DNA of 64,000 nucleotides from Octopus sinensis (lineage: Eukaryota), in assembly GCF_006345805.1 (NCBI RefSeq), contig NC_043001.1, positions 25,668,001-25,732,000 on the forward strand, in the 5' to 3' direction. Positions 1-64,000 of the stretch are shown here, one piece after another. Position numbers and translations under genes: made by a program. The notes under the pieces were generated by a model. It searched no databases. It had not been told where the DNA came from and saw nothing but the letters and a program-made list of their open reading frames with translations. The number at the start of each line of letters is the position of its first letter. Within the stretch, counting starts at the first letter, position 1.

Positions 1-686
1 CCTTCGAACTTTAGGTCTCACTGAGGAAATGACTAGAGACCGAGACCTCTGGAAGTGTGCTGTGCGCGAGAAGACCCGGCAGGACAAGTGAGTCCACAAC
101 CCGTGGCCTTCTACATGGGATGGAGCCAGCCTACGTATGCATACCTTCCCTTCTTGGGACACAAAACTCTACTTGTGAAGACGTGTTGAGGCAAGTGAGG
201 ATCAGAATCGAAATCGATCAATGGAAATTGCGGATGTGCTACCAGTGCCGGTGGCATGTCGAAACTCTGCCTGTGAAGACCCATTGAGGCAAGTGAGGAT
301 CAGAATCGAAATCGATCAATGGAAATTGCAGATGTGTTACAGTGCCAGTGGCATGTAAGAGAACTTTCTGTTTCGCGACCGTTGCCAGCACCGCCCCGTT
401 TCGTGTCCGTTGCCAGCCTCGCGTGGCCCTCGTGCCGGTGGCACATAAAAAGCACCATCCGTTCGTGGCCGTTTGCCAGCTCTGTCTGGCACCAGTGCGG
501 GTGGCACGTAAAAAGCACCCACTACACTCACGGAGTGGTTGGCGTTAGGAAGGGCATCCAGCCGTAGAAACACTGCCAGATTTGACTGGGCCTGATGAAG
601 CCTTCTGGCTTCCCAGACCCCAGTAGAACCGTCCAACCCATGCTAGCATGGAAAACGGACGCTAAATGATGATGATGATGATGATG
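1..686 (+). mobile_element. 3' end of RTE-clade LINE with stem-loop-repeat tail and (ATG)n terminus
   Basis: Starts in the end of the RT ORF (LRTLGLTEEMTRDRDLW-like). Tail CCAACCCATGCTAGCATGGAAAACGGAC then (ATG)n at 667-686. The same tail recurs many times in the window. Confidence 0.8.
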
Positions 687-756
687 TTAATAAAGATTAG
701 TTAGTAACTGCAGAAATTATTTACAGACAACACAATAAGTGAATATTTTGATGTTT

Positions 757-762
757 TTTAAT
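757..762 (-). promoter_or_regulatory. Candidate poly(A) signal ATTAAA of nucleolin-like copy A
   Basis: CTGATTAAA context about 220 nt after the stop codon. It sits at the homologous position to ATTAAA 40421-40426 in copy B. Confidence 0.55.
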
Positions 763-984
763 CAGAGTAAGTGTTTACATACAATATCAGTAGTGCAAAA
801 ATTCATGGCTATATACAAGTGAAACCACATATGTAAAGAACTGAATAAAAGTGACTTTTCTGCAGTCACTGGATGTGGATGTGGTTGTGATTGAATGTAA
901 AAAAAAAAAAAAATCAAGACGATATCACCATCTAACACCCAATAACAACGGAAGCCACAGCTGTCTCATCCAAGATGTTAAATC

Positions 985-3900
985 TCATCTGTCGCTATCA
1001 CTATAAGTCCTTTTCTTACCCGTTCCTTTAAAAAAAACAAAACATGAAACAAAAATAAAATTGTTTTGACAATATTGCAATTAGGAAATAAATACTCAAT
1101 TATCTATCTCAAACTTCAAACTAAAATGCAAAACGAAAAAAAAAAAAAAAAAAAAATGGTTTATATACCAATACTGTTTCGTCCGCCACTATAACCTCTG
1201 TTTCGACCATAGCTGCTGCCGTAACCACCACCACCACTGCCGTAGCTTCCGCCGCCACCATAACCACCACCACCACCACCGTAGCCTCCACCGCTACTGT
1301 AGCCTCCACCACTACGTCTACTGCCATAGCCACCTCCGCCATAGCCACCACCACCACCACCGTAGCCACCACCACCACCATAGCCACCGCTACCATAACC
1401 ACCACTTCGGCCACCATAACCACCACTGCGACCTCCATAACCGCCGCCGCCGCCGCCACCACCACCGTAGCCACCGCCACCATAACCTCCACTGCGTCCA
1501 CCATAACCGCCACTGCGTCTTCCACCAGCATAACCTGCAAATAAAGTTAAAAATTCAGAAAACCATAGCTGTTGACTTTCATGAACAGGATTTCATCATA
1601 CTTATATTGGAACTAATAAAAACAAAAAATGAATTAGCCATCAACATTTCCCTGTGTAGACCCGACACCATAAATGACAACTTTATACTTAGACACCTAA
1701 ACTTATAAAGGTCTAATTATTTAAATATAATTTTAGTAATATGCAATATAGCCGAAAAGCTGCAGAAAAAATCCCGATAGACAATATTGCATTATACTGA
1801 ACACTTTGCCTATCACGTGTGTTACTGGTGATTCCCACAGTACAGAATTGATATAATATTTATTCTGTACTGCGGGAGTCACCAGTGACACTCCTGCTAT
1901 ACATCAATGTGGTAAGTTTATATAATGAACTGGAACATATACATATTACGGAGATGTACTTGCATAGCAAGTGATTTGATCTGAGATCGTGAGCTGGAAC
2001 AAAAACAATTGCAGCATGGAAGGTGTTTGTAAGCCATTTAAGAAACACACAAAAGCCGTTCGATTCACTTCAACATTTAAGTTTAATTTGTCAAAATATT
2101 TTTGTCAGTGAACAGGTTGCGGTCTTATAGCAACGAAAATATTTTGACAAATAAAACTTAAATGTTGAAGTGAATCGAACGGCTTTTGTGTGTTTCTTAA
2201 ATGGCTTACAAACACCTTCCACGCTGCAACATATACATAGTTAAAAAGAAATGTTTAAATTTATAATGAAACGAGGTTGCTGGTGCAAAAAGAAAATATG
2301 ACATGAAATGGGTTTGGTAGGCCAAGTGTCAGTCAATTTTACTCAAATGCACCTCATACATGATTGGTTTCTCCTCTTTTAAAATATCTGACAGAATGTA
2401 CTTTAACCCTTTAGCATTTAAACCGGCCATATCTGGCCAAAAGTATTCTGCCTGTTTTATGTTCAAAATGGCCAGATCTGGTCTCTCACACCAACCCTAC
2501 AATATCATTTTAAGAATTAACAGCTACCTCATCAAAATCTCAAAGCTACAAGATAATGCATGATTAGTTCAAAACAATGTGGATGAAAAAGCATTAATTT
2601 TGGCAGATTAATGCGGACACTAAAGGGTTAATATTTCATTCACAATAGGTCCTAACAAAATGAGATAAAATCAAAAGCTACTGTACCTCGATTTCTGCCA
2701 TCGTTGTCACCTCTGTTTCTTGCAAAACAGCAGGAAACAGTTCTGCCATCAATATCAGTACCATCATATTTGTTCAAAGCACTTTTGGCTTTTGATACAG
2801 ATTCAAATTCCACAAACGCAATTCTAAAATAAAAATTTTAAAAGATGGAAAATTCCACTTTGAAAATAATTCATTATACCAAAATCAAACAAAAAAATAC
2901 ACTATATCATGAACAAATGTTAACTTGCTTATAAATAACAAAGTCATTTTACACACCCTTTTGGTTTTCCTGAATCTGAAAATATTGGCATTCGTACAGC
3001 AGTAACATCTCTGAAATATGATCGCAAAGAATCTTCTGTTGTCTCATAGGATAGATTTCTCACTAGTAGCACATTGGATTCTTCAGGTTGATCTTAAATT
3101 GACAAAGAGGAAAGAAAATACATACATTAAAATTAAGTTAATTCAAAGTAAATCATTTAATTTCAATCCAAATTTCTATCAAATGAAAGTTTAATAAAGG
3201 AAATAAAATTACCATCTCTAAAACCTCTCCTTTGCCGTGAAGTACCTCCTGCATAGTCTAAGAACAATTTTCGGTCCCCACATTCGGTCCCCTGTTTGTT
3301 TTCAACGGCATCCTTTACTTCTTCAGCAGTATCAAACTCAACATAGGCAAACCTGAAGAAACAAAAACACACATATTACATTTAGGAAAAAATGTTTTTT
3401 ATATAAAACTTGCTTGTACCAACCCTTACTAGTTAAATTAATGTGCTTTTACATTTGCTAAATGAAAAAATTTGTATTGCAAAACACATCTGATACTACT
3501 GAAAAGAGAATATCTAAATATGTGACTGTCTAACTGGTAAGCATAATTTCAATAAAACCATCTCTGTAAACTTACCCTCTATGTGTATCTCTCTTGCATG
3601 GAATTCGGACATTTCGTGCATCAGGAAATATTTCCATCAGACTGTTCCTAATACTCTCTTCTGAATCATCATAGGACAAGTTCTTCACAAACAGTGATTT
3701 TGAATCATCTGAAAAAAACAAAACAAGAGTTTATAACTGAAATTATATTGTTCAGAGAACAGGAAAGGGCATTTTGTATAATTAACTCAAATGGTAACAG
3801 TGTATCTGAGACAACTCAAGTTTATCTATTCATACTGAAATCAAAATATTGATGTAAATTATTACTGCATTAGTATTAACTATTTCACTAGACAAACACT

Positions 3901-6900
3901 TGCCATGTACTGTCTGGCATTCTTATAATATGAATTGTATTCTCTAATTTTTTCTAAATCTTTATCTTCCTCTTATCTCCATAATGTATTATCCCTTTTA
4001 AAACTTTATAAGCTTCAGGTTTAGAAATAAAGAACCTGAAATTGAACAATTTTTGGAATGCAGTAGATAAAAAAAAAAAATGTAGCAAACATAGCACATG
4101 ACAGGTTGAACCAGATGCTTCAAATTACAAGGGTTTAAATAATGTCAGGCAGCAGTAGTGAATGCAATGATATCCAGAGTGAAACTTAAAATATTTCTCT
4201 TCCAAATTTTTTTAGAAGAAACCAGACTTCAGTCGGTTTTCTCAAAACTAAAAAAAAAACCCCACTGATTATTCACTTTACTTTATTCCATTTAAAAAGC
4301 TACATAGAATAACAGCAAAGATTAACTGCTATGCAAAACACAGCAATACATTTAATGGATAGAGCTTGTATATTGTCATACAAAGCCAGTCTAAACTCAC
4401 AAATATTTTAGAATTACATTCATACTCAGAGAGAACATAAACATACCCTTATCTCTGTCTGTTCTTTCTGGTTTTGATGCCCCCATGGGCTTACCCTTCT
4501 CAAATATCAATATAGATCCTTTATATTCCATATCCTGCATGGCTAGGACTGCATCAAGGTCATCAGGATTAGCTAAGTCGATATGTGCAAACCTATAAAA
4601 GAAGAATACAAAAAATAAAAAATGAATGATAAAGAAGTAGTGAAAAGCACAGAAAAACAGGCATAAAATGGGTAATAAATAAATCTAATACACACTTTTT
4701 ATTGTCTTGTTTACGGACAGATGCAAATTCAATTCCTTTCTTCTTAAGAAATTTCTCAAATTTCTCAGCAGTCACTTCCTGGGGAACATTTCTACACAGA
4801 ACTGTCACTGGTTCTATAATGGATTAGAAAAAGTATTATATTCAGTCTTCATAACTTAAAATCATTACTCATATGGAAAACATTTTAAATTAATCTCCAA
4901 CAACAAAAACTAATACATATTCTCAGGAGACAAAAATACACTTTTATTTACATTTCAACAACAATGCTGGGGGATTTTAATGGCATCGTACAAATATACA
5001 ACCCCTCAGCATAGGTTACTCAGTAGTGAGTTCAAGGTACAGGCATGAAAGAAACCAAGAAGCAAGCCAGTTTGGAAAAGAAGGATATGGAAGCTTAAGG
5101 ATCCTTTGAATAGTTAGAGATTTAGAGACATCCTAACTGAAACATTTAATGAGAAATAGGAGTTGCAGACTTGGGACAGTTTATTACTGGAAGTTCCTGC
5201 AAGGCAACTTGCTGAGAGCCACAGACCAAATTTATGGTTAGTGCAAAATCCCAACCAGACCTAGGTTAATGTGGTGATGGAACAGTGTAGTTGACAGGGC
5301 CATTAGAACAAAGAAACAGGCTTAGAAGGACTGGAAGTGTGGTGGTAGCAAGAAGCTACATCAGGCAGCTAGGAGGCAGGTATACTTAGCCAGGGGTGAA
5401 GCAGAAAGGAAAAAGCTTGCCAACGTTATGTAGCATAAGGGCCAGCAGCTTGAAGTGCTTTGGCTTGCATTGCAAGTCAGTGTGCCAGGGAAAATTGTGA
5501 TATTGTTGGAGAGAAGTGTATTCACATGGATGATGGTTCACATGCAACGAAAGAGGTTTGAAAGTGCCACTATGAAAGGCTACTAAATGTAGCAAACTTT
5601 CAGGAGGAGGATAGTCTACCTACTGTGGATACAACAGAGGGACCAGCAATCCAAATAGAGAGGAGCATGATAGATAAAGCCATGAAGAATATGAAGACTA
5701 GAAAAGCCCCCAACCTTTCAGGAATCACTGTTGAGATGCTTAAAATATCTGGCAGTATGGGTTATGGCTTAATCACCAGTATAGTTAATCAGGTTGTACA
5801 TGAGGGAGTCATACCTAAAGACTGGTGTAGCAGAATCATAGCCAACTGCTACAAAAATAAAGGTGATGCCTAAGACAAATAATTACAGAGAGGGTCATAG
5901 CCCAACTAATTAGGAAGAGAGTTAGTCTAGATAAGATGCAGTTTGATTTTGTGCCAGGGAGGAGCACCACCGGTGCTATATTTCTGGTAAGGTAGCTGCA
6001 GAAGTACCAATCCAAAAATAAACCTCTATACTTGACTTTTGTTGACATAGAGAAAGCTTTCAACAGGGACCCCTGCTCCCTTATCTGGTGACCAATGCAT
6101 AAACTAAGGATAGATGAGTGGTTGGTGAGAGCTGTACAAACTATGTACAGGGATGCTGTCAGTAAGGCGATGATTGACAACAAGTAATAGCAATGAATTC
6201 AGAGTACAAGTAGGGGTTCACCAAGGATTGGTGCTTAGCACCCTCTTGTTCATCATAGTCCTCTAGGCAATAACAGAGGAATTTAAGTCAGGCTGCTGAT
6301 GACCTTGTTCTTATAGCTGACTCACTACCAGAACTAGAAAAGAAATTTCGGATGTGGAAGCAAAGTCTAGAATCAAAGGGCCTTAGAGTTAATTTAGTAA
6401 AAACCAAAGTCTTAGTAAGTAGAAAAGAGGACAAATTACAAATCCCTTCAGGTAGATGGCCCTGCTCAATATGTAGAAAAGATGCAGGTAGAAACACTGT
6501 AAGATGTACCTGGTGCAAGCTATGGATACACAAGAGGTGCAGCAATATCAGAAGAAGGTTAACAGGGAAAATAGTATTTGTGCATGGCAGGTGCACCAGT
6601 ACAATAGACACTAAAAGTGTACAGAAAATAGATTCCATCAAATGGCAGGTGGGGGGTACCTAGAAGTAATTGATAGTTTCCCCTATCTAGATGACCAAGT
6701 CAGCAGTGGAGGTGGATGCTCCAAGAGCGTAGCTGCTAGAATAAGAATAGGCTGGGCAAAGTTCAGAAAGCTCCTACTTCTTTTGGTAACTAAAAGCCTC
6801 TCCCTCAGAGTAAAAAGCAGATTGTATGATGCTCGTGTGCAAACAGCCATGCTACACAGCAGTGAAATATGGGCTGTGACTGCTGAGGACATGCATGGGC

Positions 6901-9900
6901 TTGAAAGTATTGAAACTAGCATGCTTTTCTGGATGTGCAATATCAGTGTGCATGTATGATAGAGTGTGAACGTCTTGAGTGAAAATTTGGGCATGAAACA
7001 TCAGATGTAGTGTGTAAGAGAGACGACTGTGCTGGTATGGCCATGTGATGCATATGGATGAGGATAATTGTGTAAAGAAGTGCTGATCTCTGTGGAAGAG
7101 GTAGACTCAAGAAGACATGAGATGAGGTGGTGAAGCATGATCTTTGAACATTGGGCCTCACATCATCATTGTTCGACCGTGGTTGAGACAATGGAATTTA
7201 CCATGCTACGCCAGACTTCACAGTCCATCAGAGCATTACGGAGGTCCGGTTGCTGGATGCCTGTATCCCTGGAGATTACATCAGGGTAGGAGAGTGTGCG
7301 CCCTCACAGAAGCAGTGACAAGTGACCGAGACCTCTGGCGATATGCTGTGCTTGAGAAGAATTGTCAAGTCAAGTCAAGCCAAGTGAAATCATAGTCATG
7401 GCTGATGCTGGTGTCATGTAATTGACACCTGTGCCAGTGGCACATAAAAAGTACCCATTACACTCTTGGAATGGTAGGCATTAGGAAGGGCATCTAACTA
7501 TAGAAACCATGCCAAGTCAGACAGGAACATGGTACAGCGTTCCAGCTTATCAGTTCAAATCAAACTGTCTAACCCATGCCAGCATGGAAAGCAGATGCTA
7601 AATGATGATGATGATGATGAATACAAAGTTTCAAAATCACACAAAAATGCTGATGGATTACCAAAACTTCAGATCCAAGAGTCAATATAAAGAGTACCAG
7701 AATCAGATTTAGTTTACAGGATTGTCAAGTATTGGATGAATTTGATTTACAACCATCATCACCATCATCCTGATTATGAGCCACTGTCATTACTACAATC
7801 CCTGAACAAGGATGTGATACTTGCCATCATAAACAGTCATCATTATTGTTATTTCAAATTACATAATAAAATTTTGTATTATTTTATTGTTGAATGCTAA
7901 ACATAATTTATTATTAATTTGAAATTGCAATCAACCACTGACATACCTGACAATTTAACTATTTTTGTTTTTATTTTTAATTATTCATATATTATTATTG
8001 GCACAAACTGCTGAAGTGAGCACTGCTATATTTCAACATCTTCATTTAATGTCCATTTTCCATGCTGGCATGGGTTGGATGACTTGACAAGAGCTGGCAA
8101 TGCCAAAGGCTGCACCAGATTCCATAATCTGTTTTTGGCTCGGTCTCTATAGCTGGATGCCTTTCCTAATGTAAAACACCTTACAGAGTGCACTCGGTGC
8201 TTTTAAGATGGCACCAGCACTAGTGCTCTTTACATGGCTTAGCTACACATATAAAGTTCCACCATCATATTCCAGGGAATATGATTACTAGAATAATTAT
8301 TGATTCAAAACCTCAACACGTCATTGTTGATGTAAGAGTTAAAACTGAAATTATTTTATTTCTTAGTTGATACAGCCTCAGCCTACTTTCATAACAACCA
8401 AAAAAGATGCCAGCAGTAACTCCACAAACAATGTTGGGTATGAAATCTTTTTTTTATTAAAATACAGTATTTAGAAGTCAACAATACAAAATTTTCTCTA
8501 AGTAGACTTCATCATACACACACACTAATCTTTCAAATTTCAAAGCATCTTACCATCATCAACTTCCTTCTTACGCTTCTTGGCTTCTCTCTCACCTGGT
8601 GTAGTTAAAAAAGAAAGATTCTATTTCAAACTATTTAACAATGGAAACAAAACCATGTGCGTCATAATTATGAAATACTATCAAACATTCATAAACAGAG
8701 AAATTAAAGTATATTCAAATTTAACTTTATGTACAAACTGTACAAATTTATTTATAGTCAGCATATTAAACAGCATTATGTAAACATGTAGCAAACATTT
8801 TGAATATGCAACACCGATTGAATTAGCAAATAAAAAGTGATCAAACTGAGAGAAACTACTGAATAGAGAAAACAAGCTAACAGAAATAACTTACCATTAG
8901 ATTTTCCATTAGCTTTTGAATTAGGGGAATCATCTGGTTCTAAAGCAGAAGATGAGTTTTAGTTAAATATTAGAAAAGAGGGATATTTCTCAGTGATACT
9001 ATCTACCAAGATATAGTTTATTTTATCAGCAATCAGAATAAAAGACCATCATATACCTTCATTAGAATTTTCCTCGTTAGAATTCTCTTCATCAGAATGA
9101 CCTGACTCAGCAGCCGGTGTAGTATTTTTTACTGCTGCTTCCTCCTCCTCCTCCTCATCTTCCTCTGCCTCCTCACCTTCATTGCTCTCACTCTCCTCAT
9201 CTTCAACACTTCTCTTCCCATCTGCCTCACTGTCGCCAGATTCTTCATCTCCTTTTGCTGCATACAAAACAAAGACAGACAACATTGAAGACTGAATCAG
9301 TATAATGTATTCAAGGCAAAAAATCCACTGTCTTACAATACTGGTATCACTTTTAAACTACAACAGTCTACAAAGTAATGCATTGTATTTCACATATCAA
9401 AACACATTGATATGATTTACAACAGCCATATTCCTACCACTCTATGTCACGCTGGTGAGACCCATATTGGAGTACGGGATTCAAGCCTCTACTCCTTATT
9501 TCCTCAAAGACATACATCATCTTGAAAGAGTCCAGAAGCTGGCTACTCGCATGGTTCTTGGTCTCAAGCATTTGTCTTATGAAGAAAGGCTGAAGACACC
9601 CGACCTTTATTCTCTTGAAAAACGCCGCCGCTGTGGTGATCTCATTCTCGCTCACAACATCATAAGCGGGAAGTGTAACCTCTTGAAAGAGCTGTTCTTC
9701 ACACCTGCTCTAGAGTGTGGGCTGCGGGGTCACTCCTAAAAGCTCTATCTACAACAATTTCATCTCAATCGAAGGAGAGGGGCTTTCTCCGTCCGGGTTG
9801 CAGATCCGCGGAATAAGCTGCCGGATGAGATAGTGAAGATGCCGACGACTGCTCGGTTCAAAGTCTCTCTTGACCAGAAATGGCCTGAACTCTTTGTATG

Positions 9901-12900
9901 ACCACCCTCCCTGTACATAACTTCCTGTCCCCCTACATGGCCTTGCTCTTTGTATGACCACCCTCCCTGTACATAACTTCCTGCCCCCCTACATGGCCTT
10001 GCTTTTGCTTTTTGAGCCAATAAAAATTGAATTGAACAAATCCAAATTACGAAAAAATATCTAAATGTGTGGGAAATTCAATTAGCAGGTATGACTATAT
10101 TATCAAGCGATTCAATTTTCACTTGCTTAGCTTCATCTCACTGTGAGTCACTTAAGTGTCATCTACCGTAGTCTTGGGTAGAGAGAAGCTGTATTAGAGA
10201 AACTGGACAAACTGAAACTTGTGTGACCTGGTTTAACACCAGCAGAATTCACTCTACTAGAAGCAATTGGGATAACTTTTCTTGACCAGCCCCTGAAGCA
10301 CTAAAAAAAAAGCCACGTAGACTGTTCTTGGAAAATAAATACAAATAAATAACACAATATCTTTCAGTAACTGTTTCCTATCCTACTTAAATGTTTTATA
10401 TCAGTCTGAAACTCTAATGGTGCATGAGAAAATGTTTGTCATTAAGCCAGGACATATTGCAAAATTATGAATGAGTGATTGAAATACAAATATCTTAACC
10501 TTTTCATTACCAACCTGCCTGAAACAGCCTCCGGCTCTGTAGTACAAATGTATTGTTTTCGTAAGTTTTGAATTAAAATCTTCCACCGAACCTTTAACAC
10601 TAGCTTAATGATAACTAAGTTATTTTACTAAATTCTTTGTTATATTTAACCCTTTCGTTACCAACCCAGCCAAAACCGGCTCTGGCTCTGTAGTACAAAT
10701 GTCTTGTTTTCATAAGTTTTGAATTAAAATCTTCCACCAAACCTTTAACACTAGCTTAATGATAACTAAGTTATTTTACTAAATTCTTTGTTATATTTAA
10801 CCCTTTCGTTACCAACCCGGCCAAAACTGGCTCTGTAGTACAAATGTCTTGTTTTCATAAGTTTTGCATCAAAATATACCACCAAACCTTAGTCGCAATT
10901 TATATTCCTAACACTAGCTTAATGATAACTAGGTTATTTTACTAAATTCTTTGTTATATTTTAAATAATTGAAAGAAACACAGAGCATCTTAAAATAAAT
11001 ACAATAACAAAAGGGTTAAAGTAATTGAAAGAAACACAGAGCATCTCAACAGAAATATGGTAACAAAAGTGTTAACCAAATCTTACCAGGTGAATCGTTA
11101 TTTTGTTTTACCACATTAGCATTTGTAGCTTCTGCAACTTCCTAAAAAAAAAGAAAGAAATCAAAAAAATTATATATAAAACAATAAAAATTCATATAAA
11201 GAAATCATTTTTTAAAAATCAACAGAAACATCTGGCACAATGAGTCTGTCGACAGGTTGCAAGCAATTGCACCAACTTTTGTAGAAAATTAACATCAAGC
11301 CACTCATACTCTTCCTGCTAGGTTAAAAAATTTAGAGCTACTACATCATCATCATCATCGTTTAACGTCCGCTTTCCATGCTAGCATGGGTTGGACGGTT
11401 CAACAGGGGTCTGGCAAGCCCAAAGGCTGTACCAGGCCAGTCAGATCTGGCAGTGTTTCTACAGCTGGATGCCCTTCCTAACACCAACCACTCCGAGAGT
11501 ATAGTGGGTGATTTTATGTGCCACCGACACAGGTGCCAGACGAGGCTGGCAGACGGCCACGCTCGGATGGTGTTTTTTTATGTGCCATCGACACAGGTGC
11601 CAGACGAGGCTGGCGAACGGCCATGATCGGATGGTGTTTGTTACGTGCCCACAGCACGGAGGCCAGTCGACGCGGTACTGGCTACGGCCACGTTCGGATT
11701 GTTATCTTATGTGCCACCGGCACTGGTACCACAAGGATACAAATTCCATTGATGTTCATCTATTTTGATTTGGTTTGATTTAATAGTTAAATCTAGAGAG
11801 AGTATAGAGATGCTAAAGTGTTGTAAATATGATCTAAGAAGGAATGGGGTCTCAGCCTGCTTCCTTAGAAGCAAGGAACACAGGTACAAATTCCCCTGGG
11901 TTAGTAGCAGCAATGATGTGGGTGGAAAAGGCATGTTGTTGGCAGAGAAATGTATTGATAAAATAACTGAGCCACAGAATATGTAATAGAATAATTAAGT
12001 TAAGTTTTGTCTTGGACAATATGAGAGACAGTTATCTCTGTATATACCCTACAATCAGTTAATAGATGAACAAAATGGCCGGTTCTGAGACTCTCTTATA
12101 GAATACCTCAATAGTGAATGACTAACCAGCTTATAAAAGCTGGTGATGTTAATGAATATGTTGGCTAATACATGTCTTTTGTGGCTATGGTTATTGTTGA
12201 AGTAATAAGAAAGAATCAAGGCCTTGGAATTCTGTGACACTGATGACCTAACAATTTGCTAACACCAACATCATGAAGAGGACCAATCAGGTGAATACAT
12301 AAACTAAATTGATTTCATGCCTCCCTGGAAGTGGGACAGGTTGTTGTGAAAAATGTAATACCTAACATAGACAAGTACTCGGAGTAAGAGCTAGGAAAAC
12401 TCATAGCATAAGCCAACTTGAAGATGTAGACACTTAAAGAGCCAATGACCAGTCATAGGTTCAGAGAAGTGCTGGACACCTACCTACAATAGGGGATAAT
12501 AGAGTACCTATGACACAAAATGCTGAGGGATACAAACTAGATCTGTGGCTGGTGTAAGCTTATAGCTAGATAGGTGATATACTGGTGGAATATGGAATAC
12601 TGTAGATACTTGAAACTAAGAAACAGATCTGGAAAAATTGCAGGAAAGAGACAACAAAGAGCAATACCAAGCAACCGGAAGAGAAGCTAAACATCAGATA
12701 TTCAGAGCTGAAATAAAGAGGTTTACAGAGGTTCGGGAATGTGAAGTCTTTCAGATTAGAAGGTAGTATATGAGAGAAAATCAAGATGTCATTGAGAAAC
12801 GTATACAAAATGATAATGGTACACTTACTCTAAATGAAATGGAAAGAGGCAAAAAAGTACAATTGTAAGAGACTGTTTAATGCAGAGAATGTACAGGAAA

Positions 12901-15900
12901 GAGAGGGTGTATTCCATGTAAACCCTGCAAAGTTGACAGCATTATATACAGTTGCGGCCAAAATGTTCAGAACGGCATTGTTTTTGTCAGAAAAGTAGGT
13001 ATAAGTTTTTATCAAAGTTGTTTTATATTCTATAATTTTCACAGACAATAAATACGATATTAATTATTATTGTCTGAGATTTTGGTGTAATTTGAGAGGA
13101 TAATACAAAAGTTATGGATGATTTAGTGATTTACTGCAAAACCCATGGCAGCCAAAATGATCAGAATGGTTGAAAAAATAATAAAATAATCAAAAATGAC
13201 AGAGAATACTGGAATTATTTAATATTTAGTGTGAAGCCCTTTAGCTTCAATCACACTTTGACAACTTCGACTGCATGAGGAAATTAAATTTTCAATTTCT
13301 TGCTGGGTGATCTTATTCCATTCTTCCCGAAGGGCATTCCATAATTGCTCGGTTGTTTTAGGATTTCTGGCTTTCGAATGTTCTCCTAGAATATTCCACA
13401 CATTTTCAATAGGATTGAGATCTGGGCTTTGAGCAGGCCAATCCATAACAATAATCTTTTCAGCCTTGAGAAAGTTCATGACCACCTTAGCCTTGTGACA
13501 TGGGGCATTGCCCTGCATGAATATGGGTGGTTGCTTAGTTGAATTTCTCAGCACAGGCAAGACATGATCTTTTACAAGTTGTTTATAAACTCCTGCATTT
13601 ACCTTTCCATGTAATCACACCAAAGGGCCCACACCATCTCCAGATATCATCCCCCAAACCATGACACTTCCTCCACTGAATTAAACCCTAGTCTTAAGGC
13701 ATTTAGGCGACAATTTTTCACCTACTTTTCGACGAACATAGTTTTTCCCCATCTGAGCCAAATAACAAACTTAGATTCATCACTGAAATGCACCGTTTGC
13801 CATTTTTCTTGAGACCACAACACACGTTCGGTTGCAAGGGTAAGACGACACTTTTTATTCTTGGAGCTGATCAGTGGCTTCACTGCAGGTGCTCTTGCTT
13901 GTAGGTCATGTTCAACTAAACGACGAGACACAGTTTTTCGAAATAAAGTTTTCTTCAGTACAATGCTCATTTCCCGAGAAACAGCAGCAGCAGTTTTAAA
14001 TCTGTCCTTTTTAACCAACTTTACCATAGCACGATCTTCTCTCTTGGTCGTTTTTCTTGGCCTGCCTGTAGACTTTCTTGCTTCACACGAACCACAATCA
14101 TCATAGACCTTAAGAATACCGTGAACAACACTTTTTGACTTGTTAACAACCTTTGTAATAGACCCAATACTTAAATTATCCTTCTTTCGAAGCTTAATAA
14201 TCTGCTGATAACAAAGTACACTGCAGATATTCTTACTAATGTTTAGTAAACGAACTGTCAGGTAAACAAATTCAAAACATTGGAGTTCACCAGTTAAAAC
14301 ACGGAGTAAAAGCAACCGTTCTGATCATTTTGGCCGCCATGGGTTTTGCAGTAAATCACTAAATCATCCATAACTTTTGTATTATCCTCTCAAATTACAC
14401 CAAAATCTCAGACAATGACAATATCGTATTTATTGTATGTGAAAATTATAGAAACTAAAACAACTTTGATAAAAACTTATACCTACTTTTCTGATAAAAA
14501 CAATGCCGTTCTGAACATTTTGTAGTTGTAAGTGAAATTAAGGATATAAAGGCAGATCATGGAAATTGCAGAATGAATTAATTAGAAAGAAAATTAACCT
14601 AGATGAGATGCATTCAATTTTGTGCTACAATTTGTACCATCTCTCTAGTGAAATAACTGTAAAAGAACTTAGATAGGAGTGAACCCTTTTGCTTGGCATT
14701 TGGCAACCTGGAGAAAGCTTCTGACAAGGTTCTAAGTTCTGTGATCTGGTGGTCAATAAGAGAAAGACAAATGGTTTGTAAGGGCCATACAATCCATATA
14801 CAAAGGCATCTATTATAGTCTTCCAGGTTGTAAACAGAGGACTTTAAAACTGGCTGTCTTTGAGACATACTACTGTATATTGATGATCTACTTCTTATAT
14901 TTGAATCTATAGAAGAAATTTCAGACCTGGAAACAAAATCTAGAATTGAGATTTCTCAAAATAAACATGGTAAAGACTAAAACTTTATTACGTAGGAATT
15001 CCATTCAGTATACCTGATGTAAACATGAGGTGCTGTAAGACCATAGACAGACTGATAGAGAAGGTAGCCTTCATTTGTAGCAGATGTGTAAGGTTAGTTA
15101 GTAATAATACCCATGAAATACATATTTTTCAAATGCTGAGAAGTCTCAAAGATGTAGTTGAGGTGGTGTATTGAAAGCATAAGTGACTAGAGTAAGAAGG
15201 GAAGTATAGAAAGTTCAGGAAGTTATTATTGCAAAACAAAGAGCAGAATGTATGGTGATTGTGTAGTGAAACACAGACCTTAAATGCAGAGCATCTATGG
15301 TATCTGGAAAGAAATCAAACGAACCTGCTTTATTAGATAAGTGTGCAAGAAAGAAGATTGTACTGGTGTGGGTATGTAATGTATACGAAAAAGGTCAGAC
15401 TTAGTGATGAAGTGGTGAAGACTGACCTCAAGAAGTTAAACTTAAAGAAGAAGATGACAAAGAACAGTGATAGATGGGAACACATAGTGCTCAGAAGACC
15501 TGGCCACTATGCAGGCATGGCAAAATAGTTAAAATAATGGTGATGGTAATAGTGGCTGGAATATATATCATTGGATCTTTTGCCTATTATATTCCTACCA
15601 AACCTCCATTTGCTACCATATTCATTAGCCTCTCATCTATCCTATTCACTTCACTATGCTGCCTATATAACCAGAGATGTTATCTGATTTGTTTGCATTC
15701 AATCCACTCACCACCATACAGCTACCACGCCACTTCTCTTCCATCATGATGCTTGTGTTAACATGCATGGAATCTTCACCCTCAACTATTAACCACCATT
15801 CTCCACACATGTAACTCTTCATTAACTTTTACCAATCTCACCCTCATCCATCTCTAATGTTGCCCCTTAGTCACTCTCTCTTACCCAGTTTTATTACTTA

Positions 15901-18900
15901 TCCATAACACTAATCATGCTGTTCTCTATTCAATCTCTTTATCAATAACAACAAATAGTCATCAATGTCTCTCTTCCATCACTCCTTCCCCAACCATTCT
16001 ATCACTGTTTCACTCCATCACAATCATACTATCTTTCTCTCCTCTTTCACCCTCTTGACGAACGCTTCTAATCACACTCTTGGTTATGTCTGTCTTGAAA
16101 GAACAGAGACTACATAGACAGAACTCTTTAGTTTTGCAAGGGATAAGGCAACTTTTCTAATGGTGGTACTACAATAAAATGCACTTTATAAACACTATAA
16201 AGTGATCGAATAACAAAGACAACACAGAGTAGAGAGGATTTTAGTCGTACCACTTTGATGCTGGTCCCATGATAAAATGCACCCAGTACACTTAAAATAG
16301 TTGGTGTTGGGTAAGGCACCCTGCCAGAGAAACCATGCAAAAAAAAAAAAAAAATGAAATGTACAAGCAAGATAATATCTTGCAACCCGTTTAGGAATGT
16401 AGTGATTCCGAGACAATGATGATATGTCCAAACCATGACAGCATGGAAAGGGCGGCATAAAATAAATTATGATAAGCATATTAATATTTATTAACTTTGA
16501 AATAAGAAAATAAAAATAGAATATATGAACTTACAGCATCCATTTCTTCTGGTTCTGAAAAAGACTCTTCATTAGATTCTTCAGCTTCAGCTGACTTTTT
16601 TGGATTCTATTTCAAATTATAAAATTCAGTAATTGAAACAAATATTCAAACTCAAGTACATCATCGGGAAAATATAAGCAAACAAAATAAGTATATTTTG
16701 TATAAAATTATTGTACCCCAACTGAATGCTTCACAAAAGCCTGTGATACTTCTGAACTGCAGTAGCCGTCTAAACCTATTTCGCATCCCAGCATTACTTT
16801 ATCCAGCGATTCTATGTTTTCTTTTATACTAGATCTGAATTCATTACCGCCAAGAGGTTCTGGTCTCACTATTAGAGAACTCGTGTTTAAGGGACCGATT
16901 AGTATTGAATTTATTTATCAAATACTCTCTAGTGTTGGTCGATTTTCTACCACGAAAGCATTTAACACGTTCTGCTCTTGAATCTTGCTTCCAAATGATT
17001 GGCGAAGAACGTCATAAAATCATGTTTTCCATGGCAATACTTCTTTTAAAAACATATTTAATGAAAGTTCATTTCTTAACAGACTACGCTGGAAGCATTT
17101 CAATCTTATGTTCACCGCCCTTCCTCCACATATCTCCCCAAAATATAAAAAAATGCAGAAAAATTATTTTAATAAAACATCACTAATACTACTATCTACA
17201 CACTGATCAAGATCGGTTGGACCTTATGATAGTCATGAAACTCATCCGCATTAGAAAATAAAATTCACTAAATACGAAGTGACCATAGGCAATATCAAAT
17301 AAAAAAAACAAAAAAAACATTTCTTTGTCGTTAATTATGAATTATTAATGAACGAGACAGATATAATAGTTCATAAGCAGAGAATAACTGCTTAAAAATT
17401 CAGTTAGATGCCTGAATTTCGTGAACTATTTTAAGGATCAACCAAACATTTTACAATGACAAACGATATATTTATTTATTTTAACACAATGGTTAACAGA
17501 TTCTTTGTGCTAGAAATGATATCACAGTTCGAGAAAAGGGTTTATGAAAAGAAAATATGCAACATTGATTGCTCAAAATTTTCAGTTAACTTCACGTTTT
17601 GAAAATCTTATCTTCGTTACGTTTCTTGTTATTTTAATTGCAAATGTCATGGTTGATAGACATCGTATTCCGATTCCTTGCTCACTTATCTGAAGTGGTT
17701 CGAGACAAGAAAACCAGAAGTAAACACAACTCATAAGCTACCCAAACAGACGTATCTTCGTATTTGGGGCCCGCATTTTAATATTACATCAAAAGTTAAC
17801 AAATAGAAATAAATAGATAAAAATTGATATATAAACAGGCTATTCTACAAGATGTATAACACAATTGCGTAAACTTTTTGATACAATGGTGTGTTGTACA
17901 ATAAATAGTTTGTGCCGACAGAACGAACTCTCGTGAGAATAATTCTGACCATGACAAGAAATCATTTCTCATTCATGACAAAGCAATTAAGATAACCGAG
18001 CAACGTGCAATGACAGACAACATAGAATTTAACAGTATATAACTGAAAAAGTGCATCATGTTTACCTCATACCCCTTTTCATGGCGCAGCTTAGCCTTCA
18101 CCGTAGACTCACAATACCGGTTAGTGGGTGTTGTTGTAAGACCAGGTTGACACCAGCTTGCACACAAACCAGGAAATCCATTGCAGCATCCAGAATCATG
18201 TGATAGTCGATAACCACTTGATGTTTGCACAGTAACCATTTACCGAAACACGGCCAAATCAAAACGATATCGCAGCCAATGGCTTATTTTCAGTAGCTCT
18301 CGAGCCAATGGCATTACTGACCGACACACGAGGAACCACGACAGGCAAATTCACCGCATGGGTGAAAAGACGCACGTACCAAAGCGACACCATAATTGCG
18401 AAAATTTACCGAATCGAGATCTTGTTTGTTTAATCAGTAAAATGTAATGATTTAATCATTATTACAAATTAGATCCTCTAAATTCCGAACAGGACCTAAA
18501 TAATGATATAATAAAAGTCTTCCGCAAATCGCAACGATAAAAGGTTTTTAAATGTTATTGTTTCTAAAAGGTAACTAGAGAAAATAAAATATCAGAATTT
18601 CACAACCATATGTACTCAGGAATGCATTTTATGTAGTAATATAATAAATACACAAAGAAGTCCTAACTTCTTAAATCTATCGCCGTATTACGTTCTGCTA
18701 ATTTCAGTTGACCTATATTAAGAATGTGTATGTAGTCGTCTTTGTCAGTTCAAACTCGTGGATCAAGTGCCACCGTTTATTTTTCACAGCTTCTACAAAC
18801 AATGGCCTCTTTTATTTACAAACTAAACCAAGTTGTTTAAAATTAAGGTTGCATATGTATATAATAATATACATAAAAATGATATAGACAAATGCATATA

Positions 18901-19297
18901 TCTTGCTTTTTCCCCATTTCTAGGAAATAAGCAATCAGATGAAGATGGGAGAAAAATTTAGGTTAAAACAAGTACTTGATATTTTCCATTTTAAGCAAAA
19001 TCCGTGTATTTTGTCCTAAGATGCATATATATAAATACATATAAATATTTATCTATATATATATTTATATATATTGCTAATTTCCTAAATAATGTAGTTA
19101 TACGAGATCTTAATAGTTATTTGTAATTCGGGGAGATTTGTGGGAGATTTAGAAATATTTTACACTCCCATTTCCTTCAAGATTAATGTTGTAAATATAA
19201 ACCCGTTTACAAATAAATTTTATGTAATTCAAAATATTTTAGCCTCTAAATAAAACAGGAAACTATCGTAACATACCTTATTCTTTCTAGCAGCCAT
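985..19297 (-). CDS. NCL: Nucleolin-like protein, copy A (14 exons, about 550 aa: acidic domain, 3 RRMs, YGG-rich tail)
   Basis: Exons read by hand, all GT-AG and phase-compatible: 19277-19297, 16535-16606, 11087-11141, 9057-9257, 8895-8939, 8554-8595, 4696-4813, 4447-4592, 3576-3708, 3213-3352, 2957-3092, 2687-2823, 1169-1534, 985-1025 (1653 nt). Starts MAARKNK; RNP1 motifs RGFAYVEF and KGIAFVEF; RNP2 LFVKNL and LLVRNL; ends GKKRTYSDSDR-stop. The domain order acidic/NLS/RRMs/Gly-rich/basic tail is that of nucleolin. Confidence 0.9.
1819..1891. repeat. 30-bp imperfect inverted repeat with 13-nt loop in copy A intron 12
   Basis: GTGTTACTGGTGATTCCCACAGTACAGAAT (1819-1848) pairs with 1862-1891, with three non-Watson-Crick positions. 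Confidence 0.85.
2009..2229. repeat. Palindromic element with about 92-bp arms; probable Penelope-like terminal relic
   Basis: 2009-2100 is nearly the exact reverse complement of about 2138-2229. The centre has a hammerhead-like topology (see findings). The family assignment is inference. Confidence 0.7.
2403..2631. mobile_element. piggyBac-type MITE (TTAA TSD, CCCTTTAG...CTAAAGGG ends)
   Basis: TTAA at 2403-2406 and 2628-2631. Related copies at about 31470-31677, 33097-33322, 34280-34494, 38690-38912 and 49929-50154. Confidence 0.75.
5010..7620 (+). mobile_element. Degenerate RTE-clade LINE (RT, Cys/His finger, 3' tail) in copy A intron 6
   Basis: Frameshifted ORF pieces IPKDWCSRIIANCYKNKGDA, FVDIEKAFNR, GVHQGLVLSTLLF, ADDLVLIADS, WAKFRKLLLLL, RLCWYGHV, ending in the (ATG)n tail. 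Confidence 0.85.
8032..8235 (-). mobile_element. RTE-type 3' tail fragment
   Basis: Contains TTTTCCATGCTGGCATGGGTTGGA, the reverse complement of the RTE tail. Confidence 0.7.
9420..10035 (+). mobile_element. 5'-truncated CR1-clade LINE
   Basis: ORF 9455-9739 (RPILEYG...HHLERVQKLATRMV...YEERLK...YSLEKRRRCGDLILAHNII) is a typical CR1 ORF2 C-terminus. The 3' UTR has a ~56-bp tandem duplication and an AATAAAAATTGAATTGAA end. Confidence 0.85.
10495..11075. repeat. Tandemly triplicated TTAA-CCCTT MITE end (second MITE family)
   Basis: A ~140-bp unit starting TAACCCTTTCGTTACCAACC recurs at about 10496, 10648 and 10798; only the last reaches AAAGGGTTAA at about 11011-11020. Related copy at about 42684-42898. 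Confidence 0.75.
11344..11770 (-). mobile_element. RTE-type 3' tail with repeated stem-loop units
   Basis: (CAT)n, then CGTTTAACGTCCGCTTTCCATGCTAGCATGGG, then repeated GTGCCACCG units. Confidence 0.8.
12949..14522 (-). mobile_element. Tc1-family DNA transposon with long IR/DR-type TIRs (about 220 bp)
   Basis: Left end TA|CAGTTGCGGCCAAAATGTTCAGAACGG. 12949-13172 is the inverted match of 14313-14522. Inner direct repeat CCAAAATGATCAGAA at about 13152. The outermost ~10 bp of the right TIR are missing. Confidence 0.9.
13219..14315 (-). pseudogene. Tc1 DD34E transposase pseudogene
   Basis: Motifs RKSTGRPRKTT, VHFSDESKF, GSVMVWG, QGNAPCH (second catalytic D replaced by G), WPAQSPDLNPIENVW and AKGLHTKY-stop. 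A frameshift and two in-frame stops lie between 13560 and 13722. Confidence 0.9.
17935..18470 (-). other. Highly conserved non-coding block, copy A intron 1
   Basis: The reverse complement aligns to 24920-25425 with about 21 substitutions over about 500 nt plus a few indels. Function unknown. Confidence 0.9.
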
Positions 19298-19480
19298 TTC
19301 ACTTTGTTTTCTGGGATAATATACCGAATAAAAAGTTCAGCTGCTATGAATGTTCTCTGTAACTGTAGCTCGAAGCTGTACGTACACTTTTCTTAGCAGT
19401 GGCAAGGTATAGCCACCACCATGTAGTTTCGTATCTATTGAATAAATGTCTCCAGCATTTGATTCTATAATTAATTTTAA
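19298..19480 (-). promoter_or_regulatory. 5' UTR / proximal promoter of copy A
   Basis: Alignable with 24040-24207: both share CCAGAAAACAAAGTGAAATG and ATACGAAACTA...GTGGCTA. The TSS cannot be determined from sequence. Confidence 0.5.
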
Positions 19481-20004
19481 TTTTATTACCATTTATTGCT
19501 GGATAATAAAAGCTGAGGTTATTTCATTGAACCCTTTACTCAGTGTAAATATATTTATTGAAAATCTACTGGAGTGATATCAAATTACGAGAGGTAAAAT
19601 GGGCGCTAACTGGGTAAAATGTCGTAAATCAAGAAATAGTAATTAAATAAGTAAAATTATTTTCTTCATTGTCCTTAGCGACGAGTAAAGAAAATAATTA
19701 CAATAAAACAAATGACTAATGAAAATAAAAGGACCGGGAGACAACCCTGGAAATTTGATAAATTAAAATTAATTGAATATTGAATGCAATGAAGAGTGAG
19801 CTAGTACTATGACAACTCTGAACATGTTTTAATATTATTAGACCTCATCAGTGAAGCAGGAATTAACCATAACATCATCTTACAAAGACTGGGGAGAGTA
19901 TAGGATTTCAAAGAATTAACACTAAGGGATTGAGATAATTTGAAACAATGACTTGAAAAATACATAAATACACTTGCTACAGTAAAAGACAGGGGACGGA
20001 GGCA

Positions 20005-20210
20005 GATAATAGCTTGGCAGAAACGTTAGCATGCTTAGCGGTATTTTGTCTGTCTTTACGTTCTGAGTTCAAATTCCGTCGAGGTCGACTTTGCCTTTCA
20101 TTCTTCAGGGGTCAATAAATTTAGCAGCTGTTGCCTACTGGAGTCGATCTAATCAACTGCCCCCCTTCCCCAACATTTCAGGCCTTGTGCCTAGAGTAGA
20201 CAAGATTATT
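20005..20210 (+). mobile_element. tRNA-derived SINE (GGCAGAAACGTTAGC family)
   Basis: GAGTTCAAATTCC B-box-like motif followed by GAGGTCGACTTTGCCTTTCATC. Further copies at about 25455-25860, 29800-29990, 47770-47935 (-), 57490-57690 (-) and 59860-60110 (-). Confidence 0.75.
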
Positions 20211-21134
20211 TTTACTGAATTTCTGTAGAATAAAGTGAGTGACATAGTTGAGTAGATCACCAGTAGATCTAACTCTAAGAGGCTGTACAAGTGATAATTG
20301 ATGAGGGAGAAAGACTCAAAGTATTAAATTAAAGAATTGTTAATAACTATGTTTATAACTATAGTGATGTTGTTTTTTTAGCCTTAGGTATATCCTGGAC
20401 CAGGACACCTGTTACCAAATGCAATCCAGCTGTTACCTTTCTGCTTTTATAGTAATTAGGACTATGGTCTCCATTATGTTTCCTTTTAAAGACAATGGGG
20501 ACTTACTTGAAAAAGATTCAGCTGTTATGTCTAGCAGATGAAGCAATCACATAAAGGCTCCTTTGTTATGTCCTCTTTTAAGGTGTTGGAGGCAAGAGCA
20601 ATAGACCAGAAAGGTTAACCTCTTCTTAGCCCACACACTCCTCTTGTACCAAAATTATTATCACAAAAGCTGAACCCAAATTCTGAATGTTGCAACAATA
20701 AGCATCACCACTCATTCATATTCCTAACACTTAGTTTTATGTGTGACCTATTTGCTCTAACTACAAATAACTCTCATTCTTCTCTTGACCTTCAGTACAG
20801 ACATCATCAACATGCAAGCATGGTATCTCACCACAAACCACCATTGCCTCCATGAAAAGAGACCTCAAAAATATTTTCCAAAAGGGAGATATTAATCTTG
20901 TTTCATTCAACTGCATAAAGGAAGAATCACTGCTTATAGAAAGGAAACTGTACTGTACCTCTGATTTTCTAGTCTTGGACAATATGCAATTGAAACCAAC
21001 CCTCAAAGTTTTTACAAATATGAGATATCACTATCTCTGATGATTTTCTTGGCAATGCTACACACATATCATGACTGAAGCCTCATCACAAAGACCAGCC
21101 TTCCTCTTTAATACTAGAAAATACTTCAGATCTC

Positions 21135-21540
21135 ATCATCATTAAACGTCCGCTTTCCATGCTAGCATGGGTTGGACGAATGACTGAGGGCTGGTGAACC
21201 AGATGGCTGCACCAGGCTTCAATCTTGATCTGGCAGAGTTTCTACAGCTGGATGCCCTTCCTAACGCCAACCACTCCAAGAGTGTAGTGGGTGCTTTTTA
21301 TGTGCCACCGGCACGGGAGCCAATCAGGCAGAACTGGCATCAACCATGTTCAGATGGTGCTTTTTACAGGCCACCGGTATGGGGAGCCAGTCAGGCGGAA
21401 CTATGGGGCCAGTCAGGCAGTACTGGCAACGACCTCACTTGAATCTTTTACACATGTCACCGGCACAGGTGCCAGTAAGGTGATGCTGGTAACGATAATG
21501 CTTGATTAGTGTCTTTTACGTGCCACCGGCACGGAGGCCG
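21135..21540 (-). mobile_element. RTE-type 3' tail
   Basis: Same tail motif and stem-loop units; another copy at about 22190-22510. Confidence 0.75.
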
Positions 21541-24039
21541 TTAATGGTTTCTTATAAGTCTCAAATAAGACCCATAGTGTAGTACTGCCCCTATATCTAG
21601 GACAGTACTGGTACCAATTGTAACCTTCAAACAATCTTCACCATAGACTTAATGCAAAATTAGAAAAGTTTTTTGTAAAAGTAATTTCACATAAATATCT
21701 TACCCTTCTAAAAATTCATTATTTAACTTGCAACATATTGTTTATGCACTAAGCATACATTTACTCTAATACATGTAAGTCAACAGCTGACATCGTATAA
21801 TGTAGTTATTATTAGATCACTCATAAGCTGCACTGCAGTCACAAACATGTTACACTGTTGACTCTAGAGTTTTAAAAGTGTAGTTTTTTTTGGAGAGAGA
21901 GACCTCTCTCTCTCTTTCACACACACACACACACACACACATAATATGTATGTAATTAATAAGAAGTTTGGGTAAGGCTGTGAGTAGCAGTTATAGATGC
22001 ACTAAAATGAACTGACACAAAATGATTTAGTTTATTTTTATAGATTTTATTCAACCAATACAGTTTTCCACATCTACAATGTATTGTAAGTAAATATGAA
22101 TGTTAGTCAGTTGCAATAGAATATCCCAAAGCTTGTAGCAGTGGGCTACTTTTGTGTGGAAGGAAGAAAGTAAATAAGGCAAGACTCATCGTTTATCTTT
22201 TAACGCCTGTTTTCCATGTTAGCATGGGTTGGACGGTTCAACTGGGATCTGGGAAGCCAGGAGGCTGCACCAGGCTCTAGTCTGTTCTGGCAGTGTTTCT
22301 ACTGCTGGATGCCCTCCCTAACGCCAACCACTCCGTGAGTGTAGTGGGTGCTATTTATGTGCCACCGGCAGAGGTGCCAAGGGAGGCTGGCAATGGCCAT
22401 CATCGGTTGGTGGTTCTTACATGCCACCGACACGGAAGTCAGTCAAGGTGGCGCTGGCATCGGCCATGTACGGATGGTGCTTTTTACGTGCCTGTGGTGG
22501 CTGGCAATGGCCATGTACAAGAAAACTTAATGTGAATCTGAAATCTAGATCTTGGAGAAGATTGCTAAGTAACTAAAGCAGACTGTCTGAAAATGAAGTA
22601 ACTCAAGTTTGTAGCTAACCTAAGATTGCACAATGGATTGGGTTGAGCTATGTGAATTGGACTCAGTTTCACCTGAAATCATTGCAAATTTGAGAGGTGA
22701 CACAAATAAATTCTGAGTGTAGATTCTGATAAATAATAGAAGCACAAAGATGGTGTGTGTGTGTGTGGGGGGGGGGGGTCCAATTCCCTGTTATGAATTA
22801 CATACATATATTTGTGTGTACATACATATATATATGTAGGCACATACATATGTACACACACACATATCCTTCTAATAATGAGTCAGAAAAGTTTCCAGAA
22901 GGAGGTTTTTTTGGTAAGTATATAATAGAATTAATGTCTTAGGGGAACCACAAACTAACTAAAGAACTTAATGCTGTGAATGCATGGTATCAAATATTTA
23001 TTTCAAGAATTCTGAAGAATTGCAATTTTGTTTTGTTCTTGGCCTAGTAATTGTTAATGCATTTGAGAAACAATATGAAATTTGCTACATATATCATAAT
23101 TGGCAATATTGAAAAAAAAAAAAGGAATATAAGAAGAGAAATGAAAGGAAAGAAGTCGGGATGATATAGGTGAAGGTGAAATGGGTGGAATAAGGTGCCC
23201 AAGTAAAACTGCTAAATTCTAGTTTAGAGTACAAACATGTAGACAAGATACTAGTTCTAATTTGTGGGGAATATAAACAAGTGCATCTAATTGATTAGTA
23301 GTAGAGAAGTAGTAGAAATTTATTAAAAAGTGTCTCTGATTTGATGGTTTGGTTTGAAAAACATAAAGCCAAGAATGAACCTAATTGTATGACTGAGTAA
23401 AAAGTTTTGGGTTTTGGGGACAGATTATGATAATTGGCTGCTGTTGTTAAATAGTCTGATTTTACATTTATCTGAAGTAAAAGAAAAATTAATGATAGAA
23501 CATTATATATAAATCAATCTAACTTAGATTGAAGGAGAAAAGAAATTAAATCAAAATGAATGTCTGTAGAACAGTAAATTCATGAGAAAGAATATGAGGC
23601 CTGATAAGACCGAAAAATTACTGTTGCTTTCTCTAGTTGCTTTAAAGAGCAGCTCAATTCTAATCTATTCTGGATCCATTCTAATCTACGCAGTCTATCT
23701 TATCCAAAAATTTCGATCAACTGATCTTACTGGAGTTATTTCCCTTGTTACACCAGCATGCAGAATACGCTCCGAGATATTTTCCCATCAGCCATTTTAT
23801 CTATATTACGTTTTTCTTGAGTTTAAGGTTCCTTTCTCTGTTGTGTATAGACGTTCGAGATTTCATACGCATTATTAGTGTTGACTTTTATTTGCTCTTC
23901 CTCCAACTTTTGAAATCTCAAATACAGTGCTTCATTGTTTTAAAAAAAAAAATCTTAATGTAATATTTTGGAATCGTATTAGGTGAAATTTGAATTAATA
24001 ATTGTTTCGTTACTAACAATCATTATCTCTATAATAAAA

Positions 24040-24207
24040 ACAAAATCAAATTCTGGAGATATTTAATCAGTAAATACGAAACTATATCGTAGTGGCTACG
24101 CCATAAAGTGAATTAGACTGTGCGCACGTATTCATTCTTCTTTTACAGAGAAAATTCAGAGCAAGTGAAAATTTTGTTCGATATAATATTCCAGAAAACA
24201 AAGTGAA
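24040..24207 (+). promoter_or_regulatory. 5' UTR / proximal promoter of copy B
   Basis: Homologous to the copy A upstream region. The pyrimidine run TTCATTCTTCTTTTACAG (24131-24148) could be a TCT/TOP-like start or a splice acceptor. Confidence 0.5.
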
Positions 24208-27200
24208 ATGGCTGCTAAAAAGAATAAGGTATGTTGTTATGTTGGTTTCCTCTTTTATTTAGAGACGAGATATTTTGAATATATCAATTTATTTATAAGC
24301 AGGTTAGAATTGCAATATAAAACCTGAAATCCAAGCAAATGGGGACGGAATCCACATTTTTTAAGAGTATTTATAGATGGGAGTGCATCTCCAAAGAAAT
24401 CACAGCAAAAATAACGATCGGTTAAAGCTTGTATTATGATGGCTTTGAGAAAATTCAATATCTATATATATATTTACCTAATGGCAAATAAATAACTTAA
24501 AATTTAAAATATCGGGTATTTTTTTTTAAACCTTAATAGCTTTCACTGCTTGATCTGATTGCTGGTTCATTGAAATAGAAAAAGCATATCCCTAATTTTA
24601 AACATTCAGTTTATAACTAGGCCATTCATTGTTGAAGAAATGTCTGGTGGTACTTGATGCAGGAGTTTGAATTGACAAAGATGACATATAAATATATATG
24701 ATCAAAGGAAATTAAACACATAATGCTGCAGAGATTTAAGAAGTTAAATCTACTTCTACTTTATTATATATTAGTACCTTAGTTCTAAAGTATAATAACT
24801 TTTTTAAAAAATGAGATACTTTTATTGTCCATCTATAAATATTAATTAAAAATCAATTAGGTTAAGAGTTTTGTTTTTTTTAATAGATCAAGCATTTTAG
24901 ACTTAGAATTTACAAATATAATTTGTAATAATGATTAAATCATTACATTATACTGATTAAACAAACAAGATCTCGATTCGGTAAATTTTCGCAATTATGG
25001 TGTCGCTTTGGTACGTGCGTCTTTTCACCCATGCGGTGAATTTGGCTGTCGTGGTTCCTCGTGTGTCGGTCGGTAATGCCATTTGGCTCGAGGGGTACCG
25101 AAATATAAGCCATTGGCTGCGATATCGTTTTGATTTGGCCGTGTTTCGATAAATGGTTACCGTGCAAATGATTCTGAATGCTGCAATGGATTTCCTGGTT
25201 TGTGTGCAAGCTGGTGTCAACCTGCAACAACACCCACTAACCGGTATTGTGAGTCTACGGTGGAGGCTAAGCTGCGCCATGAAAAGGGGTATGAGGTAAT
25301 CATTATGCACTTTTCAGTCATATACTGTTTAAATTCCATGTTGTCTGTTATTGTACGTTGTTCGGTTATCTTAATTGCTTTGTCATGAATGAGAAATTAT
25401 TTCTTATTATGGTCGGATTATTCTTAACCCATTTTGTTCTGTAAGCAGAAACATTGTATAGGAAGGCGGCGAGTTGGCAGAAACGTTAGCACGCCGGGCG
25501 AAATGCGTAGCCGTATTTCGTCTGCCGTGACGTTCCGAGTTCAAATTCCCGCGAGGTCGACTTTGCCTTTCATCCTTTCGGGGTCGATAAATTAAGTACC
25601 AGTTACGCACTGGGGTCGATTTAATCGACTTAATCCCTTTGTCCTTGTTTAGCCCCTTGTGGGTAATAAAGAAATAGGTATTTCGTCTGCAATTACGTTC
25701 TGAGTTCAAATTCCGCCGAGGTCGACTTTGCCTTTCATCCTTTCGGGGTCGATAAATTAAGTAACAGTTACGCACTGGGGTCGATGTAATCGACTTAACC
25801 CCTTTGTCCTTGTTTGCCCCTTCTATGTTTAGCCCCTTGTGGGCAATAAAGAAATAATAAACCTTGTATAGAAAGGGTTAAAAATGTATGAATGTAGACA
25901 AGATTGTATTTTGTGTACACAGTGTTTATGTCAATTTGGTAATTTTTAACGTAACCTTAAAATCCAATGCTTTTTGCAAAAGAAACAGATTTGTTTGCAA
26001 ACTTTTGATTAGTTTCTGGAGGTATTTGTCGTGACTGAACCTAAACTAATCGTCTTGTTTTATACTATCTTAGAATTTATTTATATGTGAGCAATGAAGT
26101 GAAATACGATGTCAATCGGCCATGACATTGCAATTAAAATAACAAAAAACGTAAAGGAGATTAAAATTTCAAAATATGTCTAAGTTAGTTTGAAGAATTT
26201 TTTCCCCAACTCCCATTTTCTCACACTATGTAATCCTTTCCAGTACAACCATTTATCAAAATCGTATATCATTTGTTGCTGTGGCATAACTACATATGTG
26301 TACCCCGACCCACCACGACATTGCATCCTCATAACTTCCAGGAAAATGGATACTTTTTATCGAAATTTTCAACAAATAGCGCTGGATTTAAAATATATAG
26401 GGATTTATGGGAAAGAGTTCTGGGGGTGGGGGTCAGAAAACTTACACGATAATAAACCAGCCTGCTGGGTATTAACAAGTATGTAGAAAATGAATATGAA
26501 AAAAATTGCGCTAACGACCCGTGCAGGGTGAGGAGGGCTTTCAGAAAATCCACAAGATCCGATTTTCCGTCATAACTTTCGCTTTTTTTTTTTTTTTCAT
26601 ATAGAATCCCACGTTTTTGGTTATAGAGGATTCGATTCTGAAAAAAGAAATTTCAGAAATCGCATTTTCAAAATTTTAATCCCCCCGCCTCATTTTCCAC
26701 TTTTTCCGGGAAATAGGTAGAAAAATAGGAAATTTCCGGAAAAAGTGAGAACTGAAGGGGTGGGGAACGGTTGAAATTTTTTAAATGCGATTTTTAAAAT
26801 CTTTTTTTTCAGAATCGGATCATCCATAACCAAAAACATGGGTTTCTGTTAAAAAAAAAAAAATTTATATATATATATATCCATTTTACCGAAAGTTATG
26901 ACGGAAAAATCGGATTTTGTGAATTTTCTGACCCCTCCCCCCGGGTCTTGGCGCAATTTTTTTTTTTCATATTCGTTTTCTACATTCTTGTTAACACCCA
27001 GCAGGCTGGGTGGGGGGTTATGCTCGGGTGAAGATCTGTATTTTGAGCCTTTTTTTCTCTCATAATTTTTAAGAAAATGAAAATTTTTTAATGAAATTTT
27101 ATACAAATACCTTTGAAGCGGCATAGATTATGATTATAAAGAAATTTGTGGGGAAATTTTCCCGAGGGAGTGGGGAGAGGAATTTCGGATCAGGAAGACC

Positions 27201-29996
27201 AAAGAAGTTGTAACTACTCCGTTTTGTCGGGGATTCCCCCCATCCCCTTTTTTTTATTACACCACAGCCTTTGAAATGAGTGGGAGGGGGCATCTTTTTG
27301 TGAAAAAACTTTTAAACCCCCCACCACATTCCTCACCATCCCACTCCGGACCAATTTTTTTAACTTAAAAACTATGGGAGGAGCCTTTTTGATAAAAAAA
27401 ATAAAATAGAATAAAATGTAAGTATTTTCAGTGGAAAAAGGTGTACGATTCAAGGGAGATTTGGCTGTTGTTTCTAGCACATCCCACTCTCACATGTATT
27501 GATGTTTTTTCAATATTTTTCTCCCATTAAGCATATTTTATGGAATGGTGATACTGAAGTAACACGTGCGCGGTCCATTGGTTGAATATACCCCACCTCA
27601 ATCAAGCGAAACCGTGTGTGTGTATAAGAAAAAACATTTTTTTAACAGTAAAGTATGCTATTAAAATGAATTGTCTTTTACATAGCTCTTTTTTTTTTAA
27701 ATCACTGGATAAATGCCAGTAATGATCTTCTCAGGCTCTAACAAACAATCGGGGGCAGGGTGTGAGGTTGCAAAAAAAAAAATCATAATTTTTCAATTTT
27801 TTTTATAGCATATAAATGTATTTATTGGGGAGCAAAATATTGAAAAATATCAATACATTCGAGAGTGAGAAAGAAATGAGGAGGGTTGTCTTGGGATGTG
27901 CTAGAAACACCTGCCAAATCTCCCTTAAATCACTCACTTTTTCCTCAGAAAATATTAATTTTTGAAATTTTTTTTTTACTGAAAAGGCTCTTCCCATGGT
28001 TTTGAAGTGCAAAAAAAAATTGACCAAAATTGGTCTGGAGTGGGATCGAATGGGGGTGTACAAAAAATTTTCAAAACTTTTTTCACAAGAAGATGCCCCC
28101 ACCCCATCATTTCAAAGGCTGTGGTTAAAAAATGGGGAAAATCTCCGTCAAAATGAAGTAGGGTACTTTTTGGTTATCTCACCCTCATTAAAAAATTGGG
28201 CCATCCCCCCCCCGTTTTACAAAAAAATATCTATTTTTGGTTATCTCCTTCAAATAAAATGTTTAGCCCTCAATAAAAAAAAATAATAAACATAAAAAAT
28301 GGAAAGATGAAACATCATTTTCAATCTGATAATATTTTTTATAACAAATCATACAAAACTGAAAAAAATTAATAAACATGAAAATGGTAAAAAATTAAAC
28401 ATCTTGCTGAATCTGATATTTTTATAATAAATCATACTATGCCTATTAGAGGAGGCCAAACGTCAGCAATGTGTTGAAGTATTGAATCAAATGGATCTCT
28501 TTTAATCCAATCTCTTGTTGCCATATTAACTCAATTTTTTGGCGGGAAGATAGCCCAATTTTTTTTAATGGGGCTGGGTGAGATAACCAAAAATTACCCA
28601 AAGTAGTTCCAACTTATTTAGTCTTCCTGATCTGAAATTCCTCCCCCTCCTCCCAGAAAAAATTTTCCCCGCAAATTTCTTAATAATTTTAATCTATGTC
28701 ATTTCAAAAGTATTTGTATAAAATTTTACTAAAACATATCCGTTTTCCTGAAAGTCGCGAAGGGAAAAAAGTCAGATTGTGTGAATCCACTCCACTCAAA
28801 AAATTCTTTCCCATAAATCTTTATATACTCTGAATCCACAGCATCTAAGTGGTATTTGTTGAAAATTTCATTAAAAAGTATCTATTTTCCTGGAAGTTAT
28901 GAGGACACAAAGTCAGAGGGGTACACATCTGTAGTTATGCCATTGCTATAAAATGTTTGTTTCGTTTTCAAAATAGTTCACAAAATTCAAGCATCTAACA
29001 GAATTTTGATGCAACTGTTTTCAAATTGTGAACCATTGTTTGCCCTGTCAATAATTTGTAATTTATGATTTGAATGTATTTATTTTTGCATATGTTTCTT
29101 ATAATTCAACTGTGTCAATGATCATTTATTCTTGTATACTGAGAATTTTTGTTTCCAATGCTGATGAATTTCATATCTACAGTAAGGTCCTCCCAGTCTG
29201 AGCTTCGTGCAGATTATGATGTCATTTATGTTAATATTATTATGGAAGATACATTTCTTTGCATTCTTTGAAAGTAATAAATCATACAAAAAAAAAGACC
29301 CCTGATTTTATGGCCATAAGAAATCAAACATCACTAACTTTGAAGACATTTCTTTTTAGTAAAAAGTTTGAAAAAGTTTAATAATAATAAAAAACTTAGA
29401 CAACTTCTCTGAAAGTGGAACCAAAGAGTCTTGATGTGTTAATATAAAATTAAGATCCAGCAGAAAAGATGAAATTTTGTACAGAAAAATACCTGTTTGT
29501 GTTGATAGTGGTTTCAATTAGTATTTTTATTATTTGCGCTAGACTCCAAAAAAGTTTGTAAAACCTGTAGAACCTGAAGAATCTTCAGAGGATTCCTCTT
29601 CAGAATCAGAAGAAATGGAAGTTGTAAGTTATTTTATTATTCTTTTCATTTTGCTTTATTTGTATCAAAAGTCTAGTAGACCTCAATTATGAATAAAGTA
29701 GTATAGTACCTGTAAAATTGATGGTCGTTGAGTGTTTGGAATATGTAAGAAAATTTTTTGGATAGTGTGTATATATAGTAGAAAAAATTATTATGGTGGT
29801 GAGGTAGCAGAATCGTTAGTGCTCCAGGCAAAATGTTTAGCAGTATTTCATCTGTCTTTACATTCTGAGTTCAAATTCTTTTGAGATTGACTTTACCTTT
29901 CATCCTTTCAGGGTTGATAAAATAATTTGATGTAATTGATTTAACTCCTCCTCTGAAATTGCTATCTTTGTGCCAAAATTTTAAACCATTATTATG

Positions 29997-30038
<42 letters not shown>

Positions 30039-30222
30039 CATTTCTGAATTAGCCCAAAGGCTGACAGTATACTCAGTTGATTTCAATTAATTGTATACAT
30101 AACCTGAGTATCCTTCTGCCACTACTTCTGTACCAATGTTGGTATTTGTTTATAATTGCTGTGCATGCATTTTAATTCAGACCTAACCTGGTGCCTTACC
30201 TTTAAGTGCCTTATTCATCTGA

Positions 30223-30259
<37 letters not shown>

Positions 30260-33200
30260 GATATGCATATATATCTTGCAGACTCATATACAGAGATGTA
30301 TTAAATGAGTTGAGGCAGCAAATTGCCTTGCAGTCTCTCCAATACTCTAATGTATTTATTCTGTCTTCTGTGCATTCATCATCATCATCGTTTAACATCC
30401 CTTTTCCATGATGGCATGGGTTGGATGGTTCGACTGGGGTCTGGGAAGCCAGGAGGCTGCACCAGGCCCCAATCTGATCTGGTAGTGTTTCTACAGCTGG
30501 ATGCCCTTCCTAATGCCAACCACTCCGAGAGTGTAGTGGATGCTTTTTATGTGCCACCAGCACAGAGACCAGAGGAGCTGGCATTGATCATGATCAGATG
30601 TGCTTTTTACATGCCACCGGCATGGAAGCCAGTCAAAGCAGCACAGGCATTGGCCACATTTGGATGGTGCTTTTTATGTGCTACCAGCAAGGGGGTCACA
30701 ACTACAATTTCCATTTGATACTGATATTGATGTACTTGACTCAATAGGTCTCCTCATGCACAGCATGTTGCCCTACGATCCAAGGTACTTTTGAGTGCCT
30801 CGATCTTTTGTCATTGCCTCTGTGAGGCCCAATGTTCGAAGGTCATGCCTCACTACCTCATCCCAGCGTGGCCGCAGTCAAATGACTGTAACAAATAAAA
30901 GAATAAGAGAAAATGGAATATCTGCTTTGGAAATGTCAGTTTTATTTTACTTATGTTTAATCTGCAGCTGCAAGTTGCATGTCAAAAGCAGTTTTAGAAA
31001 ATATGAAATTTTAACTTGTGAATTTGCAGTTTACAATAGTGATGCTTCAAATAAAAATTTTAAATATGCTTAAGGAAAAAAATATTGCTTATTTTTAGGT
31101 AGCTCCTGTTATGAAAACTAAGAAGCTGACAAAAAGCAAAGAGACACCTGGTAAGGCTTGATGAGTATTATCCAAATATAATAATGATTTTTTTATTTGT
31201 TGTTACACTAAGGAAGTAGTGTGGAAATGAAAAGCTGTCAAAGGATAGAGAGTGACTGAGGGTAGAAGTAAAATGAAAATGAGTGGAAAGATGAGCTGTT
31301 TCTCTGTTACATTTGACTGGATTATTAAATGGGAAAAGTTAGCAAGAGAATTTAATTGAGAATGGGTTAGAGTAAGAAATGTAACAAAAGGTTAGTGAGT
31401 ATCTTTCACAGTTGGGGTTTCATTGACAAAGGGCTTGAATGAATATGTGTATATCAAAAGTTTTAGTCTTTTAGAATTTAAACTGGCCACATTTGCCTCA
31501 AATATTTCTACCCATTTTATGTTCAAACCAGCCAAATCTGGCCTTTCACACCTATCCTACAATGTCATTCTAAAAATGAACAATCACATCATTGAATTCT
31601 TGAAGCATGATTAATTTAAAATAATGTGAATAAAACAAGCATTACATTTCACAATAATTTGAATGTTAAAGGGTTGACATCCACTTTTCTATCTTTGCCT
31701 GAAGTAGATGAAATTCAATGCAGACATTGTACAGCTGAATGCACATCCTGTTGCTAACACTGGCTTGCTTTCAACAAGGTGTGTCTATAGGGGTGAAAGT
31801 CAAGATTTCATTGAGTTTTTCCCATATCTAGGTTTTTCAAATAATCTGGATTTGCTGTGTATTTGATTTTTTATTTGTGAAATGTGTTCTACTTATAGTG
31901 GAGGCGCAATGGCCCAGTGGTTAGGGCAGCGGACTCGCAGTCGTAGGATCGCGGTTTCGATTCCCAGACTGGGCGTTGCGAGCGTTTATTGAGCGAAAAC
32001 ACCTAAAAGCTCCACGAGGCTCCGGCAGGGATGGTGGTGATCCCTGCTGTACTCTTTCACCACAACTTTCTCTCACTCTTACTTCCTGTTTCTGTTGTAC
32101 CTGTATTTCAAAGGGTCGGCCTTGTCACTCTCTGTGTCACGCTGAATATCCCCGAGAACTACGTTAAGGGTACACGTGTCTGTGGAGTGCTCAGCCACTT
32201 ACACGTTAATTTCACGAGCAGGCTGTTCTGTTGATCGGATCAACCGGAACCCTCATCGTCGTAACCGACGGAGTGCTTCCATCCATCTACTTATAGTTGT
32301 TTATAGTCTTGTGATTTGTGAGTGATATAAGAAGTCCAAGGCAGAATAATTTACTCTATATTGGACTTGATGTATACATTGAAGAAATTAAAATTTTTCT
32401 ACCTTGAATAGATTATACTGCTTTATTCTTTCATTAACAACTTACTTTTGTTTTGCATGTAGCTAAGAAGGTAGAATCTAGTGACAGTGAGGAAGAAGAG
32501 GAAGAAAGCAGTGAGGATGAGGAAAGTGACAGTGAGGAAGGGGAAGAAGAAGAGGAGGAGGAGGAAGATGAAGAAGATGATGATGAGGAAGAAGAAAAGG
32601 CAAAGGTGAAAAAACCTGTAGCAGCTGCTGAATCTAGTGACTCTGATGAAGAAGAGGATTCTAGTGAAGAAGAAACTAGTGAAGGTATACAGCCTTTTTT
32701 AGTCAGTTAATAATTGATAACGAATTAAGATGTCTTGGTAAATAATTTCACTAGCAAGTGTTTCTCTTTTATTAAACTAAAACATAACATCTCTGCTTTA
32801 AAATTTAGATGATGCTCCTAAATCAAAGGCCATTGAAAAAACAAATGATAAACAGAAAGATGGTGAGTATTTTCAAATTGTTTTTGATATTCTGCCAATC
32901 TGTGGTTTCTTCTAGTATTTTTAATTTATTCAGTTTTTCCTTGCTAAATAACATTCAGAATGTTTGATACATTATCTTGGTTTCTTATTACATTTTTAGA
33001 TCACTCGATTTCATATATTTATCTGTAAATCATTGCATGTGATTCTTATATGAAGTTTCCTTTATTTATGGCTTAATTTCTCTATTTACGAATGTTTAAC
33101 CCTTTAGTATTTAAACCGGCCATATCCGGCCAAAACAGTTAATCTGCTTTATGTTCAAACTGACCAGATCCAGGCTCTCACACCTACCTTACAATGTTAT

Positions 33201-36200
33201 TCTACATTAAGTAATTACACCATCAAGATATTGAAGATATGAGATAATGCATGATTAATTCAAATCAATGGGAATCAATAGGCATTATGTTTGATGGAAT
33301 AATCTGAACGCTAAAGGGTTAATAATGTTTCATAACTGCTACATAGACTGTTGTTTCTATTTATTAACTAGTTACAAATAGAATATTAATGATACTAGAT
33401 ATACTGGTAAGATCTTTTCAATTTTTGTCTACAACAGGGTCAAAAGAGGCCAAGAAGCGTAAAAAGGAAACGGATGATGGTAAAAATGCCAAAAAAGCTA
33501 AAGTTGATGGTAAGGAAATTTGAATTTCGAAAGTTTAACGTATGCGTGTTCAAACCAACTAGTGAATATGTATATATTGACTATTTTTGTATATAAATAA
33601 GAATCACTATGAATATTTGAAAAATTTAAATCTAATTCTTGGAGAGAATCCAAAAAGAAACATTTTGATACCTAATTTGTGAAATTTAGATGAATATATA
33701 TGACAATTTGAATGGTCAGCAAATTGGTCAATACCTTGCTTAATTAGGTTTAAATTAATTAGCCATATTTGTGAGGTCATATCTTTGAAACTGAGGTGAT
33801 AATATCTTCAAATTACACAGATTAATAGTGTTCATGGGATAGCAGTTGCCTGCTTTTTTGGGGGGCAATTTTTGAAATATTTATGTAAAGTCTATTTTGT
33901 TGCATGTAACAAACAGTCAATTTCAGATCTAGCTAAATCCAAAAGTACAAGCCATGGGGACTTGAATTTTGGGACGTGATAGCATTCCAATAAAATTTTA
34001 GTGGCCTATTAAAATTGGCTACAAACAGTGGAGTTTCATATTAGAACCTTTTGACAGGGATTTTTCCAATTTTAAAAAATATATTTTACCACAGCCTTGG
34101 AAATGATGGGGTGAAGCTTTTTATGAAAAAAAAATTTTGGAAAGTTTGTGGGTTTTTTCTTCCCCTTACCCTTCATTCCCCCCTTTTTTTTTTTACACTA
34201 TGAACTTGAAAAGGATAGAAGGAGCCTTTTCAGTAGAAAAAAAAAACGTTCTTGAAAATATTTTCAAACAAAAAAGCATTTAAACCGGCCATATCCGGCC
34301 AAAAGTATTCTGCCTGTTTTATGTTCAAACTGGCCAGATCTGGTCTCTCACACCAACCCTACAATATCATTTTAAAAATTAACAGCTACCTCATCAAAAT
34401 CTCATAGCTACAAGATAATGCATGATTAGTTCAAAACAATGTGGATGAAGAAGCATTAATTGTGGCAGAATAATGCGAACACTAAAGGGTTAAGGGAGAA
34501 TTAACTGTTGCTTCTAACACATCCCACAGCCACCTGGTACCTTCCTCGTTTCTTTGTCACTCTGACATATATTGATGTCTTTCAATAGTTTTTCTCTTCA
34601 TAAACACATTTTATTGATTAATATGAAAGAACACAAGAGTTTTTTTTAACCAAGGGTAGTTCTTGCTGAGATTTAAGCAATCAAAAAAAAAGAAAAGAAA
34701 CACACACACCTTTACACCTAGCAGTTTTTTTTCTTAATAAATCTGTTCTTTCTTACACATACATATGGATAGCTAGTCAGACTGGTGTTTGACAAGTAGT
34801 ATCAGTATGCATTAATCCTATATGGGCAGTCATGGTAGTCCCCTTTGTATTGACTTCGCCTTTTTGCACCATTTCATAGTCAGATTCACCAATGGCTGTA
34901 TTGAATTTGTGAGAAACTTTTCTTTCTTATTACATAAAAATCTTGAAGAAAATATGTTCTTTTCTAACAGTAAAATTTTCACTTTTGTATTTCATAAGGA
35001 TTACCTGACCTACCTCCAGCAATTTTTTCAGTAAAATAAAGCAAAAGTCTCCTTCATGGCTGTATCATTTTCAACACAAATCAAGTTATAGTGCTCAAAT
35101 GCATTGAACTTGAACAAGGTCTAGCATTCAGCAGTCAGAAACAAAAAGTGGGACAAACATTGTGAATGGGCTGAAATATGATTGTAATTGAGGGGACCTG
35201 CCATAATAGGGAAGTGTCAGATTTTGAGGAAAAGTATACGAGAAGAAAGTTCACGCCCAGAACTTTTGAATGGTATAAAGCTGTCAGTAGGAAAAAATGT
35301 ATTTTGACATCAGGCAAAGCATGTTTTTGTGTAGTCAAACTCAATGGGTTGAAATATGATTGTAATTGAGGGGACCTGCCATAATAGGGAAGTGTCAGAT
35401 TTTGAGGAAAAGTATACGAGAAGAAAGTTCACGCCCAGAACTTTCGAATGGTATAAAGCTGTCAGTAGGAAAAAATGTATTTTGACATCAGGCAAAAGCA
35501 TGTTTTTGTGTAGTCAAGCTGTGCTTGTCTCCCTTCTATGGAGCTCTGCAGTGATACCTAATATAAGCTCTTTTTGATTTTTTTTATTCATAGAAATTGT
35601 AATAAAATATGAGTTGATTATTTACTGCTGTTCATTATTTACTGCTGACTATATCATTGGTTATTAAAGTAAGCTAGTATTGAGTCTTTATTTTTTTAAT
35701 CTTCCTTTTCAGAACCTGTTACTGTTCTGTGCAGAAATGTTCCCCAGGAAGTGACCATTGAGAAGCTTGAGAAATTTCTTAAGAAGAAGGGAATTGCATT
35801 TACATCTGTTCGCAAGCGTAATGACAGAATGTATGTATTACAATAGTTTATTAGCCATTTTACATTTCGTGTCCTTTTCTCTACTTTATCCTCATTCGTT
35901 TTTATTGCTTTCTGTTATAGGTTTGCCCACATTGACTTAGCTAATCCTGATGATCTTGATACAGTTTTAGCAATGAAAAATCTTGAATATAAAGGGTCTA
36001 TGTTGGCATTTGAAAAAGGTAGACCCTTAGGGGCATCAAAACCAGAAAGGAGCAAGGGTATGTTGATTTGTTTTCCTGAATTTTTTTTTTTTCTTTTAAT
36101 TGCACAAGATGTCCTGTTGTGGTGATTCACTGAACACTGCAAATTTCAGTTGAAGTTGATGAACTTTCTTTTTCTCTTCCCCTTCTACAGAGGATGATTC

Positions 36201-39200
36201 AAAATCCCTGTTTGTGAAGAATTTGTCCTTCGATGATTCAGAAGATAGTATCAGGAACAATCTGATGGAGATATTCCCTGATGCACAAAATGTTAGAATT
36301 CCATTCAGGGGGAATGCACATAGAGGGTAAGCTTTATTGAATTGCTTATCAATTAGAGAATCATATGTTTGGGTGTTCTTGTTTTGTCATATTAGATAAA
36401 GGTCTTTGCAGTAGTTTTGCAAAAAGCGACTAGATTTTAATAGTTCAAATAAGAAAGGGCTTGTCAAAAATTTTAGAAACGAGAGGGTTCCCATGTGCAA
36501 GGCTTAACTCAAACTATTTATAATATTAGTAAAACTACTGCGTATGTTTTTGTCTCATTATTATTATTATTTTTTTTTTTTACACCTAGGTTTGCCTACA
36601 TTGAGTTTAGTAGTGCTGAAGAAGTAAAGGATGCTGTTGAAAATAAACAAGGGGTTGAGTGTGGGGACCAAAAATTGTTCTTGGATTATGCAAGTGGTTC
36701 TTCAAAAAACAGAAGACGTGGCTTTAATGGTAATTTTTGCTTTTTTTTTTTTGTATTTGTATTTGTTAGGGATTCGGATTGAAACTAACTCAAGTTAGTG
36801 TGTGCATTAATATCCTATCATATGTCTGTTTTCCATGCTGGCATGGGTTCAACAGTTTAATCGGAGCTGGTAAGCCAGAGAGCCCCACCAGGCTCCAGTC
36901 ACCTGTTTTGGGTTGGTTTCTATGGCTGGATATCCTTCCTAATGCCAACTACTTCACAGAGTGTACTGGGTGCCTTTTACATTTTACCAGCATGGGTAAC
37001 TTGCAAGGCAAAGGCCCCTTGGTTGAGAGAGGGAGTGAATCAAGGGGATTAATGTGCCAGACAGGAGGTTGGAGTATGATGGAAGGACAGAGGTAGTCAT
37101 CTTACTAAGAGGAATTATCTGGCTATCCTAGTAGGAGAAGGGAGTTAGGAGAGAGAAATAGATGGTGTGGTGATGTATTGGAGTTTATCCACAGGGGAAA
37201 GTGGAGGGGAGTATAGGTTGTGCAGAGGGGATAGAGAGGGATGTTCCATGTGAGTGTGAGGGTATATGTTTGGGGATGAGGAAGACATGACTGTAGTAAG
37301 TGATAATGAGGGAAATTAGAGTGGTTGGGAAAGAGGTAGGGAAGGTATGTGAGGCATGGGGAGCATGTAGACAGACACATGAGAGAGTGGAGGGGCCTGC
37401 AGCATGTGAGGTGCATGAGGGAGGAGTCTGGTGGCAGTTTGACAGAAGTTGGGTATTGTGTGGGTGTGGGGTGGGGATATGGCTGAAAAGGACATGCGTG
37501 CATATGTGGATAACCTCAAATTCACTTGGCTTGTGTCTTCTCAAGCAGGAAAATTGCCAGAAGTCTCAGTCTCTTGTCATCTCCTCTAAGAGGCTCCATC
37601 TCACTTCACATCTTCTTGGGTTCCTTGCACAGTTAGGGATCAGTACTTCTTTATGCAGCTGTTCTCATCCATACCAGCACACTCTTCTGTCTTGCACACT
37701 ACATCTGATGCCTCTCATAGCCACTACACACACATACACACACTTGATTTTTTTTTTATATTTTAGATCAACCTGAAGAATCCAGTGTGCTGTTAATTAG
37801 AAATCTATCCTATGATTCAACAGAGGATTCTTTGCGATCATATTTCAAAGATGCTACTGATGTACGAATACCAATGTATTCAGATACTGGAAAGCTAAAG
37901 GGGTATGTAAAGATAGCTGCTGCATCGCTTAGGATGTTTTTAATTTCTGGCTGATCATTTGTATGTTTTCCTTTTTAACATCAGTTATGTTTGTTGATTG
38001 CTCTTGAAAAAGGACATTTATTTATTTTGTTTAGAATTGCTTTTGTGGAATTTGAATCTGCATCAAAAGCTAAAAGTGCTTTAAACAAACATGATGACTC
38101 TAACATTGATGGCAGAACTGTTCGATGTTGCTTTGCTAGAAACAGGGGTGATGGTGATGGAAGAAGTAGTGGAGGTACAGTAACTTTTGATTTACTTCAT
38201 TTTGTTAGAGTGGATTGTGACATCTGACACAATCTGATTGTATAGGGTGTTGGTCTGAAATATTTTAAATATTGGTATATTTTACTCTCTTATACTTGTT
38301 TCGGTCATTTGACTGCGGCCATGCTGGAGCACCGCCTTTAGTCGAGCAAATCGACCCCGGGACTTATTCTTTGTAAGCCCAGTACTTATTCTATCGGTCT
38401 CTTTTTGCCGAACCGCTAAGTGACGGGGACGTAAACACACCAGCATCGGTTGTCAAGCAATGCTAGGAGGACAAACACAGACACACAAACACACACACAT
38501 ACATATGTATATATACGACAGGCTTCTTTCAGTTTCCGTCTACCAAATCCACTCACAAGGCATTGGTTGGCCCGGGGCTATAACAGAAGACACTTGCCCA
38601 AGATGCCACGCAGTGGGACTGAACCCGGAACCATGTGGTTGGTTAGCAAGCTACTTACCACACAGCCACTCCTGCGCCTATTTTATTTAACCCTTTAACG
38701 ATCGGATTACTTTGTCAAATGTAATGCTTATTTACTCACACTGTTTTCAATTAATTATGTGTTACCTTGTAGCTTTGAGATTTTGATGATATAAATGTAT
38801 ATTTTAAGAATGATATCATAGGGTACGTGTGAGAGTTGAGAGCTGGCTGGTTTGAGCATAAAACAGGTAGAATATTTGAGCCAGTTAGGGCCGGTTTAAA
38901 TGCTAAAGGGTTGTGTTCTTACTTCAGCTTTTATGCAGTAAACATGTTAAAATTATATTCAGATAATTGAACTTCTAATTTCTTTGTACCTCTAAATATT
39001 GACATTGAGCTCATCACTACAGTCAGGTGTTAATAGACAATTCTTTTTTCGAGACCAACAAAGATATTTGCTGACTGTTTTGTTAACGTCTGGCTGTTTT
39101 AATTAGTTTTGAGGTGTCTATGAGAAATTCTTTTCATGACCGTCATAATATTGTTTAGTGGCTAGTTCAGTTATTTTTTTTATCACACTTTAACCTTTAA

Positions 39201-40213
39201 GTCCTTTTATTACCATATTTCTGTTAAATCACACTGACTTTGTTTTAATTATTTTTGAAAATAATGAATTTATTAAGATAACTTTGTCAGGCGTGGATTT
39301 ATGGTAAAAAGTTTGCTTCCAAACCTGGGTTCAGTTCCACTGTGTGTCACTTTGGGCAAGTATCTTCTACTATAGCCTCAGGGCAACCAAAGCCTTGTGA
39401 ATGGATTTTTGTAGATAGAAACTGAAAGAAGCTTGTCGTATGTGTGTATGTGTGCATTTGTACCCCACCAGTTAACTAGTGTTAGTGTGTTTACACCCTG
39501 TAACTTAGCAGTTCGGCATAAGAGATTAATAGAATAAGTACTAGGTTTTAAAAAAAAGATGTCCTAGAGTCAATTCATTTGACTAAAATTCTTCAAATTG
39601 ATGCCCCAGGATGGCCACTGTCTAATGACAAACAAGTAAAAGACAAATGATTATTATTAAGTTAATGTATGGAATATAAATTGACATGAAATTTTGATGC
39701 AAAGTTTAATTTAAAACAAGAAATTTCTATCATAGAACCAAGGTCAGTTTTAGGTGGATTTGTATTAAAAAAAGGTTAAGCCTTGTATAAACCAGATAAT
39801 TAATAGATTGTTTTCAGGAGTTAAGACGTGTGATTTTCTTAGTTTGAAATTTGATTGTGCAGGTTACAGTGGTAGACATAGTGGCGGAGGTTACGGAGGA
39901 CGTCGTGGTGGTGGTGGCGGTGGCGGTTATGGCAGACGTGGTGGTGGTGGTAGTGGTAGTGGTGGTGGTGGTAGTGGTGGAGGTGGCAGACGTTTTGGTG
40001 GTGGAGGACGAAGTAGCTTTGGAGGTATGTAAGGCCTTTTTTCTTTCTTTTTTCTTTTCTTTTGTTTTTGATCTTGTGTTTTGTATTTGAAGTTTGAGAT
40101 AAATAAATGAATATTAATTTACTTGTGATATTTTCTAAACAATTTTTTTTTTTTTTGCTTGTTTGTTTTTTAAAGGAACCGGGAAGAAAAAGACTTTCAG
40201 TGACAGCGACTGA
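24208..40213 (+). CDS. NCL: Nucleolin-like protein, copy B (14 exons, about 502 aa: acidic domain, bipartite NLS, 3 RRMs, GAR tail)
   Basis: Exons, all GT-AG and phase-compatible: 24208-24228, 29543-29623, 31099-31150, 32463-32684, 32809-32862, 33438-33509, 35713-35830, 35921-36057, 36191-36326, 36590-36729, 37767-37902, 38035-38174, 39863-40024, 40176-40213 (1509 nt). Motifs MAAKKNKTPKK, TPAKK, poly-E/D, KKRKKETDDGKNAKKAK, RGFAYIEF, KGIAFVEF and GKKKTFSDSD-stop. Confidence 0.92.
24920..25425 (+). other. Highly conserved non-coding block, copy B intron 1
   Basis: Counterpart of 17935-18470, in the same orientation and position relative to exon 1. Confidence 0.9.
25455..25860 (+). mobile_element. 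Young tRNA-derived SINE with internal tandem duplication
   Basis: The body from GTATTTCGTCTGC to AAAGAAATA occurs twice (about 25514-25677 and 25678-25856); CpGs are intact. Confidence 0.8.
26283..28941. mobile_element. Non-autonomous foldback / long-TIR element in copy B intron 1
   Basis: Termini GGCATAACTACA...TGTAGTTATGCC, with about 150 bp or more of inverted similarity. Flanked by GTTGCTGT/ATTGCTAT (possible 8-bp TSD). Absent at the homologous site of copy A. A related fragment lies at about 34040-34260. Confidence 0.7.
29999..30030. repeat. (TA)n microsatellite
   Basis: Pure TA run. Others at about 30225-30252, 53034-53067 and 53213-53268; (CA)n at about 21917-21941 and 62453-62490. 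Confidence 0.95.
30375..30830 (-). mobile_element. RTE-type 3' end
   Basis: (CAT)n, tail motif and stem-loop units, then the end of the RT ORF (VVRHDLRTLGLTEAMTKDRG-like on the minus strand). Confidence 0.75.
31897..32285 (+). mobile_element. tRNA-derived SINE with intact Pol III boxes
   Basis: A box TGGCCCAGTGG and B box GGTTTCGATTCCC, followed by about 300 bp of non-tRNA body. A related head lies at about 41755-41825 (-). Confidence 0.8.
35165..35518. repeat. Near-perfect 178-bp tandem duplication in copy B intron 6
   Basis: 35165-35342 is repeated at 35343-35518 with only a few differences. Confidence 0.92.
38280..38680 (-). mobile_element. tRNA-derived SINE with CORE-like domain
   Basis: The minus strand reads GGCTGTGTGGTAAG...GGTTCAGTCCCACTGCGTGGCATCTTGGGCAAGTGTCTTC. 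Copies at about 39285-39640 (+), 40700-41030 (+), 43370-43590 (-), 49190-49530 (-), 56815-57130 (-), 57915-58035 (-) and 62290-62430 (-). Confidence 0.8.
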
Positions 40214-40420
40214 TGGTATTTAGCAGCATGGAAGTGAGAGCTGTGGCTTTTGTACCTATTGAGTGATAGATGGTCATTTCACCTTATTTTATGAATTCAA
40301 TCACAAACATCTAATGACACCAGTAAAGTCATTTTAAATTCTGTTTTAAACATATGTGATTTCATTTGTACATAATCATGAGTTTTTTTCACCATTGATA
40401 TTGTATGTAAATTTAATCTG

Positions 40421-40426
40421 ATTAAA
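40421..40426 (+). promoter_or_regulatory. Candidate poly(A) signal ATTAAA of copy B
   Basis: About 210 nt after the stop codon, followed by a U/GU-rich tract (TTTTGTGTTTTTTTTTT). Conserved in copy A. Confidence 0.6.
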
Positions 40427-41554
40427 ATATTCAAAATATTTGCATTTTGTGTTTTTTTTTTCTGAATAATTTCCTGGAGTTGTTAATGAGTATTTTGTGC
40501 AATCACAAAAGCTAATGAAAGGATGTGTTGAAGTGTGGTTAATGCTTTACTGTGATATATCAAGCAGCAACCAGCTTATTTCTTGTGAGTGGAAATTAAC
40601 TGACAGTAGCAATTTGATACTTGCTTTGTAAATGATAAATGCCATTGTGACTTCTTTCACAGAGGATTTGAGTTTCATCATCATATAGGACACAGGAGTG
40701 ACTGTGTGGTAAGTAGCTTGCTTAACAACCACATGGTTCCAGGTTCAGCCCCACTGTGTGGCACCTTGGGAAAGCGTCTTCTACTTTAGCCTCGGACCAA
40801 CCAAAGCCTTGTGAGTGGATTTCATAGACGGAAACTGAAAGAAGCCTGTCGTCCTCCCCACCATCACTTGACAACAAATGTTGGTGTGTTTATGTCCCTG
40901 TAACTTAGCAGTTTGGCAATAGAGGCCGATAGAATAAGTATTAGGCTTACAAAGAATAAATTCTGGGGTTGATTTGTTCGAGTAAAGACGGTGCTCCAAC
41001 ATGGCCACAATCAAATGACTGAAACATAAATGAATCATCGTGATTGTTTATTGTCCGTCTTCTATACTGGTATATGTTGGTCGGTTTGACATGGAGCCGG
41101 CCAAACTCCAATTGTCTTGTGGTATAGGTTATACAGCTGGATGCCCTTCCTAACACCAACCACTTAACAGAGTGTGCTGAGTGCTTTTTATGTACCACTG
41201 GCACAACAGAAAGAAGATTGATTCCATTGGCTGAAGTCAAGCTATCTGTTGGCTTTAATTGACCTTTATGCAAGTTGGCACAGACTGAGTGACAAAGACG
41301 TTCCTAGTAACAGATTCCCATTTCTTTTTGCCAAAACCTTAGTACAACATTCATAAAGCATGACTCCAACGACTGTTAAGCATATTGCACTTCATGTTAA
41401 CTTGTGGTACTGTTTTCAGTTCATAGTTTTGAAATGTGGAAGCAGCTACCTAAACATCATCATATATTGGGTGAGTAACAATTAGGATTTGTATCTGTTT
41501 GTCCATGTGGGTTCCATACACTGTGTAGTGGTTTTCTTGTTTGTTCCTTCTCGA

Positions 41555-41830
41555 GCCACGCCTGGCTCATAAGGGCCAGTTTCCTTGGCGTATAGGGTCC
41601 ACATCTGGACAGAACGCCAGTCCGTTGCAGGTGAGCTGCAAGATGCAGTAGGAAAGAGTAAAAGAAAATTGTGAAAGAGTCAGCAGAAGTTCACCATTAC
41701 CTTCTGCTGCAGCTGTGTGGAGCTTAGGTGTTTTCGCTCATAAACACACTCATTACACGGTCTGAGATTTGAACCCACAATCCCTTGACTGCGAGTCCGT
41801 TGCTCTAACCACTAGGCCATGTGCCTCCAC
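41555..41830 (-). mobile_element. tRNA-derived SINE
   Basis: Minus-strand head TGGCCTAGTGGTTAGAGCAACGGACTCGCAG...GGTTCAAATCTC; the body is partly shared with the 31897 element. Confidence 0.7.
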
Positions 41831-44034
41831 CTGTATAGTGGTGATACCTAAGAAAACCAGGGGTAGATAAATGACTTGTGAGAGCAACACAAGCTTTATA
41901 TTACATCTGTTAGCAATGTTTATCAAGCATTTAGGCTGGTTGTCCAATAGTTTTGTTCTTGTTTCTTTCCTATTTATTATACTTCTCTCTATCATAACAA
42001 AGAATTTAAGATTGGGTGTCCTTAAAAACTGTACCAACAACTCACTTTGCAAAGTTGAATCAAAGAACGAGTTCCAAACAAAAGCAGCCTAGAATCAAGT
42101 CTAAAATTAAATGTTGCAAGAAATATTGGACTGTACAGCCATGCTTAATGTACGGAAAAAGAGTTGGTGGGAATTCTACTGTGTGTTGATGGATGATATG
42201 CAGAGATCACTGGCAGGTTGAAATAGATTTTGTACCAGATATACTGAGTAGTTAGTATGAGTATCCATGAAACATTCTTTCAATAGCTACTATTACTCAG
42301 CGACTTAATCAGCAGTGGAGGTGAGGTGAGTGCTCTTAAGACATAGTATCCAAAATAAGAAAGCAGAAAATGTTCAAGAAGCTATTGCACCTGTTGGGAA
42401 CAAGAATTCTCTCCAAGTGAAGGGTTGAATGGCTATATGTTTTTACACAAAGTGCAATATTGCATGGTAACAAATCAAGGGCATTAAATGCAGAAAATGT
42501 GCAAAGGCTAAAAAGAAAGGATGCATTCTTTGTTCAATGTGTAATGTTAGTGTACCTGAATGATGAAACAAATATGTTGTGATGAACATGCAAGCCAGAT
42601 AAATGTACTCTTTAGGAAACAAGATAGCAGCTGCTAGTTATGAATGCTCTGTCTTAATCATTCTAGCATGGAAAATGTATGTTAACCCTTTTGTTACTAA
42701 CCTGGCCAGAACTGGCTCTGTGGTAAAATGTCTTGTTTTCATAAGTTTTGAATTAAAATATTCCAAGCCTTAGTCACAATTTACGTTCCTAACACTAGCT
42801 TAATGATAACTAAGTTATTTTACTAAATTCTTTATGTTTAAAATAATTGAAAGAAACACGGAGCATCTCAAAATAAATACAGTAATGAAAGCGTTAAATG
42901 ATGATAATGGTAATTCTCTTATTTTTATATAGTTTTACAATTGTCTAAATAAGGATACAACTTTCAGTTTTTTTTTGTAATAGTTTTATTAGCTTTAGCT
43001 GGATGATTTGTTTTTAAAATGTCAAGATGTCTTAAAGGTTTTAAAATTTCAGCTGAAAGAGTATTATAAAATGAAAGACGTTTTATTTTTAGGGCAGTGG
43101 GGTCAAGAGAATTATCACAAACTATATGTAATCATTTTGGTGTTGTTGACACTTTGTCCACTTGACATCAAGGGCGGAGCAAGGACATAGCAATACCTGC
43201 ACTCTCGCTATTGTTGCATTGGTTTGCAAAATGAAGTTTTAATGTACTCCTGGTCAAACCTTAATCATTCTATGTTGGTGAATGGAGGGAAAATACTATT
43301 ATTGTTTTAAATTCAACTGATCTGGATCTTGTTACAAACTTTGATGTCCATACAATAAGGGTATTCTTTTACTTGTTTCAGTCCTTTGACTGGCCATGCT
43401 GAAGCACCACCTTTTAGTTGAGCAAATTGACTGCAGGATTTGTAAGCCTAGTACTTATTCCATCAGTTCTTTAGCCGAACTGCTAAGTTACAGGGATGTA
43501 AACACATCAGCATCGGTTGTCAAGCAATGTTGGGGGAACAAACACAGACACAAACATACACACGCATACATACATATATATATATATAATAATTATTATT
43601 TGAGGGAATAAAATCCAAAACTTACAAGGAAAAAAATTCAATTTAGAAATACTAAATCAAATTTCACACAATATAATATATATATAAAAAGTTAGAAAAA
43701 AACCAATTTTCATTAATTCAAAAGGAACAATTAAATTACACCATCTAGAAAATTATATATATATATATTTGGAGACCAAATTCACTCACAATGCTTTGGT
43801 CGGCCCGAGGCTGTGATACTTAATTTTTTTAGTTTTCTGATAAATAACATAACACTCTTGATGATTTGGGTAAATACTAGTTTTAAAGTAATTTGATTTA
43901 TGTACCACAATTATGTAATTATACATTTGGCAGTGTTTATCTTAATGAAACAGCTGTTGACTACAACTGAAGTATGCTCTATTTGAAATTTATGCTAAAA
44001 ACGTTGCTCTTAAAGATAATATTAACCAACTATA

Positions 44035-45260
44035 TCATCATCATCATTTAACGCCCGCTTTCCATGCTAGCATGGGTTGGATGGTTCAACTGGGGTCTTG
44101 GAAGCCCGAAGGCTGCACCAGGCCAGTCAGATCTGGCAGAGTTTCTACAGCTGGATGCCCTTCCTAATGCCAACCACTCCGTGAGTGTAGTGGGTGCTTT
44201 TTATGTGCCACCGACACAGGTGCCAGACGAGGCTGGCGAACGGCCACGCTTGGATGGTGTTTGTTACGTGCCACCAGAACAGAGGCCAGTCGATGCGGTA
44301 TTGGCTACAGCCACGTTCGGATGGTTTTCTTATGTGTCACCGGCACTGGTACCACAAAACTACAAATTCCATTGATGTTGATCGATTTTGATTTTTGATT
44401 TTCACTTGCCTCAACAGGTCTTCACAAGTAGAGTTATGCGTCCCAAGAAAGAAGGTATGCACAGGTGGACTGACTACGTCCCAGGTAGGGGCCATGGGTT
44501 ATGGCCTCACTTGTCCTGCTGGGTCTTCTCGCGCACAGCATACTTCCAAAGGTCTCGGTGAGACCTAAAGAGCGAAGGTCGTTCTTCACCACCTCGTCCC
44601 AGGTTTTCCTGGGTCTACCTCTTCCACAGGTTCCCTCAACCGCTAGGGTGTGGCACTTTTTCACACAACTATCTTCATCCATTCTTACTACGTGTCCATA
44701 CCAGCGTAGACGCCTCTCTTGCACACCACATCTGATGCTTCTTAGGTTCAACTTTTCTCTCAAGGCACTTACACTCTGTCAGGTATGAACACTGACATTA
44801 CACATCCAATGGAGCATACTGGCTTCATTTCTTGCGAGCTTACGCATATCCTCAGCAGTCATACAGTCTGCCTTTTACTCTGAGCGAGAGACCTTTTGTC
44901 ACCAGCAGAGGTAAGAGCTCTCTGAACTTTGCCCAGGCTATTCTTACTCTAGCAGTTACACTTTCGGCACACCCACCCCCGCTACTGACTTGGTCACCTA
45001 GGTAATGGAAACTATCAACTATTTCAAGTTTTTCTCCCTGGAATGTGGCGGAAGATGGTCTCTGCGCATTTTCAGTGTTTATTGCACCAGAGCATCTGCC
45101 ATATACAAAAACTATATTCCTAGTTAGCCTTCCTTTGACATTGCTGCACCTCTTATGTGTCCATAGCTTACACTTGGTGCATCTTATAGAGTTCCTACCT
45201 ACGCCTTTTCTACAGATCGAGCAGGGCTATCTACCTGAAGGTGTTTGAGATTTGTCTACC
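44035..45260 (-). mobile_element. 5'-truncated RTE LINE
   Basis: ORF pieces PCSICRKGVGRNSIRCTKCKLWTHKRC, WAKFRELLPLLVTK and QERRLRWYGHVVRM...RGRPRKTWDEVV, then the tail and (ATG)n. Confidence 0.88.
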
Positions 45261-46224
45261 TTCCTTTGGTCCCATTTGAATTTGTTGCAATGTAATAACT
45301 TGTCATAGTTTAATGACATGCTATTGAGCTCTTAATTACTGTGTATTTATTTCTTGATGTTTATATATCAATTCTTTATATGGATATAATGTATTCAGAC
45401 ATAGCTGTGAGGTTAAGGAATTCACTTTTGTAATGCCTTTTTTTCTAAATTTGGCTCAGTTGCCTGGCACTTTCCATATATGTTTCCAACTGTTACCTTG
45501 AGTTGTCTAATGCTCTGTAAATGAAATTTTGTTGGTGGAAATTGTGTAGAAGTTTGTTATGTACATATATGTGTATCTGTATTTATGTTTATTTCATTTA
45601 AAAAAACCAATGTGGGTAACTATATCCTATAACTTAACAGTCTGACAAATAGAGAGTGATAAAATAAGTAACATACTGAAATAAGAATTCAGCAATAGTG
45701 TAAGCATAGTCCAATTACTGAAACCAGTTAAAAAAATGTGGGTGTTTGTATGTATAATGAAATCTTATCATTTTCACACTATTCCTTGCTAAACTAATCC
45801 AACCATAGTACTAAATTCCTTTTTCATTGCTTTCAATTTTATCTACATCATACCTAGACTTATCTGCTGCCATTCCTCTAGTCCTCTTATCAGCAATCTT
45901 CAAAAACAAAGATATTCACTAAAATAATACATATGCACTCTACCATTAATAACACTTAGCACTACTTCAAATTTGTTGACCACCCAATTGTTTCAAGTGG
46001 AATTGTCCAAGGAGGTGGTACAAACTTAGCAATATGTGTTTTATGGTGATAACAAAATTTCCAATCGAATGGCAATTTTCTGTTCTAGTTTAACTGTTTT
46101 AAGTTGTCATGGAAACGCGACCTAGGTTGCAAATAGGCATATGAGTATCATATAAATTTTATAATTGAAAAATTGACTATATTTTGAACATACAATTGCA
46201 CCCATGGGCAGGGGTTTACCCGCC

Positions 46225-46530
46225 CCTGGGTTAGAGCATCAGGCTTACAATCATGAGGTAGTGAGTTTGATTCCCGGACTGGGCTCTGTATTGCGTTCTT
46301 GAGCAAGACACTTTACTTCACACTGCTCCAGTTCACTGAGCTGTAGAAACGAGTTGTGACAGCACTGGTGCCAAGCTGTACTGGCCTTTGCCTTTCCCTT
46401 GGAGAACATCAGTGGTGTGAAGTGGGGAGGACGGTGTGCATGGGCAACTACTGGTTTTCCATAAACAACCTTGCTCAGACTTGTGCCTCAGAGGATAACT
46501 TTCTAGGTGCAATCCCATGGTAATTCATGA
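46225..46530 (+). mobile_element. tRNA-derived SINE, third family
   Basis: GGTTAGAGC...GAGTTTGATTCCCGG head followed by TTCTTGAGCAAGACACTTTA (CORE-like). Confidence 0.65.
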
Positions 46531-48849
46531 TCAAAAGGGATCCAGTCAATCATTTTTCTGTTCATATTGCAACTTATTTAAAATCGTTTCTGCCAGTTAT
46601 GTCTCATACTATTTTAAATTTGCGATGGTGAAATCACATGACAGGGTGCTTATGGTGTTTGGTGCACAATCATAAAAGTCATAATTTTGATTCTCAGACC
46701 ATGTTATGTCCTGGAGGAACATGCTTCATTTCACATTTCTTCAATCTGCTCAGCTGTAATAAAGAGTACCAGCTACAGTGCTGGTACAATCCTCCCACTT
46801 GCAAGGCATCATATCTTGGATGTTCCACTCGATTAAGGATGAGGAGGCTGAGATGGTGTCTATGTCTGTTCACTACTACACAGGCATCTAAGACAATCAG
46901 GGAAGGCATGGTACATGTTAACAAGACATACTCATCAATAAGTGACAAGCTGGCTGTACTAAGTTTGCAATGAAGCAGAGAAGTATCTTTGAATTTGAAT
47001 TGTTACATGAAAACTCATGATATTACTTATATGAAATTTACCCGTCTCCATAGTTTTCTGGCTGAACTTTGTTCAGGCTATAACAAAAATGCTGGTGCTG
47101 ACACTGCTTGATGTTAGTAATGAGACTTGTGCATTATGTAATTACAATAAGCTATTTTTTTAAATGTGCAATTTGTAAAAAAAACTGGGGTGCAGTTAGA
47201 TGCATTGTTTGAAAAATGGTGGAATTGGTATGAAAAAAAAACCTCTCTCAAATTCACAAATTTTGTCCTTATACTATCATTCATTGTTAAACTTAATCAT
47301 TTTTTCAATTTTGTTGTGGTGCTAGTTATAGAAGAACATTTCATCACAATTAAGCGAATTGCCAGGCTACTTTTTATATTGAAATTGCACTAATTTTCTA
47401 GCAGTAAATGCACTACAAAGCACACAAATATTAATTATGTTATCATTTTAGTAACACAAGCTGAAGTTAAAGTAGCCTTTATTCATGAAAAGTAGGCCAA
47501 AGTTGTATCTTCCCCTGGAAACCTGCAGCAATCTCAAAAGAAAATAAATTTCATACATGTTAGCACTCCTTATCAATTTTAATCATGACAAAACAACATT
47601 TTAAACACTTTAATCTTAAAAGCACAAGCTGTAACTGAGTGTTTAAATGAAGTTTTGAAAAGTAACAATGAAGTTAAGGAACAAATGCAAAATTTAAGGA
47701 GCATTAGAACACTAAAAGGAAAATCTATAATAAAAAATGGTTTCAAATTTTGGCACAAGGCCAGCAATTTCTGGGTGGGGTAAGTTGATTACATTGACCC
47801 CAGTGCTCAATTGGTACTTATTTTATTGACCTTGGAAGGGTGAAAGGAAAAGTCAAGCTCATCGGAAATTGAACACAGAATGAAATGCTGTTGAGCATTT
47901 TTGTCTGGCATGCTAATTATTCTGCCAGTTTGCTGCCACAAAAGTCTGTAATAAATAATAACACAATTAGAACACTTGTGTACACACCTCATTAAGAACT
48001 GAATGTTGAATGCATACTCATCATTAAACTGCCAGAGAAATTTTTGAATGACGACTCCTATCTCATTGTAACTCTCATATCAATTCCCTTCAACATCACT
48101 GACCATATATATACATATATATATATAACCCCCCAAAAAAACAATATATATATAACCCCCCAAATATTTCAAAATTTTGATGAGGCATTTAAAAATAATC
48201 TGATTTCAATTATTGCTTGAATAAATTTTTGACCCCCTTCCAACAAATATACTCCTACTTTTTGACCTCAAGAATTCTCTTTTTGCCTCCAGTGAGTGGG
48301 GTGACACAAACTGCCGCCATTGAGAAATACTGATCTAGGACCTCAAGTTTTGTAATCTTCGCTGATCACTACTTCTCATTTGTTATGCATATTTCTGTTG
48401 CAAATACCTGAGCAGCATACACAAGTGGATTCATCCTGAAAATTTATCTCTGTTTCAATACAATTGTAATTACCTGCAGAAAATTTCAAATACTGAACCT
48501 ATTTATACAACATACAATTTTTTAAATGAAGTCTACACCCTCTATATAGTTTATGAAGAGTCACCTAACATCTTGCATACATTAGTGAGGTTTGATTGAA
48601 ATATCCAACTAAATTGCAAACTGAAAAATATGTCTAAAATGTTGATGAACATTTTCCACAATGTTGAAAAATGGTTTCAGCAAAAGTTTCTTTTCCAGTA
48701 AATTATTTTGAAAGCAGTTGCTTGAAGTGATATATTTTTGGAGCATTAATATTGATCCCATAATTAATTATTCAAGAATGCAAATTGAATAAAACTGGAA
48801 CTTGGCATATGTTTATGTGGCTTGTATGTTGCACTTAGGTTCCAAACTA

Positions 48850-49150
48850 TATGATTGTTCATAGAATCTTTACAAATAAGATCAGATGTGGTCCCAGGAA
48901 TTTTTCAAAGGAAGGGCACAAGGTTAGAAGCAGCACTGGATTAACCATTAAGCAAAATATGTACATGCTTACGGCATCAAGGGAAGGAGGGGGCACTACA
49001 GAAATGGTCAATGATTTATCGTACAAGAGAAATCACTTTAAACTTGCTAAAATAATATTCGGGATGCCAGATGTGTTACCTAAAATTAATTTTGAGGATG
49101 TGATTGAAGACTTTCCAATTCAAAAAAGTTGGAGGAAGCTTTTCAAATAT
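48850..49150 (+). mobile_element. Possible hAT transposase C-terminal relic
   Basis: ORF 48851-49213 contains INFEDVIEDFPIQKSWRK, resembling the hAT dimerisation-domain end (xDFDDIIDxFAxxKxRK). The match is short. Confidence 0.35.
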
Positions 49151-52100
49151 AAAGTGGAAGTATACAAAAATAAACATTATTTTCCTTCTCTTTTACTTGT
49201 TTCAGTCATTTGACTGTGGCCATGCTGGAGCACTGCCTTTAGTCGAGCAAATCGATCCCAGGACTTATTCTTTGTAAGCCTAGTACTTATTCTAACGGTC
49301 TCTTTTGCCGAACTGCTAAGTTACGGGGACATAAACACACCAGCATCGGTTGTCAAGCGATGTTGGGGGGACAAACACACACACACACATATATATATAT
49401 ACATATATACGACGGGCTTCTTTCAGTTTCCGTCTACCAAATCCACTCACAAGGCTTTGGTTGGCCCGAGGCTATAGTAGAAGACACTTGCCCAAGGTGC
49501 CACGCAGTGGGACTGAACCCGGAACCATGTGGTCTTACTGTTTTGCTTCATTTTGAAAAATAAAAATTTATTTTATGGTTTGTTATTGTTTATATTAATC
49601 TTTTACGGAGGCACTAAAATCTTATAAGTGCTTAGGGCTTCAATGGATCTTAATCCAGCCCTGGTCAGAAGGGAATGCAATTCCAGGAGAAAAGGGCGTA
49701 GTAACATTATTTAGAAGGGCGCACTCCTTTTCTTGGGGGGGGGGACACGTGCCCCTCAACCCCCACCCCCAGTCCGCCCCTGAAGATGAATATCTAATAA
49801 GTTTACTTTTAAAGAAGATTACCAATTTATGAAAGTAAATAGACAATGGCAATAATAAGTCAGAGAGGGCAAGAAAACTCTTATATTACCACTGCAACAA
49901 GGACACTCATTTTGTTCTCAAAATACTTTAACCCTTTAGTGTTCAGCTTAATCTGTTAAATGTAATACTTTTTTCACTCAAATTATTTTCAATTAATCAT
50001 ACATTATCTTACAGCTTTGAAGTTTCGATGGTGTGATAGTTTATTCTTAGAATGTCAATGTAAGTTAGGAGTGAGGGGCTAGATATGGCCAGTTTCAATG
50101 TAAAGCATGTAGGATATTTGGGCCGGATATGGCTGGCTAAACACCAAAGGGTTAAGACAACCATTACTACAGATGAACATAAGTCTGCATGACATTAGGA
50201 AGAGACCTTGAGCTAGAGGTAAACGCCTCATATAAGACATCATTGTTATGGATTCTTTTGTCTCATTACATATCATAGATCAGTGACAGGAGACCTTTTT
50301 TCCAGAAGCCATACACATGAGACATAGCTCATCATTAAGCAGGCCATGCCACTAAAAGATTCAAAGTAAGGCTTTTGTTAGGCATGCCATTCAGAATGTT
50401 CCGCAGGTTGCAGGTCGCTTATGAATGTTCTAGATGCTGTGGTAGAGATGGGAGCTAGTATGTTAGCAGATAAACGGAATAAAATCCTAAAATACTGTAG
50501 TTTGATGGCAATTTATATTTTTCCGGTATAGTATTAAAGACGTTCTGGGGTGTCAGGTTGCTGACAAAGAAGATTTTGTCATCGTTTATTTCTCCTCTTG
50601 GATCCTAAAGTACGAAGTGATACTCCTGAGGCCTGCTTAGCCCTTCCAGTACCTCAATCTCGCAATCTCCCGCTGTAATGCCGTATTTTGGATTACTTTA
50701 AAATTTTTGAGGGAAATATCAGTATTCTTCGTTGCTGTATGTATTTAAGAGAGTATGTTTGAGGAACATTTTATGGTGGAAATAACCTAAACGAAGGTGT
50801 TCCTCAGAAAATATGCAAGATATGAATGGAGGTATAGTTAATGTAGATGCGAGTAAATATTTCTTTGAAGACGGTCCACAAGTACCACATTGGCTGCTTT
50901 GTAATATGTAACCGGCATTCTGCTGCGCACTAGTTTACTTGGGTAAACACCTGCTTTTAACAAAGTAAATACTTCCACTTTCATAAGACCCGGAAATGTG
51001 GTACCATTCAGTCACAGAATTCCCAGCGTCAGTGGACATGTCGGTGATCGCGGAGTCCACTAGATTGGATAGCAGTGATGGCTAATGCCCAGGTACGAAG
51101 TCCTGTTTTCCGTGCGCCTAGGGTCGCTAGATGGTTCGAAAGGCTACCACTATCATCGATACATATATCAATGACAGCGGCTTCCCAGATTCTATCTCGG
51201 AGACTGCGATTCACCTATCTAGTGCAGCGACGAGGTTACAGAAAGGCAAGTGTCGCATATTTGTGCCACCACCAGGCACATATATACCTTTGGATCGGAG
51301 TCGGTGACAATGGAAACCTCTTGTATCGCCAGTAAACCGACGACGATGTCCGCCAACGCAATCGGGGAAAAGATAGCTGAAGTCTCTACTTCATTGCAGT
51401 GATAGCGAATTGGTTTGGCAATTGCTCATTATAATGCTGTCTGTACGTAGCTAGACAGAGAGAAAGAATAAAAAAGAAAAAAAATAGAGCCACCATAGCA
51501 GCTACTTGCTGCTGTCACGTAAACCAATTCCTTTCAACGGAGGCTTTTAATAATTCAGGACGGAGATAGCCGATGTTTAACGGAAATTGCCGATTTTCAT
51601 TTAACGTCATTCTTTTACTTCAATGAAAAGCGCTTCCTGTGTTGACCTTTTTGGTATGTGTCGAATTAACTTTTACTTTTAATATGTTCATACTTCTTAA
51701 AATTGTACCCAATTTATCTTTTTTGATGCATCTTCATTCATTCTATTATTTTATACACCGTTCTTAACTTTGTGCTGTTTATAATTCCATTTTTTTAACG
51801 TTTGTTCGGCGATGTCTTGATGCCGATTACGATTATGTTTAACCCACCCATATTTATTTGCCTTTTTAAACACGTATTTTGTCAAAACTCTTAATTTCAA
51901 ATGCATAAAACAATTCATTAAAAGCCAAAAAGATCAATAGCGTATAATATGGTAATAATTCTTACTATGACATAACTTAACCTTTTTATTACGATAGTAT
52001 TCACTCCTTTTATGTAATGTCTTAAATCAGCTGGATTTTGACATTCAAACATCCTCTACTTTTGACGTGGGCATTTTCCTCCTTATATTCTTTTTCTTTT

Positions 52101-53030
52101 TAAATTGTCTTTAAATCGTAAGACAAAATAATTATTGAAATGACTAATTGTTTTACATTATGTATACAATTTCAATCAATGATGGGATTCCGCCAATGTC
52201 TGAATTCATGTATCGTCCCCCCCCCCGCCCGCTTTTAAATTAATAGACACATGTCTAACAGTTCTCGTCAATTCAAATAACAAAGAAAAATACAGTAAAA
52301 AAATTACATTAAGTGTGAAGTTTATACATTTATAACAAGTATATAGATCAGTGGTTTCCAATGTTTAAATGGTATCATTACTCTATCTCCCAACGCTGAG
52401 GATAAGTGACTCCCTTATTTTATTCTAACAGAGAAAATGTGAATTCCAGAGCAAAATATGGGTTCGCACTAAGTGTATCTCTCCCTCAAAATTCACTCCT
52501 CCGATTTTAGAATATGGACTTTGATATTTTTGTCAATTGTTATTTAAATCTAAAATCCTGCGACATCCTTAGTTACTGAAGGCTATACAGAACTCCAGGG
52601 CGTCGTCGCACACTAGTTGGTAACCACTAATGTAAAGTATATATATATGGTTTGATGGAGTTTATTCAGTAAGTGCTTTTTTTTCTTTTGTTTTTGTTGG
52701 CGAGGAAGATAACAAGGACCATTTGATCGGATCTTTGTTAGCTTGCTGTTGTGAATTCAAACCTGTACTGAAATGTGATAAAATGATTACAAGTAATGTT
52801 CTGGGGATCAGTTTAATTGTTTATACTCTTCCTGTACACTCCGGTATATTTTAAGTTTGCTTTCTACATGGTGTGTGTGTGTATATATATATATATATAA
52901 GATAGATTCACACACATTAGATAGATACAAACACACACATTAATTAGTTATATACACACACACTCACACACAAATACACACACAAACACAAAAGTAGAAA
53001 GCAAGCTATAAGTTTGCTTTCTAGATGTGC

Positions 53031-53068
<38 letters not shown>

Positions 53069-53219
53069 TTTATTTAAAGCAGCAGAAAATTCATCAAAAC
53101 CTGTTATTCTGAGTTGAATTTTCTGCTGCTTTAAATAAAGCATATTACTCTACCACTGGTATTTGAGTACTCTTTTTTCCACCTTGTTTCACATTTATGT
53201 GTTTACTCCGGTATATATA

Positions 53220-53270
<51 letters not shown>

Positions 53271-54329
53271 TAAACACACACATTAATTAGTTATATACAC
53301 ACATACTCACACACATACACACACACACAAAAGCAGAAGGCAAGCTATTATGCCATGACCAAATCAGAATTGTTAGAGCTATTTGTTAAAGCTCTCAACA
53401 GAATCTGCAGTTTCGTGAATGATGCATCACAAGAATCCATCCTCTTAATCACTCCTTTCAACCTACACCTATACAACTTTTACACACCTTTACAAAAGGT
53501 GTGTAAGTACAGACAGTCTCATGTGCAAAAAAAAATGACATCACACTCACACCCTCCTGCTATTCTCCACATATTGCCACACAACTACTCCAACCTACTT
53601 TAATCACCAAGAAATCTGACTCCCATCTACCAAAATCACTATCCCATCCCTTATGAGCAACACCAAAGAACATCTGATATAGCCAACTCACATACACAGT
53701 ATAAACATACCACACACACTCACACAGATGGATGACAAAAGTATGAGGTGTTACACCCAACTCCTCTACATCATTCACTCTCTCTCTATCTGCTCAGTCG
53801 AAGTCGACTCTCGGTCACTCGTTGGATCAGTGTCCTCCAGTCATTAGAATTCTTAAACTTTTGATCCATAGAGTATGTTGGCCAGGATACTGGGATAGGT
53901 GGCCAGGTCTTTCCCCAGGCCAGAGCCGTTTAGCCAGCATACTTGACATTAAAAAAGCAAAATGAAGCATATATATTTTAGAGTAACTTGTGCATCCGAT
54001 TTAGCCAACAGAAACAAACATTAACAATGGTGTGTAAACAGTACATTAGCTCTATCACAGACTTTGTCAGTCCTACTGGGCCCCAACTCTCTGTAGAGCA
54101 AAGTGCAATAATCTACAAAAAATATACACTATGTATCAGAATTGGTTGTACATAAGCCATGTATGCAATAGAACAAAAATTTTTAAATAATGGAAAACCA
54201 TCTGGATGTGTGAGTGACAGTTTGTTGCTGCTCTAGACTTCAATCCACTCAGTGCCAGCCTTTACATAGAAAATCACTTCTAAGCACCCAAATACTTATA
54301 CAACACCATAGAGCACAAATCAAATTCTA

Positions 54330-54785
54330 TGACTGGCATCCATGCTAGCGAAGTGTTTAGAGCACCATCCGAATGTGATCGTTGCCAGAGCAACAAACTG
54401 GCTTCCATGCCGGGGCACGCAAAAAGCACCATTCAAGCGTGATCGTTACCGGTGTTGCCTTACTGGCACTTGTGCTGGTGACATGTGAAAAAACATTCGA
54501 GCGAGGTCGTTGCCAGTGCTGCTGGACTGGATCCTGTGCAGGTGGCACATAAAAAGCACCATTTGAGCATGGCTGTTGCCAGTACCGCCTGACTGGCCCT
54601 TGTGCCGGTGGCACGTAAAAGCACCCACTACACTCTCGGAGTGGTTGGCATTAGGAAGTGCATCCAGCTGTAGAAACTCTGCCAGATCAAGATTGGAACC
54701 TGGTGCAACCATCTGGTTTGCCAGTCCTCAGTCAAATCATCTAACCCATGCTAGCATGGAAAGCAGACGTTAAACGATGATGATG
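54330..54785 (+). mobile_element. RTE-type 3' tail with expanded stem-loop units
   Basis: Tail motif and (ATG)n end. A second copy lies at about 55170-55648 (+) and another at about 61080-61265 (-). Confidence 0.8.
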
Positions 54786-55654
54786 AATATGAGAGTACAA
54801 GTACAACTTCCTCAAAATATTATTTCTCCCACTCAGTCCAAACAAAAATAAATGCATACATACAGAAATAGCAACAGCATCAAATCCTCACTGGCCTAAA
54901 ACAAATATTGGGTGCAAAGGACACCAATTGTTACATTCTGGGCATCACTAGAATCTATGGGTGTTCAGGAATAGACTGGGTGGGGAAGTGAGTGCAAAAT
55001 GTCTAGACTGTCATTGCTGCATTTTGAGACCAAGACATGGTATAAATGGAAAGATCTGGGGATTGTATGTCATTCAGCTGATTGCCTGCATGCAATAGAA
55101 CTGCTTGATCAAAGCTGGTATCTATTAATTTCGCTAAGAGAATTATGAACCGACTCTGAATAGCTATGCTTGAAAATAGCAATCAATGGAAATTGTAGTT
55201 GTGATACCTGTGTCAGTGCCAGTGGCACGTAAACTGCACCATCCGTACATGGCCAATGCCAACGCCACCTTGACTGGCTTCCTTGCCGGTGGCACATAAA
55301 AAGCACCAACTGTTTGTGGCCGTTGCCAGCCTCCCCTGGCACCTAAAATGTACCATCCATACATGGCCGATGCCAGCGCCGCCTTGACTGGCTTCCATGC
55401 CGGTGGCACGTAAAAAGCACCAACCAATCGTGGCCGTTGCCAGCCTCCACTGGCACCTGTGCCAATGGCACGTAAAAAGCACCCTCTACACTCATGGAGA
55501 GGTTGGCGTTAAGAAGGGCATCCAGCTGTAGAAATACTGCCAGATCAGACTGCAGCCTGGTGCAGCCTCCTGGGTTCCCAGACCCCGGTCGAACCGTCCA
55601 ACCCATGCTAGCCTGGAAAACGGACATTAAACGATGATGATGATGAATTACAAT

Positions 55655-56125
55655 GGATGTTTTGCATACTACACAAAATGGGTATCTTTCTTCTTTTTGT
55701 AAAATAAGCTGTTGATGAAAATTTCCTTCTATCTGAGGATGCTGTAAAGTATATCAGTCCCATTTAAAAATTATACTGAATGGGCGGCTAATGATGATTT
55801 GTTTTAACTTAAGAAACAGATGCTCATGATGAAACTATTGCTGCAACATTATCATATGATGGTAGACTTGTGGCATTTTTATGAAGGTCCTTAAATAAAA
55901 CTGCAAAGAAAAACTCTTGTGACATTGAAAATGAAACCTTTGCGGTTATAGAAGCTGTGACAAAATAGATAAATTTCTCCTCAAAACATTTGAATTTAGC
56001 GACAGATCAAAAGTCTGTTTCATTTATGCATGACAAGAAAAATTGCAAAATTTTTTAAATGCTAAAATCCTAAGCTGAAGAATCAAACTCCCCTCTTAGA
56101 GTATAAACTATATATCTGGTTCTGA
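55655..56125 (+). mobile_element. Decayed Ty3/Gypsy RT-RNase H relic
   Basis: Pieces translate to MFAYYTKW, ETIAATLSYDGRLVAF, DIENETFAVIEAVTK, LATDQKSVSFM and INYISGSEN, collinear with the Gypsy RNase H motifs. Confidence 0.6.
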
Positions 56126-56211
56126 GAATCAGTAGATCATTTGTTTTGTACTTGTGTTACTACTTCTACAATAAATTTAGAATTACAAAGTCCCTAGTAC
56201 ACACCGAACTT

Positions 56212-56578
56212 TATTGCCTCCACCTTAGCGAAGGCAGAGGTATTGTTTTCAATCATGTTTGTTCGTCTGTGAACAAGATATCTCAAGAACCACTGGATGG
56301 ATTTGGATGAAACTTTCAGGGATGTTTGGCCTTGTAACCGGCACAAACTGATTAGATTTTGGGATCAATCCAGTGCCAAACAAGGATTCTGGATTATTTT
56401 TCCGTTTTTTTTTTACTTAATTTTTGAGAGTAGTCGGGTTCATTTTTAGTATTCTTGTTTGCGAGAACAGTCGAGTTTATTTCAGATATTCTCATTTCAA
56501 AAATCATCTTCAGCTAATCGTTGAGAGGACATTGGTGTTGCCTTGGTGGAGGCTTACACTCTCCAAGTGCTCTTGTTC
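56212..56578. mobile_element. Helentron/DINE-like non-autonomous element
   Basis: Subterminal inverted repeats GCCTCCACC...AAGGC and GCCTTGGTGGAGGC, plus a 3' small hairpin ACACTCTCCAAGTGC, in a T-rich insertion context. Confidence 0.5.
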
Positions 56579-59500
56579 CTGTTAATACACCTCAACTTAC
56601 ATCTGATAGCCCTAACCCTATTGTGAAGAATCCCAAATGTGTGCCACTTTGTAGATCAATGCAAATTTTAAACTGATTGAATGGTTAAATTTATGACTTC
56701 TGTTTTTAATAAACTGAAATTATAATATTTTATAATTGATAACCAATGTGAATTTGGAAACTGAAAAGTCTAATATTGTGATTATTTAGAGTAAAAATAA
56801 ATAAATAAGTTACCTTTTACTTGTTTCAGTCATTAGACTGGCCATGTTGGGACACAACCGTGTAGAAGTTTAGTTGAACAAACTAACACCAGTTTTTCTC
56901 TTTTTTCTTTTACTGAACCACAAAGTTATGGGGACATAAACACACCCAACACCAGTTGTCAAATAGTGTCAAATTGTTAAATACAGACACAAAAAAAACA
57001 CACAGTGGGCTGCTTTCAGTTTCTCTCTACCAAATCCACTCACAAGTGGTCAGCATGAGGTTATAACAGAAGACACTTGTGCAAGGTCCCATGTGGTTAG
57101 GAAAAAAACTTCCTACCACACAGCCATGCCTTCTTCCATTCACTTTTCCATGATTGTATGGAACAGAGAGAATTGGTTGAGGCAGATTTTTCTATAGCCA
57201 GGTGCCCTTCTTGTCACCAACTCTCAGCTGTTTGCAAGGAAGGTAATATTTCCTCGAGGTCTGACATGTTTTTCACAGAAGACTGGAAATAAATGTTGCT
57301 CATTTACAACCATTGTGTGATGTCTGGGTAAGGATATGCATAGGTGCACATTCACACGTATATCATCATTATCATTTAACCTCCATGTTCCATGCTGGTT
57401 TAGGTTGAATGGTTTGACCTTATCTAATGTGTCTAAGGACTGCATCAAGCTCTGATGTCTACATTTGCACAGTTTATATACATATATATATCTATTTCTT
57501 TATTGCCCACAAGGGGCTAAACATAGAGGGGACAAACAAGGACAGACAAAGGGATTAAGTCGATTACATCGATCCCAGTGCTCAACTGGTACTTTATTTA
57601 TCGACCCCGAAAGGATGAAACGCAAAGTCGACCTCGGCGAAATTTGAACCTAGGACGTAACGACAGATGAAATACCGATAAGCATTTCGCTATTTAATGT
57701 CTGTTTTCCATGCTAGCATGGGTTGGATGGTTTGACAGGAGCCGGCCAGCTGAAGATCTGCCCAGGCTCCATGTCTGTTTTGGTGTAGTTTCTGCGGCTG
57801 GATGTCCTTCCTAATAATGCCAACTGCTTTACAGAGTCTACTTTGGTTGCTTTTACACAACACTGGCACAAGTGCACTTATGTGGCACTGGTATGGGTGC
57901 TTTTAATGTTCAGTTACCATCTTCCAAATCCACTCACAAGGCTTTGGTGAGCCAGGGCCTGTAGCAGATGACACTTGCGCAAGGTGCTGCACAGTGGAAC
58001 TGAAACCGAGACCATGTAGTTGGGAAGTAAGCTTCTTAACCGCACAGCCATGTCAGTGCCCATAGAAAGGCTTGCAACAGTGTCTAGTAAAGATCAAACT
58101 TGTAACCTCTGGTTTGCAAGACCACTGCGCTAACTACTGTAATGCACTTGATAAATTATGATAAAATGAGAAAATTATCTACTTAGCTCTGAAAACTGTT
58201 AATTTTCTTTGTTACTTTATCAGCTATAGCTAGTGACATCTCTTAAATTAATTAATAGATGATATCTGGAACTTTCTTTATCCCAACAAGGAAAATCTTA
58301 ATTTGTTTTGAAAATCCTTTCACCTATACAATTGTCTTTCTTAAAAAGTTTTACTTCCTTTTCTCTATATTGTAATGGAAAGGTGAGAAATGTTGCATCA
58401 TTGTAAATTTAGATATTTATATACCATTAGATATATAGTTTTTTTTTACTATTTTTAACTGCTAACTTGGACATGTCATGTTGTCGGGTTAGGTTGTGTA
58501 CAGTAACATTGTACACTCTTTGTTTACTTGTCAAGTGTAACGTACACAATAGCTTATATATTCATCATCATTATCATCATCATATTATGACCTTGAATTA
58601 AATAGTTCATCTTGGCAAAGGAATTCCCAATAGTAATGGTTATTTATTTGGTATAGTTGTCAAAGAAAGTAAATTTGTTGGCCATTTCAAGAAATTCGGC
58701 TTATATTAGAAGTATTTTACACAGTAAAATATCTAGTAAATTTGGTAAATTATGTTGTCAGTGAGCAATTTGTAGGCAATGGTAAGTAGGCTGATGCCTT
58801 TGGTTTTTTTAAGAAGTTTCTTGACCCTTTTTTTTTGTAGGTAGTTATATGATTGATCATTGCTATTTTGAGTGCATGTTTTGTTCGAGAAGTGAGAGTT
58901 AATGTTCATATCTGCTTCTTATGGCTACTCAAGTGATATATTCTACTCTGTTTCTAGCAATCCAGTCTGTTGATGCAAATCAAAACAATCTTTTAAGGAG
59001 CTGTAGCCTTCTTTCTTGTTTTCTCCTTCTTTGTTTTATTATCACTCTTTAAAAAAAGGCTTCTTATTCAAATAGCTTACCAGAGATCATTAGAGGTCAT
59101 TACAATGTCAGATCAAGATCTTTGTATTTTAGTGGGAAAAGGGATTAAATTAGCAGGAGCATTTTCAGTATCTTGCTGTCTCTCTTTAATGGCTTGGCTG
59201 TTTTCTCTAATTTCATATTCTTTAATTGCATTTTACCATAGTAGACTGGCAGTTTTGAAGTTTGTTCAGGCTGGGTAATGTGCCATTGGTAGGGATGAGC
59301 TTCAGTAGTCTGGCAGTTTTGTTTGCACATATGAAGATCCCATGAGGGTAGGGCAGGGAATAGAGCTTAAAGCAAGCTGGTCTATTTATTGGAAGAGGAG
59401 TAGTAGTGAGTTTAAGGTTGACTAACAGATTGTAGTAATTGGAGTAATGGTTGTTGGTCACAATAGTTGGAGTGATGGCAGTTGTGGGTTGTAATTGGAG

Positions 59501-60273
59501 TAATGGCAGTTAATCATACATGGGAAGTTTAGAAAAGTGGGACAAGAGTGTGAGAATTCTCTGTCTAGTAATCTGACTTGTTTGCTAACTTGGGCAAGGA
59601 GGAATGAATGCATATAATAATAGCCACAGCAGGAATACCAGTAATAACAAGCTTATCTATTCAGTTTAAGTTTTGTATTGTAAACTTTGACATTCAGCAT
59701 AAACTATTTTCTCTCATTGGGAAAGTGACTGTATGATCTTTTACAGGGTCTACAAGACTGGTGGTAGGGAGAGAAAAGGGTCTTTTCCAACAGAGTGGAC
59801 TCTGCTAAAGGCACCCAAGGTGCCAGGTGGTGGTTTTAAACTGGGTAATGGATTAGGTTTATCACCTATGTAGGCCTCAGCAGGATTTGAACTCAGAATG
59901 CAAAGAGCAAGAAAAAATACTGTCAAGAATCCAGTCTGACATTCTTACAGTCCCATTACTCCACTGTCCTGCTTTGGTATATTATTTTATCAGTCCTGAA
60001 AGGGTGAATGGTAAAAATGACTTTGGTGAGATTTGAACTTCAAGTGCTGAGAGTTAGAACAAATGCCACAAAGCGTTCTATCTGACACTGATTACTATGC
60101 CAGTCTGTCACCAGTATGTATGATATTGAACAAAGAATTGCATTTGTCCTACCTTGGGTTAATTAAAAATATAAATAATTATTCCAGCTATGTTAAGTGG
60201 CAAATCAAAATTATATACTTAACATGACGGGTACATTTGTCAGTTTTTAAAATTTGTTTTTGCTATTTTGGTT

Positions 60274-60429
60274 GGGTTACTCATCATCATCATCATCATC
60301 ATTTAACGTCCGTTGTCCATGCTGGCATGGGTTGGACGGTTTTTTCAGCATGCCAGCCTGGTCAAACCATTCTATCCATGTCAGCATGGACAATGGACAT
60401 TAAATGATGATGATGATAATGAGTAACCC
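60274..60429. repeat. Palindrome of two RTE tail tips (about 67-bp arms)
   Basis: GGGTTACTCAT(CAT)n TTAACGTCC...GGTTT is mirrored by AAACC...GGACATTAA(ATG)n ATGAGTAACCC. Confidence 0.85.
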
Positions 60430-62445
60430 ATAAAAAAAGAAACTATATCAGGCATTAGTTTTTCAATTATTTATCCTATTTTTTTTTATTCTACTCGTAC
60501 CAATGCCAGATTATATTACTAGTATTTTGAAGAAAGACTAAATCAAACATGCCACATCACCAGTTATATAATATAGATGGCATTTGGATTTTCACCATCC
60601 CATCTATTCAAAGGAAGCCTGGCAGTTGAGATATGAAATGATACTCTCTGACCAAGTTGCTTTTGTGAGTACTGGTGTTTAGAATAGGTACACGCTGTCC
60701 CTATTGTTGTAAGAAGTAACTAAAAATAAAGGCATCAGGAAAGATATCCTGTTACAAAACACCACCTCAAAAAATCCCATCTAACTCATACTAGCATGAA
60801 AAAGCAGAAGTAAAAAAAACAACCCAACAATGATAATATCCTCCACGCTATATTAAATGATTTAATTTGTTTTCACTTATGTAAAATTGGGTGTGTTTAC
60901 TTCTTTAACTTTTCTGTGTTTACTTTTCAGTTTTTTCTCATGCTCTGACCTAAAATTAAGTCATGGGTTTTGAGAAAGGAAAAAAAGTTCTGTAGGATAA
61001 AGTAGGTTAAATTGTTTGCGTGTCATATAATCTCTACATGAATAGGTTTAAGCATAAGAAACAGTTTTAATGCTATTTTCTCATCATCATTATCGTTTAA
61101 CGTCCATTTTCCATGCTGGCATGGGTTGGATGGTTTGACTGAGGTCTGGAAAACCAGCAGCTGCACCAGGCTCCAGTCTGATCTGGCAATGTTTCTACAG
61201 CTGGATGCCCTTCCTAATGCCAACCACTCTGAGAGTATAGTGGGTGCTTTTTACGTGCCACTAGCACTCTCTTTGCATTTTACCAAACATATATTTAATA
61301 AATTACTTGAGCATAAGGCTAGGTAGGCATGCTTTATAAAGAAGTTCAGTTATTAAACACAAGGTTACAGGTTCAATCTCACTATGCTGCATCTTGGGCA
61401 AGTGTCTTCTAGTATGGTCCCAAGCTGACCAGTGTGATAGACAGAAAGTGAAAAAACTCTGTGTGTGATCGTCATCATTATTGTCATCACTGGACGGTTT
61501 GACAGGATTCGATAGGTCTGGGTACTGCATTATGTTCCATTGTCTACTTTGGCGTGATTTCTACATGTAGATGTCCTTCTTAATACCAATCAATTTACAG
61601 AGAGTACTGGGTGCTATCTTTTCATGACATTAACACTAGTGAAGTTGTTGTGCAGGCTGCAAGACCAAGATCCCCTTTGTCTGAATAGGGCTACAGTAAA
61701 GAGAGGTGGGTTTATTCTGGGATATAAGAGGTTAAGCTTTGAAAGATGGGACCAGAACAGATCTATGAAAGATGGGACTTGTCAAAGAGGAACTACATGT
61801 TTGCTCATGTTTATAGAAGAGTCAATAGGAGTAACTGAAGGGGATTTGGAAAAGGAGTTAGAATAGTAAGAGTGAAGTGTCTTGAGGATTCTTCAAGGTA
61901 CAAAGTGAATAGAAGTAAGCACAGAAGAACAGGAGTGTGTGTAGATAGAGACAGCAAGAATGCATGGAGAGAGTGAAGGTTATTTAGATTTGGGGAATAG
62001 CTGACAGGGTAAATATAATGAATATAGTTATCATTGTCATTTAACATTTACTTATCCATGCTTCCATGGATCAGATGGAATTTGTTAAGGTAGATTTTCT
62101 ATGGCTGGATGTCTTTCTGTTGCCAACCCATCACCTGTATTCAAGAAAATAATATTTTTTTTTTAGCTAGACATGTTTTTCAAGGAAAACTGGAAAGAAA
62201 TAATCTCACTTGTATCATGATGATGATGCTCATTTTTAACTATCACTTGATGTCTAGACAAGGGTACACATAAACACATGCACATACACAGAGTTTCTGC
62301 ATACCAAATGCACTCACAAAGCTCACGTCTGCCTGGGGCTATAGTTGAAGACATTTGCACAATGTGCTACACAGTGGGACTGAACCCAAACTACATTGTT
62401 GGGAAGCTTATTAACCACACAGCCATGACTGTACCTCTCTCTCTC

Positions 62446-62511
<66 letters not shown>

Positions 62512-62687
62512 AAATAATAAATATTAGGGAATAATCCAAATTTACAGGGAAAAAATCAGATTTAGGATTAAATCGATTTTATAGTAAAAATTATAAAATA
62601 TTATTCGAGACCAAACACACTATTTTGCAAAACAAAAAGGAAAGACTTAATTAATACATAAAATTTTAATAAATAGTCAAAAAAACG

Positions 62688-62730
62688 CCACTACAATCGT
62701 TTCTTGTCTTGATCGACAATCTTCAGGTGG
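62688..62730 (-). ncRNA. Minimal type I hammerhead ribozyme core
   Basis: The minus strand reads CCAC-CTGAAGA-TTGTC-GATCAA-GACAA-GAAAC-GATT-GTA-GTGG. Confidence 0.7.
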
Positions 62731-63938
62731 ACTTCCAATCTAAAAAATCAATATTTTAAATATAAAAATAATAATTTTAAAATAATTAAAGTATGAATGA
62801 AAAAATATAAGTATATAATCCATATATAACCTATCTATAATCCATATATAAACAATATATAAACAATATAAACTAAAAAACCTATCAACAATTAATATAA
62901 AATATAAAATATAAAATATAAAATATAAAACAAAACAAAAAAAATTAAAAAAATATAATAATATAATAATAAACTATATATACACCCATACGCATATACC
63001 TAATTATATATAACCATATCTAACTACATACACTAAATCACACACCTATATATATATCCCTATACATACACATAAAAATGTCTAGGCACTATAAATAAAT
63101 AAAAGCTAAAATACTTCAACACAATACTTATTCATACTCCCACACACACACACATACAACCCCCATTCACGCTCTAGAAAACGGACATCACTCAAAACTA
63201 TGAACGGAGAAATGGAATAAATGGAATTAAAAATATATTCACTTGGTAAAACGAACACTACTTAAAAATTATGAATGAAACAATGCAATAAACCACAGAC
63301 ACATCGCATGGTAGGTTTGATAAGGAATTTGTAGTAATTTGTGTCTATTTGCGATGTCTGTTGTTTTATTGCATTGTTTCATTCATAATTTTTAAGTAGT
63401 GTTCGTTTACCAAGTGAATATATTTTTAATTCCATTTATTCCATTTCTCCGTTCATAGTTTTGAGTGATGTCCTTTTTCTAGAGCGTGAATGTGGGTTGT
63501 ATGTGTGTGTGTGTGGAGTATGAATAAGTATTGTGTTGAAGTTTTAGCTATTTTTATTTATTTTAGTTGCCTAGACATTTTTATGTGTATGTATAGGGAT
63601 ATATATATAGGTGTGTGATTTAGTGTATGTAGTTAGATATGGTTATATAATTAGGTATATGCGTATGGGTGTATATATAGTTTATTATTATATTATTATT
63701 ATTTTTTAAATTTTTTTTTTGTTTTGTTTTAATATTTTATATTTTATATTTTATATTTTATATTTTATATTTAATTGTTGATAGGTTTTTTTAGTTTATA
63801 TATTGTTTATATATTGTTTATATATGGATTATAGATAGGTTATATAATGGATTATATACTTATATTTTTTCATTCATACTTTAATTATTTTAAAATTATT
63901 ATTTATATTTTAAAATATTGATTTTTTAGATTGGAAGT

Positions 63939-63981
63939 CCACCTGAAGATTGTCGATCAAGACAAGAAACGATTGTAGTGG
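63939..63981 (+). ncRNA. Minimal type I hammerhead ribozyme core
   Basis: Stem I CCAC/GTGG; CUGAAGA at 63943-63949; stem II TTGTC/GACAA; GAAA at 63966-63969; 2-bp stem III AC/GT; GUA cleavage triplet at 63975-63977. Confidence 0.7.
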
Positions 63982-64000
63982 CGGTTTTTTTTGACTATTT

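What the first reader, a model, noticed from the sequence alone, without database searches (positions are those of the whole stretch)
985..40213. Head-to-head inverted pair of intact nucleolin paralogs
Two complete 14-exon genes with identical intron phases and no frameshifts diverge from a 4.9-kb spacer (ATGs at 19297 and 24208). Many synonymous and non-synonymous differences plus independent TE insertions show an old, retained duplication rather than an assembly artefact. Nucleolin is generally regarded as single-copy in animals that lack whole-genome duplication. Retention with coordinated changes in three regulatory modules (tail, NLS, phospho-sites) suggests sub- or neofunctionalisation.
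Basis: partly seen in the sequence, partly recalled or inferred. Interest (0 to 1): 0.7.

Follow-up and report, generated by a model that had tools for sequence, protein, structure and literature searches.

The report
Diverged octopus nucleolin gene pair
Two intact, long-diverged copies of the nucleolar RNA-binding gene nucleolin sit head-to-head in the Octopus sinensis genome; they belong to a three-gene cluster shared by octopuses and argonauts, and one copy has rebuilt its regulatory ends while keeping its RNA-binding core.

Summary
The window is from Octopus sinensis chromosome CM016863.1. It holds two 14-exon, GT-AG, phase-identical nucleolin genes with start codons at 19297 (-) and 24208 (+) and stops at 985 and 40213.

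The right copy (R, 502 aa) is identical to RefSeq "nucleolin isoform X2". The left copy (L, 548-aa model) also lies under a called gene.

The pair is old. The same head-to-head arrangement exists in O. vulgaris, O. bimaculoides and Argonauta hians. Trees place L and R orthologues in separate clades. Both copies are under purifying selection: Octopus-Argonauta dN/dS is 0.10-0.15 in the RNA-binding domains (RRMs) and 0.14-0.22 overall.

It lies tail-to-tail with L, about 9.7 kb left of the window. All three arose in the octopod lineage after its split from the one cuttlefish sequence sampled.

L is the derived copy:
- It has half the N-terminal lysines.
- It keeps only the first basic cluster of the nuclear localisation signal.
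- Its tail is 145 aa, Gly/Tyr-rich and without RGG motifs.
- These traits are shared with Argonauta L, while the RRMs evolve symmetrically in L and R.

Functional divergence is inferred and expression is untested. This is a lineage-specific expansion of a known gene, already annotated, and of moderate interest. A highly conserved intron-1 element shared by all three paralogues is an unexplained extra.

The parts
24208..40213 (+). R gene (canonical-like nucleolin paralogue), coding part, 502 aa. Exons: 24208-24228, 29543-29623, 31099-31150, 32463-32684, 32809-32862, 33438-33509, 35713-35830, 35921-36057, 36191-36326, 36590-36729, 37767-37902, 38035-38174, 39863-40024, 40176-40213.
   Evidence: All introns are GT-AG and the translation has no stops. 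The model is identical to RefSeq XP_029636667.1. Pfam finds RRM_1.
985..19297 (-). L gene (derived nucleolin paralogue), coding part, 548-aa model. Exons: 19297-19277, 16606-16535, 11141-11087, 9257-9057, 8933-8895, 8595-8554, 4813-4696, 4592-4447, 3708-3576, 3352-3213, 3092-2957, 2823-2687, 1534-1169, 1025-985.
   Evidence: All introns are GT-AG with the same phases as R. Pfam finds three RRM_1 stretches. A called gene ends at 985. The orthologue Argonauta P0004 has the same 14-exon layout.
19465..24043 (.). Non-homologous spacer between the two copies, mostly transposon-derived. SINE-like copies lie at 21131-21539 and 22195-22492, and another repeat at 20014-20167.
   Evidence: Repeat matches elsewhere in the window. 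The middle 2.7 kb is absent from O. bimaculoides, where the start codons are about 2.3 kb apart.
24044..24207 (+). R promoter-proximal / 5'UTR segment that was duplicated with the gene.
   Evidence: The whole aligned block 24044-24328 vs 19464-19176, which includes this segment, is 76% identical.
19298..19464 (-). L promoter-proximal / 5'UTR segment that was duplicated with the gene.
   Evidence: Conservation with Argonauta L starts about 25 nt upstream of the ATG.
33438..33509 (+). R exon 6: bipartite nuclear localisation signal, KKRKK...AKKAKV.
8554..8595 (-). L exon 6: 30 nt shorter, keeps only the KKRKK cluster.
   Evidence: In Argonauta L the second basic cluster is replaced by an acidic run.
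31099..31150 (+). R exon 3, Lys-rich.
11087..11141 (-). L exon 3: same phases as in R, with most lysines lost (1 of 18 residues, against 6 of 17 in R exon 3).
39863..40024 (+). R exon 13: short Gly/Arg tail. The whole tail is 77 aa with 2 RGG motifs.
1169..1534 (-). L exon 13: long Gly/Tyr/Ser tail. The whole tail is 145 aa with 24 GGY/YGG motifs and 0 RGG.
   Evidence: The Argonauta L tail has the same character.
40176..40213 (+). R exon 14: conserved C-terminal peptide GTGKKKTFSDSD.
985..1025 (-). L exon 14: GTGKKRTYSDSDR.
40214..40481 (+). R 3'UTR segment homologous to the L 3'UTR. This is the distal edge of the duplicated unit.
   Evidence: 706-1321 vs 40481-39872.
706..984 (-). L 3'UTR segment homologous to the R 3'UTR. 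Also conserved with Argonauta L.
24590..25452 (+). R intron-1 conserved block. The core at 25024-25329 is shared by all three paralogues.
17908..18848 (-). L intron-1 conserved block. The core is at 18366-17987.
26083..26174 (+). R intron-1 small conserved block (about 70-nt core).
17597..17689 (-). L intron-1 small conserved block.

Best explanation
The window carries two of three nucleolin paralogues that form an octopod-specific local gene cluster, arranged C(+) then L(-) then R(+).

**Origin (shown).** An ancestral nucleolin gene was duplicated to give C and a second copy. An inverted duplication of about 16-19 kb then produced L and R. That unit ran from about 165 bp upstream of the ATG to about 270 bp past the stop codon. 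Each copy therefore kept its own proximal promoter, and there is no shared bidirectional promoter. Both events happened after the split from the cuttlefish lineage and before Octopodidae and Argonautidae diverged.

**Selection (shown).** All three copies have since been kept by purifying selection. The RNA-binding core (three RRMs) evolves slowly and symmetrically in L and R.

**What changed in L (shown).**
- L lost half of its N-terminal lysines.
- L lost the second basic cluster of the bipartite nuclear localisation signal.
- L replaced the Arg-Gly tail by a doubled Gly/Tyr/Ser tail with no RGG motif.

**Function (inferred).** L binds RNA like a nucleolin but is localised, modified (arginine methylation, lysine-dependent contacts) or partitioned differently. 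R and C retain the canonical nucleolar role. That would be neofunctionalisation or subfunctionalisation of the regulatory modules.
For: - **Gene models and identity to RefSeq:**
- **Nucleolin family:** the best non-cephalopod hits are vertebrate and amphioxus nucleolins. The PDB best hit is nucleolin 9cb5 at E 4e-43. Pfam finds RRM_1.
- **Third paralogue:** P0005 lies at L001 10001-13607. L001 22344-23607 equals window 1-1264, so C ends 8.7 kb left of the window start and is tail-to-tail with L.
- **Same order and orientation elsewhere:** Argonauta hians and O. vulgaris. The head-to-head L/R pair is also present in O. bimaculoides.
- **Exon structure:** all orthologues map exactly with 14 coding exons, except Argonauta C with 13.
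- **Tree (IQ-TREE):** octopod C+L+R 100/100 excluding cuttlefish; L+R 100/98; L orthologues 100/100; R 94/93. The AU test rejects an Octopus-specific L+R clade at p = 1.4e-8.
- **dN/dS:**

| Pair | RRMs | Overall |
|---|---|---|
| O. sinensis L vs Argonauta L | 0.10-0.12 | 0.15-0.19 |
| O. sinensis R vs Argonauta R | 0.13-0.15 | 0.14-0.22 |

- **Relative-rate counts:** in the N-terminus L has 30-45 unique changes against 7-18 in R (p 0.0002-0.009). In the RRMs the counts are 18-23 against 17-21 (p > 0.6). L-specific fixed residues number 12, R-specific 3.
- **Trait table, shared by Octopus and Argonauta L:**

| Trait | L | R | C |
|---|---|---|---|
| N-terminal lysines | 14 | 31-33 | 38-44 |
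| Tail length | 145-146 aa | 52-77 aa | 54-79 aa |
| GGY/YGG motifs in tail | 24-29 | 2-4 | 2-4 |
| RGG motifs in tail | 0 | 0-2 | 3-6 |
Against: - No transcript or protein data could be examined, so expression of L and any difference in expression or localisation are untested.
- The annotated L product is 601 aa in O. sinensis, 602 aa in O. vulgaris and 580 aa in O. bimaculoides. My model is 548 aa and Argonauta L is 552 aa. About 53 residues are unaccounted for, and no plausible extra exon was found.
- Only one decapodiform sequence (cuttlefish) was available to bound the age of the duplications.
- Argonauta C falls outside Octopus C + L + R in the rooted tree (98/95). Simple orthology does not predict this.
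- Disordered N-terminal and tail regions evolve fast in general, so part of L's change could be neutral.
Confidence: 0.8

Rival explanations
1. Redundant dosage duplicates. L, R and C all do the canonical nucleolin job and are kept for dosage. L's altered N-terminus and tail are neutral drift in disordered regions.
For: - The RRMs evolve symmetrically and under similar constraint in L and R.
- All three paralogues keep the same intron-1 element, which suggests shared regulation.
- Disordered regions are generally labile (established knowledge).
Against: - L-specific traits are shared by Octopus and Argonauta L: lysine depletion, a monopartite nuclear localisation signal, and a Gly/Tyr tail without RGG.
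- The L tail itself has dN/dS of about 0.12 over 132 aligned codons (NG86).
- The asymmetry is concentrated in the N-terminal domain and is significant.
Confidence: 0.15
2. One copy (L) is a decaying or unexpressed pseudogene that merely still looks intact.
For: - The L protein was not returned by the protein searches, although an Argonauta orthologue was.
- L carries more transposon insertions and longer introns.
Against: - The 14-exon reading frame is intact, with canonical splice sites.
- dN/dS is 0.10-0.19 against the Argonauta orthologue.
- Genes are called at the locus in four species, with products of 552-602 aa.
Confidence: 0.03
3. Assembly artefact, or a very recent species-specific duplication homogenised or diverged by chance.
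For: Inverted repeats are a known mis-assembly pattern (general knowledge).
Against: - 30% of aligned amino acids differ and dS is 0.68-0.80.
- The introns hold different transposons.
- The same arrangement is present in four independent assemblies.
- The AU test rejects an Octopus-only origin at p = 1.4e-8.
Confidence: 0.01
4. The genes belong to another RRM family (for example RBM19/MRD1, hnRNP, or a PABP-like protein) and are mis-named nucleolin.
For: - There are only three RRMs, against four in vertebrate nucleolin.
- RRM1 is degenerate. It falls below the reporting threshold in R, where Pfam reports 2 stretches against 3 in L.
- Weaker hits to RBM19 and MRD1 exist.
Against: - Nucleolins are the top hits by a margin of 20-30 orders of magnitude.
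- The tree places them with mollusc, amphioxus and vertebrate nucleolins.
- The full architecture is present: acidic/basic N-terminus, nuclear localisation signal, RRMs, Gly-rich tail, and a short lysine-rich C-terminal end that I recall human nucleolin also having (the human comparison is from memory, not tested).
Confidence: 0.01

Closest known systems
Vertebrate nucleolin (NCL)
   Same: - N-terminal alternating acidic and basic stretches, a nuclear localisation signal, tandem RRMs, a Gly-rich C-terminal tail and a short basic C-terminal end.
- Best sequence and solved-structure matches.
   Different: - Three RRMs here instead of four.
- Three clustered paralogues instead of one gene.
- No Rfam-detectable intronic snoRNAs. 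From my own knowledge, vertebrate NCL hosts U20, U23 and U82.
- The L tail lacks RGG motifs.
Other mollusc nucleolin-like genes (cuttlefish NCL, Mytilus, Mizuhopecten, Haliotis, Sinanodonta)
   Same: Orthologous family at 40-49% identity with the same architecture.
   Different: In the databases searched, these species show one gene with isoforms. Octopods have three genes in a fixed C> <L R> cluster.
Arabidopsis NUC1/NUC2 duplicated nucleolin genes
   Same: A retained nucleolin duplicate with a diverged role. The title 'A duplicated NUCLEOLIN gene with antagonistic activity...' appears in the text or reference lists of 31 held papers. Details come from my own knowledge.
   Different: A plant lineage with two RRMs and an independent duplication. 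The copies are not in an inverted cluster. The divergence described there concerns rDNA chromatin, which was not tested here.
Gly/Tyr-rich low-complexity tails of FET-family and hnRNP-type RNA-binding proteins
   Same: The L tail has the same composition: Gly, Tyr and Ser with sparse Arg. It may work similarly in self-association or condensate partitioning, but this is inference only.
   Different: There is no homology of the tail. The L RRMs are nucleolin-type. FUS and hnRNP A1 match only at E 1e-8 to 1e-9.

Membership tests
Nucleolin | Closest relatives by sequence are nucleolins, and the proteins fall inside the nucleolin clade. | tested here: met
   for both L and R.
Nucleolin | N-terminal domain of acidic Ser/Asp/Glu runs alternating with Lys-rich stretches. 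| tested here: met
   R has 31 Lys, 64 Asp+Glu and 14 SxxE/D sites. L keeps the acidic runs (49 Asp+Glu) but has only 14 Lys.
Nucleolin | Bipartite nuclear localisation signal between the N-terminal domain and the RRMs. | tested here: inconclusive
   R and C have both clusters, KKRKK...AKKAKV. L keeps KKRKK only, in both Octopus and Argonauta. The function of the remaining cluster was not tested.
Nucleolin | Tandem RRM domains (2 in fungi and plants, 4 in vertebrates). | tested here: met
   There are three RRMs, each split over two exons. Pfam RRM_1 scores 1e-28 for R and 2e-35 for L. RNP1 and RNP2 are intact in RRM2 and RRM3 and degenerate in RRM1.
Nucleolin | C-terminal Gly/Arg-rich (RGG) domain. 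| tested here: not met
   This applies to L: 0 RGG motifs and 24-29 GGY/YGG motifs in 145 aa. R is weakly RGG (0-2 motifs). C has 3-6. L is therefore a nucleolin by descent with a non-canonical tail.
Nucleolin | Nucleolar localisation and a role in rRNA transcription and processing. | not testable with these tools
   No expression or localisation data were available.
Divergent gene pair with a shared bidirectional promoter | Start sites less than about 1 kb apart, driven by one promoter region. | tested here: not met
   The start codons are 4.9 kb apart (2.3 kb in O. bimaculoides). Each copy has its own duplicated proximal segment, and the spacer is transposon-rich.
Processed or decaying pseudogene | Loss of introns, frameshifts or stops, or dN/dS near 1. 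| tested here: not met
   14 exons, an intact frame, and dN/dS of 0.10-0.22.

The most novel reading that the evidence does not exclude
L is an octopod innovation: a nucleolin-derived RNA-binding protein that has left the canonical RGG- and lysine-dependent nucleolar role. Its Gly/Tyr tail and monopartite nuclear localisation signal would send it to different condensates or compartments. The three paralogues would remain coupled through a shared intron-1 element, read here as an alternative promoter or first exon giving the isoforms that start at Met32. Gene conversion would keep that element nearly identical between copies.
Probability: 0.2. Interest if true: 0.6.

Novelty: new member of a known kind. 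Interest (0 to 1): 0.35.

Why it matters
Nucleolin is a central, usually single-copy hub of ribosome biogenesis. A stable three-copy cluster with one copy remodelled only in its regulatory ends is a natural experiment. It shows which parts of nucleolin (N-terminal lysines, nuclear localisation signal, RGG tail) can be changed while the RNA-binding core is held fixed.

It also gives cephalopod biologists a clean, datable case of lineage-specific expansion of an RNA-binding protein. No paper in the searched library describes it.

This is an ordinary evolutionary mechanism acting on an already annotated gene. The surprise is modest.

Tried and rejected
1. **Third copy inside the window.** tblastn with the C-type protein hits only L and R. 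C lies outside, to the left.
2. **Intron-hosted snoRNAs, as in vertebrate NCL.** Rfam at gathering score over the whole window gave nothing. Relaxed scans of the conserved intron blocks gave only chance-level hits. No tRNAs were found.
3. **Structured RNA in the intron-1 element.** RNAalifold on 3 and on 7 copies gave weak energy, an unfavourable covariation term and only 3 compensatory pairs.
4. **NF-Y CCAAT boxes in that element.** The ATTGG motifs are intact in Octopus but broken in most Argonauta copies (read). The idea was dropped.
5. **Exonic gene conversion in Octopus.** L-R dS (0.55-0.68) is below the ortholog dS (0.77-0.85). However, Argonauta branches are about 2.5 times longer, which explains the pattern without conversion.
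6. **An extra L exon to explain the 601-aa annotated product.** ORF and splice-aware scans found nothing nucleolin-like. The only candidate of the right size (12829-12668, 162 nt) encodes hydrophobic nonsense.
7. **More decapodiform or Nautilus sequences.** A search with the cuttlefish protein returned none.
8. **Conserved genes downstream of R (40.3-64 kb).** Only transposon-like matches with the Argonauta flank were found.
Full report
**What is in the sequence**

Comparing the left part of the window with the right part gives a colinear, inverted chain of similarity blocks from 706-19464 to 40481-24044. The blocks are 68-87% identical with E-values down to 0. They are separated by stretches with no detectable similarity.

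The blocks correspond to coding exons, about 165 bp upstream of each start codon, about 270 bp of 3'UTR, and two blocks inside intron 1.

I built both gene models by hand on pairwise alignments.
- Each has 14 coding exons, and every intron is GT-AG.
- The intron phases are the same in both copies (0,0,1,1,1,1,2,1,2,1,2,1,1).
- Neither reading frame is interrupted.
- The start codons are at 19297 (-) and 24208 (+). The stops end at 985 and 40213.

Exon 3 is so diverged that it was found only through its splice sites and phase. Exon 14 is a 38-41 nt exon encoding a conserved C-terminal peptide.

**Identity and source**

The right model (R, 502 aa) is identical to RefSeq XP_029636667.1, 'nucleolin isoform X2 [Octopus sinensis]'. 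A fetched locus overlaps the window start at 100% identity. This places the window at CM016863.1:25,668,001-25,732,000. A gene is called on the minus strand ending exactly at window position 985.

Both proteins have the nucleolin layout:
- an N-terminal domain of acidic Ser/Asp/Glu runs and Lys-rich stretches;
- a KKRKK nuclear localisation signal;
- three RRMs, each split over two exons (Pfam RRM_1);
- a Gly-rich tail and a short basic C-terminal end.

The best non-cephalopod relatives are vertebrate and amphioxus nucleolins at E 1e-55 to 1e-59. The best solved structure is nucleolin at E 4e-43. The next RRM family scores 8e-12.

**The pair is part of a trio**

A third paralogue (C; XP_029636317.1, annotated from RRM1 onward) lies on the plus strand. 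It ends 8.7 kb to the left of the window start, about 9.7 kb from the 3' end of L and tail-to-tail with it. Its exon 1 and NLS exon were located further upstream.

The order C(+) L(-) R(+) recurs in Argonauta hians, where the L and R start codons are 4.79 kb apart and C lies 4.5 kb beyond the L 3' end. It also recurs in O. vulgaris.

In O. bimaculoides the L and R first exons are about 2.3 kb apart. The middle 2.7 kb of the O. sinensis spacer is transposon-rich and is absent there.

Exact spliced mapping of the annotated orthologues gives 14 coding exons everywhere. The exception is Argonauta C, which has 13 exons; its 285-nt ninth exon is the size expected if the two exons of the second RRM were joined.

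**Age and order of the duplications**

A maximum-likelihood tree used mollusc, annelid, amphioxus and vertebrate nucleolins as outgroups.

| Grouping | Support |
|---|---|
| All octopod paralogues, excluding the cuttlefish gene | 100/100 |
| L + R | 100/98 |
| O. sinensis L + Argonauta L | 100/100 |
| R orthologues | 94/93 |

Forcing Octopus L with Octopus R is rejected (AU p = 1.4e-8). Both duplications therefore predate the split of Octopodidae and Argonautidae (taxonomy). They postdate the split from the one decapodiform sampled.

Two caveats apply. Only one decapodiform sequence was available. Argonauta C sits outside Octopus C plus L plus R (98/95), which is unexplained.

**Selection**

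| Pair (Octopus vs Argonauta orthologues) | dN/dS in RRMs | dN/dS overall |
|---|---|---|
| L | 0.10-0.12 | 0.15-0.19 |
| R | 0.13-0.15 | 0.14-0.22 |
| C | 0.10-0.16 | 0.07-0.18 |

Neither copy in the window is decaying. L versus R within O. sinensis gives dN 0.18 and dS 0.68-0.80.

**Where the copies differ**

Relative-rate counts used C as the outgroup.

| Region | Unique changes in L | Unique changes in R | p |
|---|---|---|---|
| RRMs | 18-23 | 17-21 | > 0.6 |
| N-terminal domain | 30-45 | 7-18 | 0.0002-0.009 |

L-specific fixed residues outnumber R-specific ones by 12 to 3.

Compositional traits also separate L from R and C.

| Trait | L | R | C |
|---|---|---|---|
| N-terminal lysines | 14 | 31-33 | 38-44 |
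| Second basic cluster of the NLS | absent | present | present |
| Tail length | 145-146 aa | 52-77 aa | 54-79 aa |
| GGY/YGG motifs in tail | 24-29 | 2-4 | 2-4 |
| RGG motifs in tail | 0 | 0-2 | 3-6 |

All of these L traits are shared by Octopus and Argonauta L. They arose on the L stem, whose branch is 0.18-0.21 against 0.04-0.055 for R, and have been kept since.

The 'phospho-site' point is weaker. R has 2-3 TPxK motifs in the three Octopus species and 1 in Argonauta, but C has 0-1, like L.

**Most likely mechanism**

The following is shown:
- An inverted segmental duplication included each gene's proximal promoter.
- The two arms later accumulated transposons independently. L introns hold a Tc1/mariner-like transposase ORF and reverse-transcriptase fragments. 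SINE-like copies sit at non-colinear sites in both genes.
- Both copies have been under long-term purifying selection.
- The regulatory ends of L were remodelled asymmetrically.

The following is inferred. L still binds RNA like a nucleolin. However, it has lost the RGG substrate for arginine methylation and much of its lysine-dependent interaction surface. It has gained a Gly/Tyr low-complexity tail. It is therefore probably localised or partitioned differently from R and C. No expression or localisation data could be examined.

**Novelty**

The genes are already annotated as nucleolin or nucleolin-like in four species. Retained nucleolin duplicates are known in plants (and my own knowledge). 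No paper in the searched library describes the octopod cluster. I rate it a new member of a known kind, of moderate interest.

**Seen in passing: a conserved intron-1 element**

A 320-380 nt core in intron 1 is present in L, R and C of Octopus and in L, R and C of Argonauta. In the window it lies at 25024-25329 in R and 18366-17987 in L.
- It is better conserved than the coding exons. O. sinensis L against Argonauta L is 88.6% identical over 500 nt. L against R within O. sinensis shows only about 15 substitutions in 430 aligned columns, apart from two R-specific deletions of 25 and 6 nt. Exons are 74-86% identical between L and R, apart from exons 1, 3 and 4.
- Apart from one 20-nt gap and a few substitutions, the Argonauta R and C copies are the same across the core. 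The pattern across copies is mosaic, which indicates gene conversion.
- Its indels are not multiples of three, so it is not coding.
- It ends in an invariant sequence that looks like a 5' splice site, followed by a run of T.
- Rfam finds nothing, and there is no covariation support for a structured RNA.
- RefSeq R isoforms X3 and X4 lack residues 1-31 and start at Met32 in exon 2. Some transcripts therefore bypass the exon-1 start codon. An alternative promoter or first exon is a candidate reading, but it is untested.

**Open points**
- The annotated L product (601 aa) is 53 residues longer than my model, and I could not find the extra coding sequence.
- Between O. sinensis and O. bimaculoides, the R RRM exons show dN/dS of about 0.8 with dS of only 0.05. 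That dS is about half the divergence of the spacer. The counts are small and the cause is unknown.

Noticed in passing
outside the window, 8.7-12.3 kb left of position 1 (L001 10001-13607; exon 1 near L001 507, NLS exon at L001 8952-9032): A third nucleolin paralogue (C) with a canonical RGG/FGG tail lies tail-to-tail with L. It is annotated only from RRM1 onward (334 aa) in O. sinensis, but as 508-513 aa in O. bimaculoides and O. vulgaris.
   Followed up: yes
window 25024-25329 (+) and 18366-17987 (-); wider blocks 24590-25452 and 17908-18848; also L001 4287-4649, L002 10740-11620 and 4574-4217, L006 7087-7427: An intron-1 element is shared by all three paralogues in Octopus and Argonauta. 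It is more conserved than the exons, and the mosaic of identities between copies points to gene conversion. It is non-coding. It ends in a sequence that looks like a 5' splice site (GAG|GTAA) followed by a T-run. There is no Rfam match and no covariation support for a structured RNA. It may be an alternative promoter or first exon, which would fit RefSeq isoforms X3 and X4 starting at Met32.
   Followed up: partly
window 26083-26174 (+) and 17597-17689 (-): A second small intron-1 block (about 70-nt core) is conserved between L, R and Argonauta L. There is no Rfam match and its function is unknown.
   Followed up: partly
window 13219-14315 (-), 5625-5873, 6352-6959 and 9455-9739 (+): Transposon ORFs lie inside L introns: a Tc1/mariner-like transposase and reverse-transcriptase-like fragments. 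R has none at colinear positions.
   Followed up: no
window 431-684, 7397-7620, 8029-8235, 11346-11781, 21131-21539, 22195-22492, 30376-30700, 36822-36992, 44034-44336, 54364-54792, 55216-55646, 57692-57879, 61081-61278: An abundant SINE-like repeat family (about 250-300 nt, 70-96% identity between copies) occurs in both orientations throughout the window.
   Followed up: no
window 10491-11075 (and 42678-42898): A tandem array of units about 150 nt long sits in L intron 3, next to exon 3. A related copy lies downstream of R.
   Followed up: no
window 20094-22800 (approx.): The middle 2.7 kb of the L-R spacer is absent from O. bimaculoides, so the spacer was roughly doubled by transposon insertion in the O. 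sinensis / O. vulgaris lineage.
   Followed up: partly
R exons 7-12 (window 35713-38174) compared with L004: Between O. sinensis and O. bimaculoides, the R RRM exons show dN 0.041 and dS 0.053 (dN/dS about 0.8). That dS is about half the 8-10% divergence of the spacer. The counts are small and the cause is unexplained.
   Followed up: partly
L gene, window 985-19297: The databases give the longest L product as 601 aa in O. sinensis, 602 aa in O. vulgaris and 580 aa in O. bimaculoides. In O. bimaculoides the called gene range runs past the R start codon into R intron 1. My 14-exon model is 548 aa and Argonauta L is 552 aa. The extra coding sequence was not found.
   Followed up: partly
R exon 5 (32809-32862) and the exon 3/4 junction (31150 / 32463): O. 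bimaculoides isoform X2 lacks an 18-residue stretch that matches the exon-5 peptide, so exon 5 looks like a cassette exon there. O. sinensis isoforms X1 and X2 differ by one residue at the exon 3/4 junction.
   Followed up: partly

Follow-up and report, generated by a model that had tools for sequence, protein, structure and literature searches.

A conserved non-coding block in intron 1 of octopod nucleolin paralogs, shaped by selection and gene conversion and possibly serving as an alternative promoter

INTRODUCTION

Regulatory elements are common in first introns, and mammalian nucleolin reportedly has a Myc E-box region in its own. The introns of vertebrate nucleolin also host small RNAs, the snoRNAs U20, U23 and U82. 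In MDM2, the P2 promoter is an alternative promoter within intron 1, whose untranslated first exon is spliced to the common exon 2. Poison cassette exons with conserved flanks are frequent in RNA-binding-protein genes, and those of SR and hnRNP genes are said to be ultraconserved. Concerted evolution by gene conversion is known from the globin and primate class I ADH clusters (PMC3409193).

Here we describe a block in the first intron of octopod nucleolin genes that resembles each of these systems in part. The window (64,000 nt of Octopus sinensis, from CM016863.1) holds two nucleolin paralogs head-to-head, A on the minus strand and B on the plus strand. As with MDM2 P2, the block lies in intron 1, has candidate promoter-type boxes, undepleted CpG and a donor at its 3′ end, and would produce a leader with many upstream AUGs and a protein begun at a downstream Met; unlike MDM2 P2, it is present and homogenised in three paralogs, conservation of its putative leader exceeds that of the coding exons, and initiation is putative. 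Like the poison exons of SR and hnRNP genes, it is non-coding, contains stops, is more conserved than coding sequence, spills into the intron and belongs to an RNA-binding-protein gene; it differs in having no convincing acceptor, in its extra CpG-rich promoter-like half and in a conservation demonstrated in octopods only. The globin and ADH clusters share with it paralogs that are closer within species, short sharp-edged tracts and a conflict between segment and gene trees, whereas the octopod homogenised segment is 300-500 bp of non-coding intron in genes whose proteins have diverged to 58-70% identity. As in mammalian nucleolin, the regulatory region would sit in a first intron after a very short coding exon 1, but the octopod block has no CACGTG, its non-canonical sites are unconserved and it has no sequence relationship to the mammalian region. 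With U20, U23 and U82 it shares conservation within a nucleolin intron in sense orientation, yet it is several times snoRNA length and has no Rfam match, conserved box motifs or structure signal.

RESULTS

Extent and distribution of the block

The gene landmarks and the conserved segments are as follows.

24208-24228, plus strand: exon 1 of paralog B, encoding MAAKKNK
24916-25425, plus strand: block copy in intron 1 of nucleolin B, the full span of high A/B identity
24916-25083, plus strand: first 168 nt of the block in B, matching A 18307-18474 at 98%
25036-25320, plus strand: universal core in B, found in every paralog (A, B, C) of both genera, Octopus and Argonauta
29543, plus strand: start of exon 2 of paralog B
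19297-19277, minus strand: exon 1 coding sequence of paralog A
17935-18474, minus strand: block copy in intron 1 of nucleolin A, 95.3% identical to the B copy
18040-18354, minus strand: universal core in A, 92.4% identical to the Argonauta A core

A preliminary description of the window, made from the sequence alone, had reported an inverted repeat of about 500 bp in the two first introns. The repeat is present, and the exon 1 and exon 2 coordinates bear out the intron-1 position of both copies, that of B lying 688 nt downstream of the exon-1 donor. Over B 24916-25425 the copies differ at 24 of 507 aligned pairs (95.3% identity), so the high identity stands, with a count slightly above the earlier estimate of about 21; two mismatches fall in the first 110 nt, where one had been claimed, and four in the first 170. 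Gap runs are 1, 1, 25, 6, 1, 1 and 1 nt long, which includes the 25- and 6-nt indels described before and five single-nucleotide runs in place of one. The remaining paralogous A/B segments, coding exons among them, are 68-87% identical, so the block is indeed more conserved than the exons. Its edges are sharp, identity dropping from ~95% to roughly 60% at both; the flanks had been called barely alignable, and a weak alignment persists upstream. The block was also rightly called CpG-rich: the observed/expected ratio is 1.0-1.2 in the blocks, against 0.43 over the window as a whole and 0.37 for the intron next to them.

A third nucleolin paralog, C, carries the block too, and Argonauta hians likewise has A, B and C. 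An nhmmer profile search of ~234 kb of sequence from four species (matching 24968-25367 in B) returned exactly ten copies, all in intron 1 of nucleolin paralogs and in sense orientation, at sites orthologous across the four species, O. sinensis, O. vulgaris, O. bimaculoides and A. hians included. A high-copy young repeat inserted twice, which the preliminary description had named as the finding that would undo its reading, is accordingly rejected for the ~234 kb sampled.

Selection on the core

The universal core is ~300 nt long; across six paralog/genus representatives, 50-80% of its columns are invariant when taken in 20-nt bins. Octopus and Argonauta orthologs are 92.4% (A), 84.2% (B) and 81.8% (C) identical over it, with flanking intron that is unalignable between the genera. 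Between O. sinensis and O. bimaculoides the A core has 2 mismatches in 429 nt (0.5%) and the B core a mismatch rate of 2.5%, compared with 3.4-6.5% for flanking intron and intergenic DNA, so that the core changes 2-10 times more slowly than flanking intron. No conserved reading frame was found in the block. Conservation between genera and in all three paralogs, the check proposed beforehand for selection, thus indicates that selection acts.

The 25- and 6-nt stretches by which A exceeds B are found in Argonauta A, B and C and in Octopus C, save for 3 nt missing from the B and C copies, and their deletion is common to the B genes of O. sinensis, O. vulgaris and O. bimaculoides. On this comparison the longer form in A is the ancestral state and B is the deleted one, which corrects their reading as insertions in A.

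Gene conversion between paralogs

Argonauta B and C cores are 98.7% identical while their proteins are 60.6% identical; in Octopus the A-B and B-C core pairs reach 95.5% and 94.4%, compared with 82-92% for orthologs. The protein tree groups by paralog (A with A, 100/99; B with B, 88/87), whereas the block tree groups by species (Argonauta B+C, 100/100; Octopus B+C, 98.8/95). Seven columns of the core, made up of five substitutions and a 2-column indel, are genus-diagnostic: the three Octopus paralogs agree on one state and the three Argonauta paralogs on a different one. Six columns (three substitutions plus an indel of 3 columns) are specific to A, and none to B or to C; because Octopus A and Argonauta A have these A-specific states in common, the element has been retained from a time before the two genera separated. 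In alignment columns 146-223, A and B are 100% identical and Octopus A and Argonauta A only 82%. The most recent-looking candidate conversion tract, judged from the alignment, is B 24916-25083 with A 18307-18474.

Paralogs that are closer within a genome than to their orthologs indicate conversion, and the within- versus between-species comparison suggested at the outset comes out this way, with a block tree that disagrees with the protein tree. The earlier alternative of a recent gene-conversion tract is therefore right in that conversion acts and incomplete in that selection does too. Read from these alignments, the block is held near constant by purifying selection together with gene conversion between paralogs.

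Motifs, putative leader and splice sites

The features within the block are listed here, with a slash for the exon-intron junction.

18275-18312, minus strand: pair of inverted CCAAT-type boxes of paralog A, which read GCCAATGGC on the plus strand, at 18275 and 18304
25078-25117, plus strand: inverted CCAAT-type boxes in B, GCCATTTGGC at 25078-25087 (extra T) and GCCATTGGC at 25109-25117
25147-25166, plus strand: near-invariant, A/T-rich CGATAAATGGTTACCGTGCA with a TATA-like ATAAAT, 0.8 of columns invariant
25168-25295, plus strand: putative non-coding leader exon 1b of B, its 3′ end at the invariant donor, its 5′ end tentative
25249-25254, plus strand: second invariant donor-like site, ATT/GTGAGT, 47 nt upstream of the first
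25296-25301, plus strand: invariant 5′ splice-site-like GAG/GTAATC in B
18066-18225, minus strand: putative leader exon 1b of A, keeping the ancestral 25- and 6-nt stretches, its 5′ end tentative
18065, minus strand: start of the intron at GAG/GTAAAC, the A equivalent of the B donor

The twin boxes of the preliminary description are present in A, with the extra T in B, at 18275 and 18304, one base off the 18276 and 18305 given there. B has a third CCAAT-type box, ATTTGG, ~20 nt downstream of the second. Both boxes are kept in all Octopus copies; in Argonauta, box 2 is CCACTGG in its copies, while box 1 is ATTGG in the A copy, TTTGG in the C copy and TATGG in the B copy, so the CCAAT pentamer is not strictly conserved. 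Directly upstream of the putative leader, CGATAAATGGTTACCGTGCA (A equivalent 18245-18226) may be a core-promoter element; no clear TATA or Inr at a fixed distance was seen in the block copies. A palindrome at 24929-24945 and a TTCACC-CATGC-GGTGAA hairpin at 25024-25040, both noted earlier, were confirmed; both are outside the universal core, and the palindrome, terminal to the block, is not conserved. The Myc-type sites proposed before fared worse. CACGTG is absent from both window blocks, and CATGCG and CACGAG/CTCGTG vary among paralog/genus copies, their positions being either on the edge of the universal core or beyond it.

The most invariant stretch of the core is the putative leader and not the box region, a greater invariance that a plain promoter model leaves unexplained. 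GGGTATGAGGTAA is identical in all ten block copies, and the donor at the 3′ end of the putative exon, GGGTATGAG/GTAA, is invariant in 10/10. The putative B leader has upstream ATGs at 25168, 25178, 25186, 25279 and 25291; if splicing in B took place at the ATT/GTGAGT donor, the ATGs of the leader would share the reading frame of exon 2, a frame not kept in C or in Argonauta B and C. The 25 nt that B has lost are exactly at the place where a start would be expected under a promoter reading.

In RefSeq, isoforms X3/X4 of the O. sinensis B gene and X3 of its O. bimaculoides counterpart start at MEV, with the Met that ends exon 2, so their mRNAs lack the exon-1 ATG. When exon 1b of B was spliced to exon 2 in silico, the longest ATG-initiated ORF started at MEV as in X3/X4. 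An upstream exon that skips exon 1 would also give such isoforms.

A cuttlefish RNA-seq contig, L006, has exon 2 joined to a leader that is not exon 1, with ATTGG boxes ~180-225 nt upstream of the junction and an ORF from the equivalent Met. The contig extends 838 nt upstream of the junction, well beyond where transcription beginning near the boxes would reach, and some of its sequence must therefore be pre-mRNA or a long leader. Local alignment of the octopod box region to the cuttlefish region scored 30-37 for four of six copies against 22 +/- 2.5 for shuffled sequence, with 0-4 of 200 shuffles matching the score, a borderline result. This box stretch is the only part of the block with even such similarity to the cuttlefish leader region; a profile search of the octopod block against the cuttlefish leader gave no significant similarity, and a protein-based search of RNA-seq contigs for an octopus transcript gave nothing usable.

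DISCUSSION

We read the block as a cis-regulatory module under selection and conversion, and its most likely nature, at about even confidence, is an intron-1 alternative promoter with an exon 1b. The preliminary description had offered an enhancer or an alternative promoter, and the latter fits best among the functional readings, given the boxes, CpG, donor and MEV isoforms. Paralogs C, A and B would have inherited the block from before the Octopus/Argonauta split, and their likeness would have been upheld by purifying selection and repeated short conversion events limited to the block. The upstream half of the core (CCAAT-type boxes, ATAAAT element, undepleted CpG) would recruit the transcription machinery, and the downstream ~130-160 nt would be transcribed as far as the donor GAG/GTAAAC and spliced to exon 2. 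The resulting mRNAs would have no exon-1 AUG, several upstream AUGs and a main ORF from the exon-2 Met (MEV...), yielding either a nucleolin shortened at its N-terminus or an mRNA whose translation is damped. Initiation within the block, the place of the start site and use of the donor in Octopus are putative throughout.

A regulated, autoregulatory poison cassette exon with highly conserved flanks is improbable. It would run from ~AAG/CTGGTGTCAACC to GAG/GTAAAC between exons 1 and 2, and its inclusion would bring an in-frame stop and then mRNA decay or downstream initiation, the MEV-start RefSeq predictions being explicable in this way too. Nucleolin is an RRM protein, conservation is strongest over this segment and spills into the flanks, and an invariant AG at alignment column 431, the only one plausibly placed, accompanies the invariant donor. 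In exon-1 phase a TAA comes up 10-12 codons into the segment in A, in B and in the Argonauta B and C copies, but an in-phase stop is expected of any non-coding DNA. The candidate acceptor is weak, with 0.55-0.60 pyrimidines upstream and fewer in Argonauta B and C, and the 200 nt of CpG-rich, box-containing conservation upstream would go unexplained. Upstream of its leader, moreover, the cuttlefish contig is unspliced and genome-like, not exon 1, which is unlike a commonly used acceptor.

It is similarly doubtful that the block is an intronic enhancer or silencer for the canonical upstream promoter, never an exon, with an incidental conserved GT. First introns are a typical location for such elements, mammalian nucleolin with its Myc-related intron 1 being a reported precedent, and CCAAT-type boxes and CpG retention suit any protein-bound DNA element. 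The canonical E-box is absent, however, and the non-canonical sites are not conserved, while the invariance in ten copies of a 13-nt donor-like string and of ~100 nt before it argues for use at the RNA level, to which the MEV isoforms and the cuttlefish leader also point.

The least favoured of the functional readings, a small intron-hosted ncRNA, is very unlikely. It would be snoRNA-like, in keeping with the snoRNAs of vertebrate nucleolin introns, or a Pol III transcript that starts after ATAAAT and ends at the conserved T-run CACTTTTTCAG at the 3′ edge of the universal core; the core does end just past a run of 4-6 T in 10/10 copies, with the A/T-rich element ~190 nt upstream. Rfam covariance models gave no match to the A and B blocks at the gathering score, and the weak matches (E = 0.6-10, chance level) differ between the two. 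Folding energy is no better than that of shuffles (z-scores of +0.45 over 201 nt and -0.97 over 540 nt), and the consensus energy over the core is -43 sense against -38 antisense, a low-power comparison of very similar copies in which both strands fold alike. A conserved box C/D or H/ACA arrangement was not found outside Octopus A and B, box-like strings at the 5′ end being missing in Argonauta and paralog C, and B tolerates a 25-nt deletion within the would-be RNA. The structured, nucleolin-hosted ncRNA suggested beforehand thus gains nothing from these searches.

That the block is a functionless recent conversion tract or a young repeat inserted twice is hardly credible, for although conversion clearly occurs and the edges are sharp, the block keeps its position in six genes from two genera amid unalignable intron, has between Octopus species a rate of change 2-10 times below that of flanking intron, has no further copies in ~234 kb and shows A-specific states in both Octopus A and Argonauta A.

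Whether or not the alternative promoter is the right reading, the locus presents one short non-coding element that selection and conversion together maintain in three tandem paralogs with diverging coding exons. Its kind is already well known (alternative promoter or leader, concerted evolution), and it opens no long-standing question. Because conversion contributes, identity between paralogs taken by itself exaggerates the constraint, and scans for conserved non-coding elements should be read with this in mind. The block marks a specific regulatory site in a ribosome-biogenesis gene family expanded in octopods, and it hints at an alternative mRNA start that alters the nucleolin N-terminus or its translatability. 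More speculatively, and with low confidence, the putatively transcribed part (~100-160 nt up to the donor) may be an RNA-level control element, be it a leader with an autoregulatory role, a poison exon to which nucleolin or a partner binds, or a small RNA of a new kind. If so, invertebrates would have here their counterpart of the ultraconserved elements known from vertebrate RNA-binding-protein genes, under constraint tight enough that conversion keeps three paralogs near-identical in it while their proteins drift to 58-70%.

The intron-1 block of the nucleolin genes

Intron 1 of the octopod nucleolin paralogs contains a conserved segment of 300-500 bp (the block) that is a real, selected and partly homogenised cis-element. 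Two of the three paralogs, A and B, lie head-to-head within the window, each with one block copy in sense to its own gene, ∼690 nt (B) or ∼800 nt (A) past the exon-1 donor.

Nucleolin genes and blocks in the window
24208-24228, plus: gene B, exon 1 (MAAKKNK)
from 29543, plus: gene B, exon 2
end near 40210, plus: gene B, last coding exon
19297-19277, minus: gene A, exon 1 (MAARKNK)
near 991-1059, minus: gene A, last coding exon
24916-25425, plus: block of B
17935-18474, minus: block of A
25036-25320, plus: universal core of the B block, common to all copies
18354-18040, minus: universal core of the A block, common to all copies

Aligned with each other, the two blocks have 24 mismatches among 507 pairs (95.3% identity) and gap runs of 1, 1, 25, 6, 1, 1 and 1 nt, while the remaining paralogous A/B segments, coding exons included, are 68-87% identical. 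The inverted repeat claimed in the preliminary description is therefore real, and its block is indeed more conserved than the coding exons. The motifs listed there are also present, with the CCAAT-type boxes of A (18275-18312) one base off the positions given. One point needs correcting: the 25-nt and 6-nt indels are due to deletions in B rather than insertions in A. Octopus C and each of the three Argonauta copies keep both stretches, bar a 3-nt gap in the B/C copies, and the deletions are common to gene B in three Octopus species.

The observed/expected CpG ratio is 1.0-1.2 in the blocks, 0.37 in the neighbouring intron and 0.43 in the whole window. The CpG peak (25451-25750) falls outside the conserved block and is due to copies of a SINE-like repeat, two of which adjoin the 3′ edge of the B block in tandem.

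Repeats in the window
25450-25860, 20014-20183, 29795-29925, 47723-47886, 57473-57690: CpG-rich interspersed repeat, SINE-like by its look, no tRNA detected
401-683, 11344-11781, 21133-21539, 22195-22513, 30374-30725, 44034-44401, 54505-54797, 55217-55648, 61079-61278: interspersed family of ∼250-400 nt with numerous copies (75-90% identity) on either strand, two of them between A and B
62671-64000: large palindrome of ∼1.3 kb, 92% identical to its own reverse complement, reaching the window end
12959-13172 / 14313-14522: inverted repeat in gene A, 214 nt, 94%, arms ∼1.1 kb apart
35165-35341 / 35343-35520: tandem duplication in an intron of gene B, 178 nt, 97.8%

The gene cluster

Paralog C lies beyond the upstream edge of the window, tail-to-tail with A, and ends ∼7 kb before the window start by coordinate arithmetic on O. 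vulgaris records. The window itself matches chromosome record CM016863.1 of O. sinensis assembly GCA_006345805.1 at 36,006 of 36,006 bases. The arrangement C> <A B> recurs in O. vulgaris, whose locus is 98.9% identical to the window, and in Argonauta hians. A deoxynucleoside-kinase-domain gene flanks the C side of the octopod cluster (loci L001, L003, L004 and L005). Acidic stretches, RRM domains and a Gly/Arg tail are found in the encoded proteins, which their sources name nucleolin.

Upstream of exon 1 only ∼35 nt are conserved between genera, far below the intron-1 block. A pyrimidine run, CATTCTTCTTTTACAG, lies 5′ of the B start codon (24120-24207) and is absent from the A copy (19386-19298); it may mark either a start of TOP type or a 3′ splice site. 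A 580-residue O. bimaculoides model of paralog A (GCA_001194135.2), seemingly antisense through the B block, was judged spurious, an annotation artefact by its look, because it begins in a SINE-like repeat of B intron 1 (L002 12600-12901) and so overlaps gene B.

Conservation of the block

Orthologous loci were reached via annotated proteins in A. hians (L001 and L005), O. bimaculoides (L002) and O. vulgaris (L003 and L004). A profile search of ∼234 kb found exactly ten block copies (A and B of three Octopus species, C of O. vulgaris, and A, B and C of Argonauta), all ten in nucleolin intron 1 and all in sense. Within the ∼234 kb sampled this excludes a dispersed, high-copy young repeat.

Orthologous cores are, ungapped, 92.4% (A), 84.2% (B) and 81.8% (C) identical between genera; intron 1 outside the block is unalignable at that distance and the proteins are just 58-70% identical. 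Among six paralog/genus representatives, 50-80% of core columns are invariant per 20-nt bin. In the comparison of O. sinensis with O. bimaculoides, core mismatches amount to 0.5% for A (2/429, no gaps) and 2.5% for B, against 3.4-6.5%, with many gaps, in flanking intron and intergenic DNA. This slow divergence of the core relative to its flanks is the signature of purifying selection. The nhmmer profile had no significant match in the nucleolin locus of a mussel (Mytilus californianus), and a literature search found no description of the block.

A second, smaller intron-1 element lies ∼650 nt 3′ of the block (26083-26174, plus; 17597-17689, minus). Its A and B copies share 84% identity, and Argonauta A and B have it too (L001 3592-3653 and 11902-11946). 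The core of this element includes ...GCCATGACATTGCAATTAAAATAACAAGAAACG; Rfam gave no match to it, and no fold is supported.

Gene conversion between paralogs

By protein sequence, Octopus A groups with Argonauta A (support 100/99), as does Octopus B with Argonauta B (88/87), so the three paralogs are older than the split of the two genera. In the tree of block cores, the B and C copies of Argonauta fall together instead (100/100), and likewise those of Octopus (98.8/95). Argonauta B and C are 98.7% identical in their cores, with a 291-nt tract at 98.3%, and 60.6% identical as proteins. Seven core columns (five substitutions and one 2-column indel) are genus-diagnostic, separating all Octopus from all Argonauta paralogs. 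Six (three substitutions, one 3-column indel) set A apart in both genera, and none is specific to B or to C; homogenisation is thus only partial in A but thorough in the other two paralogs. The clearest recent tract in O. sinensis is the 5′ 168 nt of the block (98% A/B); over alignment columns 146-223, A is 100% identical to B and 82% to Argonauta A. Judging from these trees and alignments, gene conversion also acts on the block. Cross-species conservation had been proposed as the mark of selection and closer similarity of paralogs within a species as that of conversion; the comparison gave both at once, conservation across genera together with similarity of paralogs within a genome.

Coding, RNA and Myc motifs

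A coding block was rejected: no frame is open across copies, indels in Argonauta B and C shift the frame, and substitutions are mostly non-synonymous whatever the frame. The 37-codon ORF that opens at the ATG at 25186 of B is interrupted by a stop in the A copy. A search of a protein collection with translated block ORFs, aimed at contigs of other cephalopods, gave nine candidates, none of them scored.

Rfam returned nothing credible for the whole window at gathering score or for both blocks at E <= 10, and a tRNA scan of the window found none. No fold signal was seen: single-sequence z-scores (+0.45 and -0.97) were uninformative, as were consensus folds, about as good antisense as sense. The suggestion of an unrecognised structured ncRNA finds no support in either Rfam or folding.

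The canonical E-box is absent from the blocks. The sites CATGCG and CACGAG/CTCGTG, put forward earlier as Myc-type, find no support: both paralog C and Argonauta have them in variable form or not at all, and this is also true of the terminal palindrome and the hairpin. In Octopus C one change to the hairpin (ACC/GGT to ATC/GAT) is compensated, although this hairpin sits at the extreme core edge. A literature search did not confirm the statement that mammalian nucleolin is Myc-regulated through intron 1.

Core architecture and proposed function

The core consists of two halves. The upstream half holds most of the CpGs and has two inverted CCAAT-type boxes ∼30 bp apart (25078-25117 in B), a third degenerate box and then a near-invariant CGATAAATGGTTACCGTGCA. 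The downstream half, of 130-160 nt, is the most invariant part and ends in GGGTATGAG|GTAA, the same in 10/10 copies. Another donor-like site, ATT|GTGAGT, likewise invariant, precedes it by 47 nt. A run of 4-6 T closes the core.

Most likely, the block is an alternative promoter with a leader exon. Beside the observed structure, conservation, concerted evolution and motif content, this reading includes steps that we infer, namely initiation inside the block, the start position and the donor used in Octopus. Three transcript-level hints are compatible with an alternative first exon. In RefSeq, isoforms X3/X4 of O. sinensis B and X3 of O. bimaculoides have the N-terminus MEV, whose Met ends exon 2, which implies that the mRNAs of all these isoforms lack the exon-1 ATG. 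When the putative leader is spliced in silico to exon 2, at 25295|29543, the upstream ORFs are short and the longest ATG-initiated ORF is MEV.... In cuttlefish, RNA-seq contig L006 (SRR21372853) carries a fully spliced nucleolin ORF from the equivalent Met (MQVETT), with exon 2 (VTKKAPKP...) joined not to exon 1 (MSPKSTK) but to a different leader, which has several uATGs and, 180-225 nt before the junction, ATTGG boxes.

The nhmmer profile of the octopod block had no significant match in the cuttlefish transcript. By local alignment to the leader region, 4/6 octopod copies converge on one box region of 70-80 nt; they score 30-37, shuffles score 22 ± 2.5, and 0-4/200 shuffles reach the observed score. 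This weak similarity is a hint, not proof, that the block and the cuttlefish leader region may be homologous. Octopus RNA-seq contigs sought with the B N-terminus returned just one known RefSeq protein.

A poison cassette exon would account both for how very strongly the leader segment is conserved and for the MEV isoforms, but is improbable given its weak acceptor and the cuttlefish contig, in which genome-like sequence, not exon 1, precedes the leader. We also think it unlikely that the block is purely an enhancer and never an exon, which leaves the invariant donor string unexplained. A Pol III-type or intron-processed small RNA, suggested solely by the closing T run and supported by no search or fold, is very unlikely. 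A conversion tract or young repeat devoid of function runs counter to the cross-genus data and can practically be dismissed.

As an alternative promoter, the block would drive transcripts beginning with a non-coding exon 1b, whose mRNA would yield nucleolin without its first 31 residues or, because of upstream AUGs, be poorly translated. It is a new instance of an already known kind. We propose that the conservation of the block provides the homology for recurrent conversion between paralogs, and conversion in turn would hold the block copies co-adapted to the same factors.
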